Positions 1-64,000 of a stretch of 64,000 bases of DNA are shown one piece after another. Each line of letters opens with the position of its first letter. Within the stretch, counting starts at the first letter, position 1. A program made the translations under genes and the position numbers. The notes beneath the pieces are model-generated. The model was not told the origin of the DNA, searched no databases, and saw only the letters and a program-made list of their open reading frames with translations. The stretch is from Verrucomicrobiota bacterium (GTDB lineage: Bacteria; Verrucomicrobiota; Kiritimatiellia; UBA8416; JBHORK01). The DNA is taken from the NCBI GenBank assembly GCA_042565725.1, contig JBHORK010000005.1:4370-68369 (forward strand), in the 5' to 3' direction.

Positions 1-368
1 TTAGAGGGATTAAATATTCTGAAAAGATTATCGTAAATTTCCAGAGGTACACCCGCCTGCCCCATATAGTTAGTGTAACTACCATCCGCAATTGCCTCGG
101 GTAATTGTTTATTAAGATCAATACCTTTAATTACGCCCCTGTTGTTTTTGGTACGATCTCGGTTCCAGCTTCCGGAAGTAAGCTCGAGAATACTGGAGGT
201 ATTCCAATGAATAAATATACCGAACCGCGCTTTTCGCCACCATTTAATCCGTTCCGGCCGACTTTTCCTGAAAGAGTTCCAAAAAGGATCTTCCTCTTTA
301 GGAACCTCAACTGCGGACACAATTCTCGCGCATAAAAAAAACAGTAAAATCAAGAAAAGGTTCTTCAC
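1..368 (-). CDS. alpha-L-fucosidase, GH29 family (N-terminal part; gene runs off the window start)
   Basis: Absent from the ORF track because it has no in-window stop. Manual minus-strand translation from GTG at 368 gives VKNLFLILLFFLCARIVSAVEVPKEEDPFWNSFRKSRPERIKWWRKARFGIFIHWNTSS...EIYDNLFRIFNPS, open to position 1. This is a signal peptide followed by the WWxxA(R/K)FG(I/F)F(I/V)HW opening seen in the GH29 paralogue at 8333-10090. A GGGGA SD-like motif lies 4 nt upstream. Confidence 0.6.
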   Translation of the reverse strand, partial: MKNLFLILLFFLCARIVSAVEVPKEEDPFWNSFRKSRPERIKWWRKARFGIFIHWNTSSILELTSGSWNRDRTKNNRGVIKGIDLNKQLPEAIADGSYTNYMGQAGVPLEIYDNLFRIFNPS

Positions 369-376
369 ACAATCCC

Positions 377-3300
377 CTATTTCTTTCCCATACAAATTAA
401 CGTTCCATCGGCAAGACTGATAAACAATTTACCGTCGGCGGCAGACATTCCGTCAAATACAGGAACAGTATCGAGTTTATATTCTGCCTGCTTAGAACCA
501 TCAACGGCAGATACAGCCCAGAGCATCCCGCCTCTTTCACCTTTAAATGCTAAGCTCTGTTCTTTCATTCTCTTCTTAAATTCAGGTTCATTGGAATGGC
601 CCCACATCTTCTTCTCATCTGCAACATCCGGAGGGCCGGCAACAAAAAGTGTTTTACCAGCCAGCACCATCGCACGCGCCATGACAGGCGGACGTTCAAT
701 CTTCCAGTTATAATCAACTGCAGTCAGTTCTGCTTCTTCAGCCCCGGCCCGTGCCTTCCAGTCAACAACTACACCAATCAGCTTACTTTCAGGATTCGGA
801 GTTTTCTTCGCGGAATACAGTCTGTACTCCAGAACAGAAGAATTAACCAGATATTCCGGATCACGCGCGTACCCAAACACAGCATCATCGTTGTACGCAA
901 GTATTCTTCCGCTGGGTACCATTCTGCCGGGAACAAACCATTGAGACCATCCTTCTCCCGCAGCCCTGCCGTAAATCCAATAGGAACGATGGAACCATGA
1001 ATCATCAAGAAAACCTGTTGGCGAAAAAAGATGTATACCTTCTCCTCTTTGTGACTTCATTCCCTCAGGCACCAAGTGTGTGCGTTTTCCGTTCAAATCG
1101 AAACGCTGTGCCCGCATATAAACAAATTTTCCATCACAAGACAGCATATCTGGCTGCGCGGTAGGCATATTCTTTTGCAGAGCGCCTCTGCCGCCAAATC
1201 CAGATATTTTTGTCTGCAGATTATCTTTTGTGCCGGGAACAAATTCGTCCATAGCATTTTCAGAAAGCAATTTACCGGTCAGCGGATCCAGGCGTATCAA
1301 TCTTAATCCACCGTCAAGAAACATGCTGCGTCCAGCAACAGCGTACGCGACATCACCATAGATCATGACTCCGCCGACAACCGGCCATTTAGATTCCACC
1401 TGATTAAATGCCACTATCCTCTGATCATAAGGGGCAACCCTGAAACGCCATACCAATTCCCCGTGGTCAGCTTTCAAGCAGTAAACAAAACCATCTGCAG
1501 AACCGAAAAGCAGGGTGCCTTTATAAAATGTCGGGGGAGAATCAATACGGCCGCCAACCGTATACGACCATTTTTGCTTGCCTGATCCTGAATCAAGACA
1601 GTAAAGAACATGACTTCCCTTATCGGCAACATAAAGATTACCGGCAACCACCACCGGCTGAGTCAACTCTCCGGCAAGACCTACTGTCCATATTCTTTTC
1701 AAATCAGCAGGCACCTTTGATACAGTAGAGCCGGAACGTGCGGAATCGTGTCTGTACATGGGCCAGTCTTCCAATTTCGGATTTCGGATTTCGGATTTCG
1801 GATTTTTTCCGAAGCCGGAGCCTTGTTCCAGTCTTGGAGGGGGATTTTGAACTACTGTCTGTTTTTCACCTGAAAGGGCCTTCATGCCGGGCAGTCTGGA
1901 TTGGTAATAACATGCGCATGCATCCGGCGGCACATAAAGCATGCCGTTTGCCGGCATAACACCGTAAAAGCAACCGCCCCTGACCCAATTATTCATATCC
2001 CAAGTCTCAGCTTCGCGATCAACAAACTCTGTGCCATTCCACGATGTTATAAAATAACGCTCAGTAGCTTTGCCCTGGTAGCATCTCTGATGCATGGCAG
2101 CAATCTTCAGACCAGGAAGAAAGCTTTTCTTGACCTTACCGGTCCGAATATCATAACCCTTAAAAATACCGGAGTCTCTCACATTCGCAATGTGCGCACC
2201 CCACACCAGATCACCTACAACAAACATATCTGCCGGTGAAAAATGACCTGAAGCAGGAAAATCGGAACTCCACAAAAACTCTCCCGTATCCGCAGAATAT
2301 GCATTAATCATCCGCTTTGTTCCGACCAATAGCACATCATTCTTAAGAACAACCATCGCCCCTGATGAAGTAATAGCCCCCCCTATCCCGTTTTTGATCT
2401 CCTTGCGCCACACTTTCTTGCCATCCAAAGGATTCAAACAGACAATGGCCTGGCCCTCGTGATAAATAATTTTCTTTTCGTTCGCAACAAGACTGAATGG
2501 CACAACAATTGATTTATGCTCCCATATCTTTTCACCTGTCTCCGCGTCAAGCGCCACAATAGATCGCTCTTTTTTATCCCATCCCCAGCGCCTTGAGGCC
2601 CTGTCACGTTCCGTCCAGCAATTTGCGTTTTCCTGCGCATAGTTTATAGTTTTCTGTTCGGCCCTAACCAACGCGTATACCCTGCCGCTGGAAACAAGAA
2701 TCTCCTCGGTCGTTTTTGTGTCTTCGCAGGTTTTAAGAACTTTACCGGTAGCGGCATCAAGAATTATCATAGGTTCATTCAAACCCAGTGCGGCATAAAG
2801 TTTGTTGCCTGACGCAACCAGTCGCCTGGTGTTCTGGATTGGTCCGCTTTTCAATGGAAAAAGATGGTTATACCAATCTGGTACAGGTCTTCTCCATAAG
2901 ACAACCCCGCTGAACGCGTCCCGGGCGGTCAAAATCCATTCAGGCGGCAACTGAATAGATTCTTTAGGACCTTCATCCATTAAATAGAAATTTCTTCCGT
3001 TGGCAGACACCATGGCCTGAAGGCTGGATGTGTGTTCATGACTCCGGCCCCAGAGCGGTTTACCTACCCATTGCAGGCTGCGCGGCGGCGCCACAACTTT
3101 GTCGGTAGATACAGGATTATTGTCAGCGTCATGCAGGTAATGGGTCCAGTCGTCAATCTCCTTTGGGACAAGCTTTTTGAACATTGTCCAATCCTTGAGA
3201 CCCGAAGGAGATTGAGGTGTCAGGTGTCGGGTGTCAGGTTTCAGGGTGTTTGGCTGTTTAACCAACACTACGCCACGAGGCGCAAGAACTCTTTCGAGCT

Positions 3301-3658
3301 CGGAATTCGGAACGCGGAACGCGGAATTCACGACAATCAGGTTTACGAGATTATCGCTATACGGCAGATTCAAGCCGTCAAAGGTGTCAATCGAGATTTT
3401 CCCATAAAGCCCTTTGGATTGAATATACTTGCGTGCGGCATCAACTTTCTTTTGATCAGTATCGAGACCATGTACCAGATATTGCTCGCCGCCATACAAT
3501 GCGGATGTAAGTTCGGCATCCTTACATCCTATATGAACGACAAGTCCGCCTTTGACTCCTGATTTATCCAGGATTTCCTGGCCCGTTCCCGCAAACGCGG
3601 AAAACGTCATACTTATAAAAACGCAGTATATAAACATTAGTTTTTTCATGAAAAACAC
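377..3658 (-). CDS. secreted PQQ-like/BamB-like beta-propeller repeat protein with N-terminal class I SAM-methyltransferase-like domain
   Basis: 1093-aa ORF. Signal peptide (MKKLMFIYCVFISMTFSAFA; start probably 3649). Methyltransferase-like block (GLVVHIGCKD...LVHGLDTD...LPYSDNLVNLIVV...LERVLAPRGVVLV). Many repeats follow of the type 'G..LW' / 'DG.vYa.d..tG..lW', typical of PQQ-like propellers. Confidence 0.7.
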   Translation of the reverse strand: MFFMKKLMFIYCVFISMTFSAFAGTGQEILDKSGVKGGLVVHIGCKDAELTSALYGGEQYLVHGLDTDQKKVDAARKYIQSKGLYGKISIDTFDGLNLPYSDNLVNLIVVNSAFRVPNSELERVLAPRGVVLVKQPNTLKPDTRHLTPQSPSGLKDWTMFKKLVPKEIDDWTHYLHDADNNPVSTDKVVAPPRSLQWVGKPLWGRSHEHTSSLQAMVSANGRNFYLMDEGPKESIQLPPEWILTARDAFSGVVLWRRPVPDWYNHLFPLKSGPIQNTRRLVASGNKLYAALGLNEPMIILDAATGKVLKTCEDTKTTEEILVSSGRVYALVRAEQKTINYAQENANCWTERDRASRRWGWDKKERSIVALDAETGEKIWEHKSIVVPFSLVANEKKIIYHEGQAIVCLNPLDGKKVWRKEIKNGIGGAITSSGAMVVLKNDVLLVGTKRMINAYSADTGEFLWSSDFPASGHFSPADMFVVGDLVWGAHIANVRDSGIFKGYDIRTGKVKKSFLPGLKIAAMHQRCYQGKATERYFITSWNGTEFVDREAETWDMNNWVRGGCFYGVMPANGMLYVPPDACACYYQSRLPGMKALSGEKQTVVQNPPPRLEQGSGFGKNPKSEIRNPKLEDWPMYRHDSARSGSTVSKVPADLKRIWTVGLAGELTQPVVVAGNLYVADKGSHVLYCLDSGSGKQKWSYTVGGRIDSPPTFYKGTLLFGSADGFVYCLKADHGELVWRFRVAPYDQRIVAFNQVESKWPVVGGVMIYGDVAYAVAGRSMFLDGGLRLIRLDPLTGKLLSENAMDEFVPGTKDNLQTKISGFGGRGALQKNMPTAQPDMLSCDGKFVYMRAQRFDLNGKRTHLVPEGMKSQRGEGIHLFSPTGFLDDSWFHRSYWIYGRAAGEGWSQWFVPGRMVPSGRILAYNDDAVFGYARDPEYLVNSSVLEYRLYSAKKTPNPESKLIGVVVDWKARAGAEEAELTAVDYNWKIERPPVMARAMVLAGKTLFVAGPPDVADEKKMWGHSNEPEFKKRMKEQSLAFKGERGGMLWAVSAVDGSKQAEYKLDTVPVFDGMSAADGKLFISLADGTLICMGKK
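1775..1802. repeat. perfect heptanucleotide tandem array (TTTCGGA x4) inside the CDS
   Basis: tttcgga tttcgga tttcgga tttcgga read directly. Encodes NPKSEIRNPK on the minus strand. Confidence 0.9.
3216..3250. repeat. degenerate heptamer array (GGTGTCA-like x5) inside the CDS
   Basis: ggtgtca ggtgtcg ggtgtca ggtttca gggtgtt. Encodes ...NTLKPDTRHLTPQSP... on the minus strand. Confidence 0.8.
3301..3328. repeat. degenerate heptamer array (CGGAAYK x4) inside the CDS
   Basis: cggaatt cggaacg cggaacg cggaatt. Encodes NSAFRVPNSE within the methyltransferase-like domain. Confidence 0.8.
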
Positions 3659-3697
3659 CCCCTACAACACCAACTATTATGACAATAACCAAAAGGA

Positions 3698-6229
3698 TCA
3701 AAAAGTGACTTTTCGCGGTTTTCCAGGCTTTAACCCAACATCCTGCTTCTCGGTTTTATACTGCACACACAGCGTCTGCGCTACAGGCGACTCAAGCACA
3801 CATTTCTTCAATTGCCCGTTCTTCCACTCCATATTCACGATAATATTTCCGCGTGCCTTAAGACCGACGACGGAACCGGTCCCCCACGCATCCGGAAGCG
3901 CCGGCAAAAGGATCAAACGGCCCGGATAACTGTTCATCAGGCCTTCGGCAATACCAGCGGTAATCCCGAAATTGCCGTCTATCTGAAAAGGCGGATGCAG
4001 CGCAAACAGACTCGGCAGGAGCCTTCCCTTTAAGCGGTATGTCTTGTCCCTCTTCTCATCACCATCAACACCATCAAGACCGTAAACGGTCTCAACCGGA
4101 TTATCATACGGCTTGGCAAAACAGACAAACTGGCGATGGAACATGTCTTTGTCCCCTATACGAGCCCAGCAGGCCAGCCTGTGCGCCTGCCCCCAGCCGG
4201 TAGTTAAAAATTTTCGGTCAATAAGGCTGAGGCGACACGCTTCTGCAAGCTTCGGCGTATCTTCATGATTAATCTCTATCCCGGGATAAAGCGCCCACAT
4301 ATGAGATATGTGACGATGTCCTTTAGATGCCGAGTCACTACGATACCATTCCATCAAACGGCCGGGAGCCTTTTTCCCATCACCCGTGATTCCATCACGG
4401 GGCATCATAGAAAGAGCCTTACGAACCTCTTTCCGATAGTCCGAATCTATACCCAGAATCTCAGAGCCTTTAATGACATTGTGCATCAGTTCCCGCACGG
4501 ATTGAGAATCTATTGCTGCGGCAACACACATGCCTCCGTTTTCCGGCGAATGACTTGGCGCCGTAACCAACTCACCGGTTTCCGGATGTTTAACCAAAAC
4601 ACCTTTCATGAATGTGTTAAGAGCACCTTTCAAAACAGGATACATGCGCTTCAGATAATCCTCGTCCCTGTTATAATCGTAATGCCACCAGAGATGCTGA
4701 CACAGCCACGGCGTGGCAGAGGTGGCAATACTCCAGGATCCTCTATGCAGGGGAGAAGTGTAACCCCATACATTGCTTTGGATAAAATTTATCCAGCCGT
4801 CATCAACATTAAAATAGGCTTTAGCAGTTTTTTTACCGTTAGGAACAAGCACCTTCTCTATATAGTCGATCATGGTGCTGTGACATTCCGGCAGATTACA
4901 GATCTCTGCCGGCCACATATTCATCTGCAGATTGATATCAAGATGATAATCACCATTCCACGCGGGAGACAGGCTCTGGGCCCAGATACCCTGCAGATTT
5001 GGAGGCAGCCCGCCTTCGCGGCAGGAAGATATCAGAAGGTACCGTCCAAAGTTAAACACCACAGATGGATAAGACATATCTTTAGTCGGGTCCTTGGCAT
5101 GACGTTCCATGCGTTCTTCGATGCTCATATCGGCAAGTTCTTTGCTGTCCGGCCCGAACCGAAGATCCACGCGATTAAAAAGATTCTGATAATCGGCTAC
5201 ATGTCTCTGTTTAATATCTTCATAAGAAGTATTCCTCAATCTATTCAGATTTCTTCTTGCCGAAATACGAGGATCTTCTCCGCGTTTTCCATCAGGTCCC
5301 GCATAATCAGTCATGGAAGTCTGATAAAGAACTACACTCTCAGCATTGTGCACCGACAGAGTGGATCCATTAACCTCCACTCTGCCGCCAAGATTCAGCA
5401 CCCTCAGATAAGCGGCATATTTCATTCCTTCATCATTATCCGTATCGTCATAGTCAGGCACCTGCCCGTGCATAACCAATGTGTGGTCATCATGCTTTTC
5501 GGTTGTAAAACATTGACGGCGGTTCAGTGTAAGGCTGAAATTTATGCCTTCAGGACCATCTGCCGTAAATCGACTTGCGAAAACTTTATCGGGAAAGCTG
5601 ATAAAATGTTCACGACTGTGATGCTGTCCTTTAAAATCATAATCAACCGTGGCAACCGCTGTCCGCATATCCAGTGTACGGCGATAGTTGTCGACCTTAT
5701 CTTTTTCCAAGATATTCTTAAAACTGATCATTAACGAGCCGAGATTCTGATAGGAAGCAAACGGAGTACGGCCTTGAAGACTTTTTCCGTCTTTATCCTT
5801 TAATGCCGCGCCGGTACCATTTCCAACGCAAAGAAAATGTTTCTCAATATAGGCCTGAGCCTCTTTTCTTCCTCTTCCATCCTTATCAGCAGCTAGAAGC
5901 ATTTCCTGTATTTTCGGTAAATACTTATAGGCGTCCGGTTTATCAGCCTCCTGCGGACCTCCGCCCCAGAGAGTAAGCTCATTCAGGACGATCCTTTCTT
6001 TATAAGGATTACCCAGGAGCGCGGCGCCCTGCCGACCGTTTCCAAGCGGAACACCATAATAAATAGCCATTCTGTCCGGCCATATTTTGAAAATATTGGT
6101 TGTGCTGACAACCGTTTCCTGCGCCCGCAATTGAACCGGTCGCAATTCAACCGGTCGCAATCCCTTAGACTTACAACCTGCAACACACATCACTGATATT
6201 AAAACTGCCGCATATATCCATTTATTCAT
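3698..6229 (-). CDS. glycoside hydrolase family 95 (alpha-L-fucosidase-like)
   Basis: 843-aa ORF with a lipoprotein-type signal (VAGCKS). GH95-like blocks: NELTLWGGGPQ, NLQGIWA...WNGDYHLDINLQMNMWPA, HRHISHMWALYPG, FQIDGNFGITAGIAE. Confidence 0.85.
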   Translation of the reverse strand: MNKWIYAAVLISVMCVAGCKSKGLRPVELRPVQLRAQETVVSTTNIFKIWPDRMAIYYGVPLGNGRQGAALLGNPYKERIVLNELTLWGGGPQEADKPDAYKYLPKIQEMLLAADKDGRGRKEAQAYIEKHFLCVGNGTGAALKDKDGKSLQGRTPFASYQNLGSLMISFKNILEKDKVDNYRRTLDMRTAVATVDYDFKGQHHSREHFISFPDKVFASRFTADGPEGINFSLTLNRRQCFTTEKHDDHTLVMHGQVPDYDDTDNDEGMKYAAYLRVLNLGGRVEVNGSTLSVHNAESVVLYQTSMTDYAGPDGKRGEDPRISARRNLNRLRNTSYEDIKQRHVADYQNLFNRVDLRFGPDSKELADMSIEERMERHAKDPTKDMSYPSVVFNFGRYLLISSCREGGLPPNLQGIWAQSLSPAWNGDYHLDINLQMNMWPAEICNLPECHSTMIDYIEKVLVPNGKKTAKAYFNVDDGWINFIQSNVWGYTSPLHRGSWSIATSATPWLCQHLWWHYDYNRDEDYLKRMYPVLKGALNTFMKGVLVKHPETGELVTAPSHSPENGGMCVAAAIDSQSVRELMHNVIKGSEILGIDSDYRKEVRKALSMMPRDGITGDGKKAPGRLMEWYRSDSASKGHRHISHMWALYPGIEINHEDTPKLAEACRLSLIDRKFLTTGWGQAHRLACWARIGDKDMFHRQFVCFAKPYDNPVETVYGLDGVDGDEKRDKTYRLKGRLLPSLFALHPPFQIDGNFGITAGIAEGLMNSYPGRLILLPALPDAWGTGSVVGLKARGNIIVNMEWKNGQLKKCVLESPVAQTLCVQYKTEKQDVGLKPGKPRKVTF

Positions 6230-6414
6230 AAGTAGAACCTTTCTGCAAATATGCGCTCATTAATAACATAGTGGTTATGGATAAAACACCGCAATAAAGG
6301 CTATTATGACAGACAATAAGGAGGCCAGCGGGAAACATAGCTGGCATTTTTTACCGCCCTTTTCAGGGGCAACTACCTAGAACTTGTCCAAAAAGGTCAC
6401 TAGCTTAAAAACCC

Positions 6415-6540
6415 TAATATCTAAGCACTAAACAATATCAAATAACCAAAATATAAAATACAAAACAAAGACACGAGAAAAGCAGAAGTTTTGAACATTA
6501 AATCATTTGATTTTAGGATTTGTTTAGGATTTAGATATTA
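6415..6540. repeat. long imperfect intergenic hairpin with 7-nt periodic arms
   Basis: Left arm taatatctaagcactaaaca... and right arm ...tgtttaggatttagatatta are imperfect reverse complements. The arms parse as taatatc|taagcac|taaacaa|tatcaaa|taaccaa. Confidence 0.7.
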
Positions 6541-6554
6541 AATATTAGAGCTTC

Positions 6555-6578
6555 CCATTTGAAAACCTTTTCAAATGG
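6555..6578 (-). terminator. hairpin directly after the GH29 stop codon
   Basis: ccatttgaaaa-cc-ttttcaaatgg is an 11-nt perfect inverted repeat 4 nt downstream of the stop at 6582. No clean U-tract, so it is weak as an intrinsic terminator. Confidence 0.4.
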
Positions 6579-6581
6579 AGT

Positions 6582-8039
6582 CTATTTAGAATCTTCAGAT
6601 GCTCGAATCACAGAGAGTGTGCTGATAACCGGACACGCGCGAGAACGTGTAATAGTTAAGCGAACTTTCTGAGCTTTCAAGCCTTTTTCTTCCCAGTGAA
6701 TTCTCTTAAATCCTATGGTTGTACCGTCGAACACTTTTTTCCATGAAGAACCGTCCCACACTTCAATGTAATGTTCGGCCACACGCTGACCAAGCGGGAT
6801 ATATTCACGGACAATAACACCATTGATATCCGTTAATTCTCCCAGATTGAGTTCTATCCGGGCAGTAGTAACATTATCGTCGGTGGCATAATATGTTTCA
6901 TAGTTATTATCCAGCAGGTTCTCAGGTGCATATTGCAAATCATTGCCACGCACGGTATCGGCAGATATCGGCTTACCGACAGCGATATTCCGAGCGTAGA
7001 TACCGTCAACCCATTCTTTAAACTCTTTCAGGCGCGGAATGGATGCCGGATCAATAAGTCCGTCCCTGTTCGGCCCAAGGTTAATCAAAGCAACACCATT
7101 GCGGCCAACAGATGTCATATAGATTTTCTGCAACTTCGAAAGATCACATATAGGCTTGCCGTTCCAGAACCAGCCACCTTGTGCTATCGCATCAGCTTCC
7201 GCCGGAAACCATATTGCATTTTCGTCGACTTTAAGATTCTCGTCCGGAGCGGGCCAGACACTCCAGTTAGGGTCACCGGCATTACCTGCCTCATTGCGCG
7301 GCCAGCGCACACCCGAACGCTCCATATTCGGAAGAGGATCAGCGCGGAAAACAATCATATTAGGCTGATGCTTTTGAAAGATGGCTGCTATAGCAGCCCA
7401 ATCAAGGGTTCCCATCTGTTTCGCGTTACAACCGTCAAACCAGAACTCATCTACAACACCATATTTTGTGCACAGTTCAGTGATCTGTTTCTCAAAGAAT
7501 TTTTGATAGTCTTTTATATGTTCTTTGAATTTTTGTCCTTCAGTAATACGGTCAGGACCAGATACTTTATAATTCATATCCCAGACCGACATATATATAC
7601 CGAACAGCATATCCGCCTCATGGCAGGCATCGGCAACTTCCTTAATGACATCACCTTTCCCATTTTTCCATGGCGAGGATTCGACGCCGAAATCGCTTGT
7701 TTCCGTCTGCCAGTTGCAGGATCCTTCATGATGCTTTGCGGTCAAAACGATACCTTTAAACCCTCCAGCCTTAGCCGCACGAACCCATTGTTTCGCATCG
7801 AACTTTTTGGGGTTGAACTTCTGCATATCCTCTTTTCCCGAGCCCCTGCCGTACTTGTCAGGATAATAAGTTTTTACGCCAAAATGAGCAAACATCAGCA
7901 ATTCTTTATGCTGCCAGGCCATTTGATGTTTTGACGGCACGGGCAAAATGGGTTTAGGGGGTTCAACAGCACTGGACAATTCAGCATTTAAAAGTCCTAT
8001 TACGAAACAAATAACGATCAGCAATACATTCTTCTTCAT
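6582..8039 (-). CDS. alpha-L-fucosidase GH29 with C-terminal F5/8 type C (discoidin)-like domain
   Basis: 485 aa with signal peptide. GH29 core (MFAHFGVKTYY..., LTAKHHEGSCNWQTETSDF, ADACHEADMLFGIYMSVWD, EFWFDG). C-terminal beta-sandwich-like region (GVIVREYIPLGQRVAEHYIEVWDGSSWKKV). Confidence 0.85.
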   Translation of the reverse strand: MKKNVLLIVICFVIGLLNAELSSAVEPPKPILPVPSKHQMAWQHKELLMFAHFGVKTYYPDKYGRGSGKEDMQKFNPKKFDAKQWVRAAKAGGFKGIVLTAKHHEGSCNWQTETSDFGVESSPWKNGKGDVIKEVADACHEADMLFGIYMSVWDMNYKVSGPDRITEGQKFKEHIKDYQKFFEKQITELCTKYGVVDEFWFDGCNAKQMGTLDWAAIAAIFQKHQPNMIVFRADPLPNMERSGVRWPRNEAGNAGDPNWSVWPAPDENLKVDENAIWFPAEADAIAQGGWFWNGKPICDLSKLQKIYMTSVGRNGVALINLGPNRDGLIDPASIPRLKEFKEWVDGIYARNIAVGKPISADTVRGNDLQYAPENLLDNNYETYYATDDNVTTARIELNLGELTDINGVIVREYIPLGQRVAEHYIEVWDGSSWKKVFDGTTIGFKRIHWEEKGLKAQKVRLTITRSRACPVISTLSVIRASEDSK

Positions 8040-8099
8040 TCTTCCTCCATTTGTTATGAATATTTAGACTTCTGCAAAATGAATAAATTTTGTAGAAGT

Positions 8100-8217
8100 C
8101 GATACGAGATATGAGATTCAAGATGCGGGATAAGAATTGGCAAGATGTTTGATTGCAAAGTCTTACACTTTCCATTCTTTCCGCTATCTCGGATCCCGCA
8201 TCACATATCCTGTATCG
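8100..8217. repeat. imperfect intergenic hairpin with GATNNNN heptamer arms
   Basis: cgatacgagatatgagattcaagatgcggga (8100-8130) pairs with the reverse complement of tcccgcatcacatatcctgtatcg (8194-8217). The left arm parses as gatacga|gatatga|gattcaa|gatgcgg|gataaga. Confidence 0.7.
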
Positions 8218-8332
8218 GTTCTGTGAAATTATTTAATTTCGCAGAACTTTATATGAATATTACAAAGTTTGAACTATAAGCATTTCCTTTTTGTTCTGTC
8301 AATAGTGGTAAATGTTTTAAAAAATCGAATAT

Positions 8333-10090
8333 TTATTCCGTATAATAAAGATCAAATGTTTCTATATTGGCGCTTTTACCCAGATTCAATCTGACATACT
8401 GCGCTGTGATCGGCTCAATCTGTTCAGAAAGCTCAGATAATTTTTCGCCTTTCAAAAAAGTCTGCCACTTCCCCGAGTCATCTTTATATTCAATCCAATA
8501 TTTCCTGGCATGTCCTTTTCCTGCGTACGCCACAATATGATTAAACTTCATGGGTTTACCCAGATCCAACATTACCCATGGTTTCTCGTCCTCATTCTCA
8601 GCAGACCACTGCTTTGCAACTCTACCTGTCCGAGAAAAAATTTCTTCCTTATCTTTTACAAGTGAAGAGGCGTCCATTTTCTTATTCCTTGATATTCGGA
8701 AACTTGAGCATGACGCTTTTTTGCCGAGGTTAAGCGGAACCAGTGATATCTTTTCCGGTTCTATTCCTGACGCCTGTCCGTCCAGCTCCAGCTCGATGAT
8801 AGTATCCATTTGGTTGTGATGCTTGGAAGCTAACTTGATTTCAAGTTTGTCGTTCTTCTCCTTGAACTTTGGCTTGCCGCCTGTAAGTGCACGGCAGGAT
8901 TTCACCTTTATGCCGGGCGAAGGTATCGTAATGGTATCGTTCTGCCATATGGGATGAAGTATATGCAGATAAATACGGTTATCCTTATGAGTGGAAACCC
9001 CGAACGGACCCGGCTTGTACGGCCCGCACCTGGTGCCATAGATGCTATCGCCGTATTTCTCGAGCCACTGCCCAATCTCAATATATCTTTTAACATGCGG
9101 TTCGTGCAGCGTGCCTTCCGGAGTTGGACCCGTATTCAAGGCAAAGTTCCCTCCCATACCTGCACAGCGAACAAGAGCGCGTATCAGGTATTCGAATGAT
9201 TTAGGTTCCGACGGACCACACCAGGACCATGGTCCGCCGATGGTCATGCATGTCTCCCACGGACGTTTCGGAGAAAAAACGCCAAGATGCTGTTCAGGTG
9301 TCTGGTAATCGCCCCATTTCTGTGCCTGATGACTGATTCTGGTATTAACGAGTAACCCCGGCTGAAGTGTACGAATCATTTTTAAAAGTTCAAGGCCATC
9401 CCACATGGCCGGATTTTTACCCAGGCCGTCAAACCAGAATCCATCTATTTTGCCGTAATTTGTGCATAATTCCCTGAGCTGATTATGGAGATGGACAACA
9501 AACCTTGGATGGTTCTCTGTATTATAGTCCGGATGATGCCAGTCCGGCTGTGAAAGATACCAGAATATTTTTATACCGGCCTCATGACATGCGTCCGCAA
9601 GCTCTTTGGATACATCCCGTTTAAAAGGCGTGCTCATGATATCGTAATCAGTGTATTTGCTGTCGAACATGCTGAAACCATCATGGTGCTTGGTTGTGAA
9701 AATAAAATATTTGGCGCCTGACTTCTTCATCACGTCGACCCACTCTTTAGCGTTGAATTTAACAGGGTTAAACTGTTTATAGAAATTGTCATATATTTCC
9801 AAAGGTATCTTACCGGGGTTAGGATCGGGAAGGTCTTCCCCTATCCTGCCGCGACCGCGGGAATGACTTATGGTTTTCCCGCCTATAACAGCCGGACCCC
9901 AATGTACAAAGAACCCGAATTTAGCGTCCTTCCACCACTTCATATGTTCTTCCGGAGCATAGACGTATTTTTCATATCCCGGAGGAATATCCTCTATCGG
10001 CTCCACCTTATATTCAGCGCGAACAAATGTTGCAACGCTCAGCGTGAAGATGAAGGCTGCAATCAGTATAAGTTTTGATTTCAATAGCAT
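8333..10090 (-). CDS. alpha-L-fucosidase GH29 with C-terminal F5/8 type C-like domain
   Basis: 585 aa with signal peptide. MKWWKDAKFGFFVHWG, TTKHHDGFSMFDSKYTDYD, ADACHEAGIKIFWYLS, DGFWFDG. C-terminus KPWVMLDLGKPMKFNHIV...YWIEYKDDSGKWQTF. Confidence 0.85.
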   Translation of the reverse strand: MLLKSKLILIAAFIFTLSVATFVRAEYKVEPIEDIPPGYEKYVYAPEEHMKWWKDAKFGFFVHWGPAVIGGKTISHSRGRGRIGEDLPDPNPGKIPLEIYDNFYKQFNPVKFNAKEWVDVMKKSGAKYFIFTTKHHDGFSMFDSKYTDYDIMSTPFKRDVSKELADACHEAGIKIFWYLSQPDWHHPDYNTENHPRFVVHLHNQLRELCTNYGKIDGFWFDGLGKNPAMWDGLELLKMIRTLQPGLLVNTRISHQAQKWGDYQTPEQHLGVFSPKRPWETCMTIGGPWSWCGPSEPKSFEYLIRALVRCAGMGGNFALNTGPTPEGTLHEPHVKRYIEIGQWLEKYGDSIYGTRCGPYKPGPFGVSTHKDNRIYLHILHPIWQNDTITIPSPGIKVKSCRALTGGKPKFKEKNDKLEIKLASKHHNQMDTIIELELDGQASGIEPEKISLVPLNLGKKASCSSFRISRNKKMDASSLVKDKEEIFSRTGRVAKQWSAENEDEKPWVMLDLGKPMKFNHIVAYAGKGHARKYWIEYKDDSGKWQTFLKGEKLSELSEQIEPITAQYVRLNLGKSANIETFDLYYTE

Positions 10091-10110
10091 ATTCCTTTTC
10101 GTAATTATTC

Positions 10111-11664
10111 TTATTTCTCTCTTTGCTTCAGATTGCGCGCCGCCTTTGCATCTTTCATTTTCTGTTCAATCAACTCAGTTTCGCGCTCCGCATCCAGCAT
10201 ATCAAGATCGCTTATGAACGGTGAGGCAGGCAGGCCTTCTTTATTATAAAGCAGCTTAGTGTGTGTGTAAGGAGCATAATAGAAATAACGAACGGCAACA
10301 GGCTTCGCCACCGATTCACTGGAGACAACAACCGTGTTTCCCTTAATAACAGCCTTTGCCATATGCCAGTTCTTGTCTGAAGATGCCAACTCAAAATAGT
10401 CCAAATCAGACCCGGGCAGAAACTTAACAGCCTTAAATGGATCTTTTTTCCCAACTTTCAAGCCGCCGCCAATATAATCAAATTCCACAACAACCTCGTT
10501 ACCATTGATTCTAATGTCTTTGTAAACGGGGCCACTATAGGGAACATCAATGCCATAATCTTTTGCCAGCGCCCAGGCCGCCAGTCTTTTCCCTACCACC
10601 ACCTTTTCCGGAGGGTGAGCCGATGGGCCGCCAACATCAACCGCAACAGCCATCCCTGTGCTTTTCATTCCCAGCGTTTGACGCTGACATTCTCGCAAAA
10701 TGCCCCTGTTCCATTTCGAGGAAGGAGTGAGCTGAACATAATAGAAAGGGAAATCGCCCTGCCCCCATTTTTTGCGCCAGGACTGAATCATTGCGCGTTG
10801 TTTCAGATCATAAAGTTTTGCTTCTTCCATAGGAGCCACATTGGATTCACCCTGATACCAGAGCGCACCTTTTATTGCGTAAGGAACAACAGGATTAACC
10901 TTCGTATTAAAGATAACCGTTGAAAGCTGCGTCGACTCCTTTATCACAGCCTTGTCTTTAGGAGATTTTCTAAGAGCATCGATTTTCTCTTCATCCGCCG
11001 CAAGCTCCTTCTTCAATTCCGGATAAATATCAAAAGATTCCCGCGGCATATACACATCTATCTTTCTTCCGCCCCATGGTGTCATCAACATCCCAACAGG
11101 AACGTCGATTTGCGTAAAAAGTTCCTGAGCAAAGAAGTATGCCACTGCGCCGAGCGATGGTGCTGCTGAAGGCGAGCATATTATCCAGGACCCTCTGCAG
11201 GTATTCAGAGGATCTGCGCTAACAGAATGTCCATTACGAAAAAAACGAATCAAAGGATAATCAGCTTCTGCGACAATTTTATCGGTATCCGGTATTTTTG
11301 ATTTCAGAATAGACCAGCCCATATTGGACTGACCACTGGCATGCCAAACCTCTCCGACAAGAACACCTTTACAGGTAACAGTATTATTGCCCTTAATAAC
11401 CAGCTCGCGACCTGTAGCATTGGCTTTCATCGGGTCGAGCCTGATCATCCAGTTTCCGTCCTTATCGGCGCTAACAGTTTTCTCCTGCCCATCAAATGTG
11501 ACAGTAACTTTTTCGCCGGGATCAGCTGTTCCCCATACAGGCACCTGCATCCCACGCTGCAGGACTGCATTGTCGCAAAACATGCTTGCAGGAATGACAT
11601 CGCCCAAAACAATTGAAACGCAAAAGAATACAGTCGCCAGTAATACAAATATTCTTTTATTCAC
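10111..11664 (-). CDS. sialate O-acetylesterase (SASA family)
   Basis: 517 aa with signal peptide. GEVWHASGQSNM catalytic-serine block and ALWYQGESN block are typical of sialic-acid 9-O-acetylesterases. 4-nt overlap with the upstream GH2 gene. Confidence 0.8.
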   Translation of the reverse strand: MNKRIFVLLATVFFCVSIVLGDVIPASMFCDNAVLQRGMQVPVWGTADPGEKVTVTFDGQEKTVSADKDGNWMIRLDPMKANATGRELVIKGNNTVTCKGVLVGEVWHASGQSNMGWSILKSKIPDTDKIVAEADYPLIRFFRNGHSVSADPLNTCRGSWIICSPSAAPSLGAVAYFFAQELFTQIDVPVGMLMTPWGGRKIDVYMPRESFDIYPELKKELAADEEKIDALRKSPKDKAVIKESTQLSTVIFNTKVNPVVPYAIKGALWYQGESNVAPMEEAKLYDLKQRAMIQSWRKKWGQGDFPFYYVQLTPSSKWNRGILRECQRQTLGMKSTGMAVAVDVGGPSAHPPEKVVVGKRLAAWALAKDYGIDVPYSGPVYKDIRINGNEVVVEFDYIGGGLKVGKKDPFKAVKFLPGSDLDYFELASSDKNWHMAKAVIKGNTVVVSSESVAKPVAVRYFYYAPYTHTKLLYNKEGLPASPFISDLDMLDAERETELIEQKMKDAKAARNLKQREK

Positions 11665-14600
11665 TTTGATGACCCATAACTGCCAAGACTAATAACATCC
11701 TCAACAGACAACTTTGTTACAGGCGCGAATTCTTTGCCTGCCATATATTGCAATATACTGTGCCTGAACTGCCGCGCTACAGGACGCTGATCCAGATCAG
11801 TATCAAGATCAATACTGCACACGAACAATTTTCCTTTGCCGACACGCGCTTCAAAAGCCAAGCCCAACTTGCGATTGGTATAGTAATTATCTATAACCTG
11901 CACAATCGGCTTCAAATCCAACGGCATATTTTCAAGGATCATGGCGCCACCATTATGGACCAAATCCCACCATTGCCAGTTTGAATGATAATCGGTAGGA
12001 AATTTCTTGAACAACGGATGATCATGTTTCATAAGCAAGCCCAATGTGTGCGGCGGCTGCCAGTAGGTCCAGGCCACATTCCAGAACATGGGCGAAAAGC
12101 CCATTGCCACCTGGATATCCTTATCGTTAGCTTTCCTGTGGGTAGGTCTGCGGTCGCCACTGACCTTTTTAGGGTCGATCAGCAGCAGAACTTTCCCGCC
12201 ATTAGCCAAAGCTTTCTTTGCCGCATCATCTAATTCACGGACCACTACCACTTCGGACGGAACATCAACACTCACCTTTGCCGGGCAGAAAAACAGGTCC
12301 CAACTATTATTATATGATGTTCCCGCAAGAGAAACTGTAAGCTTAGCTTTTACAGCTTCGATAATAGAAGCAAGCGGCGCCTTTACGGTTCCTATCTGAT
12401 GAACATTGCCTGTCGGCACACTCTTTGTCTTCAGCTTGCCGCCCGCAAGCTTCTTTCCGTCAGCAGTGATCAACTGCCACGTCAGCACGGCGTCTTTCAA
12501 ATCTTTGGGACCATACTGCGCAAGATCTATGCGGGCAGCAAAAGTTTCGTCACTGGTCCACGTATATTTTTCTAGACGCGCCAGAGGTACAATCTCACTG
12601 CAGAACCGTCTGTATTCTTCTGCCGTAACATAAGGCTTGGGATTACATAAGCCATCAAGCACTCCGCACATACTGGTCCCCTGCCCTGTAAAGTCGTATA
12701 TCGACAGGATCTGGGTGCCGCCGAAATTCGGCGTGCGCAATGCGGCCTCAAATTCTTCTTTATGACAAAGCACCTGCAGTTTGCCGGCCGCCATCAGAAA
12801 ATCCTGTTCCTGATCACTGACTTTGCTGATATCAAAAGCATGTTTCAGTATCTCGTAATTAGTCGGCCTGAGACTGCCGTTAATCTTGGGTATAATTGAA
12901 AAATCAGGAAAAGCCATAAACTGACAGGATTCATGACCAATGAGAGGATGTTTATTTATATATTGCGAATAATCACTCATGGATTCAGGCTTCTGACTGA
13001 TAAGTCTTGCCTTCATACCTTCTACCCATCGATGCAGGCGCGGCTGCATTGGAATATGAAATTGAGAGTTAGGCGTTGAAGGCCAGCCGGAAGCGCTTGC
13101 ATAAAGACGTCTGGCATCTTTGTTCTTCCAGTGCTCAATCCATTTTTCCAGCCATTGGCGGGTAATGTTCTCTTTACCTCTTTTAACACTTGCCAGTTCA
13201 TTACCCACAGCGAAATGAGTAAAAGATGGATGATTGCCGAATTCCGCAACAATACGTTCAGACTCATTCCAAACCCAGTCGTCAAGATACTTACCTATTC
13301 CTAACTTACCGTCCGGTCCTACCGCCCAGACCATTTCCGGCTGGAGATAGAGCCCCAATTCATCTGCCGCGACAAACGCAGCATCAGGCGGACACCATGA
13401 ATGGAAACGAACATGATTAAGCCCATACTCCTTATACGTCTTTAAAATACGTTTCCATTCAGCAATTTCCATGGGCGGATAAGCTGTCAAAGGGAAGATA
13501 GCGCAATCAAGAGTTCCTCGCAAAAAAATCGAACGACCGTTAACAGTCATCTGCAAATCTTTTACGCGTATGTCGCGAAAGCCGGTACGTATAATCTTCC
13601 CGTCATAAAACTGCGCATCATCATCGGAACTGAGATCAATGCTTACATTATACAGATAAGGATCAAACTCATCCCAGAGCCGTAAACCTTCACCAAGCGG
13701 ATAATCAATCTCTACAGTCTTATCTATCCCGTCCATAGTCACAGTTTTTGTCAGCAATTCAGGGTCATGCTCGGGACTATCAGCATCAATAGCAATATCA
13801 ACGGTTCCTACATGTTCATAGTCATTGCCGATATCAATAATTACTTTTGCTGTTTTCTTTGCTATATCAGGTATCACCTTAACCTGCTTAATCCAGACCT
13901 GATCTGTAATATGAACAGCTATCTCTCCTATTATGCCGTTCCATGCCGTCTGGGTATGGTCTGTTATGGTATGCGAACGGTTCACTGCTATTATCGGCGG
14001 ATTATCAACGCGTATGGTAAGCACGTTCTTTGTCCCGACTTTTATATGCGAAGTCAAATTGTAACGATGGGTGGAAGCAATTGAATCCTGCACACCGATT
14101 TTATTGCCATTCAGCCAGACAGTGGTAGCGATGTGTGTACGTTCAAGCACTAATTCGTAGCGTTTCTGAAAATGGTCTGGCGGTATATCAAAGCTCCGCT
14201 GATACCATGCCGGGCCGATATAATGTTTCTTAGGGTTAAGAAAATACGGCAACCCGAATGACTCCGGTTTACGCCATTTATCAAATTCTTTTGCCTGAAA
14301 GAACTTATCCACTTTGATATGCGCAACCCACGGCGTATTGGTACTGAGATCATTGCCATAGCCCTGTTCCTGGAGAGATCCTGGAAGATTAATTGGTTTG
14401 GCAAGTTCTTTATTGAACCAAGCCTCACTTATGCCTTTATCGTCCGGATCAATCTGAAACTTCCATTTACCCGCAAGATTGATCCGATCCTCATCAGCAA
14501 GACAAGCCGGCTGTAAGATCGAGAATATTAAGGCGACAGTAAAAAGGCCTGAACATATATATTCTTTTATACGCATAACAACACAACCCTTCCCTATCAT
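11661..14600 (-). CDS. glycoside hydrolase family 2-like protein
   Basis: 979 aa. GH2 sugar-binding-domain pattern (TTVWLNGNKIGVQDSIASTHRYNLTSHIKVGTKNVLTIRVDN). TIM-barrel start (VNGRSIFLRGT...YGLNHVRFHSWCPP...ADELGLYLQPE). Start probably M9 at 14576. Confidence 0.75.
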   Translation of the reverse strand: MIGKGCVVMRIKEYICSGLFTVALIFSILQPACLADEDRINLAGKWKFQIDPDDKGISEAWFNKELAKPINLPGSLQEQGYGNDLSTNTPWVAHIKVDKFFQAKEFDKWRKPESFGLPYFLNPKKHYIGPAWYQRSFDIPPDHFQKRYELVLERTHIATTVWLNGNKIGVQDSIASTHRYNLTSHIKVGTKNVLTIRVDNPPIIAVNRSHTITDHTQTAWNGIIGEIAVHITDQVWIKQVKVIPDIAKKTAKVIIDIGNDYEHVGTVDIAIDADSPEHDPELLTKTVTMDGIDKTVEIDYPLGEGLRLWDEFDPYLYNVSIDLSSDDDAQFYDGKIIRTGFRDIRVKDLQMTVNGRSIFLRGTLDCAIFPLTAYPPMEIAEWKRILKTYKEYGLNHVRFHSWCPPDAAFVAADELGLYLQPEMVWAVGPDGKLGIGKYLDDWVWNESERIVAEFGNHPSFTHFAVGNELASVKRGKENITRQWLEKWIEHWKNKDARRLYASASGWPSTPNSQFHIPMQPRLHRWVEGMKARLISQKPESMSDYSQYINKHPLIGHESCQFMAFPDFSIIPKINGSLRPTNYEILKHAFDISKVSDQEQDFLMAAGKLQVLCHKEEFEAALRTPNFGGTQILSIYDFTGQGTSMCGVLDGLCNPKPYVTAEEYRRFCSEIVPLARLEKYTWTSDETFAARIDLAQYGPKDLKDAVLTWQLITADGKKLAGGKLKTKSVPTGNVHQIGTVKAPLASIIEAVKAKLTVSLAGTSYNNSWDLFFCPAKVSVDVPSEVVVVRELDDAAKKALANGGKVLLLIDPKKVSGDRRPTHRKANDKDIQVAMGFSPMFWNVAWTYWQPPHTLGLLMKHDHPLFKKFPTDYHSNWQWWDLVHNGGAMILENMPLDLKPIVQVIDNYYTNRKLGLAFEARVGKGKLFVCSIDLDTDLDQRPVARQFRHSILQYMAGKEFAPVTKLSVEDVISLGSYGSSK

Positions 14601-14663
14601 TTACTCCTCACGATTGTCAAAAGAATGAATAGTTTTAAACAGGAACAGGATCGCGATGTTTTT

Positions 14664-14873
14664 TTATGCATCACACATTTCTTCAAGTGTCTTTCCTCTG
14701 GTCTCTTTCACAAAAAGAGAGACAAAGAAAATCGACAAAAAGGCAAAACCAGCATAAATGCCATACGCTCCGCCCAATCCTATTCTTTTAAGAAACACCG
14801 GAAACGTCATGGTTATGACAAAATCTGTTCTACACAAGGCTATAGCAGCAACATTACAAAAGCTTAAGAGCAT
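14664..14873 (-). pseudogene. remnant C-terminal fragment of a second MFS sugar porter
   Basis: The 69-aa ORF ends ...FPVFLKRIGLGGAYGIYAGFAFLSIFFVSLFVKETRGKTLEEM, which is the last TM helices plus the conserved 'ETKGK(S/T)LEE(M/I)' tail of sugar porters. The intact neighbour ends YIPETKGKSLEQIE. No N-terminal 400 aa are present. Confidence 0.6.
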
Positions 14874-14892
14874 CCTGAGAATTTTATTTTAA

Positions 14893-16311
14893 TCATGTTC
14901 TTGATAATTCTTTTTCAATCTGCTCAAGACTCTTGCCTTTTGTTTCAGGAATATATTTCTTGATATACAGAATACCCAGGAAACAAATGACGGCATAAAT
15001 CCAGAAAGTATAGGAAGGGCCTAAAGCCGCTTTAAGCATAGGAAAAGTTTGATTCAAAACGAAATTAGCAGCCCATAGACTCAGCACTGCAATTGATACT
15101 GCAATACCCCTGACGCTATTGGGAAATATTTCTGAAATCAATATCCATGCAACAGGACCTAGGGTTGCGGCAAAGAACGCTATAGCCGTAAGAGCTAAAA
15201 CAAATACATACCAACCTTGAATTTCTGCAAAAAAACAAAAACCCAGCAACACATAAGTCACAAGAAGACCGGCAGAGCCAATTATCATTAACAACTTTCT
15301 ACCCAGACGATCAACTGCCGCCATACCAACGAAAGTAAATGTAAGATTAGTTAACCCAATAATGACCAAATTAAACATAACACCACTAACCTCATATCCT
15401 GCGTCACGAAAAATGTCTGAAGCATAAGTGAAAATCACATTGATACCACACCACTGCTGAAACACTGCAATAATTACACCCATGATAACTATACGAAGTA
15501 TCTGAGGTTTCAGAAGCTCACTAAATCCAGCTTGTTTATGTTCCTCATCCAAAGTCCCTTCGATATCCAATAAAGTCTCTTTTGCGTGCGCATCTCCCCC
15601 AATTCTCTCCAAAATCTTCCGGGCTTCTTCATCCCTACTTTTCTTGACCAGCCAACGGGGGCTATATGGAACAAAGAACATACAAACGATGAATATAAAT
15701 GCAGGAACCGCCTCCGCAATAAACATCAACTTCCATCCTGTTTGACCATTCCAAGTCTGCAAAAGAGCTTCACTCGCCAGCCCATCAGCAACAGGATGTG
15801 AGTTTGCAATGAGGTAATTTACAAATTGAGCCAGAAGAATACCTATCACTATGGTCAATTGATTAACTGCTACAAAACGACCACGTAATTTTGCGGGAGC
15901 AATTTCCGCGATATACATTGGAGAAATAGTCGAGGCCATACCCATTCCAATACCGCCTAGAATACGATAAAGCACAAACTGGGTAAAGGTGGGCGCAAGA
16001 CCTGAGCCTATAGCAGAAACCAGAAAAAACAATGCAGACAGAATTAAAAGCCTGACACGACCATACTTGTCAGCAGCCTTACAAACTCCTAAACCAAAAG
16101 CGCCAATCATACACCCTACAACACAGGAACTCACTGCCCACCCCTGTAGTAATCCGGAATCACCAAGCCCGAAATAGAGCTCATAAAACTGCATCGCTCC
16201 TGAAATCACAAGAAGGTCATAGCCAAATAAAAGGCCGCCCATCGCAGCAGAAAAAGTTAGAAACATAAGATACCCAAGATTCAGCTTTGATGATTTTTCT
16301 TCTATATTCAT
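14893..16311 (-). CDS. MFS sugar porter family transporter
   Basis: 472 aa, 12-TM pattern. GFLFGYD, D(K)YGR(V/R)R, PESPRWL-like (PYSPRWLV) and PETKGKSLEQIE motifs. Confidence 0.9.
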   Translation of the reverse strand: MNIEEKSSKLNLGYLMFLTFSAAMGGLLFGYDLLVISGAMQFYELYFGLGDSGLLQGWAVSSCVVGCMIGAFGLGVCKAADKYGRVRLLILSALFFLVSAIGSGLAPTFTQFVLYRILGGIGMGMASTISPMYIAEIAPAKLRGRFVAVNQLTIVIGILLAQFVNYLIANSHPVADGLASEALLQTWNGQTGWKLMFIAEAVPAFIFIVCMFFVPYSPRWLVKKSRDEEARKILERIGGDAHAKETLLDIEGTLDEEHKQAGFSELLKPQILRIVIMGVIIAVFQQWCGINVIFTYASDIFRDAGYEVSGVMFNLVIIGLTNLTFTFVGMAAVDRLGRKLLMIIGSAGLLVTYVLLGFCFFAEIQGWYVFVLALTAIAFFAATLGPVAWILISEIFPNSVRGIAVSIAVLSLWAANFVLNQTFPMLKAALGPSYTFWIYAVICFLGILYIKKYIPETKGKSLEQIEKELSRT

Positions 16312-16353
16312 GACTATCCTTTCGTTACAAATTCATTCAGCTTTGCTTTACTT

Positions 16354-17610
16354 TTATGCATTTCCCACTGCCCTGAACATTGCCAGCACATTCTCGACAG
16401 GAGTTTTACATTGAATTACATGGATGGCATTAAATATAAGACCGTTCTTCTTTGAAAGAATTCTTACCCTTTCCTCAACTTCACGAGAAACTTCTTCAGG
16501 CGTTCCGAACGGCAGTGTTTTCTGAGTATCCACGCCGCCGCCCCAGAATACTATCTCATCACCATATTTCTCAACCAGCATTTCAGGGTCCATTCCCGCT
16601 GCCGAGCATTGCACCGGGTTAAGAACATCATATCCGGCTTCGATAAACCTTGGTATCATTGGTTCGCAGGCGCCACAACAATGTTTGATTGTTTTCCATT
16701 CGGTATGTTTATGAATATAATCATTTACTTTCTTCGCGTGCGGCAAATATAATTCGGAATAGGTGTCGGGTGAGCAGAAAAGACTTTCCTGCGTGGCAAA
16801 ATCCGCACCATCCATATTCACCAACTGCACTTTGTTGCCGACGGCATCATAAATAGTTTTTACGTTTTCAATACATATACCAGCTTGTTGCGCAAACACT
16901 TCCTGCAGATAATCCCTGCGTGTTACTGTACTGATGTACCACTCTTCTATATCACGTATTCCTTTGGGATCTTTCATCCAGGGTGCGGGCACCAGGGCAA
17001 TATCTCCAAAAGCTGCCCCGGGCATTCCAATCGTGATAGCTAAATCCGTATTATGAAAAAGATCTTCCACGCCCTTTTTCAAGAAACCCAGATCTTCGTT
17101 GGAGATGGGACCAAATTCCTCAAGGTTGTCTTTTGGGTCAAGCTTGTTGTCATCAACAGGATGCTGACGCATAATTGCGTCAACATAGAATCCGCCTTTG
17201 GGCATACGGCCGGATGGCGGGACAGTCTTATCACCTTCGGGATACTGGAGAATGTCACCGTTCTCGCCGGGGTCGGTATTAAATAAACCCGGAACAAGCA
17301 CTGGGGTCCCTTCAAATGTTGTCCATGGTTTCCAATCGCTCAACGGATGGCCAAACATGGAACATCGTCCGGGCACCAATGCGATATCAAGATTCAGAGC
17401 CTGAATCAAATCCAGACCAATATGACCTGCCATCTGGTAACAATCTATTACCTTTACGGGTGTCCCCGGATTATCAAGACCAAGTGCCTGACGTAATGCA
17501 TACACAACACTTACATGCGCACCACTGCAATGCATGCCGCCAAGGTCTACGGACACACGATCTGCCGGCTCATGATTAAGAGTCTGCGCTACTCTCTCTC
17601 TACTAGTCAT
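16354..17610 (-). CDS. uroporphyrinogen decarboxylase (URO-D) family protein
   Basis: Start moved to M20 (ATG 17610), which has AAGGAG 4 nt upstream. MTSRERVAQTLNHEPADRV opening and overall length fit the URO-D/MtaA-like family often found in glycan loci. Function not inferable. Confidence 0.65.
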   Translation of the reverse strand: MTSRERVAQTLNHEPADRVSVDLGGMHCSGAHVSVVYALRQALGLDNPGTPVKVIDCYQMAGHIGLDLIQALNLDIALVPGRCSMFGHPLSDWKPWTTFEGTPVLVPGLFNTDPGENGDILQYPEGDKTVPPSGRMPKGGFYVDAIMRQHPVDDNKLDPKDNLEEFGPISNEDLGFLKKGVEDLFHNTDLAITIGMPGAAFGDIALVPAPWMKDPKGIRDIEEWYISTVTRRDYLQEVFAQQAGICIENVKTIYDAVGNKVQLVNMDGADFATQESLFCSPDTYSELYLPHAKKVNDYIHKHTEWKTIKHCCGACEPMIPRFIEAGYDVLNPVQCSAAGMDPEMLVEKYGDEIVFWGGGVDTQKTLPFGTPEEVSREVEERVRILSKKNGLIFNAIHVIQCKTPVENVLAMFRAVGNA

Positions 17611-17726
17611 AATTCTCCTTAAACGATTATTATATATCTTAAATTGTTGCACATAAAAAAGATTCATATTGATTATCGCATAAAACCGGTCTTATTGAGA
17701 ATACCTGCTGTTACAAAATATATATC

Positions 17727-17754
17727 TGACATTATAAAGCACAATTGACATTAT
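17727..17754 (+). promoter_or_regulatory. direct repeat TGACATTAT x2 (19-bp register) upstream of the AraC gene
   Basis: tgacattat at 17727-17735 and 17746-17754, in the divergent region between the URO-D-like and AraC genes. Confidence 0.3.
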
Positions 17755-17775
17755 GCGGATTTAGTACGATAATTC

Positions 17776-18609
17776 ATGGGAATTATGGTAAATTATGACG
17801 GTATAAACGTTAAATGGCATGATAGGCATATTTCATCCCCCGATGCTGTTATTGGCAAAGTAATATATCAGCCCGGCGGTATTTGCGGGCCGCGGATCCA
17901 ACGGGATTATCAGCTTGTAGTCCTACACTCGGGAGAATGCGAATTACTTCTTGATAAGGAAAAGCGCACATTAAAGAATGGGCATATCAGCCTTCTGCTT
18001 CCAAACCATAAAGAACACTTCATTTTCTCTAAAGAAAAGGAAACGCACCATTCCTGGTGTAGTATCGCCCCAAAAGTTTTGCCAAGACAGTTAAAACAAC
18101 AACTTGCTGAAGCTCCGTTCATGGTTCCCTGCTCAGAAGCGTTTAATCAACTGTTGTCGTCGGCTTTTCTCCTTGAGTGGTCAAAAAGTAACGACGCAAA
18201 TAATATTATTAACTCGCTTGCCACAACCAGTTTTTTTGAATTCCTGAATATTGCTCGAAGGATCTCCGAAGAAAAAGGGGTTGATACCTGCGTTACAAAA
18301 ACACTCAGCTATATGGGAAAACATTTTGTCGACAAAAACTGCCTCATTAAGAGCCATGAATATGCGGGAGTGTCGCGTTGTACCCTGATTAACAAATTCA
18401 AAGAATCGATGCAATCAACACCAGACCGTTATTTATGGAAACTACGCACCGAAAAAGGGATATCTTTGCTGATGGACACAGGTTTAACAGTCTCTGAAAT
18501 TGCTTACCGATGCGGGTTTCCAACTCCATTCCACTTTTCCAGAAAGGTAAAAGAACTGCAGGGTATGTCGCCAAGAGAAATCCGGCGCAGGATTTGGACA
18601 GGAAAATAG
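17776..18609 (+). CDS. AraC family transcriptional regulator
   Basis: 277 aa. N-terminal cupin-like region. C-terminal dual HTH (GVSRCTLINKFKESMQSTPDRYLWKLRTEKGISLLMDTGLTVSEIAYRCGFPTPFHFSRKVKELQGMSPREIR). Confidence 0.85.
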   Translation: MGIMVNYDGINVKWHDRHISSPDAVIGKVIYQPGGICGPRIQRDYQLVVLHSGECELLLDKEKRTLKNGHISLLLPNHKEHFIFSKEKETHHSWCSIAPKVLPRQLKQQLAEAPFMVPCSEAFNQLLSSAFLLEWSKSNDANNIINSLATTSFFEFLNIARRISEEKGVDTCVTKTLSYMGKHFVDKNCLIKSHEYAGVSRCTLINKFKESMQSTPDRYLWKLRTEKGISLLMDTGLTVSEIAYRCGFPTPFHFSRKVKELQGMSPREIRRRIWTGK

Positions 18610-18623
18610 TCCGCATATTGCAT

Positions 18624-18743
18624 GAACAAAACGAAAAGGTTTTAGTAAATGTTTAAAATAATAGTGTTTACAGGTGTTTTAAATGTAAAATGAAGAATTA
18701 CACTTTGTAACTCTAATATTTAAGAATATTTTTCGTTTTGTTC
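18624..18743. repeat. long hairpin (14-bp perfect terminal inverted repeat) between convergent genes
   Basis: gaacaaaacgaaaa (18624-18637) and ttttcgttttgttc (18730-18743) are exact reverse complements flanking about 90 bp of AT-rich sequence. Confidence 0.7.
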
Positions 18744-18783
18744 ACCGGAAGGTCAGCTTCATACAACGCATCGCCTTTGTTCT

Positions 18784-18829
18784 GAGGTGTTCGGCATAGA
18801 TATCCCGCTACAGCGGGACCAAACACCTC
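18784..18829. terminator. nested GC hairpin in convergent intergenic region (possible bidirectional terminator)
   Basis: gaggtgttcgg...ccaaacacctc (10/11 complementary) encloses cccgc-taca-gcggg. It lies between the AraC (+) and MlaD-like (-) gene ends. Confidence 0.4.
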
Positions 18830-18883
18830 ACGCCGCGGCGCTGCATTACCTGAAACTGATGCAATAAGCGGAATAGTCTGCTC

Positions 18884-19705
18884 CTAAAATGCGCCGAAGA
18901 ATATACTGGTAAAAGTAACTACCGGCGCTGTTTCGCGGAAATCATCAATTGCTGCGCGGGTTTCTTCCAGAATCTGTTTGAGCTCTTCGTAAAGATCGTC
19001 GTCCTGAATCAAGCGTCCGACCATTCCCTCTCCTTTTTCGATACGTTCGGAGATAATTTTTATTGAAGCCATAGTAGCCTCAAGATCTTTATAAAATTTA
19101 TCATCGTCTGAAAGCAACCTTGCCAGAGAGCCTTTCCCTCTATTCAGGCGTGAAGTAACCTCCTGCATATCCAATGTGATCTTTTTGAAATTGTCCAGAA
19201 CGCCTCCTTCCTCGACAAAGTTCCCTTTCACCGAATTTACAAGCTCTGCTGCATCTGCCATAAGATCATAAGGTTTCTGCCCGATGAATTGATGACATGG
19301 AATATCAATCAAATCATTTTCTTCCGGCCCTTCGTAAATCTCCAGATACCTGCCGCCAAGAATGGATGTAGAGACAATGGTTATTTTATAGCCCAAACGC
19401 ATTTTCAGTCGCTTTTTGAGTGTTAAAGTAACATTAACACCTCCTTCATCTTCATCTAACTCCAGATCACTGACTTCACCTATCGGCATTCCGCGGGCTA
19501 CTACGTTATCCTTTTCCCGCAAGCCCATGACATCTTTAAAAAGCACATTCATAGTGTACTTATCCTGTCCCCATTTCTTTCCCGATAATACAAAAGTGAA
19601 AGACGCAAGACCTAATAATACAACAACCATGAAAACCCCAACTATAACCTCCACGGTCAATTCTCTCTCAACCCAATCTTTTTTCATTTCGTATTCCTTT
19701 CCCAA
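18884..19705 (-). CDS. mlaD: MlaD/MCE-domain protein
   Basis: 273 aa. N-terminal TM helix followed by an MCE-type barrel (VLFKDVMGLREKDNVVARGMPIGEVSDLELD). Last gene of an ABC operon. Confidence 0.8.
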   Translation of the reverse strand: MGKEYEMKKDWVERELTVEVIVGVFMVVVLLGLASFTFVLSGKKWGQDKYTMNVLFKDVMGLREKDNVVARGMPIGEVSDLELDEDEGGVNVTLTLKKRLKMRLGYKITIVSTSILGGRYLEIYEGPEENDLIDIPCHQFIGQKPYDLMADAAELVNSVKGNFVEEGGVLDNFKKITLDMQEVTSRLNRGKGSLARLLSDDDKFYKDLEATMASIKIISERIEKGEGMVGRLIQDDDLYEELKQILEETRAAIDDFRETAPVVTFTSIFFGAF

Positions 19706-20445
19706 GAACCCTTTTTCGTAATAAATTGAGATGCAAGAAAACCCTGAATCTCGCTCCTCTTGGAATTAATAAATTCTTCCGGAGATGATATTTCTATAAA
19801 TTTTCCACCGTGTATCATTGCTATTCTTGTTCCTATCGAAAGCGCACTATGCATATCATGCGTAACAACAACACTTGTAACATCAAGTTCCACTCTCATT
19901 CTTTCAATCAAGGCATCTATTGTTCTTGCCGTCACAGGATCCAGCCCCGATGTCGGCTCATCATATAGAACAATCTCGGGATCCCTGATAATTGCCCTTG
20001 CCAGTCCTGCTCTTTTCTGCATGCCGCCTGATATTTCACCAGGATGTTTATTGCCATCGTTTTCCAGCCCTACCAGCTTGAGCATTTTCCAGGCTTTTGC
20101 CATTATTTCTTCATCCCCCATATCTGTTTTCTCTTGAAGAGGCAATGCAACATTTTCAACAACTGTCAACCAGGCCAAAAGCGCTCCTCCCTGAAACAAA
20201 TAACCAAATCTTTCCCTTATCTTTTCAAGCTGGTGCCCGGAAGCTTCACTGATAATATCATCACCAACATATACTTTGCCGCTATCGGGAGTAAAAAAAC
20301 GCACCATATGCTTTAATGTGACACTTTTACCAACACCTGATGGACCTACGACTACAAATGTTTCGCCTTTTTTAATCTCAAGACTTACGTCATCCAAGAT
20401 GGCCCTGCCGCCTAATACTTTTTTTATGTTTTCGAAACGTATCAT
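19684..20445 (-). CDS. mlaF: ABC transporter ATP-binding protein (MlaF-like)
   Basis: Start set at M44 (MIRFENIKK), whose ATG overlaps the upstream stop (TAATG). Walker A GPSGVGKS, signature ISGGMQKRAGLARA, Walker B VLYDEPTSGLD. Confidence 0.9.
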   Translation of the reverse strand: MIRFENIKKVLGGRAILDDVSLEIKKGETFVVVGPSGVGKSVTLKHMVRFFTPDSGKVYVGDDIISEASGHQLEKIRERFGYLFQGGALLAWLTVVENVALPLQEKTDMGDEEIMAKAWKMLKLVGLENDGNKHPGEISGGMQKRAGLARAIIRDPEIVLYDEPTSGLDPVTARTIDALIERMRVELDVTSVVVTHDMHSALSIGTRIAMIHGGKFIEISSPEEFINSKRSEIQGFLASQFITKKGSWERNTK

Positions 20446-21260
20446 TAGAAATAAAACATCCCTGTAACCAATAGTCCTATGAGAAGAATCATGAGGAACG
20501 ACACAATTACCGCCTGCCTCGTTGCCTTTCCTACGCCAACTGCACCTTGCGTCGTAGCAAAGCCTTGATAACATGAAACAATTGTAATAACCACCCCAAA
20601 TAAAAAGGCTTTTAACAGCCCGACATACAAATCCTTGTTTTCTCCCCCATAGTGTATTGCGTTATCTATGTAGACACCCCATGAAACGCCCAAAAGAGAA
20701 AGACAAATTACCGCTCCTCCTAAAACCCCCATAAGCGCAGTGTAAAATGATAATACAGGCGTCATAATGAGCATTGCTGCCAGTCGCGGCATTACGAGAT
20801 ACCGCACAGGGTCTATAGACATTACCTCAAGCGCCGCAACCTCTTCAGAAACCACCATTGTACCAATCTGAGCTGCCATTGCCGAACCAACACATGCTGC
20901 CAATATCAGCCCTGTCATGAAGGGGCCCATATCCATCAACATCGATTTCAATACCGCTACGCCTATATACGCCTCCTGATGATAATCCCTTGCAACAATT
21001 CCTCCATACAATGCGAGGATCATACCAGTGAAAACAGCAACTATGGTAACGACACCAAGACTCTTGATACCGCAGACAAACATCTGCCCTATAATCTCAC
21101 GGCGACTGCGTTTCGTAAACGCATACCGCAAATTCATCACTGTATAGAACAGCAGAATTGCCCCTCGCCCTACGGAACGGCACCAGAACAATACACGCCT
21201 TCCGATTCTGCCGAAAAACCCTAATGAGGGAGGAAAATATTCAGGTTCATGAGATATCAT
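20445..21260 (-). CDS. mlaE: ABC transporter permease (MlaE-like)
   Basis: Start set at M36 (ATG 21260), which has GGAGGG 6 nt upstream. The longer ORF-track N-terminus is a read-through of a repeat element. Multi-TM MlaE-type sequence. Confidence 0.8.
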   Translation of the reverse strand: MISHEPEYFPPSLGFFGRIGRRVLFWCRSVGRGAILLFYTVMNLRYAFTKRSRREIIGQMFVCGIKSLGVVTIVAVFTGMILALYGGIVARDYHQEAYIGVAVLKSMLMDMGPFMTGLILAACVGSAMAAQIGTMVVSEEVAALEVMSIDPVRYLVMPRLAAMLIMTPVLSFYTALMGVLGGAVICLSLLGVSWGVYIDNAIHYGGENKDLYVGLLKAFLFGVVITIVSCYQGFATTQGAVGVGKATRQAVIVSFLMILLIGLLVTGMFYF

Positions 21261-21277
21261 AAAGTACCCTCCGGCCC

Positions 21278-21374
21278 ATTGGAGTAATGGAGTGTTGGAG
21301 TATTGTAGCGCCAGTGGCCATCCATAAAAGTTTTTAATCTCTCTTCCATTACTCCACTCCTCCACTACTCCATT
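21278..21374. repeat. imperfect hairpin with short-period arms overlapping a stop codon
   Basis: attggagtaatggagtgttggagtattg (21278-21305) pairs with the reverse complement of ccattactccactcctccactactccatt (21346-21374). The right arm contains the stop of the 490-aa ORF. Confidence 0.7.
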
Positions 21375-22821
21375 TCAAAAGGTATAGCAAACGAAACGTT
21401 TTTCGTCTATTTTCTCTTTTATATCCGGCAAGTCCCATTAAAAATCGCCATTCTTTCAGATTATTTATTTTATTTGTCCGCCACAAAAAGAGCGGAAAGA
21501 TCGAAACCTTGCGTCCACTTTTCGGTCCACGCCTATGCCGATAAAGTCCCCATAAAAGTTCATCTTCCTTCTCAGAACCCAATCGCTCATGAGAATATAA
21601 CGTCCAGAACGGCGCCAAATTCCTTTCAACCGAATCAAGATGTTTTGTGGGCCAAAGATCAAGCATTCTGAAATACGCTTCATTATATTCTCTACGATAC
21701 GAGAGTAAGGGCCACAATTTAAAATACCTAGCGGTTACATATGGCAATTCATGTTTCTGCTTAGCCTCGCCCACTGTTTCCCTCACACGACTCTCATACT
21801 GCACCAAGGGGACCATATAAAATCGTTTCAGAATCTCATTGGGTCTCTTGGTTTTATACCACCTGAACACAGGCCAGAGAAAGAACTGAGAGCTGTTGTT
21901 TTTATAAGTCCTTGTTCCCCATAACGGCCAGATATAGAGCTTATCAATTTTCCCTGAACTGTATTGGAGAAAGGGATACGGACAATTCCACTCAACGTGT
22001 GTTCCGTCACCGGCCCATTTAAAGAATGGTGGCAAAACCCACCAGGTTTCGCTCTTCCGAGTAGGCAGCCCCTTCATTTGATGATTAACCCTTGCATGCC
22101 CGAAAAGAGGAAACAAAATAAAGCTGTGCCCTTTGTGTGATGGATTCTTAAACGTTGCAGAAGTCCAAACAGGCCACATTGCAAACATTTTGTCATATTC
22201 TCCTTCGCGCTTTGATCTCCCGTAAAAAGGAAATACTCTAAAACGCGAAACGCGCGTACCTTTTGCTCTAGATATAAAAGGCCACAGAATATCGAGAGTC
22301 TTCAGATCACCTGTTACACTGGAAGCGTACAAAGGAAATAGAAAAAATGTTATCTTATCTCTGCTGAGGAATTCGTGAATTCTTCCGCCGACCGGAAACA
22401 GGGCAAAATATTCCTCAAGGTTTTTGTCGCGTCCTCCAAATACGAGTGGGAAGATTACAAATCTAAATCGCGACTTCCCATCAGTGTTATCAAAATCATG
22501 CCCAAACGCATTAAGAAAACGCCAATATGTTTCTTTGCGTAACTGCTTACACATCCCTATCGGCCAAAGATATTCGTCAAGTCGGCGGTTTTTGCCCGGA
22601 TCTTCAACCGTACTGAAAAACGGACGTATGGCTTTAAAAGTTGTCCCGTCTCCTGTTGCCTGACATTCAAAAACAGGCCCTATCGATCTTAAGCGCTTAT
22701 TGCCTTCAAGACTTAAATCGCCAGTTCCGACAGGACCAATGTCAAAGTCGGGTGCGACTCCTGAGACCAAAGAAGCCACAAAAAAAAAGTAAACAAAAAG
22801 ATAGATTTTATGAGAATTCAT
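21349..22821 (-). CDS. hypothetical secreted protein built from about 20 aromatic-Pro-hydrophobic-aromatic ([FW]P[LVF][FWY]) repeats
   Basis: 490 aa with signal peptide. Recurrent FPLVFGG, FPVGG, FPLY, WPFI, FPFYG, WPVW, FPLFG, WPLWG, WPVF, WPLL, FPLFLW at about 20-25-aa spacing. No family recognised. Confidence 0.5.
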   Translation of the reverse strand: MNSHKIYLFVYFFFVASLVSGVAPDFDIGPVGTGDLSLEGNKRLRSIGPVFECQATGDGTTFKAIRPFFSTVEDPGKNRRLDEYLWPIGMCKQLRKETYWRFLNAFGHDFDNTDGKSRFRFVIFPLVFGGRDKNLEEYFALFPVGGRIHEFLSRDKITFFLFPLYASSVTGDLKTLDILWPFISRAKGTRVSRFRVFPFYGRSKREGEYDKMFAMWPVWTSATFKNPSHKGHSFILFPLFGHARVNHQMKGLPTRKSETWWVLPPFFKWAGDGTHVEWNCPYPFLQYSSGKIDKLYIWPLWGTRTYKNNSSQFFLWPVFRWYKTKRPNEILKRFYMVPLVQYESRVRETVGEAKQKHELPYVTARYFKLWPLLSYRREYNEAYFRMLDLWPTKHLDSVERNLAPFWTLYSHERLGSEKEDELLWGLYRHRRGPKSGRKVSIFPLFLWRTNKINNLKEWRFLMGLAGYKRENRRKTFRLLYLLKWSSGGVE

Positions 22822-22824
22822 TAC

Positions 22825-23898
22825 TTACAGATTTTCCTCGTAATGCTCATTGATTTTTTTGTTAACTCCGAAAACAGAGGCAATAAGGGCGGCTCTGACC
22901 CACATACCGTTCCGCATCTGGCGCCAGTAAACAGCCCGCGGATCTCGATCCACATCAGGCGAGATCTCATTACGCCTCGGAAACGGATGCATGATCACAG
23001 CATGGGGTTTAAGCAACGAGAGATGCTCAGCATTGAAGCAGTATTTTGAAATATCAATTTGCGCACTTTCCCCTTTCTCTGCGTCCCACTCGTCCTGCAC
23101 ACGGGTCATATAAATAGCGTCCGCTTCGGGAATTATAGTTTTAAAGTCTTCGCTCAGCTCACAATTTGCACCTGCCTCACGGAGCATACGCAAAACATCT
23201 TCACCCACCTGAAGCTCTTCAGGTGCCACAAAATATTGATTTACATTATCATAGTTCGTCAAAAGGTAAGCCAGAGACCGAACCGTTCGTCCACGCGCGA
23301 GATCACCTACAAAAACAATTTTCTTTCCATCGATTCCGCCTTCATTCTCAAAGCTGCGCTGAAGAGTATAAATATCCAGGAGTGCCTGCGTGGGATGCTG
23401 ATCCTTTCCTGAACCTGCATTTATAATTGGAATCGGCCTATCGGAATTCGACAACACCCAGGCCATCCTTTCCGAAAGCCCCTGCATCTTAGTACGCATA
23501 ATGATAAGATCATAGTACGAACTGAAAGTCCTGACGGAATCCTCCTTGCTTTCTCCCTTAAATTCACTGGATGTTGCCGTATCGCGAACTTCTCCAGTGC
23601 TTATACCCAGAATCTGGCATGCCGCACAAAAAGATAAAAATGTTCTAGTGCTGGGTTGTGTAAAGTAAAGCATCGCACGTTTGCTAGAAAGAAGGCTTTG
23701 CAGAAACTGCATGCCGGCATCGCTTTTGGCAATAAAACGAATATTTGTGGCAAGAGCACCAAGTTCATCAAGCTGTTTGCGATCAAACTGCTGAGCTATC
23801 AATGCATGAAAAGCACGCCCATCTTCCATCAAACATGGGCCCTTTTCCAACAGGTTCAGCCGGTGAAAATCTTCCCATGACATTTCGTTCAGATTCAA
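22825..23898 (-). CDS. pyrB: aspartate carbamoyltransferase-like (ATCase family)
   Basis: 357 aa. PSTRTFLSF (STRT carbamoyl-phosphate motif, second Arg replaced), HPTQALLDIYT, GDLARGRTVRS, YMTRVQDEW, HPFPRRNEI. About 40-aa N-terminal extension. Confidence 0.7.
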   Translation of the reverse strand: MNLNEMSWEDFHRLNLLEKGPCLMEDGRAFHALIAQQFDRKQLDELGALATNIRFIAKSDAGMQFLQSLLSSKRAMLYFTQPSTRTFLSFCAACQILGISTGEVRDTATSSEFKGESKEDSVRTFSSYYDLIIMRTKMQGLSERMAWVLSNSDRPIPIINAGSGKDQHPTQALLDIYTLQRSFENEGGIDGKKIVFVGDLARGRTVRSLAYLLTNYDNVNQYFVAPEELQVGEDVLRMLREAGANCELSEDFKTIIPEADAIYMTRVQDEWDAEKGESAQIDISKYCFNAEHLSLLKPHAVIMHPFPRRNEISPDVDRDPRAVYWRQMRNGMWVRAALIASVFGVNKKINEHYEENL

Positions 23899-24002
23899 CC
23901 TTTATATCTCCGTTAATGCGGCAAAAGCCGCAACCGTATAACGTTTCGAGCTTAGCAACCTCAACCGCAAACCGTTCTCAATGCATATTACTCTTGGTTT
24001 AA

Positions 24003-24995
24003 TTAATCGCACAGTGATGCCACCAGTAACGCCTTAATTGTATGTACCCGGTTTTCCGTCTCTTCAAAGACCATGGAAAACGGGGCCTCAAAAACATCAT
24101 CAGTCACTTCCAAAGCACCTGTATCCTTTGTAATCTCTGTATTCTTATCATGAAGAGCGGGCAGGCAATGGAGAAATATGATTTTGTCTTCCTCAAGATT
24201 TCCAGTTTTTCTAATCAAATCCATATTTACCTGATAAGGCTGTAGAAGCTGAATCCTTTCGGCCAATTTCGATTCTTCGCCCATGGAGGCCCAGACATCC
24301 GTATAAACCGCATTTGCGCCTGCCACCCCTTCTGACGGATCATTAACAACCGCAACACTGCCGCCACTCGTTTGGGCAATATTTTTTGCCTGCTCTACTA
24401 ATTCACTGGATGGCATAAGTTCTTTTGGGGTGCAATTGACAAAATGCACACCTGTCTTTGCACAACCCAGCATCAGAGAATTAGCAACGTTATTCCGTCC
24501 ATCACCGATATAAACAAGTTTCAAGCCTTTGATTTCGCCAAACTTTTCTTTCATTGTAAGCAGATCTGCCAGGATCTGGGTTGGATGACATTCATCTGTA
24601 AGCCCATTCCAAACCGGTACACCCGCATGTTTCGAAAGGACTTCTACTGTTTCCTGACTGAAGCCGCGGAAAAAAATTCCGTCAAACATCCGCCCCAATA
24701 CCCGGGCCGTATCAGCCGTTGACTCCTTTTGGCCAAGATGCATCTCGCCGGCAGAGAGATATTCCGTTCTTCCACCTTCGTCCGCCAAAGCCACAGCAAC
24801 TGCGCACCGGGTCCGAGTGGACATCTTCTCAAATATCATCGCAACATGTTTGCCGGCAAGCAGGTCGCCGATTTTGCCGTCTTTTTTCTTCTGTTTGAGT
24901 TTTTCTGCCAAGTCCAGCAGGTACATCATTTCTTCGTTAGACACATCATTAAGAGTGAGAAATGATCTGCATTTAAGTTTTGTATTCAGCTTCAT
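24003..24995 (-). CDS. argF: ornithine carbamoyltransferase
   Basis: 330 aa. FEKMSTRTRCA, HPTQILADLLT, DGRNNVANSLM, FLHCLPA motifs. Confidence 0.85.
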   Translation of the reverse strand: MKLNTKLKCRSFLTLNDVSNEEMMYLLDLAEKLKQKKKDGKIGDLLAGKHVAMIFEKMSTRTRCAVAVALADEGGRTEYLSAGEMHLGQKESTADTARVLGRMFDGIFFRGFSQETVEVLSKHAGVPVWNGLTDECHPTQILADLLTMKEKFGEIKGLKLVYIGDGRNNVANSLMLGCAKTGVHFVNCTPKELMPSSELVEQAKNIAQTSGGSVAVVNDPSEGVAGANAVYTDVWASMGEESKLAERIQLLQPYQVNMDLIRKTGNLEEDKIIFLHCLPALHDKNTEITKDTGALEVTDDVFEAPFSMVFEETENRVHTIKALLVASLCD

Positions 24996-25029
24996 GACAA
25001 GAAATATACCAAAGGCATGTAGGAATGGT

Positions 25030-25155
25030 CAATGGTTGATGGTTGATGTAGAATGAATATCCAACAGCCAACAAGGAATATCCAAGGCACAAGGGAGCAG
25101 ACCAATTAAATCCGTTGGTAATTGGAAGTTCCTTGCTGGATATTGAGTGTTCGGT
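25030..25155. repeat. imperfect hairpin element with heptamer arms in divergent promoter region
   Basis: ggttgat|ggttgat|gtagaat|gaatatc|caacagc|caacaag|gaatatc|caaggca|caaggga. The right arm ttccttgctggatattgagtgttcgg is complementary with a one-unit indel. Inner 7-bp IR ccaatta...taattgg. Confidence 0.7.
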
Positions 25156-25215
25156 ATAGATTTTCTCAAAGCAATCCGCTTGCCTCCAACCCTTTTTCCC
25201 TTTATCTTAGATCCC

Positions 25216-26064
25216 ATGAATACATCTACTCCGGAAACATTGGCACTAATAGCCGGTAAAGGCATTTACCCTTTACTCCTTGCGGAATCTGCAAGAAAAC
25301 AAGGTGTGCGCAAGATTCTCGTTATAGCTTTCCGAAAAGAAACAGATCCCGAGATAGAAAAAGTTGCCGACGAAGTAAAATGGATTTATTTAGGGAAACT
25401 CGGCGACATGCTTGATGTGCTCACTGAAAGCGGAGTGAAACATGCCGTAATGGCGGGACAAATAACGCCTACGCATCTTTTCAATATCCGCATGGATAAC
25501 CGCATGCTTAAACTTCTAAAAAAACTCCGTGTCAGAAACGCTGAAACAATTTTTGGCGCCGTTGCCGATGAACTCAAATCCGCAGGTATTGAACTAGTGC
25601 CAGCATCAACATTCATGGAGACCCACATGCCCGAGACAGGCCTGCTTTCAAAAAGAAGTCCTTCAGAATCGGAACAGCGCGATATAGAACTCGGACTAAA
25701 AGTGGCCGTAGCAACCAGCAATCTGGATATCGGTCAGACGGTTGTGATAAAAGAAGGAACTGTGCTGGCAGTGGAGGCGTTTGAAGGGACAAATGAAACA
25801 ATTGAACGCGCAGGAAGACTTGGCGGCCCCGGCGCAGTGGTTGTAAAGCTGGCCAAGCAGGGACATGACATGCGTTTCGATATCCCCGTAATCGGCATGC
25901 ATACGATGAAACTTCTAAAAAGAATAAAAGCTAGTGTGTTGGTCGTTGAAACAGGACGCGCAATCTTACTGGAACGCGAAAAAATAGTGAAGGAGGCAAA
26001 CCGCATAGGACTTTGCTTAACAGCTGTTCAAGTGAGGACCAGCGGCCGAAGGAGCCAAAACTAA
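25216..26064 (+). CDS. lpxI: LpxI family protein (UDP-2,3-diacylglucosamine pyrophosphatase, DUF1009)
   Basis: Start set at M24. LALIAGKGIYPLLLAESARKQG opening, GQTVVIKEGTVLAVEAFEGTNETIERAG, and a DMRFDIPVIG block typical of LpxI. Confidence 0.75.
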   Translation: MNTSTPETLALIAGKGIYPLLLAESARKQGVRKILVIAFRKETDPEIEKVADEVKWIYLGKLGDMLDVLTESGVKHAVMAGQITPTHLFNIRMDNRMLKLLKKLRVRNAETIFGAVADELKSAGIELVPASTFMETHMPETGLLSKRSPSESEQRDIELGLKVAVATSNLDIGQTVVIKEGTVLAVEAFEGTNETIERAGRLGGPGAVVVKLAKQGHDMRFDIPVIGMHTMKLLKRIKASVLVVETGRAILLEREKIVKEANRIGLCLTAVQVRTSGRRSQN

Positions 26065-26065
26065 C

Positions 26066-28282
26066 ATGTCTATTTTAACGTTTACGGCCATTCTGGAAGG
26101 CATGCTCATCTTTATTGCGATTCTGTTAATTATCCATCTGTTCATCCAAAGACGCAATCAGAAGGAATCTTCAGAGTTGCTGTCTGCTAGAACTAAAAAA
26201 CTTCGAAGCGAACTGGCAGAACTGGAAACACAAAAGCTGAAGAGCGCTGAAAAGCAAGAATGGTATTGCTCCCTGTTCAACAAATCTAAGGATATGGTGT
26301 TTGTTTATACCATCACTGAAGACGGATTACCCGGCGTGTTCCTTGACGTAAACGATGCGACATGCACACAACTCAACTATCCACGAGAAAAAATCCTTGG
26401 CATTACTCTACAGGAAATAGAAAGATTCGAAACACCTTCCCTGACAACGGGATACTCACGTTCAGATATGGTTGTTTTGTCCGACTCGTACATCCATGAT
26501 CATCAAAAGAAACTTGCCACTCGAGCCTGCCGCAGGATCATGGAAAAAATATTTAACGATAAACAGATCCTGTACGAAAGCATTCTGCAGGACAGAAACG
26601 GCAAACAAATTCCTGTAGAAATAGCAGCCCGATGTTTTGAGATTCAAGACCATCCCGTAGTGATGTCTACGGCGAAAAACATTACCGAACGACTGCAAGT
26701 AGAACAAGCGCTCACGGATAGTCAGCGGCGTTTTCAGGATTTTTTTGCTCAATCACCTATTGGAATAGCAATGTACGATGCCGACCGAAAGCTTATTGCG
26801 GTTAATCTAGCTTGCCTGAAAATGTTTGGAATTCCTGATCGCGAAGAATTCGCAAAGTTCGATCTTTTCGACAATCCACTTATCCCGGAAAGCATTAAAA
26901 AGAAACTGGATAAAGGTGAAAGTGTAAGATGGGAGGCTACGGTTGATTTCAGCAAAGTTCTGGAAAAATCGCTGTTTATAACAAGAAAAACCAGCACGTC
27001 ATATTTTGATATTATGCTCACGAACATGGGTCCTGATCGTGACTTTAAGTCAAGAGGTTACTTCGCACAGGTACAGGACACCACCGAACGACGTGAAGCA
27101 GAAGATAACCTGCGTCACAGCGAGCAACAGCTTCTGCAGGCAGAAAAAATGGAAGCCATTGGCTCTATGGCTGGCGGAATAGCCCATGATTTCAACAATA
27201 TTCTAACACCTATTATGGGTTATGCCAAAATGGCTATGCGTCCCGGCACAAGTAGTGAAAATATAAAAAAATATGCCGATGGTATTTCAAAAGCCGCCAA
27301 CAGAGCAAAAGATCTGGTAGGCCAAATCCTTACATTCAGCCGAAAGTCGGATCAGGAAGAGCATAAGCTTAATCCTATCAAAACAATTCCTATTGTAAAA
27401 GAAGTGATAAAACTCCAGCGTACATCCCTGCCGGAGAACATTGAGATTCAGCGCGTACTCAAGACTGAACATGACATTGTTATGGCCAATCCCACTAAGA
27501 TTCATCAGGTAATAATGAATCTATGCACGAATGCGGGACACGCAATGCGCAAAACCAATGGCGGAATACTGGAGCTGAGAATGACTGATTTTGTGGCAAC
27601 CAAACGTTCAAAAGGAAAATTCCCTGAACTTGAACCTGGAAGATATCTCCGTATTTCCATTAAAGATACTGGCACAGGCATGGACCAAGCAACCTTAAAA
27701 AAGATTTTCGAGCCATTCTTTACTACAAAAAGAATTGGCGAAGGCACAGGCATGGGATTGTCTGTCGTTCATGGAATAATCACCAGCTATAAAGGCACTA
27801 TCAAAGTTGACACGGAACCCGGCAAAGGATCAACATTTCACGTAATACTCCCTGTCGTCGAAGAAAAAACAGAAGAAGAAACTGAATCAACCGAAGAACC
27901 GCCTACTGGCAATGAATCAATTCTCATCGTTGAAGATGACACTGCCGTAGCCGAAATACTGTCCGAAATGCTCATTTCGCTCGGCTACAAAACAACTGTA
28001 ATAAGCAACGGATTCAGCGCTCTCAAATTATTTAAATTGGATAGTCATCATTTTGATTTGGTTATCATGGATCAAGTTATGCATGAAATGAAAGGAACTG
28101 AACTGGCACGGCAGTTATTGACTATTCGCCCGGATATTCCGATTATTCTATGTACAGGCTACAAAGAATCAATTCCTCCTGAACAGGCCAAAGCCGCCGG
28201 GATCCGGGAGCTTATAACAAAACCATTAACTATTGAGGATCTTTCCGTAATAATTCGCAAGGTTCTCGATCAGCAGAAATGA
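26066..28282 (+). CDS. PAS-domain hybrid sensor histidine kinase / response regulator
   Basis: 738 aa. N-terminal TM helix, two PAS-like regions, H-box GGIAHDFNNILTPI, HATPase_c (DTGTGMD...GTGMGLSVV). C-terminal receiver (ILIVEDD...DLVIMDQVMHEMKGTEL...TKP). Confidence 0.85.
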   Translation: MSILTFTAILEGMLIFIAILLIIHLFIQRRNQKESSELLSARTKKLRSELAELETQKLKSAEKQEWYCSLFNKSKDMVFVYTITEDGLPGVFLDVNDATCTQLNYPREKILGITLQEIERFETPSLTTGYSRSDMVVLSDSYIHDHQKKLATRACRRIMEKIFNDKQILYESILQDRNGKQIPVEIAARCFEIQDHPVVMSTAKNITERLQVEQALTDSQRRFQDFFAQSPIGIAMYDADRKLIAVNLACLKMFGIPDREEFAKFDLFDNPLIPESIKKKLDKGESVRWEATVDFSKVLEKSLFITRKTSTSYFDIMLTNMGPDRDFKSRGYFAQVQDTTERREAEDNLRHSEQQLLQAEKMEAIGSMAGGIAHDFNNILTPIMGYAKMAMRPGTSSENIKKYADGISKAANRAKDLVGQILTFSRKSDQEEHKLNPIKTIPIVKEVIKLQRTSLPENIEIQRVLKTEHDIVMANPTKIHQVIMNLCTNAGHAMRKTNGGILELRMTDFVATKRSKGKFPELEPGRYLRISIKDTGTGMDQATLKKIFEPFFTTKRIGEGTGMGLSVVHGIITSYKGTIKVDTEPGKGSTFHVILPVVEEKTEEETESTEEPPTGNESILIVEDDTAVAEILSEMLISLGYKTTVISNGFSALKLFKLDSHHFDLVIMDQVMHEMKGTELARQLLTIRPDIPIILCTGYKESIPPEQAKAAGIRELITKPLTIEDLSVIIRKVLDQQK

Positions 28283-28442
28283 CATAGTGTTCCGAAGCGA
28301 CCTACTACCACGGATGAGATCCAAATACAAACTCTCGTCCAAACACTCAAGCGGAGGGAAATATTTCTTCCGCAGGCCTATTATGGCCAGGGGTTCAGGG
28401 GGCCATACTCCAGCCAAGGAAGATATATTTCCCGAAGCGAGC

Positions 28443-28519
28443 TGGCACTCCCGGCAGGGCTCGAACCTGCGACATTCGGATTAGAAATCCGATGCTCTAT
28501 CCATCTGAGCTACGGGAGT
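28443..28519 (-). tRNA. tRNA-Arg (anticodon TCT)
   Basis: Hand-folded cloverleaf on the minus strand: acceptor ACTCCCG/CGGGAGT, D-arm GCTC-AGATGGATA-GAGC, anticodon arm TCGGA-TTTCTAA-TCCGA, variable loop ATGTC, T-arm GCAGG-TTCGAGC-CCTGC, encoded CCA. A1:U72 is unusual. Confidence 0.8.
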
Positions 28520-28626
28520 GTAATACCAGAAAGCTGCAGGTTAAAAAACATACCAATGGTTATCAAGGCTATTTGTTGTTTTGCAAACCAAACCCCACAC
28601 ATTCTGCTTATTTCGCTTGCCGGAGG

Positions 28627-29481
28627 TTAAAAGACAATATGACAATCAGGAAGGCTTGTTCTGAGCTTGGCTTTTTCTTCGTCCGAAAACTTATTCCCCT
28701 GCAAAGTTAACCACTGAAGATTAACAAGGTTCTTTATATCTTCAGGCAACGCCGTCAGCTTGTTTTTCTCAAGGCCAAGGCGTTTCAAGCTTGTCAGTTT
28801 GCCGATCCAAGCCGGCAAGACGCTAAGCTGATTATTGCCTAAGCTTAAATCCGTAAGATTTGAGAGCTGAGTCAGCTCAGGGGGCAGATTCTTCAGTTTG
28901 TTGTTCTTAAGATAAAGCCTCTGTAAACCAGACAAACTTCCAAGTTCGGCAGGCAGACTAACAAGATTATTCTCATTGAGACGAAGCCATTTTAAGCTTG
29001 TCAATTCCCCGACCTCTACAGAAAGAGACGCAAGTTTGTTTCCATCAAGGTTAAGATACTCTAGAGAGGTCATGTTACCAATCTCGGGCGGAAGACTTGT
29101 GATCTGGTTATAATTAAGCCACAATTTCTGAAGCCCCGAAAGTCCGCCCATCTCACCAGGCAACTTCTTTAACTGAGTTTCTCCAAGATCGAGCCATACA
29201 AGTTTCTCTAATTTCTGTATATCAGATGGAACAGCACCAATCCGGTTACCGCGCAAACTCAGATTCCTTAAATTTGGTAATTGCATAAGGCCTACCGGAA
29301 ACCCTTCCAAATCGGCATTATAAAGATTGACAATCTGCGCTTCCTCCCGATAAGCCAAAGCCTCCTCTATACTGTAAAAAACCTTGACCCGCTCAGGACT
29401 TCGCCAGGGAAAACATCCCGCAAACTCCGTTATCATTAGCAATGTAAACAAAAACAACAGTGATTTTGACCTCATTTCCAT
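28627..29481 (-). CDS. leucine-rich repeat (LRR) protein, secreted
   Basis: 284 aa with signal peptide, followed by about nine 23-aa LxxLxxLxLxxNxLxxLPxxIgx repeats (e.g. LTSLKWLRLNENNLVSLPAELGS). Confidence 0.85.
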   Translation of the reverse strand: MEMRSKSLLFLFTLLMITEFAGCFPWRSPERVKVFYSIEEALAYREEAQIVNLYNADLEGFPVGLMQLPNLRNLSLRGNRIGAVPSDIQKLEKLVWLDLGETQLKKLPGEMGGLSGLQKLWLNYNQITSLPPEIGNMTSLEYLNLDGNKLASLSVEVGELTSLKWLRLNENNLVSLPAELGSLSGLQRLYLKNNKLKNLPPELTQLSNLTDLSLGNNQLSVLPAWIGKLTSLKRLGLEKNKLTALPEDIKNLVNLQWLTLQGNKFSDEEKAKLRTSLPDCHIVF

Positions 29482-29679
29482 AACTCCTTAAATACACGTT
29501 ATCCTAATAAAAGACAGAAATCAATAAAAGCATATAAGGATTCTCCATATAATTAACCAAGCCAATTAATACTTTGATCCTTTCAATGTTCAATTAAACC
29601 ATAAAAATCAATTTAAAAGATTAAAAAAAATCAATTATATACTTGCATAAAACCCTGTTCAACCTGTAGCATGTGCGCC

Positions 29680-30396
29680 ATGAAAAAATATTTGCTTTAT
29701 GTTATTTCTATTTTATTACTTGCCGGAACTACCTCTTCCAGCTTAGCAGCTCCAATAGGTAACAGCGCTTATGGACGTGATTACTTAGTTGCAGGGCATA
29801 ACTTGCACGGGTTCAACTTCGGTACTTATATCACTCTGGGTAGTCGCAGGGTTTCTATCAACAACACTGAGGGCACTCTTGATTCAGAATTGATATCTGC
29901 CTATCTTGGATACGATATAATGCCATGGGCCACGATATATGGACTCGGCGGAAGCGGACATCTTGACCATGAAAATGTAACAACAGATGAAAGCATGAGT
30001 CAATATGGCTTTGGCATAAGCGTAAACATTTTAGACCACATGATACTTGACCCAACGCTTTTTGAAGACCGGATTAAGATCAGCGCCCAATTTCAGTATA
30101 CAGCACTCAATACGGATCTGGTTCCCAACACTAAACTTCTTTCGGAAACATACGGCTGTATGACGATAGCCATTGTTAATGACTCTGATGAAGGTAAACT
30201 ATACTGTCCAAACGGCATTTCCGTATACGGAGGTCCCGCAATCTCAACCCTGAACAGCGGTAATATAAGCGCTAAAAAAAGAACAGGGGTTTGTTTCGGG
30301 ATGGAAGTATTTTTAACTGAATTAACAGCATTGAATCTCCGCATGGACATGTTCGGCAAAACCTCTGTTTCTGCTGGACTCAATATCCGTTTCTAG
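29680..30396 (+). CDS. hypothetical outer-membrane beta-barrel-like protein
   Basis: Signal peptide MKKYLLYVISILLLAGTTSSSLAAP (start at M4). Alternating beta-strand pattern. C-terminal ...GLNIRF (terminal Phe typical of OMPs). Confidence 0.45.
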   Translation: MKKYLLYVISILLLAGTTSSSLAAPIGNSAYGRDYLVAGHNLHGFNFGTYITLGSRRVSINNTEGTLDSELISAYLGYDIMPWATIYGLGGSGHLDHENVTTDESMSQYGFGISVNILDHMILDPTLFEDRIKISAQFQYTALNTDLVPNTKLLSETYGCMTIAIVNDSDEGKLYCPNGISVYGGPAISTLNSGNISAKKRTGVCFGMEVFLTELTALNLRMDMFGKTSVSAGLNIRF

Positions 30397-30405
30397 TTTG
30401 TATTC

Positions 30406-31041
30406 ATGAGAAAGCTGCAACGCTCTTTCTTTCTCCGTTCCAATGTTATCCTTATAAGCACCCATCTGATCGGCAAATATTTATTTACTCAGCTGCATCC
30501 TTGCGGCTGCGCTGAACAATCTAGATCCAGGAACGCTAAAACCGGTGGAATGATTGTGGAAGTAGAGGCATACGCCGGCCCCCAGGACCGGGCATCTCAC
30601 GCTTACGGCAACCGGCGAACAAAAAGAACAGAAATTATGTATTCCAAAGGCGGCGTGGCGTATGTGTATCTTTGCTATGGGATACACTCTCTTTTCAATA
30701 TAGTCACCAATGTGGAAGATATTCCTCATGCTATCCTTGTGCGGGCAATCCAACCTACTCATGGCATTTCCACAATGTTAAAACGGCGGAAGAAGAAGAA
30801 AAATGATCGTAGTATTGCAGGAGGGCCAGGCGCTCTTACGCAAGCTCTCGGAATTGACACAAGCCATAACGGCGCAAAGCTCTCCGGGAACCAAATATGG
30901 CTTGAAGACCGTGATGTCGTAATCCCGCCGGCGCAAATTGAGGCCCTGCCCCGCGTGGGAATAGATTATGCAGGCAAGGACGCAAAACGCCCCTGGCGCT
31001 TCCGCATCAAAAACAATCCCTGGACCAGCAATGCAAAGTGA
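30406..31041 (+). CDS. DNA-3-methyladenine glycosylase (MPG/AAG family)
   Basis: 211 aa. VEVEAYAGPQDRASHAYGNRRTKRTEIMYSKGGVAYVYLCYGIHSLFNIVT and GPGALTQALGI blocks characteristic of the MPG family. Confidence 0.85.
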   Translation: MRKLQRSFFLRSNVILISTHLIGKYLFTQLHPCGCAEQSRSRNAKTGGMIVEVEAYAGPQDRASHAYGNRRTKRTEIMYSKGGVAYVYLCYGIHSLFNIVTNVEDIPHAILVRAIQPTHGISTMLKRRKKKKNDRSIAGGPGALTQALGIDTSHNGAKLSGNQIWLEDRDVVIPPAQIEALPRVGIDYAGKDAKRPWRFRIKNNPWTSNAK

Positions 31042-31122
31042 CAGGAGTCAGCCGCCTTCGGGCAAGGCTCTTACGAGAAGGCAAGAAAAGGTTCGATGTG
31101 TTAAGCTAAAAAACGAAACGGA

Positions 31123-31245
31123 CAATTGAACAGCCAACAAGGAACACCCAATAACGAAGGACGGAAAAGAACATTGTAAATTCCAAATCAGAATTTGATA
31201 TCTTTCCTTGGATATTGGATATTACTTGTTGGCTGTTGGGCATTG
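31123..31245. repeat. imperfect hairpin element, same core as 25030-25155
   Basis: caattgaacagccaacaaggaacacccaataacgaagga (31123-31161) pairs with the reverse complement of tccttggatattggatattacttgttggctgttgggcattg (31205-31245). Both arms carry AACAGCCAACAAG(G/T)AA and 7-nt periodicity. Confidence 0.75.
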
Positions 31246-31337
31246 AAGCTCCCCAGACTGAAAATATTTTTTCGCATGGGGTCTAATTACAAAACACCGG
31301 GAAACGTTAAAATAATATAAGAATCAACATCAAAACC

Positions 31338-32084
31338 ATGAAAACAGTAACCTCCTGTATATTTTCCGCTGTAATTGTCACAGGGTTATTTATCTGTCAA
31401 TCTGCATTCGGAACAAACGATATACTAACAATTAAAAGGAAGGAGCCTATTCAAGGAACATTTGATTGCCTTAAAAACAACGCCGTATATTTCCGAACAA
31501 GCGATGACAAACTAATTAACAAGCGTTTTAACATGATTGAATCTCTTGTTCTTAATCCCGCCGTAAAAACGGACCTGACGCCGCGCGGTAAAAAGAAAAT
31601 CGAAGGCATTATCTTCAAAGGCTATGAAAAATCAAAATTCATCTTTGATGATAACGGCAAAGAAATGAAACTTTCTGGAGCTCATATTACCAGAATCGAG
31701 GTCGGCATGTTTGCCAGATCGACTATGACAGGAACCAATACCGTTAAAGTTGTTGAAAATCTGGAAGAAGCAGTTAAACCGGGAGTTGTAACAATTGTGC
31801 ATTTCCACCTTATAAGCGACCAGCCTAGTCCAGCACTGCGCATGGAAAACTATGTCGCCACTTTGTCCCAAAACGAAATAGCCGTAATAAAAATAAATTT
31901 AAATGGATGGAAAGATCCGAATGTAGAGAAATACGGCATTAAATCCGCTCCGCAATTCTGGTTCTACGATAAGCAGGGCAAACTCTCTTCAAAACTTATT
32001 GAAAGATTCACCGCGGAAGATATAGATAAAGCCATTAAGGAAGCCGAAAACAGCGGATCCCCTTCAAAGCAGAGCAAGCGTTAA
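31338..32084 (+). CDS. hypothetical secreted protein, C-terminal thioredoxin-fold-like region without CxxC
   Basis: 248 aa with signal peptide. C-terminal VTIVHFHLISDQPSPAL...YGIKSAPQFWFYDKQGKL resembles a thioredoxin fold with the active-site cysteines absent. Weak call. Confidence 0.4.
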   Translation: MKTVTSCIFSAVIVTGLFICQSAFGTNDILTIKRKEPIQGTFDCLKNNAVYFRTSDDKLINKRFNMIESLVLNPAVKTDLTPRGKKKIEGIIFKGYEKSKFIFDDNGKEMKLSGAHITRIEVGMFARSTMTGTNTVKVVENLEEAVKPGVVTIVHFHLISDQPSPALRMENYVATLSQNEIAVIKINLNGWKDPNVEKYGIKSAPQFWFYDKQGKLSSKLIERFTAEDIDKAIKEAENSGSPSKQSKR

Positions 32085-32189
32085 GAGCCAATCAGGCAAA
32101 AAGTTTAGACAGGATCAACAGGATTTACAGGATTAGGATTTTGCGGAAATTTGATTGATCTAACAATATAAATTTATAAGGCTATTCGT

Positions 32190-32942
32190 ATGAACAGAAA
32201 ATTCTTCGTTGCCCTGCTTATTCTTTTCTCAAGCATCTATTCTTCTTCGGCAGAAACATTAGTGGACAAACTGCTGAAATCTTATGAGCAAATCATAACA
32301 GTAACATGCGAGGTAAGAAGGACCACCAAATCCTCGGCTGGTAAAGCAAGATTCTTGAGCCGTGTATATTACAAAAAACCTGACTGCATTCATATTGACA
32401 ACATTACACCATTAAAACGCAGGATTGTCGCTGATGGATCCCGTTTTTACAGCTACATAGAGGGTGACCCCAAAGGTTTCTCAAGAACAGTAGACAAATT
32501 GAATGACAAGATGTTGATATCTCTTCGTAAAGTGCCGGGAACAGCAATGGACCACCTTCTGCGCTTGAAGGAAACAGCCGAAGAAACACTGAAGCCGGAA
32601 CAGAACTTTCCTGTTAAAAAAGGCTACCAGGCCGATAAGAATTTTGTAGTTCTTTCTCTTGACGCAAAAGGACGGCTCGCACGCATAGAATTCTTCAACA
32701 GTTCTGAGATGAGAAACAAGACAGCTCAGTATGACTACAGCAACTTCAACGAAGTCCTTCCTGACCTCTGGATTCCATGCCTGCATCATGCTACCGCTAG
32801 AATTGGCGACATTGAATCTGAAGAAACTGTTCGAATAACTAATCTTACTGCAAACAAACCTATCGCAAAATCACTTTTTATAGCCGCCCCTTTCTTTAAG
32901 AAAGTTGAATTTGTAGACAATTTTGAAGATGTTTATAAGTAA
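32190..32942 (+). CDS. LolA-like / outer-membrane lipoprotein-sorting-like protein (paralogue 1)
   Basis: 250 aa with signal peptide. Clear paralogue of 35201-35959 (e.g. VTCEVRRT/MSCEVRKT, KKPDCIHIDNITP/QKPDRIHVHNISP, RKVPGTAMDHLLRLK/RRVPGTAMDHLIRLK). The LolA-like assignment is by general pattern only. Confidence 0.55.
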   Translation: MNRKFFVALLILFSSIYSSSAETLVDKLLKSYEQIITVTCEVRRTTKSSAGKARFLSRVYYKKPDCIHIDNITPLKRRIVADGSRFYSYIEGDPKGFSRTVDKLNDKMLISLRKVPGTAMDHLLRLKETAEETLKPEQNFPVKKGYQADKNFVVLSLDAKGRLARIEFFNSSEMRNKTAQYDYSNFNEVLPDLWIPCLHHATARIGDIESEETVRITNLTANKPIAKSLFIAAPFFKKVEFVDNFEDVYK

Positions 32943-32970
32943 TTTGCGTTGTAACGCAAATCATCAAGGG

Positions 32971-33269
32971 GATAGAAAGGGATGAAGAGGGTAGCAAGGG
33001 AAATCGGTATCCAAATCGGTATCGAAATCGAAATAATATGGGGTTGAGATGCGAAAAACTGAATATCTACCGTCCTGTGATTCTCTGAATATTGTCTAAG
33101 GCAATGGCAAGACGGCGAAATCGATAGCGATCCCGATAGCGATAGCGATTTCGATGGGGTTAAATTTGGTTAAGGTGAATATAACAAAAATAATGAGGTC
33201 AAAGTGACAACTTTAAATCAGGACTTGACCGTACCGTGACCATCCCTTCCTACCCCTTCATCCCTTATC
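32971..33269. repeat. about 300-bp nested imperfect palindromic element
   Basis: Outer arms gatagaaagggatgaagagggtagcaagggaaat / ccatcccttcctaccccttcatcccttatc. Inner arms aaatcggtatccaaatcggtatcgaaatcgaaat / cgaaatcgatagcgatcccgatagcgatagcgatttcgat (6- and 12-nt periods). Confidence 0.7.
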
Positions 33270-33498
33270 GTCGAACGGTTGCTGCATTTAAGATCCATTG
33301 GTATTCTGCCTGAAAAACTACCTGTCAGGCACATACGCAACCCCAACCGTATGACGTTTCCAGCTGCGCAACCTCAACCGTAAACCGTTTGCATCGCAAA
33401 CTTCTCCCGCACAAAAAAGCTTGCAATTTATCCGTTTCTTTGACATTTTACTTCCAGTTGCCTGATAAAGTGCAAAATCACAAAAGAAGGGGTTCATC

Positions 33499-33789
33499 AT
33501 GAAAAAGTTTGTCATATGCCTGTTAGCGGTAACACTTTTATTGGCGTGTATAACGCCAGCTACTCAAGCCGCTCAAGGTCGCGGAGGATTCATGGGTTTT
33601 ATTGCCGGATGTTGTTTCGGAATCCGTGCCGGCATGGATTACAATGACGGTAAGGAAATCCACTGGCGTGAGTGGATCAGAATAATTCCATATGTCGGAC
33701 TGGTTATTGGCATCTGGGACGGTATCGAAGGATCTCAAGGTAAAACCAGGTCTGAATATGCTGCCGAATATGGTGCAATGTATTATTAA
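33499..33789 (+). CDS. small hypothetical membrane/secreted protein
   Basis: 96 aa with signal peptide (MKKFVICLLAVTLLLACITPATQA), then a Gly/Cys-rich hydrophobic segment. AAGAAGGGG lies upstream of the ATG. Confidence 0.5.
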   Translation: MKKFVICLLAVTLLLACITPATQAAQGRGGFMGFIAGCCFGIRAGMDYNDGKEIHWREWIRIIPYVGLVIGIWDGIEGSQGKTRSEYAAEYGAMYY

Positions 33790-33826
33790 CAGCTGCGATA
33801 TTCGCTGTTTAAAGCGTTTTGAATTG

Positions 33827-33862
33827 AGGATTCCGGTTCTAGCAACCGGAATCCTCTTTTTT
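33827..33862 (+). terminator. perfect 12-bp stem hairpin + T6 tract (terminator-like; alternatively codes a signal peptide)
   Basis: aggattccggtt-ctagc-aaccggaatcct followed by cttttttat. It lies 38 nt after the stop of 33499-33789 and abuts ATG 33863. Confidence 0.5.
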
Positions 33863-34633
33863 ATGTGCACCTCTCTTGCCACTGCCCAGATTCAGCTGGC
33901 AACAGATCTATTTGAAGAATCAGATTTCGAATCATGTATATCCGAGTGTAAGCGGGTTCTTGCGGTTTCACCATCCAATCACACTGCGCGTCTTTTACAT
34001 TCAGTTGCCAATCTTCGCCTGGAAAAGCAAATAGATAATTCCATCAGCGAATTGAAAAGCCTGATTATTCCTGACACACCAATCGAAATCAGAACAAAGG
34101 CAGCCTACGAATGCGCCAGGGCAGAATGGGAACGAGGGCACTACCAAACGGCCTTTGAGTTGTTTCAGATAGCTTTCCACAACACTTCAAATAAAGGGAT
34201 TTTTCTGAAAAGCGCCTGTTCATTGTTTCTTCTGTTTGAAAAAAAACCCGAACTGAAGAAAAAAAACACTGATCTCGTTATGCAAATTAATTCAAGCAGA
34301 ACTTTATGGTACGGCAAATTATTTTCCGAATGCCGAATTAATAACAAAAAAAAGAAAACCGCACTTACCGGCAAGCCGGGCGAATGGGGAATCTGGTTTT
34401 ACCGTAAACAGATCAGTCCCGCATTGGGTCAGCGCTGCTCTCTTCATCCTTCATGCTCAGAATACGGCCGACAGGCACTGCGAAAACACGGTATTCTCGG
34501 GTTAGCTTTTATCGCGGACCGCGGTGTGCGTGAGCCGGCCGTGACAGCCAAACGGAAAGCGCCAATCAGAATTGGCGAACACTGGCGATACCAGGATACT
34601 GTTGAAGAACATGATTGGTGGATGAAAAGGTAG
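33863..34633 (+). CDS. TPR-like protein with C-terminal YidD (membrane protein insertion efficiency factor)-like domain
   Basis: C-terminus WFYRKQISPALGQRCSLHPSCSEYGRQALRKHGILGLAFIADRGVRE matches the YidD/haemolytic-domain pattern (YqxxiSPxxxxxCrfxPtCSeYxxxAixxhG). Start uncertain: ATG 33863, or TTG 33824 giving a signal peptide MRIPVLATGILFFMCTSLATA. Confidence 0.6.
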   Translation: MCTSLATAQIQLATDLFEESDFESCISECKRVLAVSPSNHTARLLHSVANLRLEKQIDNSISELKSLIIPDTPIEIRTKAAYECARAEWERGHYQTAFELFQIAFHNTSNKGIFLKSACSLFLLFEKKPELKKKNTDLVMQINSSRTLWYGKLFSECRINNKKKKTALTGKPGEWGIWFYRKQISPALGQRCSLHPSCSEYGRQALRKHGILGLAFIADRGVREPAVTAKRKAPIRIGEHWRYQDTVEEHDWWMKR

Positions 34634-34681
34634 GGACGAGCGGCTCGCTCGTCCGTGGTCGAGCCAGCGGCTCGACCCTAC
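34630..34681. repeat. REP doublet (REPIN-like): two inverted GTAG-headed palindromes
   Basis: GTAGGGACGAGCGGCTCGCTCGTCC, and on the opposite strand GTAGGGTCGAGCCGCTGGCTCGACC. Each is a 9-bp stem / 3-nt loop hairpin. Immediately upstream of the RAYT gene. Confidence 0.75.
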
Positions 34682-34703
34682 CAAATATTTTCAAAGGGAA
34701 ATA

Positions 34704-35156
34704 ATGCAATATCAATGTCGCAAACAATTACCTCATTCTATTCCTCATTGGGTTGACACTGACAATGCCGTCTTCTTCATTACTGTCTGTTGCGAGCAAA
34801 AGGGAGAGAATGTTTTATGCAATCAAAAAAACGCCAATGCAATTTGGGAAAGCATCGAAACCCGAATAAAACAAGATCTATGGCACCCTCATCTCGTTCT
34901 TTTAATGCCCGATCATCTACACATGTTAGTCGTTTTTAACTTGCATTTAAAATCAATGTCTAAAATTATGGCTTCATGGAAGAGTTGGTGCAGAAAGAAA
35001 ACAGGCATCAACTGGCAAAGAAGCTTTTTCGATCATAGACTCCGTAATGATGAAAGTTTGAGGGAAAAAGCAGGTTACATTCTCAACAATCCAGTACGAA
35101 AACAATATGTGAAAGAATGGAAGGATTGGAAGTACTACTGGCTTCCATCTAAATAA
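34704..35156 (+). CDS. REP-associated tyrosine transposase (RAYT; IS200/IS605 Y1-transposase-like)
   Basis: 150 aa. HUH motif in LLMPDHLHMLVVF. C-terminal FFDHRLRNDESLREKAGYILNNPVRKQYV (catalytic-Tyr/NPV block). Flanked by REP hairpins. Confidence 0.8.
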   Translation: MQYQCRKQLPHSIPHWVDTDNAVFFITVCCEQKGENVLCNQKNANAIWESIETRIKQDLWHPHLVLLMPDHLHMLVVFNLHLKSMSKIMASWKSWCRKKTGINWQRSFFDHRLRNDESLREKAGYILNNPVRKQYVKEWKDWKYYWLPSK

Positions 35157-35162
35157 TGGTCC

Positions 35163-35187
35163 ACGGTCGAGCCAGCGGCTCGACCGT
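35163..35187. repeat. REP hairpin downstream of RAYT
   Basis: acggtcgagcc-agc-ggctcgaccgt has the same core (ggtcgagccagcggctcgacc) as 34657-34677. It creates the spurious N-terminal extension MVHGRASGSTV of the next ORF. Confidence 0.75.
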
Positions 35188-35200
35188 ACCAGAAAATAAG

Positions 35201-35959
35201 ATGAAAACTTTTTTATTATTTCTTCTTCTATCCCCTGCCCTGTCATTTGCGCAGGAAACTGTTGCAGAGCGGCTGTTGGTCCAGTATGACAAAATTAATA
35301 CAATGAGCTGTGAAGTTCGGAAGACGGTAATAAGGCAAAACGATAAAACCCGCACACTCAGTCGTATCCATTTTCAAAAACCAGACCGCATTCATGTTCA
35401 TAACATAAGTCCTGTTGACCGCTACATCATCGCCGATGGCAACAACCTCTACCACTATATCAAGGGTGATCCTCACGGATTCAGCAGTCCTATAACAAAA
35501 CTGGAAGAAAGCTGGCTAATGCAATTGCGCAGAGTGCCGGGTACGGCAATGGATCATCTGATAAGATTGAAAGGTGTCCCGGAAACCAGACTTGAGCCAA
35601 CCACTGAATCTCCTGTTCGTGCTGGATATCAATTATCAAAGGTATACGCAGTTCTTTCTCTTGACGATGCCGGTCGTCTTGTCCAAATAAATTTTTATAA
35701 GACCCCGAAAATGAAAGAATGCCTTGCTCAACACACTTACTCAATGTTTCAGGAAATACTTGAAGGACTATGGATTCCGCTTCTACATAAACTCAGGTAT
35801 TCTATTGCTGGAACGGAAACACTTGAAATAAGCAGAATCAGCAATATCAAGATAAATACGCATCTTAGCAATGATCTTTTTCAACCGGGTTCTCATCTAA
35901 AAGGTATCCCTTTTGCGCCTTTGCCTGCATCCCCCTCATCTAACTCCTCAGCTAAATAA
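35201..35959 (+). CDS. LolA-like protein (paralogue 2)
   Basis: Start at MKTFLLFLLLSPALSFA (ATG 35201). Alignable over its full length with 32190-32942. Confidence 0.55.
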   Translation: MKTFLLFLLLSPALSFAQETVAERLLVQYDKINTMSCEVRKTVIRQNDKTRTLSRIHFQKPDRIHVHNISPVDRYIIADGNNLYHYIKGDPHGFSSPITKLEESWLMQLRRVPGTAMDHLIRLKGVPETRLEPTTESPVRAGYQLSKVYAVLSLDDAGRLVQINFYKTPKMKECLAQHTYSMFQEILEGLWIPLLHKLRYSIAGTETLEISRISNIKINTHLSNDLFQPGSHLKGIPFAPLPASPSSNSSAK

Positions 35960-36118
35960 ATGGTTTATCTGTAGCCAACGGCCCCGCAGACTGCAGGGTA
36001 AACGTTGACCTTGTCCCGCCGGGGCGGGAGTCGGGAAATTCGAAAAATATCAAAAAAAAAGCTTGTTTTACGCCCCCGAAACATCATTATATATGAAAAC
36101 AATAAGGAGGTAGTTGTT

Positions 36119-36454
36119 ATGAGGTTAGTTTTCACTGCGTTGTCGTTATTGCTAATCGTTAGCGTCTGTGGCGGATGTGCAGGTCTGGTAATGGCACCAT
36201 TCAGCCCGCCACCAGGACTTATGTTCAGCCAGGTTAAAGCCCCGCTGGATGTTGATTTTGATAAAACCACGCTGGGCACCAAAGAAGGAAAAGCAGAAGC
36301 AACTTCTATACTCGGACTTTTCTCGTTCGGTGACTGCAGTACGCAAACCGCTGCAAAGGATGGAGGTCTTACCACCATCAACCATGCGGACTATGAGATG
36401 ATGAATGTTATGGGCATTTTCTCCAAAACTACCGTAATCGTCTACGGTGACTAA
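36119..36454 (+). CDS. TRL-like family lipoprotein
   Basis: Start ATG 36119 with AAGGAGG 8 nt upstream. Lipobox-like SVCGGC. APFSPPPGLMFSQVKAPL...GLFSFGDCSTQTAAKDGGLTTINHADYEMMNVMGIFSKTTVIVYGD resembles the TRL-like family by recall. Confidence 0.55.
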   Translation: MRLVFTALSLLLIVSVCGGCAGLVMAPFSPPPGLMFSQVKAPLDVDFDKTTLGTKEGKAEATSILGLFSFGDCSTQTAAKDGGLTTINHADYEMMNVMGIFSKTTVIVYGD

Positions 36455-36481
36455 ATCTTTTACAAAAAAGGTATTATAACT

Positions 36482-36826
36482 GTGAAAAAGCTTACATGGC
36501 TAATTCTATTTGCAGTTGTTCTGGGTATTTGTGGTTGCATGAGTGCCCCTTTCTCTCCGCCTCCAGGGATGTTGGTAACGTCAATAAAGGCACCATTGAC
36601 AGTTGACTTTGAATCCACCCCCGTCTGCGAGAAAAACGGTAAAGCAACTGCATCATATTGTATGATCCCATGCTACGGACCGCTTTTGAGTTTCGCCTGG
36701 GATGATTGCTGTCTTGAAGCTGCTAAAATGAACGGGAACCTGTCTGAAATTGAGTACGCCGATTACGAGCTACTAAATATTCTTGGAGTATGGCAGAAAA
36801 CAACTGTTACTGCATACGGGAAATAA
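36482..36826 (+). CDS. TRL-like family lipoprotein (paralogue)
   Basis: GTG start. Lipobox LGICGC. APFSPPPGMLVTSIKAPLTVDF...EIEYADYELLNILGVWQKTTVTAYGK is parallel to the preceding gene. Confidence 0.55.
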   Translation: MKKLTWLILFAVVLGICGCMSAPFSPPPGMLVTSIKAPLTVDFESTPVCEKNGKATASYCMIPCYGPLLSFAWDDCCLEAAKMNGNLSEIEYADYELLNILGVWQKTTVTAYGK

Positions 36827-36842
36827 GTCGGGCGGTTCATAT

Positions 36843-37757
36843 ATGGCATTTGCGCTAAGAAGAGGAATTCCTAATCTTGTATTAGGAATTCCTCTCTTGT
36901 TTCTAACAACATTATGTTCAGCTCAGAAAAATTCTTCATCTCTTCTTAGCAACAACGATTCAATTACTTTCCAATTAGCGCTTGATTTGGACCGGGAGGC
37001 TTTTCATGACCGCTCAGCGATTGAATTCCGTCGACTGGCGGCAAGCATCACAAATTCCCATTACAAGGCTGGCCATTACTGGGCCGCGGCATACGAATAT
37101 TTCAAAGCCGGCAATATAAAGCTTTCGGAAAAAATGCTGGATTTGACCGAAGATACATCTTCGGAATTAAATCAACATGCTATTCTTCTCCGTGGCGAGA
37201 ATGCGTTGTCGCTCGGCAATTGGAATGAAGCTTGTTTCTTTATGGAAAGCATACTTAACAGCAACCCATCCGAAGAACTGAAATTGCTGTCATCAAGAAA
37301 GATGGCGGGCAGTTATCTGCATAAAAAGCAACTGGAGAAGGTTCGTGAAGCTTTACTGAAAGTACCTGAAAGAAATATTAAAGAACTGGCGGAATGCAAG
37401 AAATACGCCTCTGGACACGATCGAACTCCATGGCTTGGCGGCGTCCTGGGAATCATACCGGGACTGGGCTATGCCTATTCAGGGGAATACGCTAATGCAC
37501 TGCGTTCCTTTATTCTCAACGGTATATTTATTTATGGACTGGTAGATACTGCAGACCATGAGCAATGGGGCGGTTTTACGGCTATCGCTTTCTTCGAATT
37601 GACCTGGTATACCGGAAGTATTTACGGAGGAATAGATGCCGCACACAGATATAATCAGAAACGGCTGAACGATTGTCTTGAAAAAATCGAAGGTGAAACA
37701 AGTTTCTTTCCCGATCTCAGTAAAATCCCGATTGTATCGCTGAAATTTGAATTTTAA
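36843..37757 (+). CDS. TPR-like protein with signal peptide and C-terminal membrane region
   Basis: Start at M21 (MAFALRRGIPNLVLGIPLLFLTTLCSAQ). Helical-repeat N-terminal half. C-terminal hydrophobic PWLGGVLGIIPGLGYAYSGEYANALRSFILNGIFIYGLV... Confidence 0.5.
   Translation: MAFALRRGIPNLVLGIPLLFLTTLCSAQKNSSSLLSNNDSITFQLALDLDREAFHDRSAIEFRRLAASITNSHYKAGHYWAAAYEYFKAGNIKLSEKMLDLTEDTSSELNQHAILLRGENALSLGNWNEACFFMESILNSNPSEELKLLSSRKMAGSYLHKKQLEKVREALLKVPERNIKELAECKKYASGHDRTPWLGGVLGIIPGLGYAYSGEYANALRSFILNGIFIYGLVDTADHEQWGGFTAIAFFELTWYTGSIYGGIDAAHRYNQKRLNDCLEKIEGETSFFPDLSKIPIVSLKFEF
36861..36895 (+). other. perfect 15-bp stem hairpin inside the signal-peptide coding region
   Basis: agaggaattcctaat-cttgt-attaggaattcctct read directly. 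Encodes RGIPNLVLGIPL. Confidence 0.8.
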
Positions 37758-37811
37758 CATCTCTCACAGCACGTGATGAACACATGCCAGGGAGAACACA
37801 GAGACACAAGA

Positions 37812-38816
37812 CTATAACTCGCCGAAAACCCCTACAAAAAAACCATCTCTCAGACTGGCTACTCGTTCAAGATCAACTTCCGAAACGGTTCCGTCAGAAA
37901 AATAAGTCTTATCTTCACCATTTGAACTTCCGAAATAAACCAACCGATAACCGGCACATATACCAATATCACAGGTTGTTAAGTATGAAAAAGCTAAGGA
38001 TGTATCAATACCCAAACCCGAACTATCGGAATGCTTAAAACTCGGACCGTCCTGACGAAAATCGTCACGTAACACCCAATAACCTTCTCCATTATAGTTA
38101 ACAAACGGAGATAATGACAATGAGCCTGATACTGACAATTGCCGCGTTAACGGATACTCGCTTCGCATTCCAAGTCGAACAGAGCGCCATTCAAAATCAT
38201 ACGTACTATTATATCCTGCCGGTTCAGGAAAAGGCTCACTAACCTGTTCATCCCAAATCACAGTCTGAACACCGTTTCGATCAACCAACTCATCCGTATA
38301 ATGCTGATAACCAATAAAAATATCTGTCCTTGCTTTAAAAGCATTTAAAGGCGGGAAAGCGGAAAGCACCAGATGCAGATCAGCATCATATATATTTACA
38401 TCTCCATCACTTTCAGCAACTGATTCCGACATAACAAATCTGAATCCTAATGCATTCACATAATCCGTATCAGTACTATTTCCATTTCTAATATCGCCCG
38501 ACCCATATCTGCCGGCAAGATATAGCCAATCCGTGATTTTTAGTTCACCATTCATTACCCAAACCAGGCTGTCTTGCTTTTTCCACTCAAGAATGGACCG
38601 GCCCGTTACAGGAATTCCAGATGGCATATAATCAACAAATCTTATCTCCCATTCACCAGATCCACCCGTTTGCCAGGCATCAACACCCAATTGAAGGCGG
38701 CGTGTAATGCCTGCCTTTTTTTTTGGTAATTTTTCTTCTGCAAATACACCCAAAGCTGATACCGCCACAAAAAATACACAAAATATAATTCGACGATTGA
38801 GATTATCCACTCTCAT
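37812..38816 (-). CDS. hypothetical outer-membrane beta-barrel protein
   Basis: 334 aa with signal peptide (IIFCVFFVAVSALGVFA). Alternating-residue beta-strand pattern rich in Y/G/D/S. No family recognised. Confidence 0.45.
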   Translation of the reverse strand: MRVDNLNRRIIFCVFFVAVSALGVFAEEKLPKKKAGITRRLQLGVDAWQTGGSGEWEIRFVDYMPSGIPVTGRSILEWKKQDSLVWVMNGELKITDWLYLAGRYGSGDIRNGNSTDTDYVNALGFRFVMSESVAESDGDVNIYDADLHLVLSAFPPLNAFKARTDIFIGYQHYTDELVDRNGVQTVIWDEQVSEPFPEPAGYNSTYDFEWRSVRLGMRSEYPLTRQLSVSGSLSLSPFVNYNGEGYWVLRDDFRQDGPSFKHSDSSGLGIDTSLAFSYLTTCDIGICAGYRLVYFGSSNGEDKTYFSDGTVSEVDLERVASLRDGFFVGVFGEL

Positions 38817-38871
38817 GCTTTACTCTCCCCTTTTAATTAGTCAAAATAGCAGATCAAGGAGACAGATGCAA

Positions 38872-38899
38872 GATACGAGATACGAGATACGAAATACGC
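38872..38899. repeat. heptamer tandem array (GATACGA x3 + AATACGC)
   Basis: gatacga gatacga gatacga aatacgc, in the divergent region between the OMP-like gene and birA. Confidence 0.85.
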
Positions 38900-38925
38900 G
38901 GAACGGACTATGGGGCGGCAGGCTC

Positions 38926-39630
38926 ATGATTTTTGAATCGCTTCCTTCGACCAATCAGTGGGCACTTGAAAATATTGCCGACTGCCGACATGGTGATGTT
39001 ATACGAGCAATCCATCAAACTGCCGGTAAAGGCCGATTCCTGCGAGAATGGATCACACCGGAAAACACATGCCTTACTATCACTATTGTCCTAAAACCGC
39101 AATCAGCCGACGAATCACTTGCTACCGCAGTAATGCAAATGGCTGCTTGTGCTGTCAGAGCCACACTCGAGAAGTTCAAAATCACAGCTTTACTTAAATG
39201 GCCCAACGATGTGGTTGTTAACGGCAGAAAAACAGCGGGCATTCTGGCCGAAAATGATCCCGCAAACCACTGTATCGTTCTGGGTATAGGCATGAACGTC
39301 AACCTTACAGAGCATGATCTTGGCAACATACAATTACTTCAGCCTGCAACATCAATGGCTATAGAAAAAGAACAAGCCTTCGACATTGAACAGGTTTGCT
39401 CCGAACTGCTAAACGAGTTTGAAACTCTCTATAATAAATCTTCCTGCCTTAAAATATGGGGGGAACACGATTTTCTCACAGGAAAATCGATAGAAGTACA
39501 AACCACAGATAACATCATTACCGGACAATACAATGGTATTGATGATCAAGGAAGATTATGTCTTACAGACAGTTCCGGCAAAAAACATGAATTCTGGTCG
39601 GGAGACATCACATTGCGGAATTCGGATTGA
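38926..39630 (+). CDS. birA: biotin--[acetyl-CoA-carboxylase] ligase (group I, no HTH)
   Basis: MIFESLPSTNQWA..., QTAGKGRFLREW (GxGRxGRxW-type motif), KWPNDVVVNGRKTAGILAE. Start at M74 (38926) preferred. ATG 38866 is possible but would translate the heptamer array. Confidence 0.8.
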   Translation: MIFESLPSTNQWALENIADCRHGDVIRAIHQTAGKGRFLREWITPENTCLTITIVLKPQSADESLATAVMQMAACAVRATLEKFKITALLKWPNDVVVNGRKTAGILAENDPANHCIVLGIGMNVNLTEHDLGNIQLLQPATSMAIEKEQAFDIEQVCSELLNEFETLYNKSSCLKIWGEHDFLTGKSIEVQTTDNIITGQYNGIDDQGRLCLTDSSGKKHEFWSGDITLRNSD

Positions 39631-39646
39631 CGATTGCGGATTGATG
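39612..39646. repeat. heptamer array (ATTGCGG-like x5) spanning the birA stop codon
   Basis: attgcgg aattcgg attgacg attgcgg attgatg followed by T7. Encodes the last residues ...ITLRNSD* of BirA. Confidence 0.8.
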
Positions 39647-39755
39647 TTTTTTTCACTTCAAGCTTGCATTTATACCCATTATCCGGCACAAATACGCAAC
39701 TTTATTAGTTTCGAATACTGCGCAAAATTAACATAAATACTTACAGGAGAACAAG

Positions 39756-41624
39756 ATGCAAAATAAATACGAAGAGCTTCTTGAAAGTAAAATGAGCGAA
39801 GAAAGCTATAAAAAGCTGTCTGCCCTTGAAAATGATGAAGTCATGAATTATATCGGTTATGCTGTAGAGTTATGCGAACCTGATAATGTATGGGTCGGTG
39901 ATGATTCAGACAAAGACGTAGCATATTGCAGACAGCTCGCGATTGACAACAAAGAAGAGGTTCCTCTTAAAACCGAAGGGCACACGGTACATTTTGACGG
40001 TTATTCCGACCAGGCTCGAAAGAAAGAAGTAACAAAATACCTGGTTCCGCAGGGAGTTGATCTGGACAAAAAACTCAACCAGATGCCGCGCGAAGAAGGC
40101 ATTAAAGAAATGGAAGATCTTCAGAGAGGCGCCTACAAGGGAAGAACCATGCTTGTCCGCTTCTTCTGTCTCGGCCCGACAAACAGTCAATTTGCTATTC
40201 CATGCCTGCAGATAACCGATTCGGCATACGTAGTACACAGCGAAGACCTGCTCTACCGTCGCGGCTACGAGGAATTCAAAAGACTTCCTGAAAACGGTGA
40301 GTTCTTTAAATATCGTCATGCAACCGGCGAAGTTGACGATCGTATGACGTCAAAACACCCTGACCTTAACCGGGTATATATGGATTACACGCAAAATACA
40401 GTTTTGAGTGTAAACACTCAGTATGCGGGCAATACTGTCGGCCTCAAGAAATTATCCCTGCGGCTGGCTTTGCGCAAAGCCGACCGTGAAGGCTGGCTCG
40501 CGGAACATATGTTTATCATGCGCAGTAACGGACCAAACGATCGTAAAACATATTTCTGCGGAGCATTTCCAAGCGCGTGCGGCAAAACCGCCACGGCAAT
40601 GATTCCCGGCGAGAATATCGTTGGTGACGATCTGGCTTACTTCAAGGTTATTGACGGCGAATTCCGGGCAGTAAACGTTGAAAACGGAATTTTCGGTATT
40701 ATAACCGACGTGAATTCCAAAGATGACCCAGTGATATGGGATGTTCTGAACAAGCCAGGTGAAGTTGTATTTGGAAACGTACTGGTAAAAGACGAAAAGC
40801 CGCACTGGATAGGAATGGACGGCGGAACACCTTCAGAGGGCTGTAACCATGTCAGTACAGAATGGAAAGAAGGCATGAAGGGACCTGATGGTAACCCCAC
40901 AACCCCCAGCCACAAAAACGCACGTTACACCGTGCAGATGAGAGATCTCGAGAATGCCGCTCCAAACTGGGACAATCCTGAAGGATTGCCCATAGGCGGT
41001 ATAATCTATGGCGGACGTGACAGCGACACATCCGTTCCTGTTCGCGAAGCATATAGCTGGGAACACGGTATATGCACAATGGGCGCAACACTGGAATCAG
41101 AAACGACCGCGGCAACCATAGGACAGGAAGGTGTTCGCAAGTGGAATGTAATGTCAAATATGGATTTTCTTTCAATGTCCGTAGGACACTACATCAACAA
41201 CAATCTCGAATTTGCGAAAGACATTAAACGTCCAAAAGTATTCGGAACAAACTACTTCCTTAAAAAGGACGGAGAATACACTAACGGCAAACTTGATAAA
41301 TCCGTCTGGATCAAGTGGATGGAACTCCGTGTTCATGGTGATGCTGAAGCCAAAGACGCCGCATACGGACTCATCCCCAAATACGAAGATCTAAAACGGC
41401 TTTTCAAACAGGTCCTGGATATTGATTATAGCGAGCAGGATTACATCGATCAGTTCACAATACGTATTCCGGAATGTATAGCCAAACTTGACCGTATGAA
41501 AGAAATCTATTCTACAATAGAAGACACCCCTCAGGAAATGAAGGATGAGATGACTGCCGAACGCAAGCGGCTTGAAGACCTGCGCGCGGCCAAGGGTGAT
41601 TATATAAGCCCTTGCGACCTGTAA
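39756..41624 (+). CDS. pckG: phosphoenolpyruvate carboxykinase (GTP)
   Basis: 622 aa. GTP-PEPCK kinase-1a motif FPSACGKT, plus characteristic YFLKKDGEY.. and WMELRVHG blocks. AGGAGA RBS. Confidence 0.95.
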   Translation: MQNKYEELLESKMSEESYKKLSALENDEVMNYIGYAVELCEPDNVWVGDDSDKDVAYCRQLAIDNKEEVPLKTEGHTVHFDGYSDQARKKEVTKYLVPQGVDLDKKLNQMPREEGIKEMEDLQRGAYKGRTMLVRFFCLGPTNSQFAIPCLQITDSAYVVHSEDLLYRRGYEEFKRLPENGEFFKYRHATGEVDDRMTSKHPDLNRVYMDYTQNTVLSVNTQYAGNTVGLKKLSLRLALRKADREGWLAEHMFIMRSNGPNDRKTYFCGAFPSACGKTATAMIPGENIVGDDLAYFKVIDGEFRAVNVENGIFGIITDVNSKDDPVIWDVLNKPGEVVFGNVLVKDEKPHWIGMDGGTPSEGCNHVSTEWKEGMKGPDGNPTTPSHKNARYTVQMRDLENAAPNWDNPEGLPIGGIIYGGRDSDTSVPVREAYSWEHGICTMGATLESETTAATIGQEGVRKWNVMSNMDFLSMSVGHYINNNLEFAKDIKRPKVFGTNYFLKKDGEYTNGKLDKSVWIKWMELRVHGDAEAKDAAYGLIPKYEDLKRLFKQVLDIDYSEQDYIDQFTIRIPECIAKLDRMKEIYSTIEDTPQEMKDEMTAERKRLEDLRAAKGDYISPCDL

Positions 41625-41643
41625 ACGGTTGACCATAAAAGAA

Positions 41644-41858
41644 TTAGACAGGATAACAGGATTTTTTTGGGATTGCTCTCGCCCCGCAACTGCGGGGCGC
41701 TCGCTGGTTGGGAGGGATTAACGTTATGGGGCCAACATCCACATAATCAAACAGACCGCTGCAGAAATTTGTTCCGATTCCGCAGGATATCGGAGGAAAT
41801 TAATGCAGCATCCAAATCTTTGACAATCCTGCTTCCCCATCCTGTGATCCTGTCAAAA
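41644..41858. repeat. inverted-repeat-bounded element with internal GC hairpin in convergent intergenic region
   Basis: ttagacaggataacaggat (41644-41662) pairs with the reverse complement of atcctgtgatcctgtcaaaa (41839-41858). Internal hairpin cgccccgc-aact-gcggggcg (41680-41699). The GACAGGAT(C/A)ACAGGATT core also occurs at 32106-32142. Confidence 0.65.
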
Positions 41859-41903
41859 TTCTTCTCCCCTGACTTCCTCAATGGGACACCAAAAAACAAA
41901 ATA

Positions 41904-42611
41904 TCACAAAAGGCTTTTTAGATCTGCGGAACTTTCCTTGGCTTCCTTTATACTTTTCTCTGCTGCACTGGTTACCTGATTAACCGTTTCAATTGTTTTA
42001 GCCTGAGATTCAGGTCCCAGACTAATGCCGCCGACCTTGGCCGCAATATTATTGATCGGCGTTCTGATACCGCTCATTACATCCTTATCGAGCAGGCTGA
42101 GATATAGAATCCCGACAGACGCTACAGTCAACAAAAGAGTCCAGAACAACAGCACAGCCGCCCACCAACACCTGGGTTTAGGGGGCGCTTGAATTTGCGT
42201 CAATATCGCTCCATTTTCTTCGTTCGCCGCTTCCTGTGCAGGAGAAGGCATTGCTTTTTTTCTGGCCACTGCAGCAGCAGCTTTTTTCATACCGGCAGGA
42301 ACGGGTTTCTTCCCTACAGGTTGCTTGATTGCCGACACCTGTTTCTTGACCGCCGCAGGAACAGCCCCTCCCGCCTTAACCAGCTGCGGTTTAGCAGGAG
42401 AAATCTTTGCGCCGACCGCAGGTGCTGCCTTTGGCAAGACTGCTTTTGCGTTACCCGGTCCATTAGCCGCAGTCAAGGGTTTAACAGGCGCAGCTCCAGA
42501 AGGAGTGAGTTTCGGCTTTATTTGATTAACTGTTTTCAATTCAGGCTTTCCAGCGGGCGCTAATCCCCCTGTTTGTGCCCCTGCATTCGGTGTTTTCACT
42601 TCTTCCGCCAT
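41904..42611 (-). CDS. hypothetical Ala/Pro/Lys-rich protein with one TM helix
   Basis: Start at MAEEVKTPN (ATG 42611; AGGAGG 5 nt upstream). Low-complexity A/P/K N-terminal half, TM segment WWAAVLLFWTLLLTVASVGILYLSLL, short C-terminal domain. Confidence 0.5.
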   Translation of the reverse strand: MAEEVKTPNAGAQTGGLAPAGKPELKTVNQIKPKLTPSGAAPVKPLTAANGPGNAKAVLPKAAPAVGAKISPAKPQLVKAGGAVPAAVKKQVSAIKQPVGKKPVPAGMKKAAAAVARKKAMPSPAQEAANEENGAILTQIQAPPKPRCWWAAVLLFWTLLLTVASVGILYLSLLDKDVMSGIRTPINNIAAKVGGISLGPESQAKTIETVNQVTSAAEKSIKEAKESSADLKSLL

Positions 42612-42651
42612 GTTTCTCCTCCTAAGGTAAAATAACACACAACGCCCACTT

Positions 42652-43431
42652 CTATCTAAGTCTTAAAACATCTCCAACTTGAAGATCTTCTTTTATCCTG
42701 CCTGATTTTTTCTTGCATACCACTACACTGCGATACACATTACCAACAACCATTTTCCCCACTACCTGATCACCGCGCAAAACATTATAAGCATCATCTT
42801 TATTTATCGCCGCACTGCCTTCAAAAGTTACAACGGTGACATCCCCGGGCTTGATGCTTGTTATCTCTCCATCATCCGCTTCCCTATCCCCCTCTTTTCT
42901 CTCAGGGGATAACATCGTCTGCCATAGTTTAGGATAAGCAGCGATTACAGATTTTACTTCCACTAATTCATTATTAATTTCTACCAATTTCTTCCTGTCC
43001 GCGTTTAATTGTTTAACCACCGTGTTCTTTGCCTCTATCAAGTCATTTATCCTTTTCAAATTGGCTTGATTTTGTTTATCCAAAGGCTCAACTTTGGTTA
43101 AAGCCTCATTTAATTCTGTCTCAATCTTTTGCTTGTCTATTTTAGCCTGGGCCAGATCGGCTTCCATCTGATCCTTGTCCTGTTTGGCAGACTCCAGATC
43201 ATCCGAAAGCTGTTGATTTGTGGATTTCAGACTCGTTATTTTCTCCTTGATTGAAGATCCAGTCTGCTTTAAGTCGTCAACAACCTCCCCTTGCCCGGAA
43301 ACGCTTTTTTGAAGGGACGCTATCATCCCTTCCTGTTTCTCTATTAGCGCCCAGGCTTTCATAGACAAAAAAGCAAATGCTATTGAAAGCAGGAACACCA
43401 ATATGACCATTAACTTTGACAGTTTACTCAT
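42652..43431 (-). CDS. hypothetical membrane-anchored coiled-coil protein
   Basis: 259 aa. N-terminal TM helix, about 130-aa heptad-rich coiled coil (DLESAKQDKDQMEADLAQAKIDKQKIETELNEAL), small C-terminal beta-rich domain. Confidence 0.5.
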   Translation of the reverse strand: MSKLSKLMVILVFLLSIAFAFLSMKAWALIEKQEGMIASLQKSVSGQGEVVDDLKQTGSSIKEKITSLKSTNQQLSDDLESAKQDKDQMEADLAQAKIDKQKIETELNEALTKVEPLDKQNQANLKRINDLIEAKNTVVKQLNADRKKLVEINNELVEVKSVIAAYPKLWQTMLSPERKEGDREADDGEITSIKPGDVTVVTFEGSAAINKDDAYNVLRGDQVVGKMVVGNVYRSVVVCKKKSGRIKEDLQVGDVLRLR

Positions 43432-43556
43432 TTTAAACTTCCTTATTTATGTACAACAATTAAGAGTATTTTATAAGATTTTACAGGAATAAATATTAAT
43501 TTCAATCCCCCTGTTTGTCAACGATTACTCCGCATTTATCATTTCTAATTCTTCCA

Positions 43557-44669
43557 TCACCACCCCATCAGATAACCGGCAAGTCCAATACAGCCTCCGA
43601 TCACGAAACCAACCACCTTGACCGCCACAAAAGCGCGTCTGGAATGAGCCAACACAGGCAGCATTCCGTGCCCATTCTGCACAATACAATTCGCCAAAAG
43701 AACACTTAAAGGTATCATTCCCTGAGCATAAAGAGTGACAAAAATTAAATGCGGGCCGGACTGAGGAATAAGACCCACCAGACAGGCAATCAACAATACC
43801 ACTAGATGACTTTCTTCTATCAGCGGCTCTAAATCCATGTGATCGATAAGAATGTGCATGAGCAGTAAAGCTCCGAACGTCCACACAAAAATTCGCCAGA
43901 CATGCACCTTAGCCAGATGTTTCCACAGATGCTCTTCCAGAAAATGGTCAGGCACAGTAGACACGATAAACAGTCCTATACAACCGGCGACAAGAAGGGT
44001 AATACGCACCCAATTCCATCCGCAATGGTGCGTTACTTCAGCGCCGAAATCCATATCGTGATGCCCTATTTCACCCGACACAATTCCTACAATAAAAAGA
44101 GTTAGAAAAAATGTCAGCCAGCCTCGATGCGCCGAACAATGTTTCCACTGATCAATTAACTCACGCCATGAAAAACAAATACAGCGTTCTTCTTCACCAT
44201 GAACAGACTGATACGCGCTGAGATGTTTATCCTGTTGTGTTCTCCGGTCTTTAAAAATAAAATCAACCGCTATTCCGCTCACTATCCCGACAACCAGCAA
44301 AACAGCAAAGATTATCAGGGCCTGACGCGGAAACAAAGACAACATCACAAATGCTTCGTCACCGCTTGTAGCAAGCATGGCTGCTGTAAGCGCACCGAAA
44401 GTTATTACTTTGTGCGTATAAAGACTTACTGCCGCGTAAGACCCCAGGCAACCGGGAGTTACACCCAACAGTGATGTGAATATAGACTGCCCCCATTTAT
44501 AGCGGCTGATCTTATTTTCCCACTTACCTTTCGACAGAACATTGAAATACTCAATCACCAGCATCATCACAAAAACAAAGCTGGTAATCATCAATGTATG
44601 CTTGAGAACTTCTACTATCATCCTAAACCTTATTTTTCCGGCGTTTTGTAACAAATCCCATTCTGTCAT
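43557..44669 (-). CDS. polytopic membrane protein, possibly putative 10-TM heavy-metal exporter (ArsP_2-like) family
   Basis: 370 aa, about 10 TM helices. GVTPGCLGSYAAVSLY and ATSGDEAFVML blocks recalled from that family. Start may be M17 (44621). Confidence 0.45.
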   Translation of the reverse strand: MTEWDLLQNAGKIRFRMIVEVLKHTLMITSFVFVMMLVIEYFNVLSKGKWENKISRYKWGQSIFTSLLGVTPGCLGSYAAVSLYTHKVITFGALTAAMLATSGDEAFVMLSLFPRQALIIFAVLLVVGIVSGIAVDFIFKDRRTQQDKHLSAYQSVHGEEERCICFSWRELIDQWKHCSAHRGWLTFFLTLFIVGIVSGEIGHHDMDFGAEVTHHCGWNWVRITLLVAGCIGLFIVSTVPDHFLEEHLWKHLAKVHVWRIFVWTFGALLLMHILIDHMDLEPLIEESHLVVLLIACLVGLIPQSGPHLIFVTLYAQGMIPLSVLLANCIVQNGHGMLPVLAHSRRAFVAVKVVGFVIGGCIGLAGYLMGW

Positions 44670-44755
44670 CCAGATAACATCATGCCTTGGAGCATGTTAC
44701 CCGAGAATTACCCTTCTCCTCCTTTAAAAGCCTGCCTCGTTCTTGAAGAATATTT

Positions 44756-45091
44756 AACCACGGAGTACACGGAGGCACGGAGAAGAGATAACTAAGAAAA
44801 GAGTGTTGCGTTATTTTCTGCCGGAAGTATCCGGGCAGAAAATTCCGCAACGGTTTGTAAAGGGAAGGAAGAGGAGTAGACCGAGAAAACATCAGCATCC
44901 CTTACATAATACAGGCTTTTAATCATATGTTCTGTTTCCTCCGTCTTTCTCCATCCTATCCATCGTTGCATGAATTTGGCGCAGATATTTCCATACATAC
45001 ACACAATCCAATATCTAGAGGAGTCAATATCTGTGTCAAATTCATGCAACCTCCTCTACTTCTTCTCCGTATCTCTGTGCCCTCCGTGGTT
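44756..45091. repeat. nested inverted-repeat element filling the intergenic region
   Basis: Outer arms aaccacggagtacacggaggcacggagaag / cttctccgtatctctgtgccctccgtggtt. Inner hairpin ttttctgccgg-aagtat-ccgggcagaaaa (44814-44842). 11-bp exact IR gcatgaatttg (44968-44978) / caaattcatgc (45037-45047). Confidence 0.7.
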
Positions 45092-45103
45092 TTCTTCTTC
45101 TTT

Positions 45104-46183
45104 TCATTCTTTTATACGTTTTGTTCCACTACCCTTTCCTGCAATCTCCGCCACAACCCTTGTTATACCTTCAACAACCCGGGCTGTTTGATCATACTCC
45201 AACTTATCGGGTGTGTCTTCCAATGTATGATAATAACTATACCGAAACAGTGCCGTATCTGTGATCATGACAGCAGGATAACCCGATTTCCAGAATGACC
45301 AGTGATCAGACCAGCTTACTCCCGTAAGCCAGCCAGGAGGAGCCGCCCCCTCAGAAGGAAAATGCGTGTGTTTGCGAAATGATGCCAGAGAGCGATAAAG
45401 CAAACGCCGACACGACATATTACTGATGAACCCTATAAAATTGCCGGTATCCGGGTAGAAAAAGTTCATGGGAAAAGGATAATGCTGACTCCCACGCTTA
45501 TCTGAGTAACAACCGATAGTTTCAAGAGAAAACATTGCCACTATTTTGTCCTCTCTTTTCTCCGAGCGTGAAGCATACACGCGACTCCCCATTCGTTCTG
45601 TCTGAAAGAATGGTGGCTCCTCGTTGACAAATGCTACAAACCGTATTGTGCGGAAAGGTTTTTCACGAGCAAGAAGCCGCGCAATCTCAATGAGTGCGGC
45701 AACGCCTGATCCATTATCGTTCGCGCCGGGAGAGCCAGCAACAGAATCATAATGCGCACCCACAACAATAATTTCTTTCGACCGATCCGTTCCTGTCAAT
45801 TCGGCTTCCAGATTCTTTACTGTCACACCTTGAATTTCATATTCCTGCGCAGAAACACTATAACCTGATTTCGTGAAAGCATCCTCAATGTAACTGGCGG
45901 CGGCATCCAGCTCTTTGGGTCGCCAGACATTTCTCTCCCCTATCTCGCCGGCCAGCACTTCTACATGCCTTTCAATATTATCTCGCAGGAGCCTCTCTCC
46001 CTCAGACAATGGCAAAAACTGACCGGAATATGATTTACCTGGCATACCTGTAATACACCCAAAAAAAGAGACAAGAAGAACGACTACCGCTATAAATCTA
46101 ACTGCAAACCAGCACCAAGCCTTCTTCCCATGCGGAACAATTCTAAACGTTATAATTGATTTGTAATGTTGTTTATTAGACAC
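45104..46183 (-). CDS. M28 family metallopeptidase
   Basis: 359 aa. N-terminal TM/signal, IIVVGAHYDSV, GANDNGSGVAALIEIARLL, FVAFVNEEPPFF are M28 zinc-ligand blocks. Confidence 0.8.
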   Translation of the reverse strand: MSNKQHYKSIITFRIVPHGKKAWCWFAVRFIAVVVLLVSFFGCITGMPGKSYSGQFLPLSEGERLLRDNIERHVEVLAGEIGERNVWRPKELDAAASYIEDAFTKSGYSVSAQEYEIQGVTVKNLEAELTGTDRSKEIIVVGAHYDSVAGSPGANDNGSGVAALIEIARLLAREKPFRTIRFVAFVNEEPPFFQTERMGSRVYASRSEKREDKIVAMFSLETIGCYSDKRGSQHYPFPMNFFYPDTGNFIGFISNMSCRRLLYRSLASFRKHTHFPSEGAAPPGWLTGVSWSDHWSFWKSGYPAVMITDTALFRYSYYHTLEDTPDKLEYDQTARVVEGITRVVAEIAGKGSGTKRIKE

Positions 46184-46247
46184 CTTCCAAAGAATACTTT
46201 TTTATCGATTGAATTACAAATTCATTCTAAATTTGCGCCTCATGTTA

Positions 46248-46276
46248 TTGACATATACTATGCAACAAGTTAAGTT
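46248..46276 (+). promoter_or_regulatory. candidate sigma70-type promoter for tRNA-Glu
   Basis: TTGACA (46248-46253), 17 nt, TAAGTT (46271-46276), about 40 nt upstream of the tRNA. The promoter consensus of this organism is unknown. Confidence 0.35.
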
Positions 46277-46318
46277 TTTCAATTAGAAATTTTGTGATCA
46301 GAAACCGAAAGTTCCAGT

Positions 46319-46393
46319 GCCCCCTTCGTCTATCGGCTAGGACATCAGGTTCTCATCCTGGAAAGAGGGGTTCGACTCCCCTAGGGGGTGCCA
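46319..46393 (+). tRNA. tRNA-Glu (anticodon CTC)
   Basis: Hand-folded: acceptor GCCCCCT/AGGGGGT, D-arm GTCT-ATCGGCTA-GGAC, anticodon arm TCAGG-TTCTCAT-CCTGG, variable AAAG, T-arm AGGGG-TTCGACT-CCCCT, discriminator G, encoded CCA. Confidence 0.85.
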
Positions 46394-48063
46394 ATAGGAG
46401 TCAAATGCGAACTCTCACCCGTTTTGTTGGAAACCCTTGGTAATAGGTCGTTCGCGTAAAGCGCAATCCTAACTTTATACCATTTAGTTCGTATTTGCGT
46501 GTGGAAGACCCCTTTGTCGGTCGGCGGCTTTTCCTTCTCAGGGTCAAACTGGCTTACATTGATTTCCTTCACGATGAGACTGATAAGCTCCTTCTGTTCC
46601 TCAAGCGGAAGGTTCTTGACCACGTTATCAAATGCCAGCAGAGAATCTGCTATCACCTTCTCGTCTGTCACGACCTGCTCTTTGTAGTTCATGTCCACTT
46701 TGAGCCGTTCTATCTCCATTTCAACATCGTACTTTCTCTGAGACACCCTTTCTGCTTCAGCCATGAAATCATCTGTCATGTGGTTTGCGCCTTTCTTCTT
46801 GGCTGTCTCTATACAGTTCCTCACTTGCTGTGACAGCTTGAGGTGCTGTTTCTCAAGCTGACTCAGCTTTGATTTCATGGGGCGCAATGATTTCGTTTTT
46901 GTTGTATTCGAGGATTTGACCGTCTGTTTGATAACTTCCGGGTGTCTGCCAATCTCCCCCACATACTCGATAATCAGATCTTCAAAAGCCCTGGCAGGCA
47001 CTCTTCTTATTGGACAATCTGAATGACTGCCATCCTTCACAACATCTGTGCACGTATAGTAGAGATACGGATTCCCATCCTTGTCTTTCTTTCCCCCTTG
47101 ATTAGGAGTAAGGCTCTTCCCGCAATACCCACACTTCAACAAGCCTTTCAGCAGATGTATGTGCTTATCCCTTCTGTGAACCCACTTCCTTCTTCTCTTG
47201 GAAAGAGCTTCATTGGCATCCTCCCAAAGTTTCTTTGATACAAGTGCTACATGCTCTGACTCGTACTCATCGTCTCCACGCCTGATGATTCCTTTATAGA
47301 GAGGATTCGCGATCAGCCTCTTTACCTTGTCGGGCTGAAACCTTCTTTCTCCAACTGTCTTCTCTGTACCGTCTTTTCTTGTCCAAACGCTCTTCTTTGT
47401 TCTATTCCCTTGCTCGTTGAGTGTGTTGCAGACCTCCGTGGAGTTTCTCAGCTTGACGGCAAGCCGGTACATTTCCTTCACGAGCGCGGATTCCTCTTTG
47501 TGCGGAACAAGCTTTTGTATGTCCTTCTCATACTCATAGCCTGCGGGGACCCGCCCTCCAAGCCATTTGCCCCTTTTGGCTCTCTCCGTCATACCTGCCG
47601 TTGTCCTTTCAGATATGAGCTCTCTTTCATATTGCCCAAAGCTGAGCAACATATTGAGCATGAGCATGCCCATCGGTGTTGATGTATCGAACTGCTGTGT
47701 TGCAGATACAAAGTCAACCCCGCACTTCTCAAGCTTTGCCCACAGCTCATAGAAATCAACGATGCTTCTGGATATCCTGTCCAGTTTGTATGCTACGACA
47801 ACATCAACCTTTCCGCTCTCAACTGCACTCAACAATGCCTGAATGGCAGGCCGTTCAAGATTCTTCCCAGAATATCCCGGGTCTTCAAAATATGAAGACG
47901 AATGCCAGTTATCCATTTGATGTATGGATATGTAGTGCTCGCAGATATCCTTCTGTGCATCGAGTGAGCTGTACTCACCTTGAGCCTGCTCGTCTGTTGA
48001 GACACGAGTGTAGACTGCACATCGTACAATCTTGCTCTCTGTCTTTGTTGTCTTCTTTGCCAT
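46381..48063 (-). CDS. large serine recombinase (resolvase/invertase N-terminal domain + recombinase + zinc-ribbon domains)
   Basis: 560 aa. VRCAVYTRVSTDEQ catalytic-Ser block, VVVAYKLDRISRS, recombinase domain, Cys cluster CGYCGK...YYTC...C, C-terminal coiled coil. The last 13 nt overlap the 3' end of tRNA-Glu. Confidence 0.9.
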   Translation of the reverse strand: MAKKTTKTESKIVRCAVYTRVSTDEQAQGEYSSLDAQKDICEHYISIHQMDNWHSSSYFEDPGYSGKNLERPAIQALLSAVESGKVDVVVAYKLDRISRSIVDFYELWAKLEKCGVDFVSATQQFDTSTPMGMLMLNMLLSFGQYERELISERTTAGMTERAKRGKWLGGRVPAGYEYEKDIQKLVPHKEESALVKEMYRLAVKLRNSTEVCNTLNEQGNRTKKSVWTRKDGTEKTVGERRFQPDKVKRLIANPLYKGIIRRGDDEYESEHVALVSKKLWEDANEALSKRRRKWVHRRDKHIHLLKGLLKCGYCGKSLTPNQGGKKDKDGNPYLYYTCTDVVKDGSHSDCPIRRVPARAFEDLIIEYVGEIGRHPEVIKQTVKSSNTTKTKSLRPMKSKLSQLEKQHLKLSQQVRNCIETAKKKGANHMTDDFMAEAERVSQRKYDVEMEIERLKVDMNYKEQVVTDEKVIADSLLAFDNVVKNLPLEEQKELISLIVKEINVSQFDPEKEKPPTDKGVFHTQIRTKWYKVRIALYANDLLPRVSNKTGESSHLTPIGTP

Positions 48064-48075
48064 GATGCCTCCTGC

Positions 48076-48119
48076 AGTTCGTATATAATGAGTTACCTAC
48101 TATAGTTATAATACGAACT
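48076..48119. promoter_or_regulatory. 9-bp inverted repeat around AT-rich boxes just upstream of the recombinase start
   Basis: agttcgtat (48076-48084) ... atacgaact (48111-48119) flanks tataat/tatagt-like hexamers 13 nt from the recombinase ATG (48063). Operator/promoter or recombination-site-like. Confidence 0.35.
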
Positions 48120-48556
48120 ACTTGCAAGACAAAGATATCAGTCAGAATGCTAGATTCATGGATTGTGCGGAACAGGGCAGGATTCGAACCGGCGAAAACA
48201 CACCAAGTTTCTTCGAAAACAGATGCATTTAACGATGATGTTACACAGATAGGTACACATGAATCAGGCGCCTTCAGGCGTTTTGAGTCACGGCTAGTCA
48301 TAGAAAAGGCGTCTGCTGACCTTCAGGAGATCATTCATGCTTGGGCGGAATTGGCTGGTTCACTCAAAGCTGCAGCGCTGGCTGTGGTGAGGAGTCAGGC
48401 CTCCAAGAGCAACGCATCCATAGATATCGCCTAGATCACATAATTTGGTTGAATAGTAGCTTCGTTTACAGTGCCCCCATTTTCAACTTGCGTTGAAATG
48501 CTGGACCGTCTATAGTCTCCTGTTAATGAATGGCGAGCAGTGCAGGAGGGTTCGGT

Positions 48557-50053
48557 ATGCGTGTATTATTTACGTTCACGGGTTTTCACGACCCGTACGC
48601 AGTAGGCTTGATCGGCGACGATCAACAGCCGGGGCCCGTTCTGTCTCTTGTTTCGGCGAGACAGTTCGATAAAGTCATCCTTTTCTCTACCCCCACCACG
48701 GAAATCCACACCCAGGATACCGAAGCCGCACTCAAGGAGAGACACCCCAAGCTTGGTGTCAGGATAATAGATCTACCGCTCCCTGACCCTACGGCGTACA
48801 CGGCGATTCTGCGCCTTCTACGCAAGCACGTCGGCGGAATAGTCACAAAGCGGCCGGACGACGAGTACTCCGTTGCAGTTGCTTCCGGGACTCCGCACAT
48901 GCACGCATGCTGGGTGCTTCTTGTCTCCGGAGGCGAGATACCGGCAAAGCTTCTCCACATCCGTCCGCCGAAATACGTCACCAAAGATCTACCATTGGTT
49001 TCAGAAGTTGATCTGTCTGCTCCAGAGTTTCCGGAGGTCAGTGCTTCTCTGTGCATGGAACCGCAGGCGGAATACCAGAAGCATATCGGGTTGGATCAAG
49101 CTTTGCAGGAACTGCAGATCGTTGGGGAACACCCTAAGTTCATTCAAGCCGTAAAGATGGCCTCCGTCGTTGCGGAGCACGACACCCCGGTGCTTGTCAG
49201 GGGAGACACAGGAACCGGCAAAGAACTGATTGCGCGTTTGATTCACCGGCTTTCTGCCCGAGACCAAGACACGTTCATCCCCGTCAATTGCGGGTCCCTT
49301 CCGGGAAACCTTATAGAAAGCATACTGTTCGGTCATAAGAAGGGAGCCTTTACCGGGGCCTCATCCGATCAGATCGGAAAATTCGAGCAAGCGGACGGCG
49401 GCACTCTCTTCCTGGATGAGATCGGGGAACTACCGGCAGAGCTCCAGCCTCGCCTGCTTAGAGTGCTGGAAGATGGAATCATCGAGCCTCTCGGGTCAAA
49501 GCAAAGCAAGAAGGTTGACGTACGGATCGTTGCCGCCACAAATCGTGACCTGGAACAAGCAATTGAGAAAAAGGAATTCCGCGAAGATCTCTACTATCGG
49601 ATCTCCTTCACGGTAATATCACTGCCTTCTTTGAAAGAGAGACGCAGTGACATCCCAACCATTGCTTTGCATTTACTTGCTAAGCTGAATGCTTCTCTGA
49701 AAAAGCCCAAACGTTTGTCTCCAGAGGCTCTGTCTCGCCTCGAACAGCACAACTGGCGCGGCAATGTCAGAGATTTGGAGAATGTTCTTGGCCGGTCGCT
49801 GATGATGGCGACTCAAGAGGTCCTCACTGCCGATGATCTGCTAATCGAGGAACCGCGCCGAAAAAAGGATCCGCTGGCTGTTCTTCCTGAGCCATATGAG
49901 GGGTTCATTCTCGACGACTATCTCAAAAGCGCGAGGAAGCAACTCATTCTTCACGCACTGGAACGGTCCAATGGTAGCCAGACTGGGGCTGCGAAGCTAC
50001 TGGGAATAACCCCCCAGGCGGTGCACAAGTTTGTTAGGAATCAGCAGAAATGA
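48557..50053 (+). CDS. RtcR-like sigma54-dependent transcriptional activator (CARF-like N-domain + AAA+ + Fis-type HTH)
   Basis: Start at M10 (ATG 48557; AGGAGG 7 nt upstream). N-domain ...VAVASGTPHMHACWVLLVSGGEIPAKLLHIRPP parallels E. coli RtcR HITTGTHVAQICWFLL...ARLIQSSPP (from memory). Walker A GDTGTGKE, GAFTGA loop (KKGAFTGAS), Walker B LFLDEIGEL, RIVAATNRDL, FREDLYYRI, C-terminal GAAKLLGITPQAVHKFV. Confidence 0.8.
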   Translation: MRVLFTFTGFHDPYAVGLIGDDQQPGPVLSLVSARQFDKVILFSTPTTEIHTQDTEAALKERHPKLGVRIIDLPLPDPTAYTAILRLLRKHVGGIVTKRPDDEYSVAVASGTPHMHACWVLLVSGGEIPAKLLHIRPPKYVTKDLPLVSEVDLSAPEFPEVSASLCMEPQAEYQKHIGLDQALQELQIVGEHPKFIQAVKMASVVAEHDTPVLVRGDTGTGKELIARLIHRLSARDQDTFIPVNCGSLPGNLIESILFGHKKGAFTGASSDQIGKFEQADGGTLFLDEIGELPAELQPRLLRVLEDGIIEPLGSKQSKKVDVRIVAATNRDLEQAIEKKEFREDLYYRISFTVISLPSLKERRSDIPTIALHLLAKLNASLKKPKRLSPEALSRLEQHNWRGNVRDLENVLGRSLMMATQEVLTADDLLIEEPRRKKDPLAVLPEPYEGFILDDYLKSARKQLILHALERSNGSQTGAAKLLGITPQAVHKFVRNQQK

Positions 50054-50166
50054 ACGGAAATTGCATATATATTGAACCTAGGCTGAAATGCCAGGCTGTC
50101 GCCTTAACGGGCCTGGATGCTTCTAACATGCTGCCAGCAAGCAAGTTGCGCCAATCTTGGCCGACA

Positions 50167-50182
50167 TGGCATGAACCGTGCA
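50167..50182 (+). promoter_or_regulatory. candidate sigma54 (-24/-12) promoter
   Basis: TGGCATGAACCGTGCA vs consensus TGGCACG-N4-TTGCW. Invariant GG and GC are present at the exact 10-nt spacing. It lies 38 nt upstream of ATG 50220 and directly downstream of the sigma54 activator gene. Confidence 0.6.
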
Positions 50183-50219
50183 TAATATGCGAGTCATGTG
50201 GAATGAGAGAATTTACGCC

Positions 50220-51491
50220 ATGAATAACGATAGAGCTTTTACAAATGTGGATGACGAGGCTTTGGTCCAGCGCTTACGGGCGGCCCAGTCCAGAGTTACG
50301 TTTGTTGCCCCCGGCATCAGCAAACTCGTGGCTGGGGAGCTCATCGCCTGTCTGGAGAGGATTCCTGTAGACCAGGTGAACGTCATTCTTGATGTGGATC
50401 CGGAAGTATGCCGCCTCGGCTATGGGGATATTGAGGGCCTTGAGCTGCTCAAGATAGAAGGCGAGAAGCATGGGCTGATGCTATGTCATCAGCCTGGCAT
50501 TCGACTGGGACTACTGATCGCCGATGACACGACGGTTATCTATTCCCCAACTCCATTGCTCATAGAAGCTGGTTCTACGACACCTACAAAACCAAATGGC
50601 ATCTGCATCTCGGGTGACAGTATGGAGACAGTGAAGAAGGCATGCGGCGTAGAAGGCAGTGCTGTTGATCGAGAGCTGGGAATGGATCCCGCCAAGACTC
50701 CCGACATCGAGATGATCAAACAGGATCTGGAACGTAATCCTCCAAAGAGATTCGATGTTGCCCGTGCTGAACGGGTCTTCAATTCCAGGCTTCAGTATGT
50801 CGAGTTCTCGTTCGAGGACTACAAGCTTTCCAAGAAGACCATTTCTATCCCGGCGGAGCTGACGGGTATTACTCAAGACAAAGACCTGATCCAACGCTGG
50901 CGAAATAGTTTTCGGCTCTTCTCGGGTACTTCAGCTCTGGAAGTTGTGCGAAACGAGGGAGCACCCGAGGAGGAATTTCTTACCGAGCAAGGCTTGGAAA
51001 CTGAAAAGAAGGCCATTGTGAGTGAGTTCCTTCTTGTCGTTCCCCGATTTGGCACGGTCATTCTTCGCAGTAGACGTAATGACTTCGACAAACGCATCGA
51101 GGTGTTCAAAGAAAGAGTCGAAGCTTTCAAAAAGGGCGTAGTTCAGCAGGTAGAGGAACACTTGCTGAAGACCAAGGAGAGCTTAATCGGTGACCTGATC
51201 TCCCATGTCAAAGAGAAGCCGCCAGAGAAGTGGAGGAAGACGATGCCCTCTTCCAAGCTCTCGGATACGGAGGCAAAAGAACGTCTACAGGATGAACTGG
51301 AGGGTTTGTTTGGGAGCGTCGAACGTGTCTTTGACCCAAAGGTTCGAATCGTCTTCAAAGAAGTTACGTACGAGAGCATCAGCGATTCCGACTTCCAGGC
51401 GTCGCTGACCAAGCATTTTCCACCTACGGCACTGCAAGAGCTCTTCAGCGAGCACGACGCAGCGCCTGAGGCTACTAGAGAGGAGAACTGA
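50220..51491 (+). CDS. hypothetical protein (first gene of the operon)
   Basis: 423 aa from ATG 50220 (the ORF-track GTG 50178 lies inside the promoter). N-terminal alpha/beta region (VTFVAPGISKL...VNVILDVDPEV...CHQPGIRLGLLIADDTTVIYSPTPLLIEAG). C-terminal charged helical region. No family recognised. Confidence 0.5.
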   Translation: MNNDRAFTNVDDEALVQRLRAAQSRVTFVAPGISKLVAGELIACLERIPVDQVNVILDVDPEVCRLGYGDIEGLELLKIEGEKHGLMLCHQPGIRLGLLIADDTTVIYSPTPLLIEAGSTTPTKPNGICISGDSMETVKKACGVEGSAVDRELGMDPAKTPDIEMIKQDLERNPPKRFDVARAERVFNSRLQYVEFSFEDYKLSKKTISIPAELTGITQDKDLIQRWRNSFRLFSGTSALEVVRNEGAPEEEFLTEQGLETEKKAIVSEFLLVVPRFGTVILRSRRNDFDKRIEVFKERVEAFKKGVVQQVEEHLLKTKESLIGDLISHVKEKPPEKWRKTMPSSKLSDTEAKERLQDELEGLFGSVERVFDPKVRIVFKEVTYESISDSDFQASLTKHFPPTALQELFSEHDAAPEATREEN

Positions 51492-51493
51492 CT

Positions 51494-52507
51494 ATGAGTG
51501 AAAAGACTATATGGGGAATACACGCTGGCCGGACCGGCGACGCTGATTCCCTTTTCTTGAGACATAACGTCATTGCCCTGGGATGGGTGAAGATGGGGAA
51601 TATTGGCGAACTGCCGGGAGAACGCGAAGCGTTCAAGGCACGCATGATGGAAGTCATGCCGGACAAGAAGCCTGGCTACTATCCCAACGCAGCGGGCCAG
51701 CTCTACCGTTTTGTGCATGAGATGAAAGAAGGCGATCTGGTCGTCTATCCTTCCAAGAAAGATAAGCATATGCACATCGGAGAGATCACAGGTTCGTTTA
51801 AGTACGCCACGGAACCTGAACCTGGTTATCCCCAACAGCGACCCGTTAAGTGGCTCAAGGACTTTCCGCGCACGCGTTTCTCTCAAGGCGCATTGTATGA
51901 AACTGGCTCTGCCATGAGCTTTTTCCAAATCAAGAACTATGCCGATGAATTCATCTCAGCATTGACAGGTGAGCAATCAGCCGAAGTGCCGGAAGACGAT
52001 CCGACGGTTTCAGTTGTTGCGGAGGAGATAGAACAAAGCACAGTCGATTTCATTCTCAAGATGCTTTCGCAGGAACTGAAAGGCCATCCGTTCGCTGACT
52101 TTGTGGGTCACCTCCTAAATGTCATGGGCTACAAGACACGCATTGCACCTGAAGGTCCAGACGGCGGCGTTGATATTGTTGCCCACAAGGACGAGCTTGG
52201 GTTTGAGCCCCCCATCATCAAGGTACAAGTGAAGAGCACTGAGGGTACAATTGGCGATCCAGTCGTTTCCCAACTATACGGCAAAGTCGAGACGGGCGAA
52301 TTCGGGATGGTTGTGACGCTCGGCTCTTTCAGTAACCAGGCAATTAGCTTTGCGCGGAATAAGAGCAACCTACGGTTGGTCGACGGCAATGAATTGGTCG
52401 ATATGATCCTCGCGCATTACGAGAAGTTTGACTCCAAGTACAAAGGGCTCCTCCCTCTCCGGCGGGTTTACGTCCCTGAGAAGATAGAGGATTCAGAACG
52501 AGGTTAA
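51494..52507 (+). CDS. Mrr-like restriction endonuclease (PD-(D/E)xK) with N-terminal beta-rich domain
   Basis: 337 aa. C-terminal Mrr_cat-type block FADFVGHLLNVMGYKT...PDGGVDIVAHKD...IIKVQVKST...GMVVTLGSFSNQAISFA. N-terminal about 130 aa (IWGIHAGRTGD...GDLVVYPSKKDKHMHIGEITG) is of uncertain family. Confidence 0.8.
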   Translation: MSEKTIWGIHAGRTGDADSLFLRHNVIALGWVKMGNIGELPGEREAFKARMMEVMPDKKPGYYPNAAGQLYRFVHEMKEGDLVVYPSKKDKHMHIGEITGSFKYATEPEPGYPQQRPVKWLKDFPRTRFSQGALYETGSAMSFFQIKNYADEFISALTGEQSAEVPEDDPTVSVVAEEIEQSTVDFILKMLSQELKGHPFADFVGHLLNVMGYKTRIAPEGPDGGVDIVAHKDELGFEPPIIKVQVKSTEGTIGDPVVSQLYGKVETGEFGMVVTLGSFSNQAISFARNKSNLRLVDGNELVDMILAHYEKFDSKYKGLLPLRRVYVPEKIEDSERG

Positions 52508-52511
52508 AACT

Positions 52512-53390
52512 TTGGGAAGCAATAAAGAGAAAAGAAAACTCCAGATCAGCAATGGGCACTACTTGTTGTTTGATGAGTTGGCTAAACTCATGAATGCAAT
52601 TGTCTCATTGAGTGATCAGAAGAAGATATTGATGTCTGATTTGGAAGAAGCGTCTGGTCTGCCGTTCCGGCAGGTGAGAAACAGAATTAGTATTGGTCGC
52701 GCAATGGGCCTCTTTCTTTCCAAAACGCTTGACCTCAGTGCTGTTGGCTGCTTGATTGCAAAATATGATATGTTTTTCGGCAATAAGGGAACACTGGAGT
52801 GGCTTCATTACAAAGCTTCCTCCTCCTACGTAAACCTTGTGTGGTTCGAAACATTCAACACATTTCTACCTCACCATTCTCCACAGAACTACGAAGAATG
52901 GCTATCTTATTTTCGTGGCACGCTAGCAGAGAACTATACAGAACATTCATTAAAGGATCACCTTGGTAAAGAAGTTCGCTTTCTCATCGATGCTTATACA
53001 TCTTCTGGTTTCAGTAAACTGCAATTGTTGTATGAAGCATCTGATGGGCGGATTTCACGCAGGAGATATGCTCGGCCATGTGAAGAAGTCCTCGCTGCCA
53101 TGATCTACACCTTTGGTGCAAACCAAGGTGCTACCCTTTTGCAGGTTGCCGAGCTTGTAGAGCAACCAGCGTCTCCAGGGCTGCTTCTGGCCATGGATCA
53201 AGGCACGCTTTTGCAGCTATTGGAGAGCTTGAACGGTCGCGGATGGCTCAGGTTGGAGACCACCCACAATCTTGCTCAAGTGCGCCTGTTGGACGGATAT
53301 GACCCTTTGGCCTTCCTTGAGGCATTCTATGAGAAACGCAAGCCCGTGCCCACGAAGAAGAAGACGAAAGAAGAGAGGATGCTGTTGTGA
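52512..53390 (+). CDS. hypothetical protein with wHTH-like segment (possibly DUF4007-like; unverified)
   Basis: 292 aa from TTG 52512 (alternative ATG 52590). ILMSDLEEASGLPFRQVRNRISIGRAMGLF looks like a winged helix. No BrxA/BrxB motifs recognised. 4-nt gap to the upstream gene and 4-nt overlap with the next one. Confidence 0.4.
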   Translation: MGSNKEKRKLQISNGHYLLFDELAKLMNAIVSLSDQKKILMSDLEEASGLPFRQVRNRISIGRAMGLFLSKTLDLSAVGCLIAKYDMFFGNKGTLEWLHYKASSSYVNLVWFETFNTFLPHHSPQNYEEWLSYFRGTLAENYTEHSLKDHLGKEVRFLIDAYTSSGFSKLQLLYEASDGRISRRRYARPCEEVLAAMIYTFGANQGATLLQVAELVEQPASPGLLLAMDQGTLLQLLESLNGRGWLRLETTHNLAQVRLLDGYDPLAFLEAFYEKRKPVPTKKKTKEERMLL

Positions 53391-53851
53391 CCGATGGTGT
53401 TGACATTCTTAAGGAGGTAAAAAACCTAGCAAAGCGCAGGCGAGGCAAGGCTCTGATGGTTCTCACAACCGACTACACCGGCCAGAAAGCATGGGCGGCG
53501 GAACTTGCCCAGCAGGCAGACGGTCAACACATGGATCTTCTTGATCACTTTGCTGCCAACGAGGAGTTGGCGGGGAAAGTGGGAGCTATCAATGTTGAGG
53601 AGCTTTTCGAATTACTGTCAGAGGTCGCAGATGCAAAGCTGTTGATTGTTACCGGGCTGGAGTTTCTGCGTGCTGCCTGGTCAGGTCAAAGCGGTATTCA
53701 GGAGGCATTCTGTCATCATGTAGAAACTTGGGATAAACGACTATCGCTGGTGTTTGTAACACAATTTGAGAAGTTGCTGGAGAACCGGGTTTCAGATCGT
53801 TTTCAGCATCAATTCACATTTAATCAGAAGGATACATTTGCACTGACATGA
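53387..53851 (+). CDS. small hypothetical protein in the BrxB/BrxF position; no Walker A
   Basis: 154 aa, GTGA and ATGA overlaps with its neighbours (translational coupling). LLIVTGLEFLRAAWSG is faintly BrxB-like. TTDYTGQKAW is at best a degenerate P-loop. Confidence 0.4.
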   Translation: MTDGVDILKEVKNLAKRRRGKALMVLTTDYTGQKAWAAELAQQADGQHMDLLDHFAANEELAGKVGAINVEELFELLSEVADAKLLIVTGLEFLRAAWSGQSGIQEAFCHHVETWDKRLSLVFVTQFEKLLENRVSDRFQHQFTFNQKDTFALT

Positions 53852-56800
53852 AGAATAAGGGACTTTTCAGCAGCATATTCCTTGACGACCTCAAAGAAGA
53901 GGTCGCCATGGACGACGCCGGCCGAGGCCGTATGGCCACATTGGCTCAGACTTGGAACACGTGCGACCGAGCTACCTCTGAAGCATTATGGAATTCCTAT
54001 ATCAAGCAAGCGCTCGGTTACCTTGAGTTTGTGCCCGCGCCGACACCGTGTGGAGCCAACCTATATCCACTATACGAGGACTGGGGTTTCCTCAATTGTC
54101 TAGCGGTGCTGTGCTTGGTTGAGCCTGGTGGCGATATTGATGATGACAGAATCGGCAGATTCTGGCCGGGCAGACTTGTTGGAGAACTCAAGAAACGTAA
54201 TCTCAATTGGGGAATTCTCACCGACGGAAACATATGGCGCCTATATTCGCTCAAGACATCAAAGCCCTATGAAGATTATGTAGAATTATCGCTGCTGCCT
54301 TCAATTGAAGCCAACGACGAATCTGAATATGCACTGTTTGAGAAATTCTTCCATAAGGATTCTTTTGCTCCAATCATCGAGGATGATTCTGACGCTGATG
54401 AGGAAGCCCTGAAGCAGGGCGTATATCGCTGTCGACTTGATGATGACATGGAATCCTCCGAGAACATTCTGGAGGAATGGGTCAAAAAACCGCTCCTGCA
54501 ACAAGTGGATGAAATCCTTCAATATGTATGCAACGGTTTCATCTTCGACACCAAGAAAACGGGAGAGGAATACACAGAGGAAGAGCGGACAGACATTTTC
54601 GAGAGCGCCGTAAAACTCCTATACCGCTGCCTCTTCCTGTTTTACGCAGAAGCGCGGCAACTTCTGCCGTCTGAAGCTGACAAGGCTGAAGCCTACTGCA
54701 AGCATTCGATTAGAGCACTGTGTCAAGAAGCGCACAAGTTTCGTTGGGGACGTAGGACGGAAAATGAAGACTACGATCTATGGAACCATCTCAAGGGTTT
54801 AGTTCGGGCGGTGAATGAAGGTGATTCGGAATATGGTGTGATGGGCTACAATGGCGGCCTGTTTGACGACGAGGAAGAGAAATTTCTGGGTGAGCATCGG
54901 CTAAGAAATGACTTTCTTGCTCGGGCTCTGTATCTTTTAGCATATGTCGAGCCATATGACGGCAATCCAGATGACGAGTACGAAATACCCTACGAAGACT
55001 TGGAAGTTCGTCACCTCGGAGAACTTTACGAGAATATACTCGAATTCAATGTCATGCTTGCCGACGCTGACCGCATTCGTCGCCGAACCAAGAAAAGCGT
55101 GGAGATATTACTGACATCAGAAACCAAGAAACTGAAAGGCGACGCCCGGATTAAAAAAGGCGACGTGTACTTTGGGGAGTCAGCTCTGGAGAGGAAGCAA
55201 TCAGGCTCTTACTACACTCCTGAATCACTTGTTCGATTTCTAAATAAAAAAGCAGTCATAGCCCCACTGCGAGAGCAGTTTGACAAAGACTACCGCGAAC
55301 GGTTTGATGAATTCCTTACGCAGATCAACAAGTCCACAGATAGCCGAAGCCAGAGTGCTGCTGCGAGATCTGCGGTCACACTTATCCAGCGATTTGCCGA
55401 CGAAGTTGTTGTGCAATTCACTGTTTGTGATCCCGCTATGGGGAGCGGCCATTTCCTCGTCAATGCGGCCAATCAGATGACAGATCTTGTCGTACAAGCA
55501 TTATCGGAAATTCCTCTGGTTAATGGCCTTGATAACGATTTGCTCTGTCAGCCCAACTATTGGCGCAGGCTCATTACAAGGCATTGCTTGTATGGAGTTG
55601 ATCTCAATCCCCTTGCTGTTTACCTCGCAAGACTATCGCTCTGGCTGAACAGTTTTGCGCGTGATCATAAGCTAACCTTTCTCGATCAGCACCTTCAAAC
55701 AGGAAACAGCTTGATCGGCATTCGTACTTTAGATCAACTCAGGAACATTCCAAAGCGCAAGAAGGATAAGAAAAGAAAGAAGACTGACCAAGAAGAATTT
55801 TCCGAGTGGGATAGGGTGACCTCTTTTTCGGTCGAAGCAGCCAAAAGTATTGCCGATATTGCTACAGTTGATGAGGATGACACAGATCAGATGCATGATC
55901 TTTTTGAGAATGCGCAGAATCAAGCTCATAAACACTTAGCGCCATTAGCCGATCTCCACACCGCCTATCTCATGGATTCGGGTATTGATGAAGATTCTTA
56001 CAGGCAGCTTGTTTCACACTTAGCAAGAACTGGTTCTATTGAGGGAGTTGGCAACGTCGACCTGCTCGAAACCTGGGAGGCTGTCGAGGCGTACAGGGTT
56101 CGGCACAATTTCTTCCACTGGGCTCTGGCCTTCCCGGAAAGCATGGACTTGGGCTTCTGCGCGACCGTTGGGAACCCACCTTGGGATATGGTCACAGCTC
56201 AACCAGCCGAGTTCTTTGGTAAATACGATAAACAGTTTCGCTCTTTAGGGCGTTCAGAGAGTCTTAGAAGAATTGATGAACTTTGCAATGCCCATCCTGA
56301 AGTAAAGGACGGGTGGGCACGACACAAGAGCACCTTTCAAGAGGCCAATGCATTCTTTAAGGAGCCAGCCGTATACCCATATAAGCCAAGCGGCAGGAAT
56401 AATCTATACCACTATTTCCTACATAGGGCTTATGATCTTCTTAAGCCCGAAGGCGTGATAGGCATCGTGCTTCCTGGAAGTTTCAATGCTGACAAAGGCG
56501 CTTCTCCGCTTAGACGCCTTTTCTTTATGAAGTGTTCGGTTAGCGCTTTCTTCTGCTTTAGCAATGAGAAGTTTATCTTTAAGAATGTCCATCATGCGTT
56601 TCGGTTTATTGCCTTTTGTGCGAAAAAGACGGGGAGTACTGAGAGTTTTCGTGTTTGTTTTCTTACTGATCCAAGAGAAGCTGTCCATCCAAATCTGTTA
56701 GACGGTGTTTTGCGAATTCTAGATCGTTCTGGCCTTCAATTATCTCTCTCCACAATAGAGTCTCTTTCACCTGAAAAGCTTAGTATTCTCGAATTCAAAA

Positions 56801-57792
56801 GACAAAAAGACGTTGACCTAACAGAACATTTCTATGGAACAACAGAGACCATAGGAACCGCGACATCAGAGATGCGCTTTAATTTCTCTATAGAAATGAT
56901 GAGTAATAATGATGCATGGCGGTTTGATAATGGAACCCCCTCTGATATTCCTGTTTACGTTGGTAGGTGCTTTCAACAGTTCGACCACAGACTATTACCT
57001 GTAGAAACATTCGTTCCAGAACATTTATTGAAAGATGCTTATGGTGAGGCGGCGTCCCAGCCATGGGAACAATACCGCCTTGTTTTCAGAGATGTCACTG
57101 GAGGGACAAGCGAACGAACTTGCATAGCAACTCTCCTCCCTGCAGGGAGCGCCTGCCTTGAGACTGCGCGCATCATATATCCTTCTTCTGAAAAGATCGT
57201 GCCGGCCAGTAACCTGCAGGCTTATACATTGGGTATCCTCAATTCCTTCTGTCTGGACTATATAATTCGATTTATGGTTCGGCTTCACTTATCTCAGCAC
57301 ATTATGGAGCGTGCGCCGTTTGTGTGCCGTTCATCTGGGGACATGATATTCAGAGCACTCGTCGCGCGTGTTGCTCGTTTGGTATGTGATGATGCTGCGA
57401 TGGAGGGTTTTTGGCATCAATGCTACAATGAAGAGTGGAGCATGTCGGATTTCTGGTATCCGAGAGCAGGCAGCACAGACTATGGCCCAGCACATGAGCG
57501 AGAGATTCGTGCAAATATTGCAGCATCGGCAAAGGATCTAACACGATCTTGGGCAACTGCCTGCGGTGTCCATGACCGTCTCCCGGATCGAAGGGATACA
57601 GGTCCCAGATCCCAACTGCGTGCTGAAGTTGATGCATATGTTGCTCATCTCTACGATTTGAGCCGCGAGGATTTTGCCTATATACTTGATGCTTTTCCAG
57701 TACTAAAGAAAAAAGAAATTAAGGTGTTTGGCGAGTTTCAGAGCAAGCGAAAGTGTTTGGAGGAATACGATAGAATCAAACAGATTCTGTGA
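53848..57792 (+). CDS. pglX: PglX-like N6-adenine DNA methyltransferase (Eco57I/type IIG-like)
   Basis: 1314 aa. KQSGSYYTPESLVRFL, motif I VCDPAMGSGHFLV, motif IV VGNPPW. Long C-terminal specificity region. N-terminal NWGILTDGNIWRLY block. Confidence 0.85.
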   Translation: MKNKGLFSSIFLDDLKEEVAMDDAGRGRMATLAQTWNTCDRATSEALWNSYIKQALGYLEFVPAPTPCGANLYPLYEDWGFLNCLAVLCLVEPGGDIDDDRIGRFWPGRLVGELKKRNLNWGILTDGNIWRLYSLKTSKPYEDYVELSLLPSIEANDESEYALFEKFFHKDSFAPIIEDDSDADEEALKQGVYRCRLDDDMESSENILEEWVKKPLLQQVDEILQYVCNGFIFDTKKTGEEYTEEERTDIFESAVKLLYRCLFLFYAEARQLLPSEADKAEAYCKHSIRALCQEAHKFRWGRRTENEDYDLWNHLKGLVRAVNEGDSEYGVMGYNGGLFDDEEEKFLGEHRLRNDFLARALYLLAYVEPYDGNPDDEYEIPYEDLEVRHLGELYENILEFNVMLADADRIRRRTKKSVEILLTSETKKLKGDARIKKGDVYFGESALERKQSGSYYTPESLVRFLNKKAVIAPLREQFDKDYRERFDEFLTQINKSTDSRSQSAAARSAVTLIQRFADEVVVQFTVCDPAMGSGHFLVNAANQMTDLVVQALSEIPLVNGLDNDLLCQPNYWRRLITRHCLYGVDLNPLAVYLARLSLWLNSFARDHKLTFLDQHLQTGNSLIGIRTLDQLRNIPKRKKDKKRKKTDQEEFSEWDRVTSFSVEAAKSIADIATVDEDDTDQMHDLFENAQNQAHKHLAPLADLHTAYLMDSGIDEDSYRQLVSHLARTGSIEGVGNVDLLETWEAVEAYRVRHNFFHWALAFPESMDLGFCATVGNPPWDMVTAQPAEFFGKYDKQFRSLGRSESLRRIDELCNAHPEVKDGWARHKSTFQEANAFFKEPAVYPYKPSGRNNLYHYFLHRAYDLLKPEGVIGIVLPGSFNADKGASPLRRLFFMKCSVSAFFCFSNEKFIFKNVHHAFRFIAFCAKKTGSTESFRVCFLTDPREAVHPNLLDGVLRILDRSGLQLSLSTIESLSPEKLSILEFKRQKDVDLTEHFYGTTETIGTATSEMRFNFSIEMMSNNDAWRFDNGTPSDIPVYVGRCFQQFDHRLLPVETFVPEHLLKDAYGEAASQPWEQYRLVFRDVTGGTSERTCIATLLPAGSACLETARIIYPSSEKIVPASNLQAYTLGILNSFCLDYIIRFMVRLHLSQHIMERAPFVCRSSGDMIFRALVARVARLVCDDAAMEGFWHQCYNEEWSMSDFWYPRAGSTDYGPAHEREIRANIAASAKDLTRSWATACGVHDRLPDRRDTGPRSQLRAEVDAYVAHLYDLSREDFAYILDAFPVLKKKEIKVFGEFQSKRKCLEEYDRIKQIL

Positions 57793-57817
57793 TAATAGAT
57801 AAGGTCAGGAGCAACCT

Positions 57818-60800
57818 ATGATTAAAATAGCTGACATAGTCAGATTGAAGAGCGGATACGCCAACTTCGTTAAATTGAAGTCTGATTTCGAAGAGGCCGA
57901 AATGAATGCCGGGCGTATGGCGATGTATCGCCCGACGAAAGCCCACCGCAATGCGTTGGAACGATTAGCTCGTGGGCTATATCAGCCTAACGACAAGAAG
58001 TTCTACATGTTGAGTGGTTCTTATGGAACTGGAAAATCACATTTGTCCCTGATGTTCGCAAACATGCTGAGTCACTCAAGCAGTGACCCGGAAATGAAAC
58101 AATTCTTCGATAACTACACGACCCTTGATGCCGAGAAGGGAAAGATGCTCAGAAATGTGCGCAAAGGGGGCCAGTATCTTGTCGCTATTTGTGACTACCA
58201 AACAGGCCGGAGTTTTGAGGAACGTGTGCTGCGTGCGGTGTTTGAGGCGTGTGACCGCATGGGATTGGATGCGGGTGTTCACACTGAGTTCGACGAGGCG
58301 GAACGACTACTTGCTGACTGGGAATCCAAGGCAAAGGACAAGAAGGCCATCCGTAACTATTACGAGGACTTCAGTCAGGCGTTGGAGAATGTTGCGTCAG
58401 GTGTGACTGTTGTGGCGCTTCGCGCGGAACTGAAGAAATTCAATGCAGAAATGCTTGAGAATTTTCGTGTGGCATACAAAGAGGCCCAGGGCGGTACGGA
58501 ATTCCAGGCTCAATCCGGCAACATTATCCCAATTATTGAACGCCTAGTGAAGACCGACGCCTTCAAGGATCGTTTCGTTGGGCTAGCTATCTTCTTTGAT
58601 GAATTCGGCTTTACGCTGGAAAAGGCAGAGTATTCCAAAGATGTGCTACAGGGGTTTATGGAGTCAATCTGCCAGAATCTATCCAACGTGGTGTTTGTCG
58701 GGTGTATTCACAAGTCATTCTCAGCTTATTCGGACAGGTTCAGTCAGGATGATGCAGCTGTGATGACGGCTCGCCTTACTTCGGTTGACCTTTTGAATGA
58801 AGGCATTGAAGAAATCATCAGTGCAATTGTTGAAGTAGATAAATCTGCTGATACATGGAAGAAGGAGATAGAGCCGAAGCTGGGTGTTCTTGATCAACTC
58901 CTGCCAACCTGTGGCACGTTGAAACTGTTCCCGTGGATCGATGACGTACAACGCGTCCGCCAACGGGTTCTGGAGGATATCTATGGCGTGCATCCAATGA
59001 CACTGGCTTGCTTGCTCCGGCTATCATCAGAGGTGGGTTCAGACGTCCGTAGTACGTTTACGTTTTTTGCCGGTGATGTTGGCGGAGAACCAGGCTCGTA
59101 TCTGGAGTTTATCGAACGCACAGGGCTGTTGGTGGATGGTGGAAAACTCAGCCTATATACCGTAGACGGACTTTATATATTTTTCAAAGAGCAGCTCAGT
59201 CCACGAAACCCTGAACTTCGAGATCGTCAGCGGCAATTGGTGAATGGATATGTTGCCAGTACTGATGCGCTTCGCAAATCGATGCAAGGTGAGCTCTTTG
59301 ATGAGGCGTCTGATGAGCACACGCGGTTGCTTCGCACTATTCTGATTTACCAGTTGTGCCAGATCCCTTGCGCCGCTGAGAATATCCAGTTTGGACTTTA
59401 CGCGCTCACGAACCCCGAAAAGAAACAGATTGAAAGGAAGCTGAAGCACTTGGAGAAGGCCGGTGCATTGTTCTTCCGTAGACAATCCAAGACCTATGAG
59501 ATGGCCGTCGGAACCGGCGAGGATCCGTATGATCTCATAGAACAATATTTGAAAGAAGCCTCGCTACATCCACGCAACAAGGTCGACGAATTGCTTCGCG
59601 AAGGTGGCGACCGCAAGGATCTAGAATACCTGGACGCCAAACAGTACAACCTGCATTTTGGCGAAGACAAGCGATTCAAGCGATACTTCGCTCAGGCGAA
59701 AGACCTTGGTGAGCAGTACTGGGCAAAACTGCAAGAAGATTTCGATGCTGCCCAAGCCAAAGAGAAATCGAGCTATGAAGGGTGTATCGTATATGCACTT
59801 TGTGAAGACGAGGCGGAGCGTAAAGTCGCCAGGGATGCCGTTAAGACTGTTCCGAGTGACAATCTAATCGTGGGGGTTCCTCATGATCCAATCCCCTTCT
59901 CTGAAACGCTTCTTCGCGTTAAGGCCTGTCGCCACTATCTCAGTCCTGACTCAACCACAAAACTAAGCGCGCAGACAGAATCGCGTTTGCGCGATATTTT
60001 CGACAATCCTGAGGATGGCTTCTTACCTGAATTGCAGAGAATCTTGATCCAGATCCGAGAAGGAGCCAATTCATGTTGGTACGGTAAGGTGGGAGCCGTA
60101 GTGGTTGACAAGCCGCCACAGGAGCACAAACCCGTTGATGATGTATGCACTTCCTTGTTCGCAAAGCGATGCCGGATAAAACACCCTGATCTGAACTGTG
60201 TGCACGATGATAAGTGGCGGACCGGCAAGAATACGGCACTGAAGCAGGCAATCAGCAATCTCTTGGAAGCTGATCGTGTCCAAATCGACAATGGTAACCC
60301 TGATAATCACGGTGAGAAGAGGTATCTCGAAAAGACCCTATTGAAAGGTGCCGGTGCCTTGAGGAAGACAGATAGTCAAGGCCCTGTGACTTACTTTGCC
60401 TGCGAAACAGATTCAGTCAAGCTCTCTGACGATATGCCGGTTCTCAAAGAACTTCTGGCTAGAATGGCGAACCTCAAACCTTCAGAGACCTTAATGCTGG
60501 GAGAATTCCTACAGGAAGCACGTGCACCAGAGTATGGCGCAAGCGGAACAATGTTGGCGCTGTGTCTCGCTCACGTCGTGCGGGCCTTTGGTGAACGACT
60601 GCGTGCCTATAGGGACTCAACTCGAATGGCTGAGGGCCTCCTGGACAGCTGCGACGATATTATTGCGACAGTAGCAGATCCAGCAACCAAGCTCATTCTT
60701 CAGGTCAGGGATATTTCTGAACCCCAGAAGCTACTTGTCGAAGGTTTCGCCAAGGCCGTGAAGGCTCCCGCACTTAAACATGGTGAGATCCGCGCACTGA

Positions 60801-61888
60801 GCGACGTCATGGAAATGCTATCGCTGTGGTGGCGGGACAAAGTTATGCCGGTGGCCAGAGTAGAGGCATTGTACAAGAAGGCAGATCAAAAGCGTATCGC
60901 TGCTTTGAAAAATGTCTTTGCCAAAACAGAAGATAGTGATCGGTTTGAGTTCATCTTAAGTCTCTTGCCAAGCGTGTACACAGGGGAGCCCGTGGGTGAT
61001 GATATCGCAAAGAAGGATGCAGAATCCATAAGCGAGAAGTTTTCAAGAGACGTTCTTCTGCTTGAGTCGGGCGAGATCAAAGCAAATGGCTTGGTTGCGG
61101 AAGCGGTGGCCAAGCTCCATGGAGAAGCTGGAGATGTCGTGGTCTGCGAGCGCGTTGTGACAGACTGGTTCAAATCTTTGAACCCCACACAACGCGATGC
61201 GTTAAGGTATGAAGACCATCCTGAAGCTCAAACGCTGGTAAAGCTTCTGAGTGGAGGCACCGAATTTCCGACAGCTCTTTTCAGTCTCTTACCCAGAGAT
61301 TTTGGGCTCGGCGAGATGTACGAATGGACAGCTTTGCACACCGATGACTATGTAGCAAAATGGCGCCAAGCCAAGGAAGCGGTGGAAGCGGCCGCCGTTG
61401 TCGTCAAATCTCCAGCGATTCAAGCTGGCGTGAAGGCCAGGAAGATTTCTGATACACGTTTTGAGGTCGAGAAAGGTGGAGTCATCGACATCGTCCTCTC
61501 TGATGGCACAGGGACTATTATCTACACAATTGATGGCGAAGATCCGAAGTCCTCAGAAACAGCCATACGACTAGATGGTGGAGCTGCTTTATCGAAGGAG
61601 TTTGATACCTTACCGCATATCACCATCAAGGCGCGCGCACTGGATGACCAAGGCAACTCAAGCGATCTTGTTTCTGCTGATATTGTCAACAAGAGCATGG
61701 AATATAAAGTTGTTGTCACGCAAAATGACCTCTACTGGAAAGAAGGGGTTTTTAAGTTTCCCGAAGATATTGAGGGGTTAAGATCTGTGATGACGTCCAT
61801 GCTGCAGGAATGCGCAAAACAGAAGATCATAACCGATGCCCAAGCGGGTAAGTTGATCGATCACATTGATCAGGAACTGGGAGCTTAA
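57818..61888 (+). CDS. brxC: BrxC/PglY-like large P-loop ATPase
   Basis: 1356 aa. Walker A at about residue 66 (MLSGSYGTGKSHLSLMF), Walker-B-like AIFFDEFG. Size and position next to PglX/PglZ fit BrxC/PglY (DUF499-like). AGGAG RBS. Confidence 0.7.
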   Translation: MIKIADIVRLKSGYANFVKLKSDFEEAEMNAGRMAMYRPTKAHRNALERLARGLYQPNDKKFYMLSGSYGTGKSHLSLMFANMLSHSSSDPEMKQFFDNYTTLDAEKGKMLRNVRKGGQYLVAICDYQTGRSFEERVLRAVFEACDRMGLDAGVHTEFDEAERLLADWESKAKDKKAIRNYYEDFSQALENVASGVTVVALRAELKKFNAEMLENFRVAYKEAQGGTEFQAQSGNIIPIIERLVKTDAFKDRFVGLAIFFDEFGFTLEKAEYSKDVLQGFMESICQNLSNVVFVGCIHKSFSAYSDRFSQDDAAVMTARLTSVDLLNEGIEEIISAIVEVDKSADTWKKEIEPKLGVLDQLLPTCGTLKLFPWIDDVQRVRQRVLEDIYGVHPMTLACLLRLSSEVGSDVRSTFTFFAGDVGGEPGSYLEFIERTGLLVDGGKLSLYTVDGLYIFFKEQLSPRNPELRDRQRQLVNGYVASTDALRKSMQGELFDEASDEHTRLLRTILIYQLCQIPCAAENIQFGLYALTNPEKKQIERKLKHLEKAGALFFRRQSKTYEMAVGTGEDPYDLIEQYLKEASLHPRNKVDELLREGGDRKDLEYLDAKQYNLHFGEDKRFKRYFAQAKDLGEQYWAKLQEDFDAAQAKEKSSYEGCIVYALCEDEAERKVARDAVKTVPSDNLIVGVPHDPIPFSETLLRVKACRHYLSPDSTTKLSAQTESRLRDIFDNPEDGFLPELQRILIQIREGANSCWYGKVGAVVVDKPPQEHKPVDDVCTSLFAKRCRIKHPDLNCVHDDKWRTGKNTALKQAISNLLEADRVQIDNGNPDNHGEKRYLEKTLLKGAGALRKTDSQGPVTYFACETDSVKLSDDMPVLKELLARMANLKPSETLMLGEFLQEARAPEYGASGTMLALCLAHVVRAFGERLRAYRDSTRMAEGLLDSCDDIIATVADPATKLILQVRDISEPQKLLVEGFAKAVKAPALKHGEIRALSDVMEMLSLWWRDKVMPVARVEALYKKADQKRIAALKNVFAKTEDSDRFEFILSLLPSVYTGEPVGDDIAKKDAESISEKFSRDVLLLESGEIKANGLVAEAVAKLHGEAGDVVVCERVVTDWFKSLNPTQRDALRYEDHPEAQTLVKLLSGGTEFPTALFSLLPRDFGLGEMYEWTALHTDDYVAKWRQAKEAVEAAAVVVKSPAIQAGVKARKISDTRFEVEKGGVIDIVLSDGTGTIIYTIDGEDPKSSETAIRLDGGAALSKEFDTLPHITIKARALDDQGNSSDLVSADIVNKSMEYKVVVTQNDLYWKEGVFKFPEDIEGLRSVMTSMLQECAKQKIITDAQAGKLIDHIDQELGA

Positions 61889-61905
61889 GTTGAGATGGAA
61901 CAGTG

Positions 61906-64000
61906 ATGAATAAAGATGTCAGAGAAATTTGCTTCACAGGTACACCTTCTGCAGAAGTGCCCGAAGGTGTTATCCTCGTTGGCAGCGAGGCTGATTACGT
62001 GCGTGCCTGCCAGGCGCTCGTGATGGGCGGCTGCACACTCTGGGTGACGAATAAGGCTATCTACTCCTGGCTAAAAAACTTTTGTGCACAAACTGCGCAG
62101 GCGTGCCATTTCAGAGAACTTACTTCCATCTCGGTTTTGACCGATAAATGGGGTGTCGCGGCTCCTGACTGGCTCACTGATGATATTGTTATTCAACAAG
62201 ATCTCCAGAGCATCCCCATCGAAGCTGACAGATACGACTCGTTCATGGATGCTATGCTGGCTCATGTCTACGGGGATGCAACTTTGGCTTCTGCTATTAC
62301 ATCCGAAAATGTGGCATCCATTATTACCCAGGTGGCAGCTCCCGAAGCACGACCTCGAATAGACCGATACGCCATTGTGAATGAATGCCTTCGGGAGAAG
62401 TGTGCGATATGGAGGCAGAATGCTAGCGAGGAATGGGTAGATTACGTCTGTGCTGGGCTGGAAAAGAACCCTCAGACACTATGGCGAGAGTTGACACTGT
62501 GGGCTCTTCTTTCTCAATACCCAGAACGACTCTTTGAATTTGTGGTTTCAATGCAGACGGCTTCATCTGTTCGCAAGCTGCCGATCAACACGCTGAAATC
62601 TCTCCCGCTTGAATCCGGCGGGCGAGAGCAGGCTATTGCCCAGATTGATGTTTTCTTCCGCGATATTTCACCAACCGTCACGGATCTCGGGGATTTCAGA
62701 AAAGTCCTTGCGGCCATGTCCGGTCGATTACGCAAGGAATACAGTAACTGCATCGAGCTCCTTCGTCGATTGAATATCAAACTTGAAGAGAATGACCTGT
62801 TGGCATTGAAGAAACGATTTTCCGAATGTCCTGCTCTTAGCTCAGTCATGCTCGACGAAGTCGACATGTTCATGGTTCCGGAGAAACCGGTGCTTAACAA
62901 GGATAAGGGCTCTATTGAAGCAGACGACTGGATTCAATTTGCTGATAAGTATTCACGATACCGACGATGGCAAATACGGACAGGCAGTGTCGACACGGAC
63001 TTGGAGAAGCTGGCTGTTGGATTCAGCGATTGGTACATTCAGAACTACGAAGCCATAGGGCAAATGTCATCACGGAGCTTGGTTCACACTTTGTCGGATT
63101 ACGCAAGTGTGCAAGAGAAGAATCGGCTTTGTCTGATCCTTCTGGTGGACTGCCTTCCCTTGGCTTTTACCACATTGCTGGACAGAGCGTTATCAAATGC
63201 GGGGTTTCAGAAACACCGAAGCGATTACAGGTTTGCTCCTTTACCCAGCGACACTGCTACCTCAAAACCAAAGCTACTCGCCGGATCATGGACGACAACA
63301 GATACAGACTATCGCAAGATCTTGAAACAGCGCGCCAAAGAGGAATGGAATGATCGAGCAATCTTCTATTGCTCCGCACTGAAGGATGTGCAGGAATTCG
63401 ATCCCTCATTAGACTGCGCAACGGTTGTTTTGAACTGGTTGCTTTGCGACGAGATTCTCCACTCTGACATTGAGGCTCAAGGGACCTCGTATGAAGAGGA
63501 GTTGTCCCGCTGCTTTGCACGTTTGGCCGACACAGCCAGAGCACTGTTCGACCGAGCCGAATGCCGGGAAGATGATTTCTCTATCATTGTAATGACAGAC
63601 CATGGCGCAACCAGCATCCTCTCGGAAGAAAGGCAGTCGTTTGACTCGAAAATGGTAAAAAAGCTATTTCCAGAGGAAAAGCATCGCTTCGGCATTGTGG
63701 ATACGACCGAGGCTGACTCGATTCCCGAGAATCTCTGGGCTCTGGGCTACAGATTCATTGATCCATTTGGCGAAGACAATTCTACGTACTTCATCCCAAA
63801 GGGCCACAGCACTGTGGGCGGACGTTCCTCTGCAGGATTTGTTCATGGTGGGGCCACACTGGAGGAGGTAATCGTCCAGACTAGTGTGTTTAGCCCTGCA
63901 CCAGTTTCATGGGATCTTCCCAGTACGCGGTTCCTTAATCTCAGGCAGGATTCGTCGACCGGCAAGGCTGTTTTCTACGTTCAGCGTGTGATGCCGCTGA
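61906..64000 (+). CDS. pglZ: PglZ domain protein (alkaline-phosphatase superfamily), C-terminus beyond the window
   Basis: Absent from the ORF track (no stop in window). Manual translation from ATG 61906 is open for 698 codons. CLILLVDCLPLAF, APLPSDTATSKPKLLAG (nucleophile block), IIVMTDHGATS, FVHGGATLEEVIV are the PglZ signature blocks. Confidence 0.85.
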   Translation, partial: MNKDVREICFTGTPSAEVPEGVILVGSEADYVRACQALVMGGCTLWVTNKAIYSWLKNFCAQTAQACHFRELTSISVLTDKWGVAAPDWLTDDIVIQQDLQSIPIEADRYDSFMDAMLAHVYGDATLASAITSENVASIITQVAAPEARPRIDRYAIVNECLREKCAIWRQNASEEWVDYVCAGLEKNPQTLWRELTLWALLSQYPERLFEFVVSMQTASSVRKLPINTLKSLPLESGGREQAIAQIDVFFRDISPTVTDLGDFRKVLAAMSGRLRKEYSNCIELLRRLNIKLEENDLLALKKRFSECPALSSVMLDEVDMFMVPEKPVLNKDKGSIEADDWIQFADKYSRYRRWQIRTGSVDTDLEKLAVGFSDWYIQNYEAIGQMSSRSLVHTLSDYASVQEKNRLCLILLVDCLPLAFTTLLDRALSNAGFQKHRSDYRFAPLPSDTATSKPKLLAGSWTTTDTDYRKILKQRAKEEWNDRAIFYCSALKDVQEFDPSLDCATVVLNWLLCDEILHSDIEAQGTSYEEELSRCFARLADTARALFDRAECREDDFSIIVMTDHGATSILSEERQSFDSKMVKKLFPEEKHRFGIVDTTEADSIPENLWALGYRFIDPFGEDNSTYFIPKGHSTVGGRSSAGFVHGGATLEEVIVQTSVFSPAPVSWDLPSTRFLNLRQDSSTGKAVFYVQRVMPL

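Follow-up and report, generated by a model that had tools for sequence, protein, structure and literature searches.

What are the long imperfect hairpins scattered along the 64,000-nucleotide stretch of DNA analyzed here (hereafter the window), and do they form a single family of intergenic repeats? A sequence-only reading had described twelve loci as one dispersed family with sub-families, whose arms consist of short degenerate tandem repeats. Examination of the whole genome, a 2.96-Mb Kiritimatiellae-type MAG that is 73% complete, confirmed that the hairpins are real and form a class of imperfect palindromes with short-period arms, dispersed across the genome. The class is not one family, as it comprises ten or more sequence families in two classes.

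A strict lag-7 test detected 206 period-7 stretches in the genome and none in a shuffled copy (7 genomic stretches were found at lag 6, 34 at lag 8, and 15 at lag 9), and TRF reported 637 period-7 arrays in the genome versus 62 in a Markov-3 shuffle, so the proposed enrichment of such arrays beyond chance holds. About 17 unit types cover more than half of the 637 arrays, the commonest being the ACGAGAT family with 35 (TRF). Among approximately 670 short-period arrays (period 6–9), an inverted partner lies no more than 600 nt away for 128 and a direct partner for 44, whereas reverse-only or complement-only controls gave 2–7; at least 85 array pairs in inverted orientation are present in the genome. 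Core motifs behaved similarly: AACAGCCAACAAG[GT]AA occurs 3 times in the window and 29 times in the genome, GATACGAGATA 3 and 49 times, and neither appears in the shuffled genome. The third core, GACAGGAT[CA]ACAGGATT, credited with three to four copies, occurs 2 times in the genome and 0 times in the shuffled one, and matches exactly just once in the window, because the true unit is 9 nt long (ACAGGATNN).

These shuffles rule out chance palindromes as the source of the class (206 versus 0 lag-7 stretches; 128 inverted partners versus 2–7 in controls). The idea that the elements are chance palindromes together with ordinary intrinsic terminators is thereby refuted and retains practically no probability: some do lie between convergent genes (18624, 41644) and one has a GC-rich inner hairpin, but T-runs are absent and context preference is lacking, arrays being present in 14.5–16.3% of tandem, convergent, and divergent spacers alike. 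The elements are thus not simply terminators, as had been argued, and we likewise agree that they are neither CRISPR arrays nor the REPs, GC-rich and headed by GTAG, that surround the RAYT gene. The window contains the following elements (strand given where assigned).

6415..6540: hairpin, AT-rich, flanked by two tandem (-) genes; arms TAATATCTAAGCACTAAACAA / TTGTTTAGGATTTAGATATTA, weak period-7 unit (CTAAANN); 6415-6435/6520-6540 pair (21 nt, 86% complementary).
8100..8217: hairpin between tandem (-) genes; period-7 arms GATACGA GATATGA GATTCAA GATGCGG ...
18623..18744: hairpin, non-member; a different repeat of ~150 nt with conserved ends CCGCATATTGCATGAACAAAACGAAAAG ... TTTTTCGTTTTGTTCACC; 18623-18637/18730-18744 pair.
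21278..21374: hairpin with period-8 arms (TGGAGTAN)3, the right arm overlapping the final codons of the upstream (-) gene; 21286-21308/21352-21374 pair.
25025..25155: composite in a divergent spacer; (GGTTGAT)3 array at 25025-25050, then module GAATATCCAACAGCCAACAAGGAATATCCAAGG and a degenerate inverted partner (CCTTGCTGGATATTGAG).
31123..31245: the window's best hairpin, between tandem (+) genes; period-7 arms from the CAACAGC/CAACAAG/GAATATC module, 43-nt loop; 31129-31161/31205-31237 pair (33 nt, 85% complementary).
32106..32142, + strand: half element, one arm TAGACAGGATCAACAGGATTTACAGGAT with the 9-nt unit ACAGGATNN, of the kind seen in GxxExxY cassettes.
32969..33262: nested element; outer arms rich in purines (period ~10; 32969-32993/33232-33256 pair) around a 230-nt unit, 33001-33230, built from period-6 arms (ATCGNN)n / (NNCGAT)n, a core of 87 nt, and a tail of 80 nt that includes a small hairpin.
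38864..38899, + strand: solo array (AGATACG)4-5 in a divergent spacer; period 7, 95% matches.
39612..39646, + strand: solo array, heptamers of the GGATTGC type, at the 3' end of the gene lying upstream of PEP carboxykinase.
41644..41858: gene-less element between convergent genes; GxxExxY-type ends TTAGACAGGATAACAGGAT / ATCCTGTGATCCTGTCAAA, 176-nt interior with a GC-rich hairpin; 41644-41662/41839-41857 pair (19 nt, 89%).
44756..45091: gene-less GxxExxY cassette copy retaining arms AACCACGGAGNNCACGGAGGCACGGAG, 5' inner hairpin, ribosome-binding stretch, and 3' inner hairpin, without the ORF; 44756-44786/45061-45091 pair (31 nt, 84%).

Arm periodicity was judged for each single arm against shuffles, and folding z-scores were computed on single strands. 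Lag 7 was found in both arms of element 8100 (p <= 0.005), in the left arm of 6415 (p = 0.013; right arm not significant), and in the arrays at 25025-25050, 38864, and 39612 (match 0.79, 0.86, and 0.64, respectively; p = 0 each), and the right arm of 31123 has period 7 relative to shuffles. Other periods are lag 8 in both arms of 21278 (match 0.78/0.82, p = 0), lag 9 in the 32106 arm (p = 0), and, in the nested element, period 6 relative to shuffles in the inner arms at 33000 and 33116 and period 10 at 32969 and 33232. The arms of 41644 and 44756, with just 2–3 unevenly spaced units, are not significantly periodic alone. The claim of a mostly 7-nt unit therefore fits 6 of 11 loci, with periods 6, 8, 9, and 10 elsewhere. 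Folding is strongest for 31123 (z = -6.8, 0/200 shuffles), followed by 18623 (-4.6), 8100 (-4.4), 6415 (-4.3), 21278 (-3.4), and 33000 (-2.5); the whole stretch at 25030 folds weakly (-2.1). Ten of the twelve original loci are arrays or hairpins of the class. The stretch 25030-25155 is a composite and not one palindrome, and 18624-18743 was rejected as a member, as its arms are aperiodic (p = 0.76–0.97); it is a copy of an unrelated repeat that occurs at least 7 more times (71–77% identity).

The elements had been placed between genes, but they also reach into coding DNA: well within ORFs of 200 aa or more there are 183 arrays, and ORF 377-3658 of the window holds three of these.

1774..1805, - strand: perfect (ATTTCGG)4.6 array, in frame within ORF 377-3658; encodes NPKSEIRNPK.
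3215..3329, - strand: two heptamer arrays in frame in the same ORF, AGGTGTC-type at 3215-3249 and GGAAYKC-type at 3299-3329, flanking a conserved ELERVLAPRGVVLV segment.

The linker position of the first array carries arrays in ~25 paralogs too. Units of 84 of the 126 period-7 coding arrays are also found in intergenic arrays, and one complete hairpin (C11:25239-25339), like the 183 arrays, is read through in frame inside a long ORF. The frequency of arrays is indifferent to gene context, and they occur in frame inside coding genes. A crude test for attraction of arrays to existing arrays came out negative (24 observed versus 39 +/- 4 expected).

Could local slippage have produced these repeats? 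They would then be simple-sequence repeats, possibly contingency (phase-variation) loci, with inverted pairs arising via hairpin-templated repair and small genes tending to land or survive beside them. Heptamer simple-sequence repeats are over-represented in many bacterial genomes, for a cause that is not known (PMC4692102), a unit of 7 nt puts the reading frame out of register, in-frame arrays are present in ~28 paralogous secreted proteins, and some arrays, such as 1774-1805, are perfect. We nevertheless regard this origin as decidedly unlikely, since local slippage cannot yield either fixed-order modules of different units at up to 29 loci or whole elements whose non-repetitive interiors recur at 79–95% identity; the small set of unit types that makes up over half of the 637 arrays and the dependence of arm period on cargo family (see below) also speak against it. 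Genome-wide, the CAACAGC module has 29 occurrences (4 paired copies, 21 solo), in which its non-identical units keep a fixed order, and TTTAGACAGGATCAACAGGATTTACAGGAT recurs likewise, in its own fixed order, at further sites; module GAATATCCAACAGCCAACAAGGAATATCCAAGG of the composite has 29 occurrences. Such modules at many loci therefore reflect dispersal by copying. Similarly, unit 33001-33230 has five further copies (six in total, 89–95% identity), whose ends are sharp and whose flanks are unrelated, element 6415 has copies in C24 (83% over 124 nt), C117, C141, and C88, the interior of 41644 is common to copies in C129, C118, and C35, and the 21278 family has at least 14 members, 7 of them with a conserved 25-nt loop, attaaattgacaaaaactctttttc.

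What the earlier reading missed is that the arms belong to small gene cassettes. All six PF05635 four-helix-bundle genes and all five intact PF13366 GxxExxY nuclease genes of this genome (TIGR02436 and TIGR04256 by NCBIfam) lie between inverted arrays, with framing-array scores of 31–62, and the left arm is directly followed by a ribosome-binding site and ATG. In a sample of 64 genomes of the same order, 17/20 PF05635 loci and 17/19 PF13366 loci are framed, compared with 0/40 and 0/38 controls shifted by 900 nt (34/39 versus 0/78 overall). Furthermore, cargo and arm period are linked: period 7 was found in 22/24 four-helix-bundle and 0/22 GxxExxY cassettes (Fisher p = 3.5e-11), the latter having periods of 8–10 nt. 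Class 1 is a four-helix-bundle cassette with arms of 3–5 units of 7, rarely 6, nt, and class 2 a cassette for the GxxExxY PD-(D/E)XK nuclease, with arm units of 8–10 nt that combine a 7-nt core with 1–3 variable bases. PF05635/TIGR02436 is the "23S rRNA intervening-sequence protein"; to our knowledge, no catalytic fold is known for it, and a literature search returned no reported activity of either the four-helix-bundle or the GxxExxY protein.

Arms of several window elements recur in cassettes of this genome or of other genera. The 32106 arm is 97% identical to those of C22:8780-9325 (intact cassette) and C30:2218-2496 (decayed), and ACAGGATNN arms flank GxxExxY genes in other genera (L104, L114, L117), as TCAGRAN arms flank four-helix-bundle genes (L125, L127). 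The arms of four-helix-bundle gene C126:61428-61881 include an ACGAGAT-family unit, as in element 8100, and the period-6 arms of unit 33001-33230 also frame such a gene at C77:26914-27377. The GGATTGC-type unit of the 39612 array builds a hairpin at C177:2501-2659.

The arrays might instead be sites bound by host proteins, either global regulators or nucleoid-organising ones, with the small genes as unrelated passengers. Comparable families, with four or five heptanucleotides in tandem, in and between genes and including paired sites on opposite strands, were annotated in Geobacter metallireducens as putative global regulator sites (PMC2700814), and the arms here fit their family unit rather than their own partner. 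This seems quite improbable given ten or more unit families in one genome, the same units within coding genes, no enrichment upstream of genes, and the near-complete link to two small gene families (11/11 here, 34/39 in relatives).

Deletion derivatives connect the cassettes to the gene-less hairpins. Element 44756-45091 and four more gene-less copies (79–88% identity) align with the gene-bearing C183:4759-5236 and C183:about 8000-8600 through arms, inner hairpins, and ribosome-binding stretch, only the ORF being missing. Decayed PF13366 remnants persist within ACAGGAT-armed elements (C118:2499-2815, C30:2218-2496, C12:3797-4038), and weak four-helix-bundle remnants in ATCGNN-armed elements and behind one solo CAACAGC module. 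In most arrays and hairpins, including the interior of 41644, no cargo remnant was detectable, and the abundant TGGAGTAN and GAACATY families lack a gene-bearing copy in the 73%-complete MAG and in the 39 cassettes sampled from relatives; both points count against the cassette reading.

A further question is whether host selection maintains the stems as RNA. They could act within polycistronic transcripts as stems for RNase III processing or for stabilisation, as do those of 23S rRNA intervening sequences, uncoupling neighbouring cistrons or releasing a small cargo mRNA, with repeats as an easy way of building a stem. Stems of 20–40 bp match RNase III substrates in size, many elements fill the entire spacer between co-directional genes, and cargo genes directly follow the left arm and a ribosome-binding site in the flanks read; moreover, RNase III cuts in vitro a related intervening sequence, from Coxiella, whose 28-bp stem contains tandem heptamers (PMC4990558). 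Neither of two tests pointed to selection for RNA pairing, although their power is modest (40 elements; families of 6–13): G.U-compatible mismatches among 40 co-directional elements show no sense excess (38 sense versus 40 antisense), and arms complement their own partner no better than they do the arms of other family members. Rfam families gave no match, solo arrays are numerous, divergent spacers carry arrays equally often, and cleavage of the in-frame arrays and hairpin in long genes would destroy the mRNA. We therefore consider such selection unlikely.

On balance, we lean towards reading the hairpins as terminal inverted arrays of the two small-cassette classes, together with their far commoner gene-less or one-armed derivatives. 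The cassettes would be very small and promoter-less, spreading as DNA to hundreds of genome sites, even within protein-coding genes, as selfish cassettes, the empty ones being MITE-like. An arm would then be an array of sites recognised by the element's own protein or by one of the host, not a selected stem, and the hairpin would be a by-product of one site array inverted at both ends; where transcribed, long stems would serve as substrates of RNase III, as has been shown for rRNA intervening sequences related to them. We infer both the mobility and the roles of the cargo proteins, and found no description of the mechanism of spread in the literature. The suggested MITE-like behaviour is partly borne out by the dispersed copies of several elements (79–95% identity, sharp ends, unrelated flanks), but no target-site duplication was seen where the elements of two well-aligned families end, nor was any insertion or excision event observed.

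Arrays are indeed absent from the island, but this has no statistical weight as a sign of foreign origin because its ~630 nt of intergenic DNA would be expected to hold 1–3 arrays at most. A point against the cassette reading is that one protein family carries heptamer arrays at the same two linker positions across several genera, which random insertion explains poorly.

The sequence-only reading had described a dispersed family of imperfect hairpins whose arms consist of 6-9-nt, mostly 7-nt, tandem repeats, and this observation was borne out, with inverted pairing recovered at nearly all of its loci. Compared with shuffles, single-strand folding gave z = -6.8 for 31123-31245 and z between -3.4 and -4.6 for the hairpins at 6415, 8100, 18623, and 21278. 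When tested arm by arm, most single arms were significantly periodic.

Arm periods of the hairpins and arrays in the window
6415 (left arm), 8100, 25025, 31123 (right arm), 38864, and 39612: period 7
21278: period 8
32106: period 9
33000/33116, inner arms: period 6
32969/33232, outer arms: period about 10

Two loci depart from the description. The one at 18624-18743 has perfect 15-nt ends without periodicity and is a member of another repeat family, about 150 nt in length, of which seven or more further copies exist, and 25030-25155 is not one palindrome but a (GGTTGAT)3 array next to a separate module pair, the whole of which folds weakly (z = -2.1). Of the three proposed core motifs, two were confirmed as recurrent, with no occurrence in the shuffled genome, and the third proved to be a 9-nt unit.

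Short-period arrays are abundant throughout this genome (a 2.96-Mb MAG of 203 contigs, 73% complete, with the window at C159:4370-68369). TRF detected 637 period-7 arrays, compared with 62 in a Markov-3 shuffle. A strict lag test independent of TRF, in which 18 or more of 21 positions had to match at the lag examined, returned 206 stretches at lag 7 and 7, 34, and 15 at lags 6, 8, and 9, with none at any lag in the shuffle. At a looser threshold, 670 arrays of period 6-9 were obtained; within 600 nt, 128 of them are accompanied by an inverted partner and 44 by a direct one, against 2-7 in reverse-only and complement-only controls. There are 85 distinct hairpins, and the loop measures 10-100 nt in 54 of them. 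The arrays show the defining features of heptamer-class tandem arrays, namely head-to-tail units of 6-9 nt in at least three copies, an excess over composition-matched random sequence, and a mainly intergenic location: 339 of the 670 lie in intergenic DNA, which makes up 11% of the genome and in which they are about eight times denser. Their density is about four times that of 559 kb of sequence around PEPCK taken from 53 further genomes, mainly of PVC type (Planctomycetota, Verrucomicrobiota, Lentisphaerota), where arrays are present too, but sparser.

The sequence-only reading had also been correct in its exclusions. Intrinsic terminators, GC-rich stems with a T-run at the 3' ends of genes, are ruled out because the sequences lack a T-run and are equally frequent in tandem, convergent, and divergent spacers, of which 14.5-16.3% contain arrays. 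CRISPR, defined here by direct repeats of 23-47 nt and unique spacers of similar length, is ruled out since the units abut without spacers and the arrays stand in inverted pairs. The possibility of STRR repeats in a cyanobacterium is ruled out by gene content and by the nearest PEP carboxykinases to that of the window, which come from Kiritimatiellia and Lentisphaerota MAGs. At gathering score, Rfam recognized only two tRNAs in the window, and the arrays had no match to any family.

Some of the elements carry a gene, and these gene-bearing parents encode solely a four-helix-bundle protein or a 125-aa PD-(D/E)XK protein. The first class corresponds to PF05635 (TIGR02436 in NCBIfam), and all six genomic matches are enclosed by inverted arrays, with the arm units GTTACAG for the gene at C118:25268-25579 and, for the others, CGTATTT/GCGTGAA, ATCGNN, and, three times, GGATATC. 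These genes lie inside long terminal inverted repeats, as in IVS-type (intervening sequence) cassettes, of which the window has gene-less relatives only. The second cargo, the GxxExxY/PDDEXK_3 family (PF13366; TIGR04256), was found on checking hairpins with interiors of 400-500 nt. Its five intact genes are all framed by inverted arrays of 8-10-nt units (ACAGGATNN; CACGGAGN, twice; CGCGAAATAA-like; ACACGAATGA), and decayed remnants with stop codons lie inside three more ACAGGAT-armed elements. Both families are widespread among 64 genomes of the same order (PF05635 in 57, PF13366 in 49), and inverted arrays frame 17 of 20 sampled PF05635 loci and 17 of 19 sampled PF13366 loci in these relatives, compared with 0 of 40 and 0 of 38 controls in which the test window was moved by 900 nt. 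The two classes differ in arm period: 22 of the 24 four-helix-bundle cassettes have period-7 arms, as opposed to 0 of the 22 GxxExxY cassettes (p = 3.5e-11).

A sensitive HMM scan of the DNA near all arrays recovered about six coding remnants beyond the intact genes, against one in controls, so protein remnants do not link most empties (gene-less or one-armed derivatives) to a cargo. Densely clustered arrays with at least four unit types (GGAACGC, GGAAGTC, GGATTGC, GGATATC/GGATAGC) at C182:7200-9000 (Cn, other contigs of the genome) surround two four-helix-bundle genes, one with an internal TAA.

Several window elements are related to gene-bearing cassettes. At the level of sequence, 44756-45091 is a gene-less copy of a GxxExxY cassette: it aligns end to end with gene-bearing cassettes on C183, sharing the arms, the 5' inner hairpin, and the ribosome-binding stretch, with an equivalent 3' inner hairpin and about 100 nt in place of the ORF. 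Four further gene-less copies occur elsewhere in the genome at 79-88% identity. The ACAGGATNN arms of 32106-32142 and 41644-41858 are those of the cassette on C22, whose gene lies at C22:8896-9237; the same arms also frame GxxExxY genes in three other genera. Period-6 arms like those of the four-helix-bundle cassette on C77 characterize the inner element of 32971-33269, where a 230-nt unit (33001-33230) is present in six copies with 89-95% identity, sharp ends, and unrelated flanks (the others at C172:11031-11247, C126:18745-19001, C126:63900-64156, C126:40913-41127, and C137:20479-20696). Most of these copies have a purine-rich array at their left end, and several are surrounded by short-period arrays of other kinds (GAACATC, CGTATTT, GGGATAG).

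The hairpin at 31123-31245 and part of 25030-25155 are built of a 40-nt module, GAATATC CAACAGC CAACAAG GAATATC CAATnTC CAAGG, which occurs 29 times in the genome and in most cases precedes a ribosome-binding site and a short, dead ORF. Pfam did not recognize the short ORFs behind two such modules; with a purpose-built profile, one ORF gave a weak N-terminal four-helix-bundle match (9 bits). The period-7 arrays at 8100, 38864, and 39612 consist of units that recur in the arms of resident four-helix-bundle genes or of other hairpins. The hairpin at 21278 belongs to a period-8 TGGAGTAN family, for which no gene-bearing copy was found and whose 25-nt loop, attaaattgacaaaaactctttttc, is nearly invariant (members at C111:26086, C126:70220, C131:15556, C137:40017, C203:50998, and C116:18865). 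This pattern suggests that the loop as well as the arms may be copied or constrained. A promoter in the loop was considered and rejected: TTGACA is present, and visual inspection showed no -10 box at suitable spacing.

The hairpins could owe their structure to selection on RNA pairing or to the spread of DNA copies. In 40 hairpins between co-directional genes, G.U-compatible mismatches numbered 38 in the sense and 40 in the antisense orientation, with no sense excess, and in four families the complementarity of an arm to its own partner did not exceed that to arms of other members. Neither test gave a sign of selection on pairing; the arms match the unit of their family, not each other. Non-identical units in fixed order recur at up to 29 loci, and copies have non-repetitive interiors in common, which shows that they spread by copying, not by local slippage. 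No direct repeat was found at the ends of five and six aligned copies of two families that would mark a target-site duplication. The search for filled and empty orthologous sites returned no exact-protein contigs and no close relative in the metagenome collection, the nearest genomes compared being from other families (PEPCK, 81% amino acid identity). Because both searches were negative, we infer mobility from the structure of the copies rather than from observed events.

Arrays are also found within genes: 183 lie in ORFs of at least 200 aa, at a depth of more than 90 nt, and 72 of these belong to a single family of secreted proteins that has about 28 members, each about 1080 aa long, with a methyltransferase-like N-terminus and a PQQ/BamB-like propeller. 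The family includes an ORF of the window.

377-3658, minus strand: ORF of the secreted family, with arrays at 1774-1805, 3215-3249, and 3299-3329; paralogs on C11, C66, C130, C40, and C4

Arrays of this family occupy two linker positions (+320-470 and +1850-2040 nt), are always in frame, and vary in unit among paralogs. One paralog contains a complete in-frame hairpin, and three lack the linker. Period-7 arrays made of other units are found at these two positions in homologues from six other genera. Two thirds of the period-7 coding arrays are built of units that are also found between genes. Since a 7-nt unit shifts the reading frame, phase variation is possible, and the in-frame arrays at fixed linkers suggest a role in shaping protein evolution or in switching genes on and off. 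A simple test of whether arrays attract arrays, meant to account for the constant linker positions and for nested elements, was negative, with 24 intergenic regions containing two unit families against 39 +/- 4 expected.

On balance, we lean slightly towards an explanation in which the elements are selfish repeat-armed cassettes of two classes together with their empty derivatives, the arms being arrays of sites rather than selected stems. A broader proposal, which we put forward tentatively and consider rather unlikely, is that the short-period arrays are footprints of two parallel protein-repeat recognition systems, comprising cassette spread, empties, and linkers. Arrays of 4-5 heptamers would be recognized by four-helix-bundle proteins, which form pentameric rings in a solved Xanthomonas structure, and arrays of 8-10-mers by GxxExxY nucleases. 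The lineage of each protein would spread its own unit in the form of a minimal mobile cassette, giving rise to hundreds of empty hairpins and adding new in-frame linkers to proteins, such as the 28-copy secreted family.

For selfish cassettes with repeat arms, the nearest described relatives are the 23S rRNA intervening sequences of Coxiella and Leptospira, in which an often decaying S23p four-helix-bundle ORF lies in a long stem with tandem heptamers; they are cut by RNase III and have long been proposed to be mobile or derived from mobile elements (Warrier et al, 2016; PMC4990558). The cassettes share with them the PF05635 protein, the long terminal stem, and the tandem heptamers next to the ORF. 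However, no copy read here lies in rRNA, copies being found between and inside protein-coding genes, the gene-less copies far outnumber the gene-bearing ones, and there is a second cargo, GxxExxY, with another arm period. In the literature searched, we found no assigned function for the very large families PF05635 and PF13366, and no report that ties either to such arrays outside rRNA.

Heptamer arrays in cyanobacteria, Xanthomonas, and Geobacter have been noted for decades without explanation. The STRR repeats of heterocystous cyanobacteria were reportedly described by Mazel et al. in 1990. Arrays of GGGAATC in Xanthomonas and of GGGGAYT in Nostoc were catalogued as over-represented heptamers (Rehm et al, 2015; PMC4692102), and heptanucleotide families are known from Geobacter metallireducens (Aklujkar et al, 2009; PMC2700814). 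Like the arrays described here, they consist of about four 7-nt units, occur in hundreds of copies, mainly intergenic and also intragenic, and include some inverted pairs; their function is unexplained. Reports have considered G-quadruplexes, regulatory RNAs, or regulator sites and tied no gene family to them, whereas the present genome, from a phylum in which such arrays had not been reported, contains many unit types and a tested link to two cargo families. It thereby joins two puzzles, the heptamer arrays and PF05635/PF13366, in a testable way, with gene-less copies of the cassette architecture making up a large share of its intergenic repeats. If the proteins recognize their own arrays, the cassettes would represent a minimal mobile element of a new kind, and hundreds of "orphan" repeats in each genome could be annotated according to a rule.

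Other mobile repeats resemble the cassettes in part. Like MITEs, the empties are small and non-coding, exist in many copies, and have inverted repeats at their ends, and some MITEs are likewise internal-deletion derivatives of a gene-bearing parent; in contrast to MITEs, the parent here has no transposase, no target-site duplication was found in the aligned copies, and the ends are tandem unit arrays rather than a single inverted repeat. Ssn, a GIY-YIG nuclease that cuts ssDNA at a single motif, the NTS repeat (Chenal et al, 2025; PMC11893778), is similarly a small stand-alone nuclease gene associated with a short repeat of hundreds of genomic copies. Ssn is specific for NTS. The putative nuclease here has a PD-(D/E)XK fold, and its repeats are tandem arrays in inverted pairs. 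The REP/REPIN-RAYT system (Bertels & Rainey, 2011; PMC3116915) also combines hundreds of intergenic palindromes with one small gene flanked by repeats. The periodic arms are not 20-40-nt imperfect palindromes with a GTAG head and a RAYT gene, and the cargo proteins are not HUH tyrosine transposases. As the sequence-only reading had held, the arms are distinct from the genuine REPs of the window, GC-rich, GTAG-headed palindromes of 25 nt; the differences extend to sequence, composition, and structure.

These REPs, unrelated to the periodic hairpins, flank a RAYT gene in a genuine REP/RAYT unit at 34630-35187, which encodes a 150-aa REP-associated tyrosine transposase (NF047646, 87 bits). The non-periodic repeat of about 150 nt at 18600-18760 is strongly conserved at its ends (CCGCATATTGCATGAACAAAACGAAAAG ... 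TTTTTCGTTTTGTTCACC..GGCCAG), varies in the middle, and is present in at least eight copies (C130:5866-6001, C77:39655-39790, C170:60533-60669, and others). An additional inverted CCGCTTATTGCAT lies 115 nt downstream of it, at 18859-18882.

What the first reader, a model, noticed from the sequence alone, without database searches (positions are those of the whole stretch)
48557..64000. Island-borne BREX-like operon with non-canonical composition and order (unknown / Mrr / two small unknowns / PglX / BrxC-like / PglZ)
Seen in sequence: seven plus-strand genes are packed with 2-25-nt gaps or 4-nt GTGA/ATGA overlaps.
- 423-aa unknown (50220-51491).
- Mrr-type PD-(D/E)xK nuclease (51494-52507).
- 292-aa wHTH-like unknown (52512-53390).
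- 154-aa unknown (53387-53851).
- 1314-aa NPPW methyltransferase (53848-57792).
- 1356-aa GTGKS P-loop protein (57818-61888).
- PglZ, open to the window end (61906 onward).

Established knowledge: PglX + BrxC/PglY + PglZ is the BREX core. In the six published BREX types as I recall them, type 1 is brxA-brxB-brxC-pglX-pglZ-brxL and type 3 is brxF-brxC-pglXI-brxHII-pglZ-brxA.

Differences here:
- The methyltransferase precedes the ATPase.
- I cannot recognise BrxA (DUF1819) or BrxB (DUF1788).
- A methylation-dependent-type nuclease and an unknown gene sit in the same operon.
- The whole operon follows a sigma54 promoter.

Inference: this is either a new BREX subtype or a member of the poorly characterised methylation-associated PglZ systems. 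I recall an eight-gene 'MADS' system from Pseudomonas with methyltransferase, ATPase, PglZ-like, nuclease and kinase genes, but cannot verify equivalence from memory.
Basis: partly seen in the sequence, partly recalled or inferred. Interest (0 to 1): 0.9.

Follow-up and report, generated by a model that had tools for sequence, protein, structure and literature searches.

The report
Unclassified methylating BREX-like defence operon
This is a phage-defence gene cluster of the BREX kind whose scaffold proteins resemble the sulphur-modifying type 4 BREX/Ssp systems but which carries a DNA adenine methyltransferase instead. It sits on an integrated island behind an inducible sigma-54 switch, and it belongs to a conserved family for which I found no name in the classifications I could check.

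Summary
All seven plus-strand genes are at the stated coordinates with 2-25 nt gaps or 4-nt overlaps.

Related loci show a conserved six-gene core: DUF4007 protein, 154-aa protein, about 1310-aa N6-adenine methyltransferase, about 1350-aa P-loop ATPase, PglZ and BrxL. BrxL would lie beyond the window end.

- 46 of 51 informative loci keep PglZ+BrxL, and 21 of 30 fully covered loci keep exactly the window's order.
- The loci come from more than ten phyla.
- A distant clade uses the BREX type 1 order (A-B-C-X-Z-L).

Family profiles place the DUF4007 protein, ATPase and PglZ nearest type 4 BREX and Ssp proteins, not type 1. The methyltransferase is type IIG/DrmMI-like rather than an orthologue of PglX. 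No PAPS reductase is present. No curated BREX 1-6 model passes its cut-off for any window protein, and MADS is rejected.

The 423-aa protein and Mrr are variable accessory cargo. An RtcR-like CARF/sigma-54 activator and a sigma-54 promoter precede the operon, and this arrangement recurs in four related loci.

Verdict: a new variant of BREX, a type-4-like chassis with methylation. The mechanism is inferred, not shown.

The parts
46319..46393 (+). tRNA-Glu (CTC), the likely integration site at the left edge of the island
   Evidence: ARAGORN. Its 3' end overlaps the 3' end of the recombinase gene. GC rises to the right of it.
46381..48063 (-). Large serine recombinase (560 aa), the island integrase candidate
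   Evidence: Pfam Resolvase 4e-43, Recombinase 1.8e-13 and Zn_ribbon_recom 4.7e-12.
48530..50053 (+). RtcR-like transcriptional activator with CARF, sigma-54 AAA+ and Fis-type HTH domains (507 aa)
   Evidence: PADLOC RtcR_PspF2 CARF_AAA_HTH 2.7e-134. Pfam Sigma54_activat 2.3e-68, RtcR 4.2e-7 (above cut-off) and HTH_8. The same kind of gene sits at the 5' end of related operons in L020, L044, L085 and the P0154 contig.
50167..50182 (+). Sigma-54 (-24/-12) promoter candidate, TGGCATGAACCGTGCA
   Evidence: It is the only match to TGGCAYN5KTGCW in the window on both strands (0.37 expected window-wide). It lies in the 166-nt gap after the activator gene, 37 nt before ATG 50220. Analogous motifs follow the RtcR-like gene in L020 (TGGCACATGGTTTGCT) and L044.
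50220..51491 (+). 423-aa accessory protein of unknown function, with an N-terminal PLD-like fold lacking HxK and a long helical C-terminal part
   Evidence: No Pfam, NCBIfam or PADLOC hit. More than 524 homologues, all unnamed. AF2 pLDDT is 78.7. Foldseek hits for the N-terminal domain include TrmBL2, PLD, F13, BfiI and NgoAVII. It recurs at different positions in related operons (L085, P0154 contig, L050, L054). It also occurs outside them, next to Mrr in L086 and alone in L087.
51494..52507 (+). Mrr-type PD-(D/E)xK nuclease (337 aa), an accessory effector
   Evidence: Pfam Mrr_cat 4.2e-26 over residues 193-305. PADLOC PDC-S02 3.2e-136 and mREase_IV 7.5e-11. It is absent from most related loci. 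A 423-family protein plus Mrr pair also exists outside BREX-like operons (L086).
52512..53390 (+). DUF4007 protein (292 aa), the BrxA/SspB-like DNA-binding core component
   Evidence: Pfam DUF4007 2.9e-12, above cut-off. PADLOC SspB 2e-6. The family HMM hits the DUF4007 proteins of an Ssp-like locus (77 bits) and a type 4 BREX locus (74 bits), but not BrxA. It is conserved at this position in related loci.
53387..53851 (+). 154-aa core protein with a predicted AAA+/ORC-like alpha/beta fold and degenerate Walker motifs, a candidate BrxB (iSTAND) counterpart
   Evidence: AF2 pLDDT 89.9 and pTM 0.87. Foldseek top hits are PCH-2, ORC and proteasomal AAA+ proteins, with TM about 0.45-0.5. No intact GxxxxGK[ST] motif. 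There are 109 representative clusters worldwide, almost all stand-alone proteins of about 150-165 aa or fragments. The three distant members checked all sit in MTase-DUF4007-150aa-ATPase(-PglZ-BrxL) loci.
53848..57792 (+). N6-adenine DNA methyltransferase (1314 aa), gamma-class, type IIG/DrmMI-like, with an N-terminal REase-like region lacking ExK
   Evidence: Pfam Eco57I 2.2e-20 and MmeI_Mtase 8e-8. PADLOC REase_MTase_IIG 1.5e-70 and DrmMI 1.9e-66, but PglX only 3.4e-9. NCBIfam BREX_1_MTaseX scores 55 bits against a 500-bit cut-off. Motifs DPAMGSGHF and NPPW are present. The N-terminal consensus has no E-x-K.
57818..61888 (+). P-loop ATPase (1356 aa), the BrxC/SspC-like core component
   Evidence: PADLOC SspC 9.7e-30 and BrxC 1.6e-13. 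No Pfam ATPase-domain hit. 338 homologues at 53-69% identity in many phyla, all 'hypothetical'. Walker A GTGKS and Walker B DE are invariant. The family HMM scores 132.7 bits to an Ssp-like SspC and 54.9 bits to a type 4 BrxC, with no hit to type 1 BrxC.
61906..64000 (+). PglZ (first 698 of about 790-810 aa, cut by the window end)
   Evidence: NCBIfam BREX_PglZ_4 6.6e-6 and PglZ_3 1.5e-5, both below cut-off. Orthologues carry PF08665. Invariant residues are D415, T450, D515, H519, D565, H566 and H647. The family HMM scores 74.2 bits to a type 4 PglZ and 22.4 bits to a type 1 PglZ. In 46 of 51 related loci, PglZ and a following BrxL are both present.

Best explanation
The window carries the 5' eleven-twelfths of a BREX-family defence operon. 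The family has a conserved six-gene core:
- a DUF4007 protein (BrxA/SspB-like DNA binder);
- a 154-aa degenerate P-loop protein (candidate BrxB-like iSTAND);
- a large N6-adenine methyltransferase;
- a BrxC/SspC-like ATPase;
- PglZ;
- BrxL, which would lie just beyond the window end.

The DNA-binding, ATPase and PglZ components are closest to those of the phosphorothioate-writing type 4 BREX and Ssp systems. The PAPS-reductase modification module is replaced by a type IIG/DrmMI-like methyltransferase.

Inferred mechanism, by analogy with BREX:
1. The methyltransferase, loaded and licensed by the ATPase, DUF4007 protein and 154-aa protein, marks host DNA with m6A at a short asymmetric motif.
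2. Unmarked incoming DNA is recognised by the same complex.
3. Its replication is blocked or it is cut by PglZ and BrxL.

In this genome the core is preceded by two accessory genes in the same operon. One is a PLD-fold protein of unknown role. The other is an Mrr-type nuclease, probably a back-up against modified phage DNA.

The whole unit sits behind a sigma-54 promoter next to an RtcR-like CARF activator. Expression is therefore probably switched on by a small-molecule or RNA-fragment stress signal. The unit lies on an island integrated at tRNA-Glu by a serine recombinase.
For: Shown:
- Gene content and spacing.
- Conserved synteny. 46 of 51 loci have PglZ+BrxL downstream of the ATPase, and 21 of 30 fully covered loci have the order DUF4007-154aa-MTase-ATPase-PglZ-BrxL. 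A distant clade at 25-29% identity uses the BREX-1 order DUF4007-(154aa)-ATPase-MTase-PglZ-BrxL, or MTase first.
- BrxL of relatives passes the curated BrxL model: TIGR02688 scores 441 bits against a 329-bit cut-off.
- Catalytic motifs are intact in the MTase, the ATPase and PglZ.
- Family HMMs score type 4/Ssp proteins well above type 1 proteins for DUF4007, the ATPase and PglZ.
- A reference type 4 locus has the same syntax: PAPS reductase, Uma2, DUF4007, 142 aa, ATPase, PglZ, BrxL.
- The 154-aa model is confident and AAA+/ORC-like.
- The sigma-54 motif is unique in the window and correctly placed. RtcR-like genes with sigma-54 motifs recur in L020 and L044, and RtcR-like genes head the operon in L085 and the P0154 contig.
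- Accessory genes vary between loci.

From the literature:
- DUF4007 is described as a BrxA-like fold, and iSTAND as universal in BREX (PMC12839542).
- RtcR-headed defence superoperons are described in PMC11090510.
Against: - No experiment bears on this family, so methylation, the target motif and phage exclusion are all inferred.
- PglZ, the ATPase, the DUF4007 protein and the 154-aa protein all fall far below every curated BREX cut-off. PDB sequence searches found nothing.
- The BrxB equivalence rests on fold and position only. hhalign against BrxB and against the 142-aa type 4 protein gave no signal.
- BrxL in this genome is unseen, because the window ends and the contig could not be fetched.
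- The sigma-54 motif alone is not significant window-wide: 29 of 100 shuffles gave at least one match.
- The RtcR-like activator heads only about 5 of about 50 loci, so it is not a family feature.
- 'Not previously classified' rests on searches of a limited literature library and on model libraries dated 2023-2026.
Confidence: 0.72

Rival explanations
1. It is simply a highly divergent type 1 BREX (brxA-brxB-brxC-pglX-pglZ-brxL) with brxC and pglX swapped.
For: The family has six genes with the same functional slots. The distant clade has exactly the type 1 order (L051, L056, L057, L062, L069, L074). BrxL is present. An accessory nuclease lies between the ATPase and MTase genes, as in a canonical type 1 plasmid locus (L093, DUF262 between brxC and pglX).
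Against: No BREX-1 model is met: BREX_1_MTaseX scores 55-82 bits against 500, and PglZ type B scores 17 against 400. There are no DUF1819, DUF1788 or BrxC hits. Family HMMs hit type 4/Ssp DUF4007 proteins, ATPases and PglZ, but not type 1 BrxA or BrxC, and only weakly type 1 PglZ.
Confidence: 0.1
2. It is a type 4 BREX in the strict sense (a phosphorothioate system), and the methyltransferase is an unrelated neighbouring gene.
For: The DUF4007 protein, SspC-like ATPase, PglZ and BrxL are nearest type 4. The 2026 census found PAPS reductase in only 89% of type 4 taxa (PMC12839542). PMC12914056 treats a Fischerella methyltransferase next to brxL, brxZ and sspB as possibly independent.
Against: No PAPS reductase or cysteine desulfurase is present in the window operon, in any gene table of a related locus, or in the cargo genes sampled. 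The methyltransferase is as conserved and as syntenic as the other five genes in both clades, including translationally coupled 4-nt overlaps.
Confidence: 0.05
3. It is a MADS (methylation-associated defence system) or DISARM relative.
For: The MTase scores highly to DrmMI models (1.9e-66). A clade B ATPase weakly hits mad8 (2e-5).
Against: NCBIfam MAD2 scores 30 bits against a 720-bit cut-off, and no other MADS model hits. No PADLOC mad model hits any window protein. No DrmA, DrmB or DrmC homologue is present in the operon.
Confidence: 0.02
4. It is a chance juxtaposition in a defence island: a type IIG-like RM gene, an Mrr type IV enzyme and a decayed Ssp/BREX remnant, not one system.
For: Defence islands pile up unrelated systems. 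Mrr and the 423-aa protein do occur independently elsewhere (L086, L087).
Against: The six core genes co-occur in the same order in dozens of loci across Desulfobacterota, Planctomycetota, Spirochaetota, Latescibacterota, Verrucomicrobiota, Acidobacteriota, Chloroflexota, Bacillota, Bacteroidota and an Abditibacteriota plasmid. The 154-aa family was found only in such loci in every case checked. Catalytic residues are intact.
Confidence: 0.05

Closest known systems
BREX type 4 (brxP-brxC-pglZ-brxL, with DUF4007 fused or adjacent to the PAPS reductase)
   Same: It shares a DUF4007 DNA-binding protein, an SspC/BrxC-like giant ATPase, PglZ and BrxL in the same relative order. A small gene of about 142-154 aa sits between DUF4007 and the ATPase in the reference locus L091. 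Family HMMs score type 4 proteins best among the BREX types tested.
   Different: The defining PAPS reductase (BrxP) and cysteine desulfurase are absent, and a 1300-aa N6-adenine methyltransferase takes their place. The BREX_PglZ_4 cut-off is not met (25-40 bits against 140). BrxL in clade A carries a C-terminal MIT_C/PLD-like domain, whereas type 4 BrxL is described as lacking C-terminal extensions (PMC12839542).
BREX type 1 (brxA-brxB-brxC-pglX-pglZ-brxL)
   Same: It has six functional slots, m6A-type methyltransferase chemistry (NPPW), PglZ and BrxL. The distant clade has the identical gene order. Accessory nucleases are embedded between the ATPase and the MTase (L093).
   Different: BrxA (DUF1819), BrxB (DUF1788), BrxC and PglX are not detectable by sequence. 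The MTase is nearer type IIG/DrmMI enzymes. In the window's clade the MTase precedes the ATPase.
SspABCD phosphorothioate modification system
   Same: The DUF4007 (SspB-like) protein and the SspC-like ATPase are the best-scoring named relatives. The nearest annotated outgroup locus on a plasmid is Ssp-like (L089).
   Different: There is no SspA or SspD. PglZ, BrxL and a methyltransferase are present. The modification is predicted to be base methylation rather than backbone sulphur.
RtcR-headed defence superoperons (CoCoNuT-associated; PMC11090510)
   Same: A CARF/sigma-54 AAA+/HTH activator sits at the 5' end of a long co-directional defence operon, with ancillary restriction genes between the activator and the main system.
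   Different: The regulated system here is BREX-like, not McrBC/CoCoNuT. I found no report of such an association for BREX in the searches made. Canonical type 1 BREX uses WYL-type BrxR (L093).
BREX-related (BR) type 3 and BRC systems (PMC12839542)
   Same: They are other recently defined systems that recombine a BrxC-like ATPase, PglZ, iSTAND and, in BRC, DUF4007.
   Different: BR type 3 has DUF499, a Swi2/Snf2 helicase and a stand-alone PglZ, with neither DUF4007 nor BrxL. BRC has HerA/FtsK, GNAT and TGT and no methyltransferase. None of these marker genes is present here.
MADS (mad1-8)
   Same: It is a methylation-based multi-gene defence system.
   Different: No mad model is met. The gene set is different.

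Membership tests
BREX superfamily (sensu Goldfarb 2015 / PMC12839542) | A PglZ (alkaline-phosphatase superfamily) protein with intact metal-binding and nucleophile residues | tested here: met
   Orthologues carry PF08665. D415, T450, D515, H519, D565, H566 and H647 are invariant across both clades and present in the window fragment. Scores to curated subtype models are all below cut-off.
BREX superfamily | A BrxC/PglY-type large P-loop ATPase adjacent to PglZ | tested here: met
   PADLOC SspC 9.7e-30 and BrxC 1.6e-13. Walker A and B are invariant. The ATPase is immediately upstream of PglZ in nearly all clade A loci.
BREX superfamily | A DNA-modification enzyme in the same operon | tested here: met
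   A gamma-class N6-adenine MTase with DPAMGSG and NPPW motifs, syntenic in both clades. Activity was not tested.
BREX type 1 | BrxA (DUF1819) and BrxB (DUF1788) | tested here: not met
   No Pfam, NCBIfam or PADLOC hit to either. The family HMMs do not hit BrxA or BrxB of L093, and hhalign gave 0.1% probability. Fold-level analogues are present: DUF4007, and a 154-aa protein with an AAA+-like fold.
BREX type 1 | PglX, PglZ and BrxC meeting the curated BREX-1 models | tested here: not met
   BREX_1_MTaseX scores 55 bits against 500. PglZ_1_B scores 17 against 400. No BrxC model hits in NCBIfam.
BREX type 1 / type 4 | BrxL (MCM-like AAA+ with N-terminal DNA-binding domains) downstream of PglZ | tested here: inconclusive
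   Not visible in the window, which ends inside pglZ, and the contig could not be retrieved. PglZ and BrxL are both present in 46 of 51 related loci, and BrxL passes TIGR02688 at 441 bits against 329.
BREX type 4 | BrxP (PAPS reductase) as the modification enzyme, writing phosphorothioate | tested here: not met
   No PAPS-reductase hit in any window protein or in the gene tables of related loci. Compare the true type 4 locus L091.
BREX type 4 | A DUF4007 component and an SspC-like BrxC | tested here: met
   Pfam DUF4007 scores 46.7 bits against a 27-bit cut-off. SspC is the best ATPase model. Family HMMs hit type 4 DUF4007 at 74 bits and type 4 BrxC at 55 bits.
MADS | mad1-mad8 gene set (NCBIfam antiphage_MADS models, PADLOC mad models) | tested here: not met
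   The only hit is MAD2 at 30 bits against 720. No PADLOC mad hit for any window protein.
DISARM | DrmA helicase, DrmB (DUF1998) and DrmC/DrmD with DrmMI | tested here: not met
   Only the MTase resembles DrmMI. No Drm helicase or DUF1998 is present in the operon.
RtcR-type CARF sigma-54 activators | CARF N-terminal domain, sigma-54 interaction AAA+ domain and a C-terminal HTH | tested here: met
   PF06956 RtcR scores 30.1 bits against 23.1, Sigma54_activat hits at 2.3e-68, and HTH_8 hits at 6e-7. PADLOC RtcR_PspF2 2.7e-134. It is not the RtcR equivalog: 340 bits against a 650-bit cut-off. The ligand and the regulated promoter were not tested.

The most novel reading that the evidence does not exclude
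This is a seventh, so far unnamed BREX subtype. An Ssp/type-4-like chassis (DUF4007, small degenerate P-loop protein, SspC-like ATPase, PglZ, BrxL) has independently recruited a type IIG/DrmMI-like adenine methyltransferase in place of the phosphorothioate-writing PAPS reductase. That would show that the self-marking chemistry of BREX is a swappable module on a constant sensing and restriction scaffold. In a subset of loci, including this one, the whole system is additionally placed under a CARF-domain sigma-54 activator. That would make it a signal-induced rather than constitutive BREX.
Probability: 0.55. Interest if true: 0.72.

Novelty: new variant of a known kind. Interest (0 to 1): 0.62.

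Why it matters
How the common scaffold (BrxA/B/C, PglZ, BrxL) reads the self-mark and stops phage DNA is still an open question for BREX.

A family that keeps a type-4/Ssp-like scaffold but writes m6A instead of phosphorothioate gives a natural swap experiment. Comparing it with type 4 would separate what depends on the chemistry of the mark from what depends on the scaffold.

It also fills a gap in defence annotation. All six core proteins are 'hypothetical' in GenBank and RefSeq, and only BrxL passes a curated model. Current annotation tools therefore probably miss the system or report an orphan BrxL.

The CARF/sigma-54 control suggests that some BREX-like systems are induced by an infection or RNA-damage signal. 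This is directly testable with a reporter on the 50167-50182 promoter.

Tried and rejected
- **Extending the contig past the window end.** Exact-product look-ups of the ATPase and the 154-aa protein found no record. BrxL in this genome therefore remains inferred.
- **Single-protein scan of genome contigs.** It found nothing. The alignment-based scan worked.
- **PDB sequence searches.** Searches with the MTase, the ATPase profile and a full-length PglZ gave no usable relatives.
- **hhalign of the 154-aa family.** Comparisons with type 1 BrxB and with the 142-aa protein of a type 4 locus gave no signal. The templates were single sequences, so this is uninformative rather than negative.
- **Profile search of 1.84 billion representatives with the 154-aa family.** The aim was to find fusions to PglZ, as described for the type 4 iSTAND. 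There was none. Hits were almost all stand-alone proteins of about 150-165 aa or shorter fragments. The two long hits (1353 and 362 aa) were marginal, at E of 3e-4 or weaker.
- **Literature searches.** 'BREX type 7/VII' and TIGR02688 gave no papers. Six organism names of carriers were absent from the held supplementary text of PMC12839542, which may be truncated.
- **MADS, DISARM, BR types 1-3, BRC and MANTIS/Gao_RL.** All were considered and rejected on gene content.
- **An active type IIG endonuclease in the MTase N-terminus.** Rejected, because the conserved N-terminal region lacks an E-x-K motif.
- **TIGR02688 as a type-4-specific marker.** Rejected, because the same name is given to BrxL of a BrxC/MTase/PglZ plasmid locus (L090).

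Full report
**1. The observation**

- 50220-51491. The longer GTG start at 50178 lies inside the promoter motif. The NCBI protein P0148, 100% identical, is 423 aa.
- 51494-52507, 52512-53390, 53387-53851, 53848-57792 and 57818-61888.
- An open frame from 61906 to the window end.

Spacings are 2, 4, -4, -4, 25 and 17 nt. An eighth co-directional gene, 48530-50053, lies upstream.

Identical proteins in the public collection identify the source as a 72,263-bp contig of a Verrucomicrobiota bacterium MAG, locus tags ACFLS1_01680 and ACFLS1_01695. The contig DNA could not be retrieved.

**2. What each gene is**

Profile scans gave the following.
- **48530-50053.** An RtcR-like CARF/sigma-54 AAA+/HTH activator (PADLOC RtcR_PspF2 2.7e-134; Pfam Sigma54_activat 2.3e-68; RtcR domain above its cut-off).
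- **423-aa protein.** No hit in any library.
- **337-aa protein.** Mrr_cat (4e-26) and PADLOC candidate PDC-S02.
- **292-aa protein.** DUF4007, above the Pfam cut-off, with weak SspB hits.
- **154-aa protein.** No hit.
- **1314-aa protein.** An Eco57I/MmeI-type N6-adenine methyltransferase. It is far closer to type IIG and DrmMI models (236 and 223 bits) than to PglX (33 bits; NCBIfam BREX_1_MTaseX 55 bits against a 500-bit cut-off). Motifs DPAMGSGHF and GNPPW are present. The conserved N-terminal region (YPLYEDW ... LNWGILTDGxxWRLY) looks REase-like but has no E-x-K.
- **1356-aa protein.** Best matches are SspC (1e-29), then BrxC (1.6e-13). It has no Pfam ATPase-domain hit.
- **Truncated last protein.** Weak matches to BREX PglZ models, with type 4 best (6.6e-6).
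- **MADS.** The only hit is MAD2, at 30 bits against a 720-bit cut-off.

**3. Relatives and synteny**

The ATPase has 338 detected homologues at 53-69% identity, all unnamed. An alignment-based scan of one genome per species found 93 carriers among 185,579 species. They fall into two clades.
- A close clade at 44-73% identity: Desulfobacterota, Planctomycetota, Spirochaetota, Latescibacterota, Verrucomicrobiota, Acidobacteriota, Gemmatimonadota and others.
- A distant clade at 25-29% identity: Anaerolineae, Clostridia and Bacteroidota.

Gene tables and a phmmer-based synteny script show a six-gene core.
- 46 of 51 non-redundant loci with enough downstream sequence have PglZ followed by BrxL.
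- 21 of 30 fully covered loci have exactly DUF4007, 154 aa, MTase, ATPase, PglZ, BrxL.
- The distant clade has DUF4007-(154 aa)-ATPase-MTase-PglZ-BrxL, which is the BREX type 1 order. Alternatively it has MTase-DUF4007-154 aa-ATPase-PglZ-BrxL. The latter includes the Abditibacteriota plasmid pIAD-21, where every gene is annotated 'hypothetical'.

BrxL of relatives is the only component that passes a curated model: TIGR02688 at 441 bits against a 329-bit cut-off. The window therefore stops about 0.3 kb before the end of pglZ, and a brxL gene is expected next.

**4. The two small core proteins**

PMC12839542 reports that DUF4007 adopts the BrxA-like tripartite HTH/wHTH architecture and is the BrxA counterpart in type 4 BREX and the BRC system.

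The 154-aa protein gave a confident AlphaFold model (pLDDT 89.9, pTM 0.87).
- Its best PDB fold matches are AAA+/ORC-type P-loop domains (PCH-2/TRIP13, ORC subunits, proteasomal ATPases), with TM about 0.45-0.5.
- The alignment shows no intact Walker A. It reads LT-x-D-x-x-G-Q-K, with a TGLE in place of the Walker B acidic pair.
- This is what PMC12839542 calls an inactive STAND (iSTAND), the BrxB class.
- Sequence-level tests against BrxB and against the 142-aa protein of a type 4 locus gave nothing. The equivalence is therefore by fold, size and position only.

A profile search of 1.84 billion representatives found just 109 clusters. Almost all are stand-alone proteins of about 150-165 aa or shorter fragments. 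The three most distant members I could look up all sit in MTase-DUF4007-about 150 aa-ATPase loci. PglZ and BrxL follow where the contig reaches that far. In every case checked, the small protein marked this system.

**5. Placement among BREX types**

I fetched three reference loci.
- A canonical type 1 locus: Salmonella plasmid L093, BrxR-DUF1819-DUF1788-BrxC-DUF262-PglX-PglZ-BrxL.
- A type 4 locus: Pseudanabaena plasmid L091, PAPS reductase-Uma2-DUF4007-142 aa-1803 aa-740 aa-BrxL-cysteine desulfurase.
- An Ssp-like locus: Treponema L089.

HMMs built from the family's own members scored them as follows.

| Family HMM | Ssp-like | Type 4 | Type 1 |
|---|---|---|---|
| ATPase | 133 bits | 55 bits | no hit |
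| DUF4007 | 77 bits | 74 bits | no hit (BrxA) |
| PglZ | not applicable | 74 bits | 22 bits |
| BrxL | not applicable | 356 bits | 274 bits |
| MTase | not applicable | not applicable | 12-22 bits (either PglX-type enzyme) |

The scaffold is therefore type-4/Ssp-like. The modification enzyme is a methyltransferase of type IIG/DrmMI ancestry. The defining type 4 enzyme, BrxP, is absent everywhere I looked. PglZ keeps its catalytic set and the ATPase keeps its Walker motifs.

**6. Is it already described?**
- The 2026 census of BREX and BREX-related systems (PMC12839542) defines types 1-6, BR 1-3 and BRC. None combines DUF4007 with a methyltransferase, PglZ and BrxL.
- That census does report PAPS reductase in only 89% of its type 4 taxa. 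This could hide such loci.
- PMC12914056 mentions a Fischerella locus with brxL, brxZ, sspB and a methyltransferase next to dndBCDE, and treats the methyltransferase as possibly independent.
- Searches for a seventh BREX type returned nothing.
- MANTIS/Gao_RL is BR type 2 and is unrelated in content.

I conclude, with moderate confidence, that the family is unnamed.

**7. Accessory genes and the cargo slot**

In the close clade the MTase-ATPase gap ranges from -6 to about 7000 nt, with a median of about 1.8 kb. Genes found there include:
- GmrSD;
- HEC-01A/AAA_21 ATPases;
- Schlafen/AlbA_2-HATPase_c_4 proteins;
- a YhcG PD-(D/E)xK nuclease;
- a KAP/PifA-like NTPase;
- a C5 methylase;
- a protein with a partial IS200-type (Y1_Tnp) transposase match;
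- a STAND NTPase.

The window has an empty slot (25 nt). It carries its cargo upstream instead: the 423-aa protein and Mrr.

The 423-aa family has more than 524 members with no Pfam hit.
- The N-terminal domain has a PLD-like fold, with hits to TrmBL2, PLD, F13, BfiI and NgoAVII.
- G-x-R stands where H-x-K would be.
- A DVDxE..R cluster is invariant, and long helices follow.

It recurs in this BREX-like family at the 5' end (L085, P0154 contig), in the cargo slot (L054) and after BrxL (L050). It also occurs outside the family, next to an Mrr gene (L086) or alone (L087). Its role is unknown. I regard it as a portable accessory, not a core part.

**8. Regulation and mobility**

TGGCATGAACCGTGCA (50167-50182) fits the sigma-54 -24/-12 consensus (GG-N10-GC). 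It is the sole match in the window. On its own it is not significant window-wide (0.37 expected). However, it sits in the 166-nt gap directly after a sigma-54 activator gene, 37 nt before the first ATG.

RtcR-like genes with full CARF coverage sit immediately upstream of the core in L020 and L044, each followed by a sigma-54-like motif. They also head the RtcR-423aa-...-DUF4007 arrangement in L085 and the P0154 contig. RtcR-headed defence 'superoperons' are described for CoCoNuTs, with RNA fragments bearing 2',3'-cyclic phosphate proposed as ligands (PMC11090510). By analogy I infer signal-induced expression here.

The unit lies just right of tRNA-Glu and a large serine recombinase, with a GC step. 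This is consistent with an integrated island.

**9. Mechanism (inferred)**

By analogy with BREX type 1 and with the ATPase-loaded methylation shown for a BREX-related system (bioRxiv 10.64898/2026.09.23.753747), I propose the following.
1. The ATPase, with DUF4007 and the 154-aa protein, loads the methyltransferase onto a short asymmetric motif for m6A self-marking.
2. Unmarked DNA engages the same complex together with PglZ and BrxL, which block replication or cleave it.
3. Mrr adds type IV-like cover against modified phage DNA.
4. The CARF activator raises expression on an infection or RNA-damage signal.

None of these steps is shown.

**10. Verdict**

The MADS alternative does not. The 'non-canonical composition' resolves into a conserved six-gene core plus local cargo.

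Novelty: a new variant of a known kind. Interest is moderate to high for defence-system specialists.

Noticed in passing
Related loci, between the MTase and ATPase genes (e.g. L011:6234-9976, L029:6864-9986, L030:6229-9009, L008:7015-10008): The MTase-ATPase junction of the close clade is a cargo slot of 0-7 kb. It holds unrelated defence genes: GmrSD, HEC-01A ATPase, Schlafen/AlbA_2, YhcG nuclease, KAP/PifA-like NTPase, a C5 methylase and a protein with a partial IS200-type transposase match. A canonical type 1 plasmid locus has a DUF262 nuclease at the equivalent brxC-pglX junction (L093).
   Followed up: partly
window 50220-51491; L086:2704-5011; L087:10001-11269: The 423-aa protein belongs to an unnamed family of more than 524 members with an N-terminal PLD-like fold lacking HxK. 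It forms a two-gene pair with an Mrr_cat/DUF8426 nuclease next to an integrase and another Eco57I-type MTase (L086). It also occurs alone in an integrase-flanked island (L087). It may be a defence module in its own right.
   Followed up: partly
L003:2041-3468 and similar long DUF4007 ORFs in L005, L008, L010-L012, L026, L029, L031, L033; L094-L097 upstream genes: In many relatives the DUF4007 protein is about 440-500 aa, with an N-terminal UPF0758_N (RadC N-terminal-like) extension. In other loci a separate RadC gene sits just upstream of the MTase. This suggests a recurrent RadC link. The window has the short 292-aa form.
   Followed up: no
L001:16474-18456, L002, L003 versus L088:12926-14383, L094:12503-13921: BrxL comes in two forms in this family. 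One is about 660-700 aa with a C-terminal MIT_C (PLD-like) domain. The other is about 470-485 aa without it, the form described for type 4 BREX.
   Followed up: no
L006:14105-18827; L032, L035, L046, L061, L068, L070, L072, L075 ATPase ORFs: Several relatives look disrupted. PglZ in L006 is split by about 2.2 kb of inserted sequence. The ATPase reading frame is broken into two pieces in at least eight MAG loci. These may be decay or assembly errors.
   Followed up: no
L020:3345-3640 region: Between the RtcR-like gene with its sigma-54 motif and DUF4007, L020 has a small ORF beginning MAMFRVVNIVDGDTFDV. By eye it resembles a thermonuclease/SNase-like protein, and would be another 5' accessory nuclease. 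My coordinates were out of frame, so it was never scanned.
   Followed up: no
L092 (Thermus oshimai pTHEOS01): A BrxL named by the same NCBIfam model sits next to tubulin-like, vWA and TROVE-domain genes with no PglZ. BrxL-type proteins are evidently used outside BREX.
   Followed up: no
window 47975-48434: Two small overlapping ORFs (108 aa on the minus strand, 95 aa on the plus strand) lie between the serine recombinase and the RtcR-like gene. Neither has a Pfam hit. They may be a recombination directionality factor or a regulator.
   Followed up: no

Follow-up and report, generated by a model that had tools for sequence, protein, structure and literature searches.

RtcR-like regulators with a CARF-AAA-HTH architecture, encoded beside restriction-modification (RM) genes, have been predicted to activate sigma-54 promoters in response to infection-derived ligands (Makarova et al, 2014; PMC4012209), and RtcR homologues heading CoCoNuT/RM superoperons were described as likely sigma-54 activators (Bell et al, 2024; PMC11090510). 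In the passages on these regulators in both papers, the regulatory logic is stated as a prediction, and we found no experimental study of any RtcR_PspF2-type family member in the literature searched. The activator of the RNA-repair genes rtcBA in E. coli and Salmonella, RtcR, has the same CARF-AAA+-HTH enhancer-binding architecture and acts at a sigma-54 promoter. BREX-type operons can also carry a ligand-sensing transcription factor at their head, BrxR, a wHTH-WYL protein described as a repressor. The term RtcR is absent from a recent BREX survey (PMC12839542).

Here we analyzed a 64-kb stretch of DNA (the window) in which a regulator of this kind heads a BREX-like operon. The regulator resembles the RM-linked RtcR-like proteins (PADLOC PDLC01995) in domain architecture, with a full-length profile match, and in its place at the 5' end of a defence operon that runs in the same direction; the sigma-54 dependence and CARF sensing predicted for it are also those proposed in the passages cited above. 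It differs from them in its cargo, a BREX-like system with a PglZ-like protein and, in addition, a PLD-like/Mrr pair, neither of which appears in those passages, and in that a conserved -24/-12 promoter and paired palindromes can be documented for its family. Unlike BrxR, it is predicted to be an ATP-dependent activator of a sigma-54 promoter with a CARF sensor, and searches of the region returned no WYL domain. We read positions 48482-50182 as a self-contained, portable sigma-54 regulatory cassette that transcribes whichever operon sits behind it, here a BREX-like one, and give this reading a probability of roughly 0.78 (Table 1). The central claim of the initial annotation, an RtcR-like CARF/sigma-54 activator aimed at a defence operon instead of rtcBA, was supported by every test run. 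Its claim of novelty was overstated: the passages of PMC4012209 and PMC11090510 already predict the family and its logic next to restriction systems, so the locus is a new example rather than a new principle. New here are the BREX-like cargo and the conserved architecture of the promoter and upstream activator sites (UAS).

Table 1. Features of the regulator gene, its flanking sites and the downstream operon, in window coordinates.
Feature	Position	Strand	Evidence
Palindrome TTCAACTTGCGTTGAA, 75 nt before regulator ATG	48482-48497	+	<=2 mismatches to family UAS consensus
CARF-AAA+-HTH enhancer-binding protein, 498 aa (RtcR-like, 'RtcR_PspF2' family)	48557-50053	+	ORF and profile searches
CARF N-domain, ~residues 1-158	48557-49030	+	AF2 fold, Foldseek, Pfam RtcR, PADLOC
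CARF loop FTGFHDPY	48575-48598	+	Conserved in family
CARF loop SGTPHMHACW	48884-48913	+	Conserved in family
AAA+ sigma-54 interaction domain and lid	49118-49840	+	Pfam PF00158 2.3e-68, PF25601 4.9e-20
Walker A GDTGTGKE	49202-49225	+	Motif intact
GAFTGA loop, residues 263-268	49343-49360	+	Motif intact
Walker B LFLDEIGE	49406-49429	+	Motif intact
FREDLYYR motif	49577-49600	+	Within AAA+ domain
Fis-type HTH	49937-50032	+	Pfam HTH_8 29.5 bits (cut-off 22)
Putative degenerate distal UAS half ATGAACGGAAATTGCA, overlaps stop codon	50050-50065	+	8/14 specified positions match
Putative proximal UAS palindrome TTGAACCTAGGCTGAA	50072-50087	+	2 mismatches to family consensus
Sigma-54 promoter TGGCATGAACCGTGCA, -24 TGGCAT / -12 GTGCA	50167-50182	+	Motif and conservation in relatives
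423-aa first operon gene; possible, probably inactive PLD-like N-domain	50220-51491	+	Weak fold matches
Mrr-type restriction endonuclease (PADLOC candidate PDC-S02)	51494-52507	+	Pfam Mrr_cat 4.2e-26; PDC-S02 3.2e-136
DUF4007 protein (SspB / BrxA-like DNA-binding component)	52512-53390	+	Pfam DUF4007 2.9e-12; PADLOC SspB 2e-6
Conserved 154-aa partner of DUF4007 protein	53387-53851	+	Conserved position
1314-aa Eco57I / PglX-like N6-adenine methyltransferase	53848-57792	+	Pfam Eco57I 2.2e-20
1356-aa BrxC/PglY- and SspC-like ATPase	57818-61888	+	PADLOC SspC 1e-29, BrxC 1.6e-13
Divergent PglZ-like protein, open frame past window end	61906-64000	+	698 codons without stop

The regulator and its CARF domain

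The start codon of the regulator gene is preceded by GGAGG and is shared with the homologues, which open with the same M-x-x-L-L-T-F-T-G-F, and an NCBI entry identical to the product is named 'RtcR family protein'. The PADLOC model PDLC01995 ('RtcR_PspF2--CARF_AAA_HTH') aligned almost end to end (residues 1-493 against profile positions 1-475 of 481; 2.5e-134), and Pfam placed Sigma54_activat at residues 188-354 together with AAA_lid_14. Within the family alignment, the G, F, T, G and A positions of the GAFTGA loop are nearly invariant, as is the HTH recognition helix GITPQAVHKF; PDB sequence matches of the protein include NifA, ZraR, NtrC1, FleQ and PspF. Judged from sequence, the AAA+ core, GAFTGA loop and HTH, along with the conserved sites and promoter described below, identify it as a bacterial enhancer-binding protein. 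The complete core, intact loop and Fis-type HTH claimed for it earlier were borne out by Pfam and by the motif coordinates, and no further sigma-54 activator gene was found elsewhere in the window.

The AF2 model of residues 1-180 (pLDDT 88.9) adopts a predicted CARF fold. CARF proteins made up all of the top 50 matches in a Foldseek search of the PDB, the best being E. italicus Csm6 with a cA6 analogue (E = 1.5e-9, TMq 0.65-0.71), which upholds the RtcR/CARF-like assignment made in the initial annotation. Profile searches of the N-domain returned the Pfam RtcR family PF06956 at residues 36-154 (30.1 bits, cut-off 23.1; 4e-7) and PADLOC CARF/Csm6 models at 5e-12 to 7e-11. Across phyla, the family alignment shows no variation in two loops, FTGFHDPY and SGTPxMHACW; they follow strands 1 and 4, where a ligand pocket would be expected, and a His takes the place of the K/R after strand 4.

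BLASTP aligned the regulator from residue 64 onward with E. coli RtcR (32% identity over 379 aa, E = 4e-56). The alignment covers both the strand-4 loop of the CARF domain and the PP motif, and it recovers the E. coli motif cited in the initial annotation, pairing VAVASGTPHMHACWVLLVSGGEIPAKLLHIRPPK with IHITTGTHVAQICWFLLAEARYLPARLIQSSPPR of K-12 RtcR. The negative control exerted by the N-domain of RtcR (PMC7790460) is, by analogy, likely common to both proteins. The two nevertheless differ in several respects. Against the RtcR equivalog model NCBIfam NF038308, the window regulator scored 340.4 bits, under the cut-off of 650; its CARF domain resembles canonical Csm6-type CARFs more closely; and its gene points the same way as the target operon, while E. 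coli rtcR and rtcBA are transcribed divergently. The reported lack of RtcA and RtcB genes was confirmed and extended: tblastn with the two E. coli proteins gave no match in the window, nor in any of 86 related loci (1.13 Mb).

Promoter and predicted activator sites behind the regulator gene

The -24/-12 element begins 113 nt past the regulator stop and is separated by 37 nt from the ATG at 50220, and its GG (50168-9) and GC (50180-1) have the canonical spacing attributed to them. It was the single match to TGGCAY-N6-TGCW in a scan of the window, against ~0.8 expected per 64 kb on both strands; scaled from this value, roughly 1e-3 matches would be expected on the correct strand of the 166-nt spacer. 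The real evidence against a chance occurrence is conservation: of 67 homologous loci, which span many phyla, 54 have a near-consensus TGGCAY-N5-TTGCT 95-120 nt past the regulator stop on the forward strand, while reverse-strand -24/-12 matches at the same offset occur in none of the 67. On these sequence grounds, we regard TGGCATGAACCGTGCA as a genuine -24/-12 element, which would be active in this organism with a predicted transcription start at ~50192-50194. Its -12 element reads GTGCA where the family has TTGCT, and the site scores 6/7.

The predicted UAS of the family is a 16-bp palindrome, TTCAACC-NN-GGTTGAA, that occurs in pairs. The two members of a pair are spaced by 21 bp in 51 of 60 loci, and the distance from palindrome to promoter is 89-95 nt in 51 of 53 (mode 93); in the window, the proximal site starts 95 nt before the -24 element. 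The distal copy sits 22 bp upstream of the proximal one, at the place of the second family palindrome; it has 6 mismatches (p ~0.01 at this fixed position) and may tentatively be taken as a UAS half. Together with the deviant -12 element, its degeneracy suggests that the window cassette may be weaker or decaying. At <=2 mismatches, the consensus has only two matches in 64 kb (expected 0.33), and these flank the regulator gene. The upstream one is a putative operator for autoregulation; a similar site precedes the regulator in the relatives L001 (-102), L088 (-77), L010 and L039, and overall in only 7 of 80 loci. The initial annotation had proposed another UAS, the repeat CCAGGC-N14-GCCTGG (at 50091-50116), which we rejected, as it is missing from the aligned spacers of relatives; the conserved sites are the TTCAACC-NN-GGTTGAA palindromes.

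The operon and related loci

The downstream operon is tightly packed, with gaps of -4 to 25 nt between genes, and extends over at least 14 kb. Its first product, of 423 aa, had no Pfam, PADLOC or NCBIfam match; it belongs to a family of 524 members whose partner elsewhere is an Mrr-like gene, and its AF2 model (pLDDT 82) gave weak fold matches to TrmBL2, PLD and FAM83 (E = 7e-4 to 0.1). The DUF4007 protein, read as BrxA-like after PMC12839542, is followed by a 154-155-aa ORF also in the L001-3, L088, L089, L090, P0126 and P0150 contexts, and the 154-aa protein has no family match in Pfam, PADLOC or NCBIfam. The methyltransferase matched PADLOC REase_MTase_IIG (1.5e-70) and DrmMI (1.9e-66); against NCBIfam BREX-1 PglX, it reached 55 bits, far under the cut-off of 500. 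The PglZ-like ORF has no Pfam or PADLOC match of its own and weak NCBIfam matches (BREX-4 PglZ 6.6e-6, BREX-3 PglZ 1.5e-5, others to 4e-3), all far below cut-offs; an L090 gene product that carries Pfam PglZ aligns with it at 35% identity over 481 aa (E = 3e-111).

Profile and sequence matches confirmed the BREX-like nature of the operon noted earlier and added a probable PglZ that had escaped the first reading. DUF4007 (SspB/BrxA-like) links the operon to BREX/Ssp (PMC12839542), as would, at the level of weak similarity, its PglZ-like protein, its BrxC/SspC-like ATPase and its Eco57I-family methylase of PglX-like type. However, matches to BREX types 1-6 were all far below curated cut-offs, the PADLOC BrxC and PglX models matched only weakly, and DUF4007 is paired with a methylase, whereas type 4 BREX pairs it with a PAPS reductase; no BrxL was found up to the window end. 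Assignment to types 1-6 failed, the set of DUF4007, methylase, ATPase and PglZ fitting no listed type.

Cargo could be called in 53 of 64 related loci, and in every one of them, as in the window, the regulator heads an operon for restriction or defence. Type I restriction-modification predominates (HsdR/HsdM-type, 38 loci), the remainder being VWA-type (5), BREX-like (4), N6 methylase only (2) and other (4); the BREX-like set is found in the clade of the window, where homologues at 62-72% identity precede the same DUF4007/154-aa/methylase core. In the closest homologue (L088, 72% identity), translation of the DUF4007 gene is coupled to that of the regulator, with no intergenic promoter, and the BREX-like core is also found without any such regulator. 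The link between regulator and operon is therefore optional.

A proposed portable cassette and its alternatives

The proposed cassette would consist of the CARF-AAA+-HTH protein, the palindromic sites at the 3' end of its gene and the -24/-12 promoter ~93 nt further on, from which the docked operon would be transcribed: here the PLD-like/Mrr pair, then the BREX-like set of DUF4007 protein, 154-aa protein, PglX-like methylase, BrxC/SspC-like ATPase and PglZ-like protein. In analogy to RtcR and to other enhancer-binding proteins, dimers would sit on the TTCAACC-NN-GGTTGAA sites through the HTH, with AAA+ oligomerisation blocked by the CARF domain until it binds a nucleotide-type ligand. The hexamer then formed would touch sigma-54 through GAFTGA, open the promoter with ATP and raise defence-gene expression. 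Negative control by the CARF domain and induction by infection through such a ligand are what these analogies would predict, and the type of signal, RNA damage or a nucleotide, is proposed purely by analogy. A strictly inducible methylation-based system would face a self-protection problem, which counts against the cassette model.

Regarding the signal, the CARF domain could sense a cyclic oligoadenylate or similar messenger made elsewhere (by type III CRISPR, CBASS or as a phage product) and not the RNA-damage fragments of the RtcR type. In the structure search, cA6-bound Csm6 (6tug, 8pe3) ranked first, ahead of other cOA-binding CARFs, the PADLOC Csm6/CARF-HEPN models outscore Pfam RtcR on the N-domain, and invariance of the strand-1 and strand-4 loops across phyla is what a small universal ligand would lead one to expect. 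[quoted passage not shown] Control by a protein partner, perhaps a downstream defence component, would amount to feedback rather than infection sensing. [quoted passage not shown]

The operon might also be expressed mainly without sigma-54, from overlapping sigma-70-like hexamers or by read-through from the regulator's own promoter, the -24/-12 site being a weakened relic. A sigma-70-like TTGGCC-N18-CATAAT at 50157-50186 overlaps that site and no terminator-like site lies between regulator gene and operon, so some expression could be sigma-54-independent. The deviating -12 element (GTGCA), the degenerate distal UAS and L088, where the regulator and the same system share a transcript, point the same way, as does established restriction-modification logic, by which protection of host DNA needs some constitutive methylase expression. 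Yet sigma-70-like matches are not commoner in the region than in shuffles (3 versus 2.0 +/- 1.3), the -24/-12 site keeps its score of 6/7 at the UAS offset of the family (95 versus mode 93), and all catalytic motifs of the regulator are intact; we judge mainly sigma-54-independent expression unlikely. Finally, its NCBI name, Pfam RtcR match and 32% identity to E. coli RtcR could mark the protein as an ordinary RtcR that governs rtcBA elsewhere in the genome and lies beside a defence operon by accident. Within the scope of these sequence comparisons, this is refuted by the equivalog score of 340 bits against a cut-off of 650, by the 86 related loci free of rtcA and rtcB and by the conserved, co-directional arrangement of promoter and UAS; PADLOC, too, puts the regulator in a distinct family (2.5e-134 versus 5.6e-68 for RtcR).

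The cassette reading can be extended, tentatively and with the odds against it, to a mobile, infection-inducible cassette captured repeatedly by unrelated defence systems in more than 12 phyla. Here, it would make inducible a new BREX subtype, a methylating cousin of type 4 BREX/Ssp composed of DUF4007, the 154-aa protein, PglX-like, SspC-like and PglZ-like components plus the PLD-like/Mrr module, and its Csm6-like CARF domain would answer a universal nucleotide alarm without a dedicated cyclase in cis. If true, a mobile cassette with an alarm-sensing CARF domain would constitute a transcriptional, interferon-like layer of bacterial immunity.

An RtcR relative with a CARF sensor domain

Judged from its sequence, the regulator carries all features expected of an active sigma-54 activator. 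Pfam analysis identified a sigma-54 interaction domain (2.3e-68) with its lid, a Fis-type HTH (29.5 bits; cut-off 22), the RtcR N-domain PF06956 (30.1 bits; cut-off 23.1) and a sub-threshold Csm6 CARF match. The GAFTGA motif (residues 263–268), both Walker motifs (A and B) and the arginine-finger region FREDLYYR are intact, in agreement with the complete bEBP core, intact GAFTGA loop and Fis-type HTH described in the initial annotation. Solved structures matching the regulator by sequence are without exception sigma-54 activators (NifA, ZraR, NtrC1, FleQ and PspF), and no second sigma-54 activator gene was found in the window.

NCBI holds an identical protein under the name 'RNA repair transcriptional activator RtcR family protein [Verrucomicrobiota bacterium]'. 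BLASTP against E. coli K-12 RtcR yielded 32% identity over 379 aa (E 4e-56), and this alignment pairs ...SGTPHMHACWVLL...AKLLHIRPP of the regulator with ...TGTHVAQICWFLL...ARLIQSSPP of RtcR, so that the E. coli motif given in the initial annotation proved correct. The PADLOC model PDLC01995 'RtcR_PspF2--CARF_AAA_HTH' matches the protein end to end (2.5e-134). Because it outperforms the RtcR model proper (5.6e-68), and because the protein falls short of the NCBIfam RtcR equivalog threshold (340 bits; cut-off 650), we consider the regulator a relative of RtcR rather than RtcR itself. Canonical RtcR identity was further rejected on genomic context: RtcA and RtcB were undetected by tblastn in the window and in 1.13 Mb of related loci, consistent with the absence of rtcB and rtcA first read from the sequence.

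An AlphaFold2 model of residues 1–180, built on 70 sequences, reached a mean pLDDT of 88.9, and its best 50 Foldseek matches in the PDB were all CARF proteins (50/50). The top match was E. italicus Csm6 with a cA6 analogue (E 1.5e-9, TMq 0.65–0.71), followed by S. thermophilus Csm6' with cA6 and then by Csx1, Cam1, Cdn1, Can2, Card1, Cad1 and ring nucleases. PADLOC Csm6/CARF-HEPN models match residues 1–143 (5e-12 to 7e-11), and two loops, FTGFHDPY after strand 1 and SGTPxMHACW after strand 4, are invariant among relatives of many phyla. By predicted fold and profile matches, the N-domain is a CARF domain, as its earlier CARF-like assignment had it. The reported ligand of RtcR is a 5' tRNA half ending in 2',3'-cyclic phosphate; ligand binding causes oligomerisation, and deletion of the N-domain renders RtcR constitutive (PMC7790460, which gives no residue-level pocket data for comparison). 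In model and profile comparisons, the closer resemblance of the regulator's CARF domain is to cOA-binding Csm6 domains. No cyclase was seen near the cassette in any inspected context.

A conserved promoter and operator cassette

The element TGGCATGAACCGTGCA, proposed in the initial annotation as a -24/-12 promoter, is the sole match to TGGCAY-N6-TGCW in the 64-kb window. A 64-kb stretch should yield 0.8 matches; uniqueness alone is thus weak evidence, and homologous loci were therefore collected for comparison. With a CARF-only alignment as query, we obtained 80 loci from one-genome-per-species contigs, to which loci of close homologues were added. Among the 67 loci with a full-length regulator and enough downstream sequence, 54 carry a forward-strand site scoring at least 6/7 against TGGCAY-N5-TTGCW, mostly 95–120 nt past the stop codon; 44 of these sites are perfect, the typical sequence being TGGCAY-N5-TTGCT. 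The reverse strand of the same 67 segments contains no site at this threshold. The window's own promoter, which scores 6 of 7, and its distal operator are somewhat degenerate. On these comparative grounds, we regard the -24/-12 promoter as real.

Alignment of the spacers on the promoter revealed two 16-bp palindromes, TTCAACC-NN-GGTTGAA, often in the variant form TTAAACC/GGTTTAA. The pair usually starts between 4–31 nt before and a few nt after the regulator stop codon, with the result that the 3' end of the regulator gene and the distal copy often overlap. The copies are spaced 21 bp apart in 51/60 loci, and the proximal copy starts 89–95 nt ahead of the T of TGGCA in 51 of 53 (mode, 93). TTGAACCTAGGCTGAA and TTCAACTTGCGTTGAA are the only matches with at most two mismatches in the 64 kb, against 0.33 expected. 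A common operator sequence fits the recognition helix GITPQAVHKF, which is nearly invariant across the family. The aligned sequences show that operators and -24/-12 promoter are conserved and keep a fixed helical geometry. These palindromes replace the activator site suggested earlier, CCAGGC-N14-GCCTGG (50091–50116), which has no counterpart in 57 aligned spacers of relatives.

A palindrome copy upstream of the regulator, present in 7 of the 80 loci, occurs in L001 and L088, the closest relatives, and also in L010 and L039, which suggests autoregulation in this clade only. In the window, this copy overlaps a possible weak -35 (TTGCGT)/-10 (TATAGT) pair.

By analogy with RtcR and enhancer-binding proteins, regulator dimers would occupy the palindromes, the CARF domain would prevent assembly until a ligand binds, and the hexamer would then remodel the closed sigma-54 complex; transcription would start near 50192–50194. 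Basal expression of the operon could arise by read-through, as no terminator was found after the regulator gene, or from a sigma-70-like site, TTGGCC-N18-CATAAT, which overlaps the -24/-12 element and is no better than chance in a shuffle control. An Rfam scan of the window returned two tRNAs only, leaving the spacer without any match.

Features of the regulator locus (window positions)
Feature	Position	Strand	Remarks
tRNA-Glu(ctc)	46319–46393	+	
Large serine recombinase gene	46381–48063	-	
Upstream putative operator TTCAACTTGCGTTGAA	48482–48497		75 nt ahead of regulator start codon
Regulator ORF, 498 aa	48557–50053	+	GGAGG ahead of ATG 48557; homologues share the same starting residues
Putative distal UAS, poor copy	50050–50065		8/14 specified positions match
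Putative proximal UAS TTGAACCTAGGCTGAA	50072–50087		2 mismatches; 95 nt before promoter
Sigma-70-like site	50157–50186		
Putative -24/-12 promoter TGGCATGAACCGTGCA	50167–50182		canonical GG/GC spacing; starts +113 after regulator stop
423-aa protein	50220–51491	+	no family match; weak PLD-like N-domain fold, HQPGIR at HxK motif position
Mrr-type nuclease, Mrr_cat	51494–52507	+	PADLOC PDC-S02 3e-136
DUF4007 protein	52512–53390	+	
Conserved 154-aa protein	53387–53851	+	
1314-aa Eco57I/PglX-like methylase	53848–57792	+	
1356-aa ATPase	57818–61888	+	PADLOC SspC 1e-29, BrxC 1.6e-13
Candidate divergent PglZ, open frame	61906 onward	+	runs past window end

The operon behind the promoter and its counterparts

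Seven plus-strand genes follow the promoter in the window, with gaps of -4 to 25 nt. The last frame has no PglZ match in Pfam or PADLOC; it was identified as a probable divergent PglZ through weak NCBIfam matches (BREX-4 PglZ, 6.6e-6; BREX-3 PglZ, 1.5e-5) and through a homologue (35% identity over 481 aa, E 3e-111) with a Pfam PglZ match in its product. This assignment justifies the label 'BREX-like' and, together with the methylase and ATPase matches, bears out the BREX-like operon initially read from the sequence. None of the curated NCBIfam BREX models reaches its cut-off on the operon genes, and the gene set lies outside BREX types 1–6 and recently defined BREX-related systems. DISARM was rejected: the methylase matches DrmMI models, yet DrmA, DrmB and DrmC are absent. 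MADS, with its type I-like methylase, specificity subunit and kinase, was rejected as well; NCBIfam MAD2 scored only 30 bits (cut-off 720). Nor does the operon match MANTIS/Gao_RL or the DUF499-centred 'BR' systems, for which a DUF1156 methylase is needed along with a helicase or helicase-nuclease. Together, the five genes for the DUF4007 protein, the 154-aa protein, the methylase, the ATPase and PglZ resemble a methylating version of type 4 BREX/Ssp.

This set is rare and conserved (window 52512–64000; L089, 3107–14030; L090, 10001–20933), with a methylase of ~1310 aa and an SspC/BrxC-like ATPase of ~1350 aa, and variable genes (GmrSD, SLFN/AlbA_2, DUF1016) interrupt the core at differing loci. 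A search of 5.8 billion proteins yielded just 41 homologues of DUF4007 at E ≤ 1e-10. The 423-aa and Mrr_cat genes (50220–52507) form a two-gene module that recurs regulator-free elsewhere (L091–L093), where it adjoins an HSDR_N/N6_Mtase/Eco57I protein. The 423-aa protein belongs to a family of ~524 members that lacks a Pfam domain; a fold search gave weak PLD-like matches only, and the PLD-like N-domain is probably inactive. The tRNA-Glu(ctc) gene abuts the recombinase gene, and GC content rises from 44.1% at 1–46000 to 49.0% at 46381–64000, which argues that regulator and operon lie on a tRNA-integrated island whose far end would be past the window.

For the cargo of the cassette, co-directional downstream genes were clustered and representatives scanned against Pfam. 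Type I restriction-modification predominates, with 38 loci (HsdR: ResIII/EcoEI_R_C/HSDR_N; HsdM: HsdM_N/N6_Mtase), in which extra genes are frequent, examples being an AAA_21/DUF3696 ATPase, a protein kinase and a pPIWI-associated nuclease. VWA-type systems occur in five loci and the DUF4007 BREX-like system in four (the window, L001, L019 and L029); only an N6 methylase was called in two, four carry other genes and 11 are too short for a call. Regulator homologues with 66–72% identity sit ahead of the same core of DUF4007, 154-aa protein and ~1310-aa methylase, one with 68% identity sits ahead of a VWA/FtsK/kinase set instead, and in three other contexts no regulator of this kind accompanies the BREX-like core. 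Cassette and cargo therefore behave as independent modules. In L088, the locus of the closest homologue (72% identity), the regulator stop overlaps the DUF4007 start (ATGA; 3540–3560) and neither intergenic UAS nor promoter is present, which makes regulator and system co-transcribed; an operator-like palindrome is kept upstream of the regulator.

Several further features accompany the cassette. In L012, L018, L052 and ~20 other type I loci, the sigma-54 promoter is followed first by a conserved ORF of ~94–125 aa and then by hsdR; one example begins MATFKVVRVIDGDTFEV..., and its DGDT motif is reminiscent of staphylococcal-nuclease-like proteins, with no Pfam match. An ARPP-1 (PF20208) gene lies divergently and directly upstream of the regulator in L001 (8752–9744), where it adjoins a HisKA_3/HATPase gene, and in the P0014 context; ARPP-1 is absent from the window. 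L062, from Anaerohalosphaeraceae bacterium U12dextr, combines the cassette with type I cargo in what is apparently a cultured isolate rather than a metagenome-assembled genome.

Implications for a putatively inducible defence operon

Most known anti-phage systems are assumed to be constitutive or repressor-controlled. The core reading of the initial annotation, an RtcR-like CARF/sigma-54 activator with a promoter facing a defence operon instead of rtcBA, is supported by our analysis and has precedent. In a passage on proteins combining an RtcR-like CARF domain, an NtrC-like AAA+ domain and an HTH, Makarova et al (2014; PMC4012209) describe a family 'not linked to Rtc system' and 'often associated with restriction-modification systems', and predict sigma-54-dependent downstream activation by ligands made during phage infection. 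In a passage of Bell et al (2024; PMC11090510), CoCoNuT, type I RM and Druantia superoperons are described as headed by RtcR homologues, and the same mechanism is proposed. PADLOC HMMs already represent the family; our literature search found no experimental study of any member, and a 2026 BREX survey (PMC12839542) leaves RtcR-type regulators unmentioned. The regulator locus is thus a further case of an already predicted kind and introduces no new principle; what is new is the BREX-like (PglZ) cargo for this regulator family and the documentation of a conserved promoter/operator cassette.

The promoter and operator coordinates, the geometry across phyla and the list of loci allow the direct design of reporter fusions, footprinting and ligand screens. 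The locus points to a rare, unclassified PglZ system and, for the BREX field, adds a second regulator class unrelated to the WYL-type BrxR. A ligand-gated activator switching on entire restriction or BREX operons would represent a different logic, and the locus poses the question of how an inducible methylation-based system avoids self-attack; speculatively, basal expression could solve this self-methylation problem.
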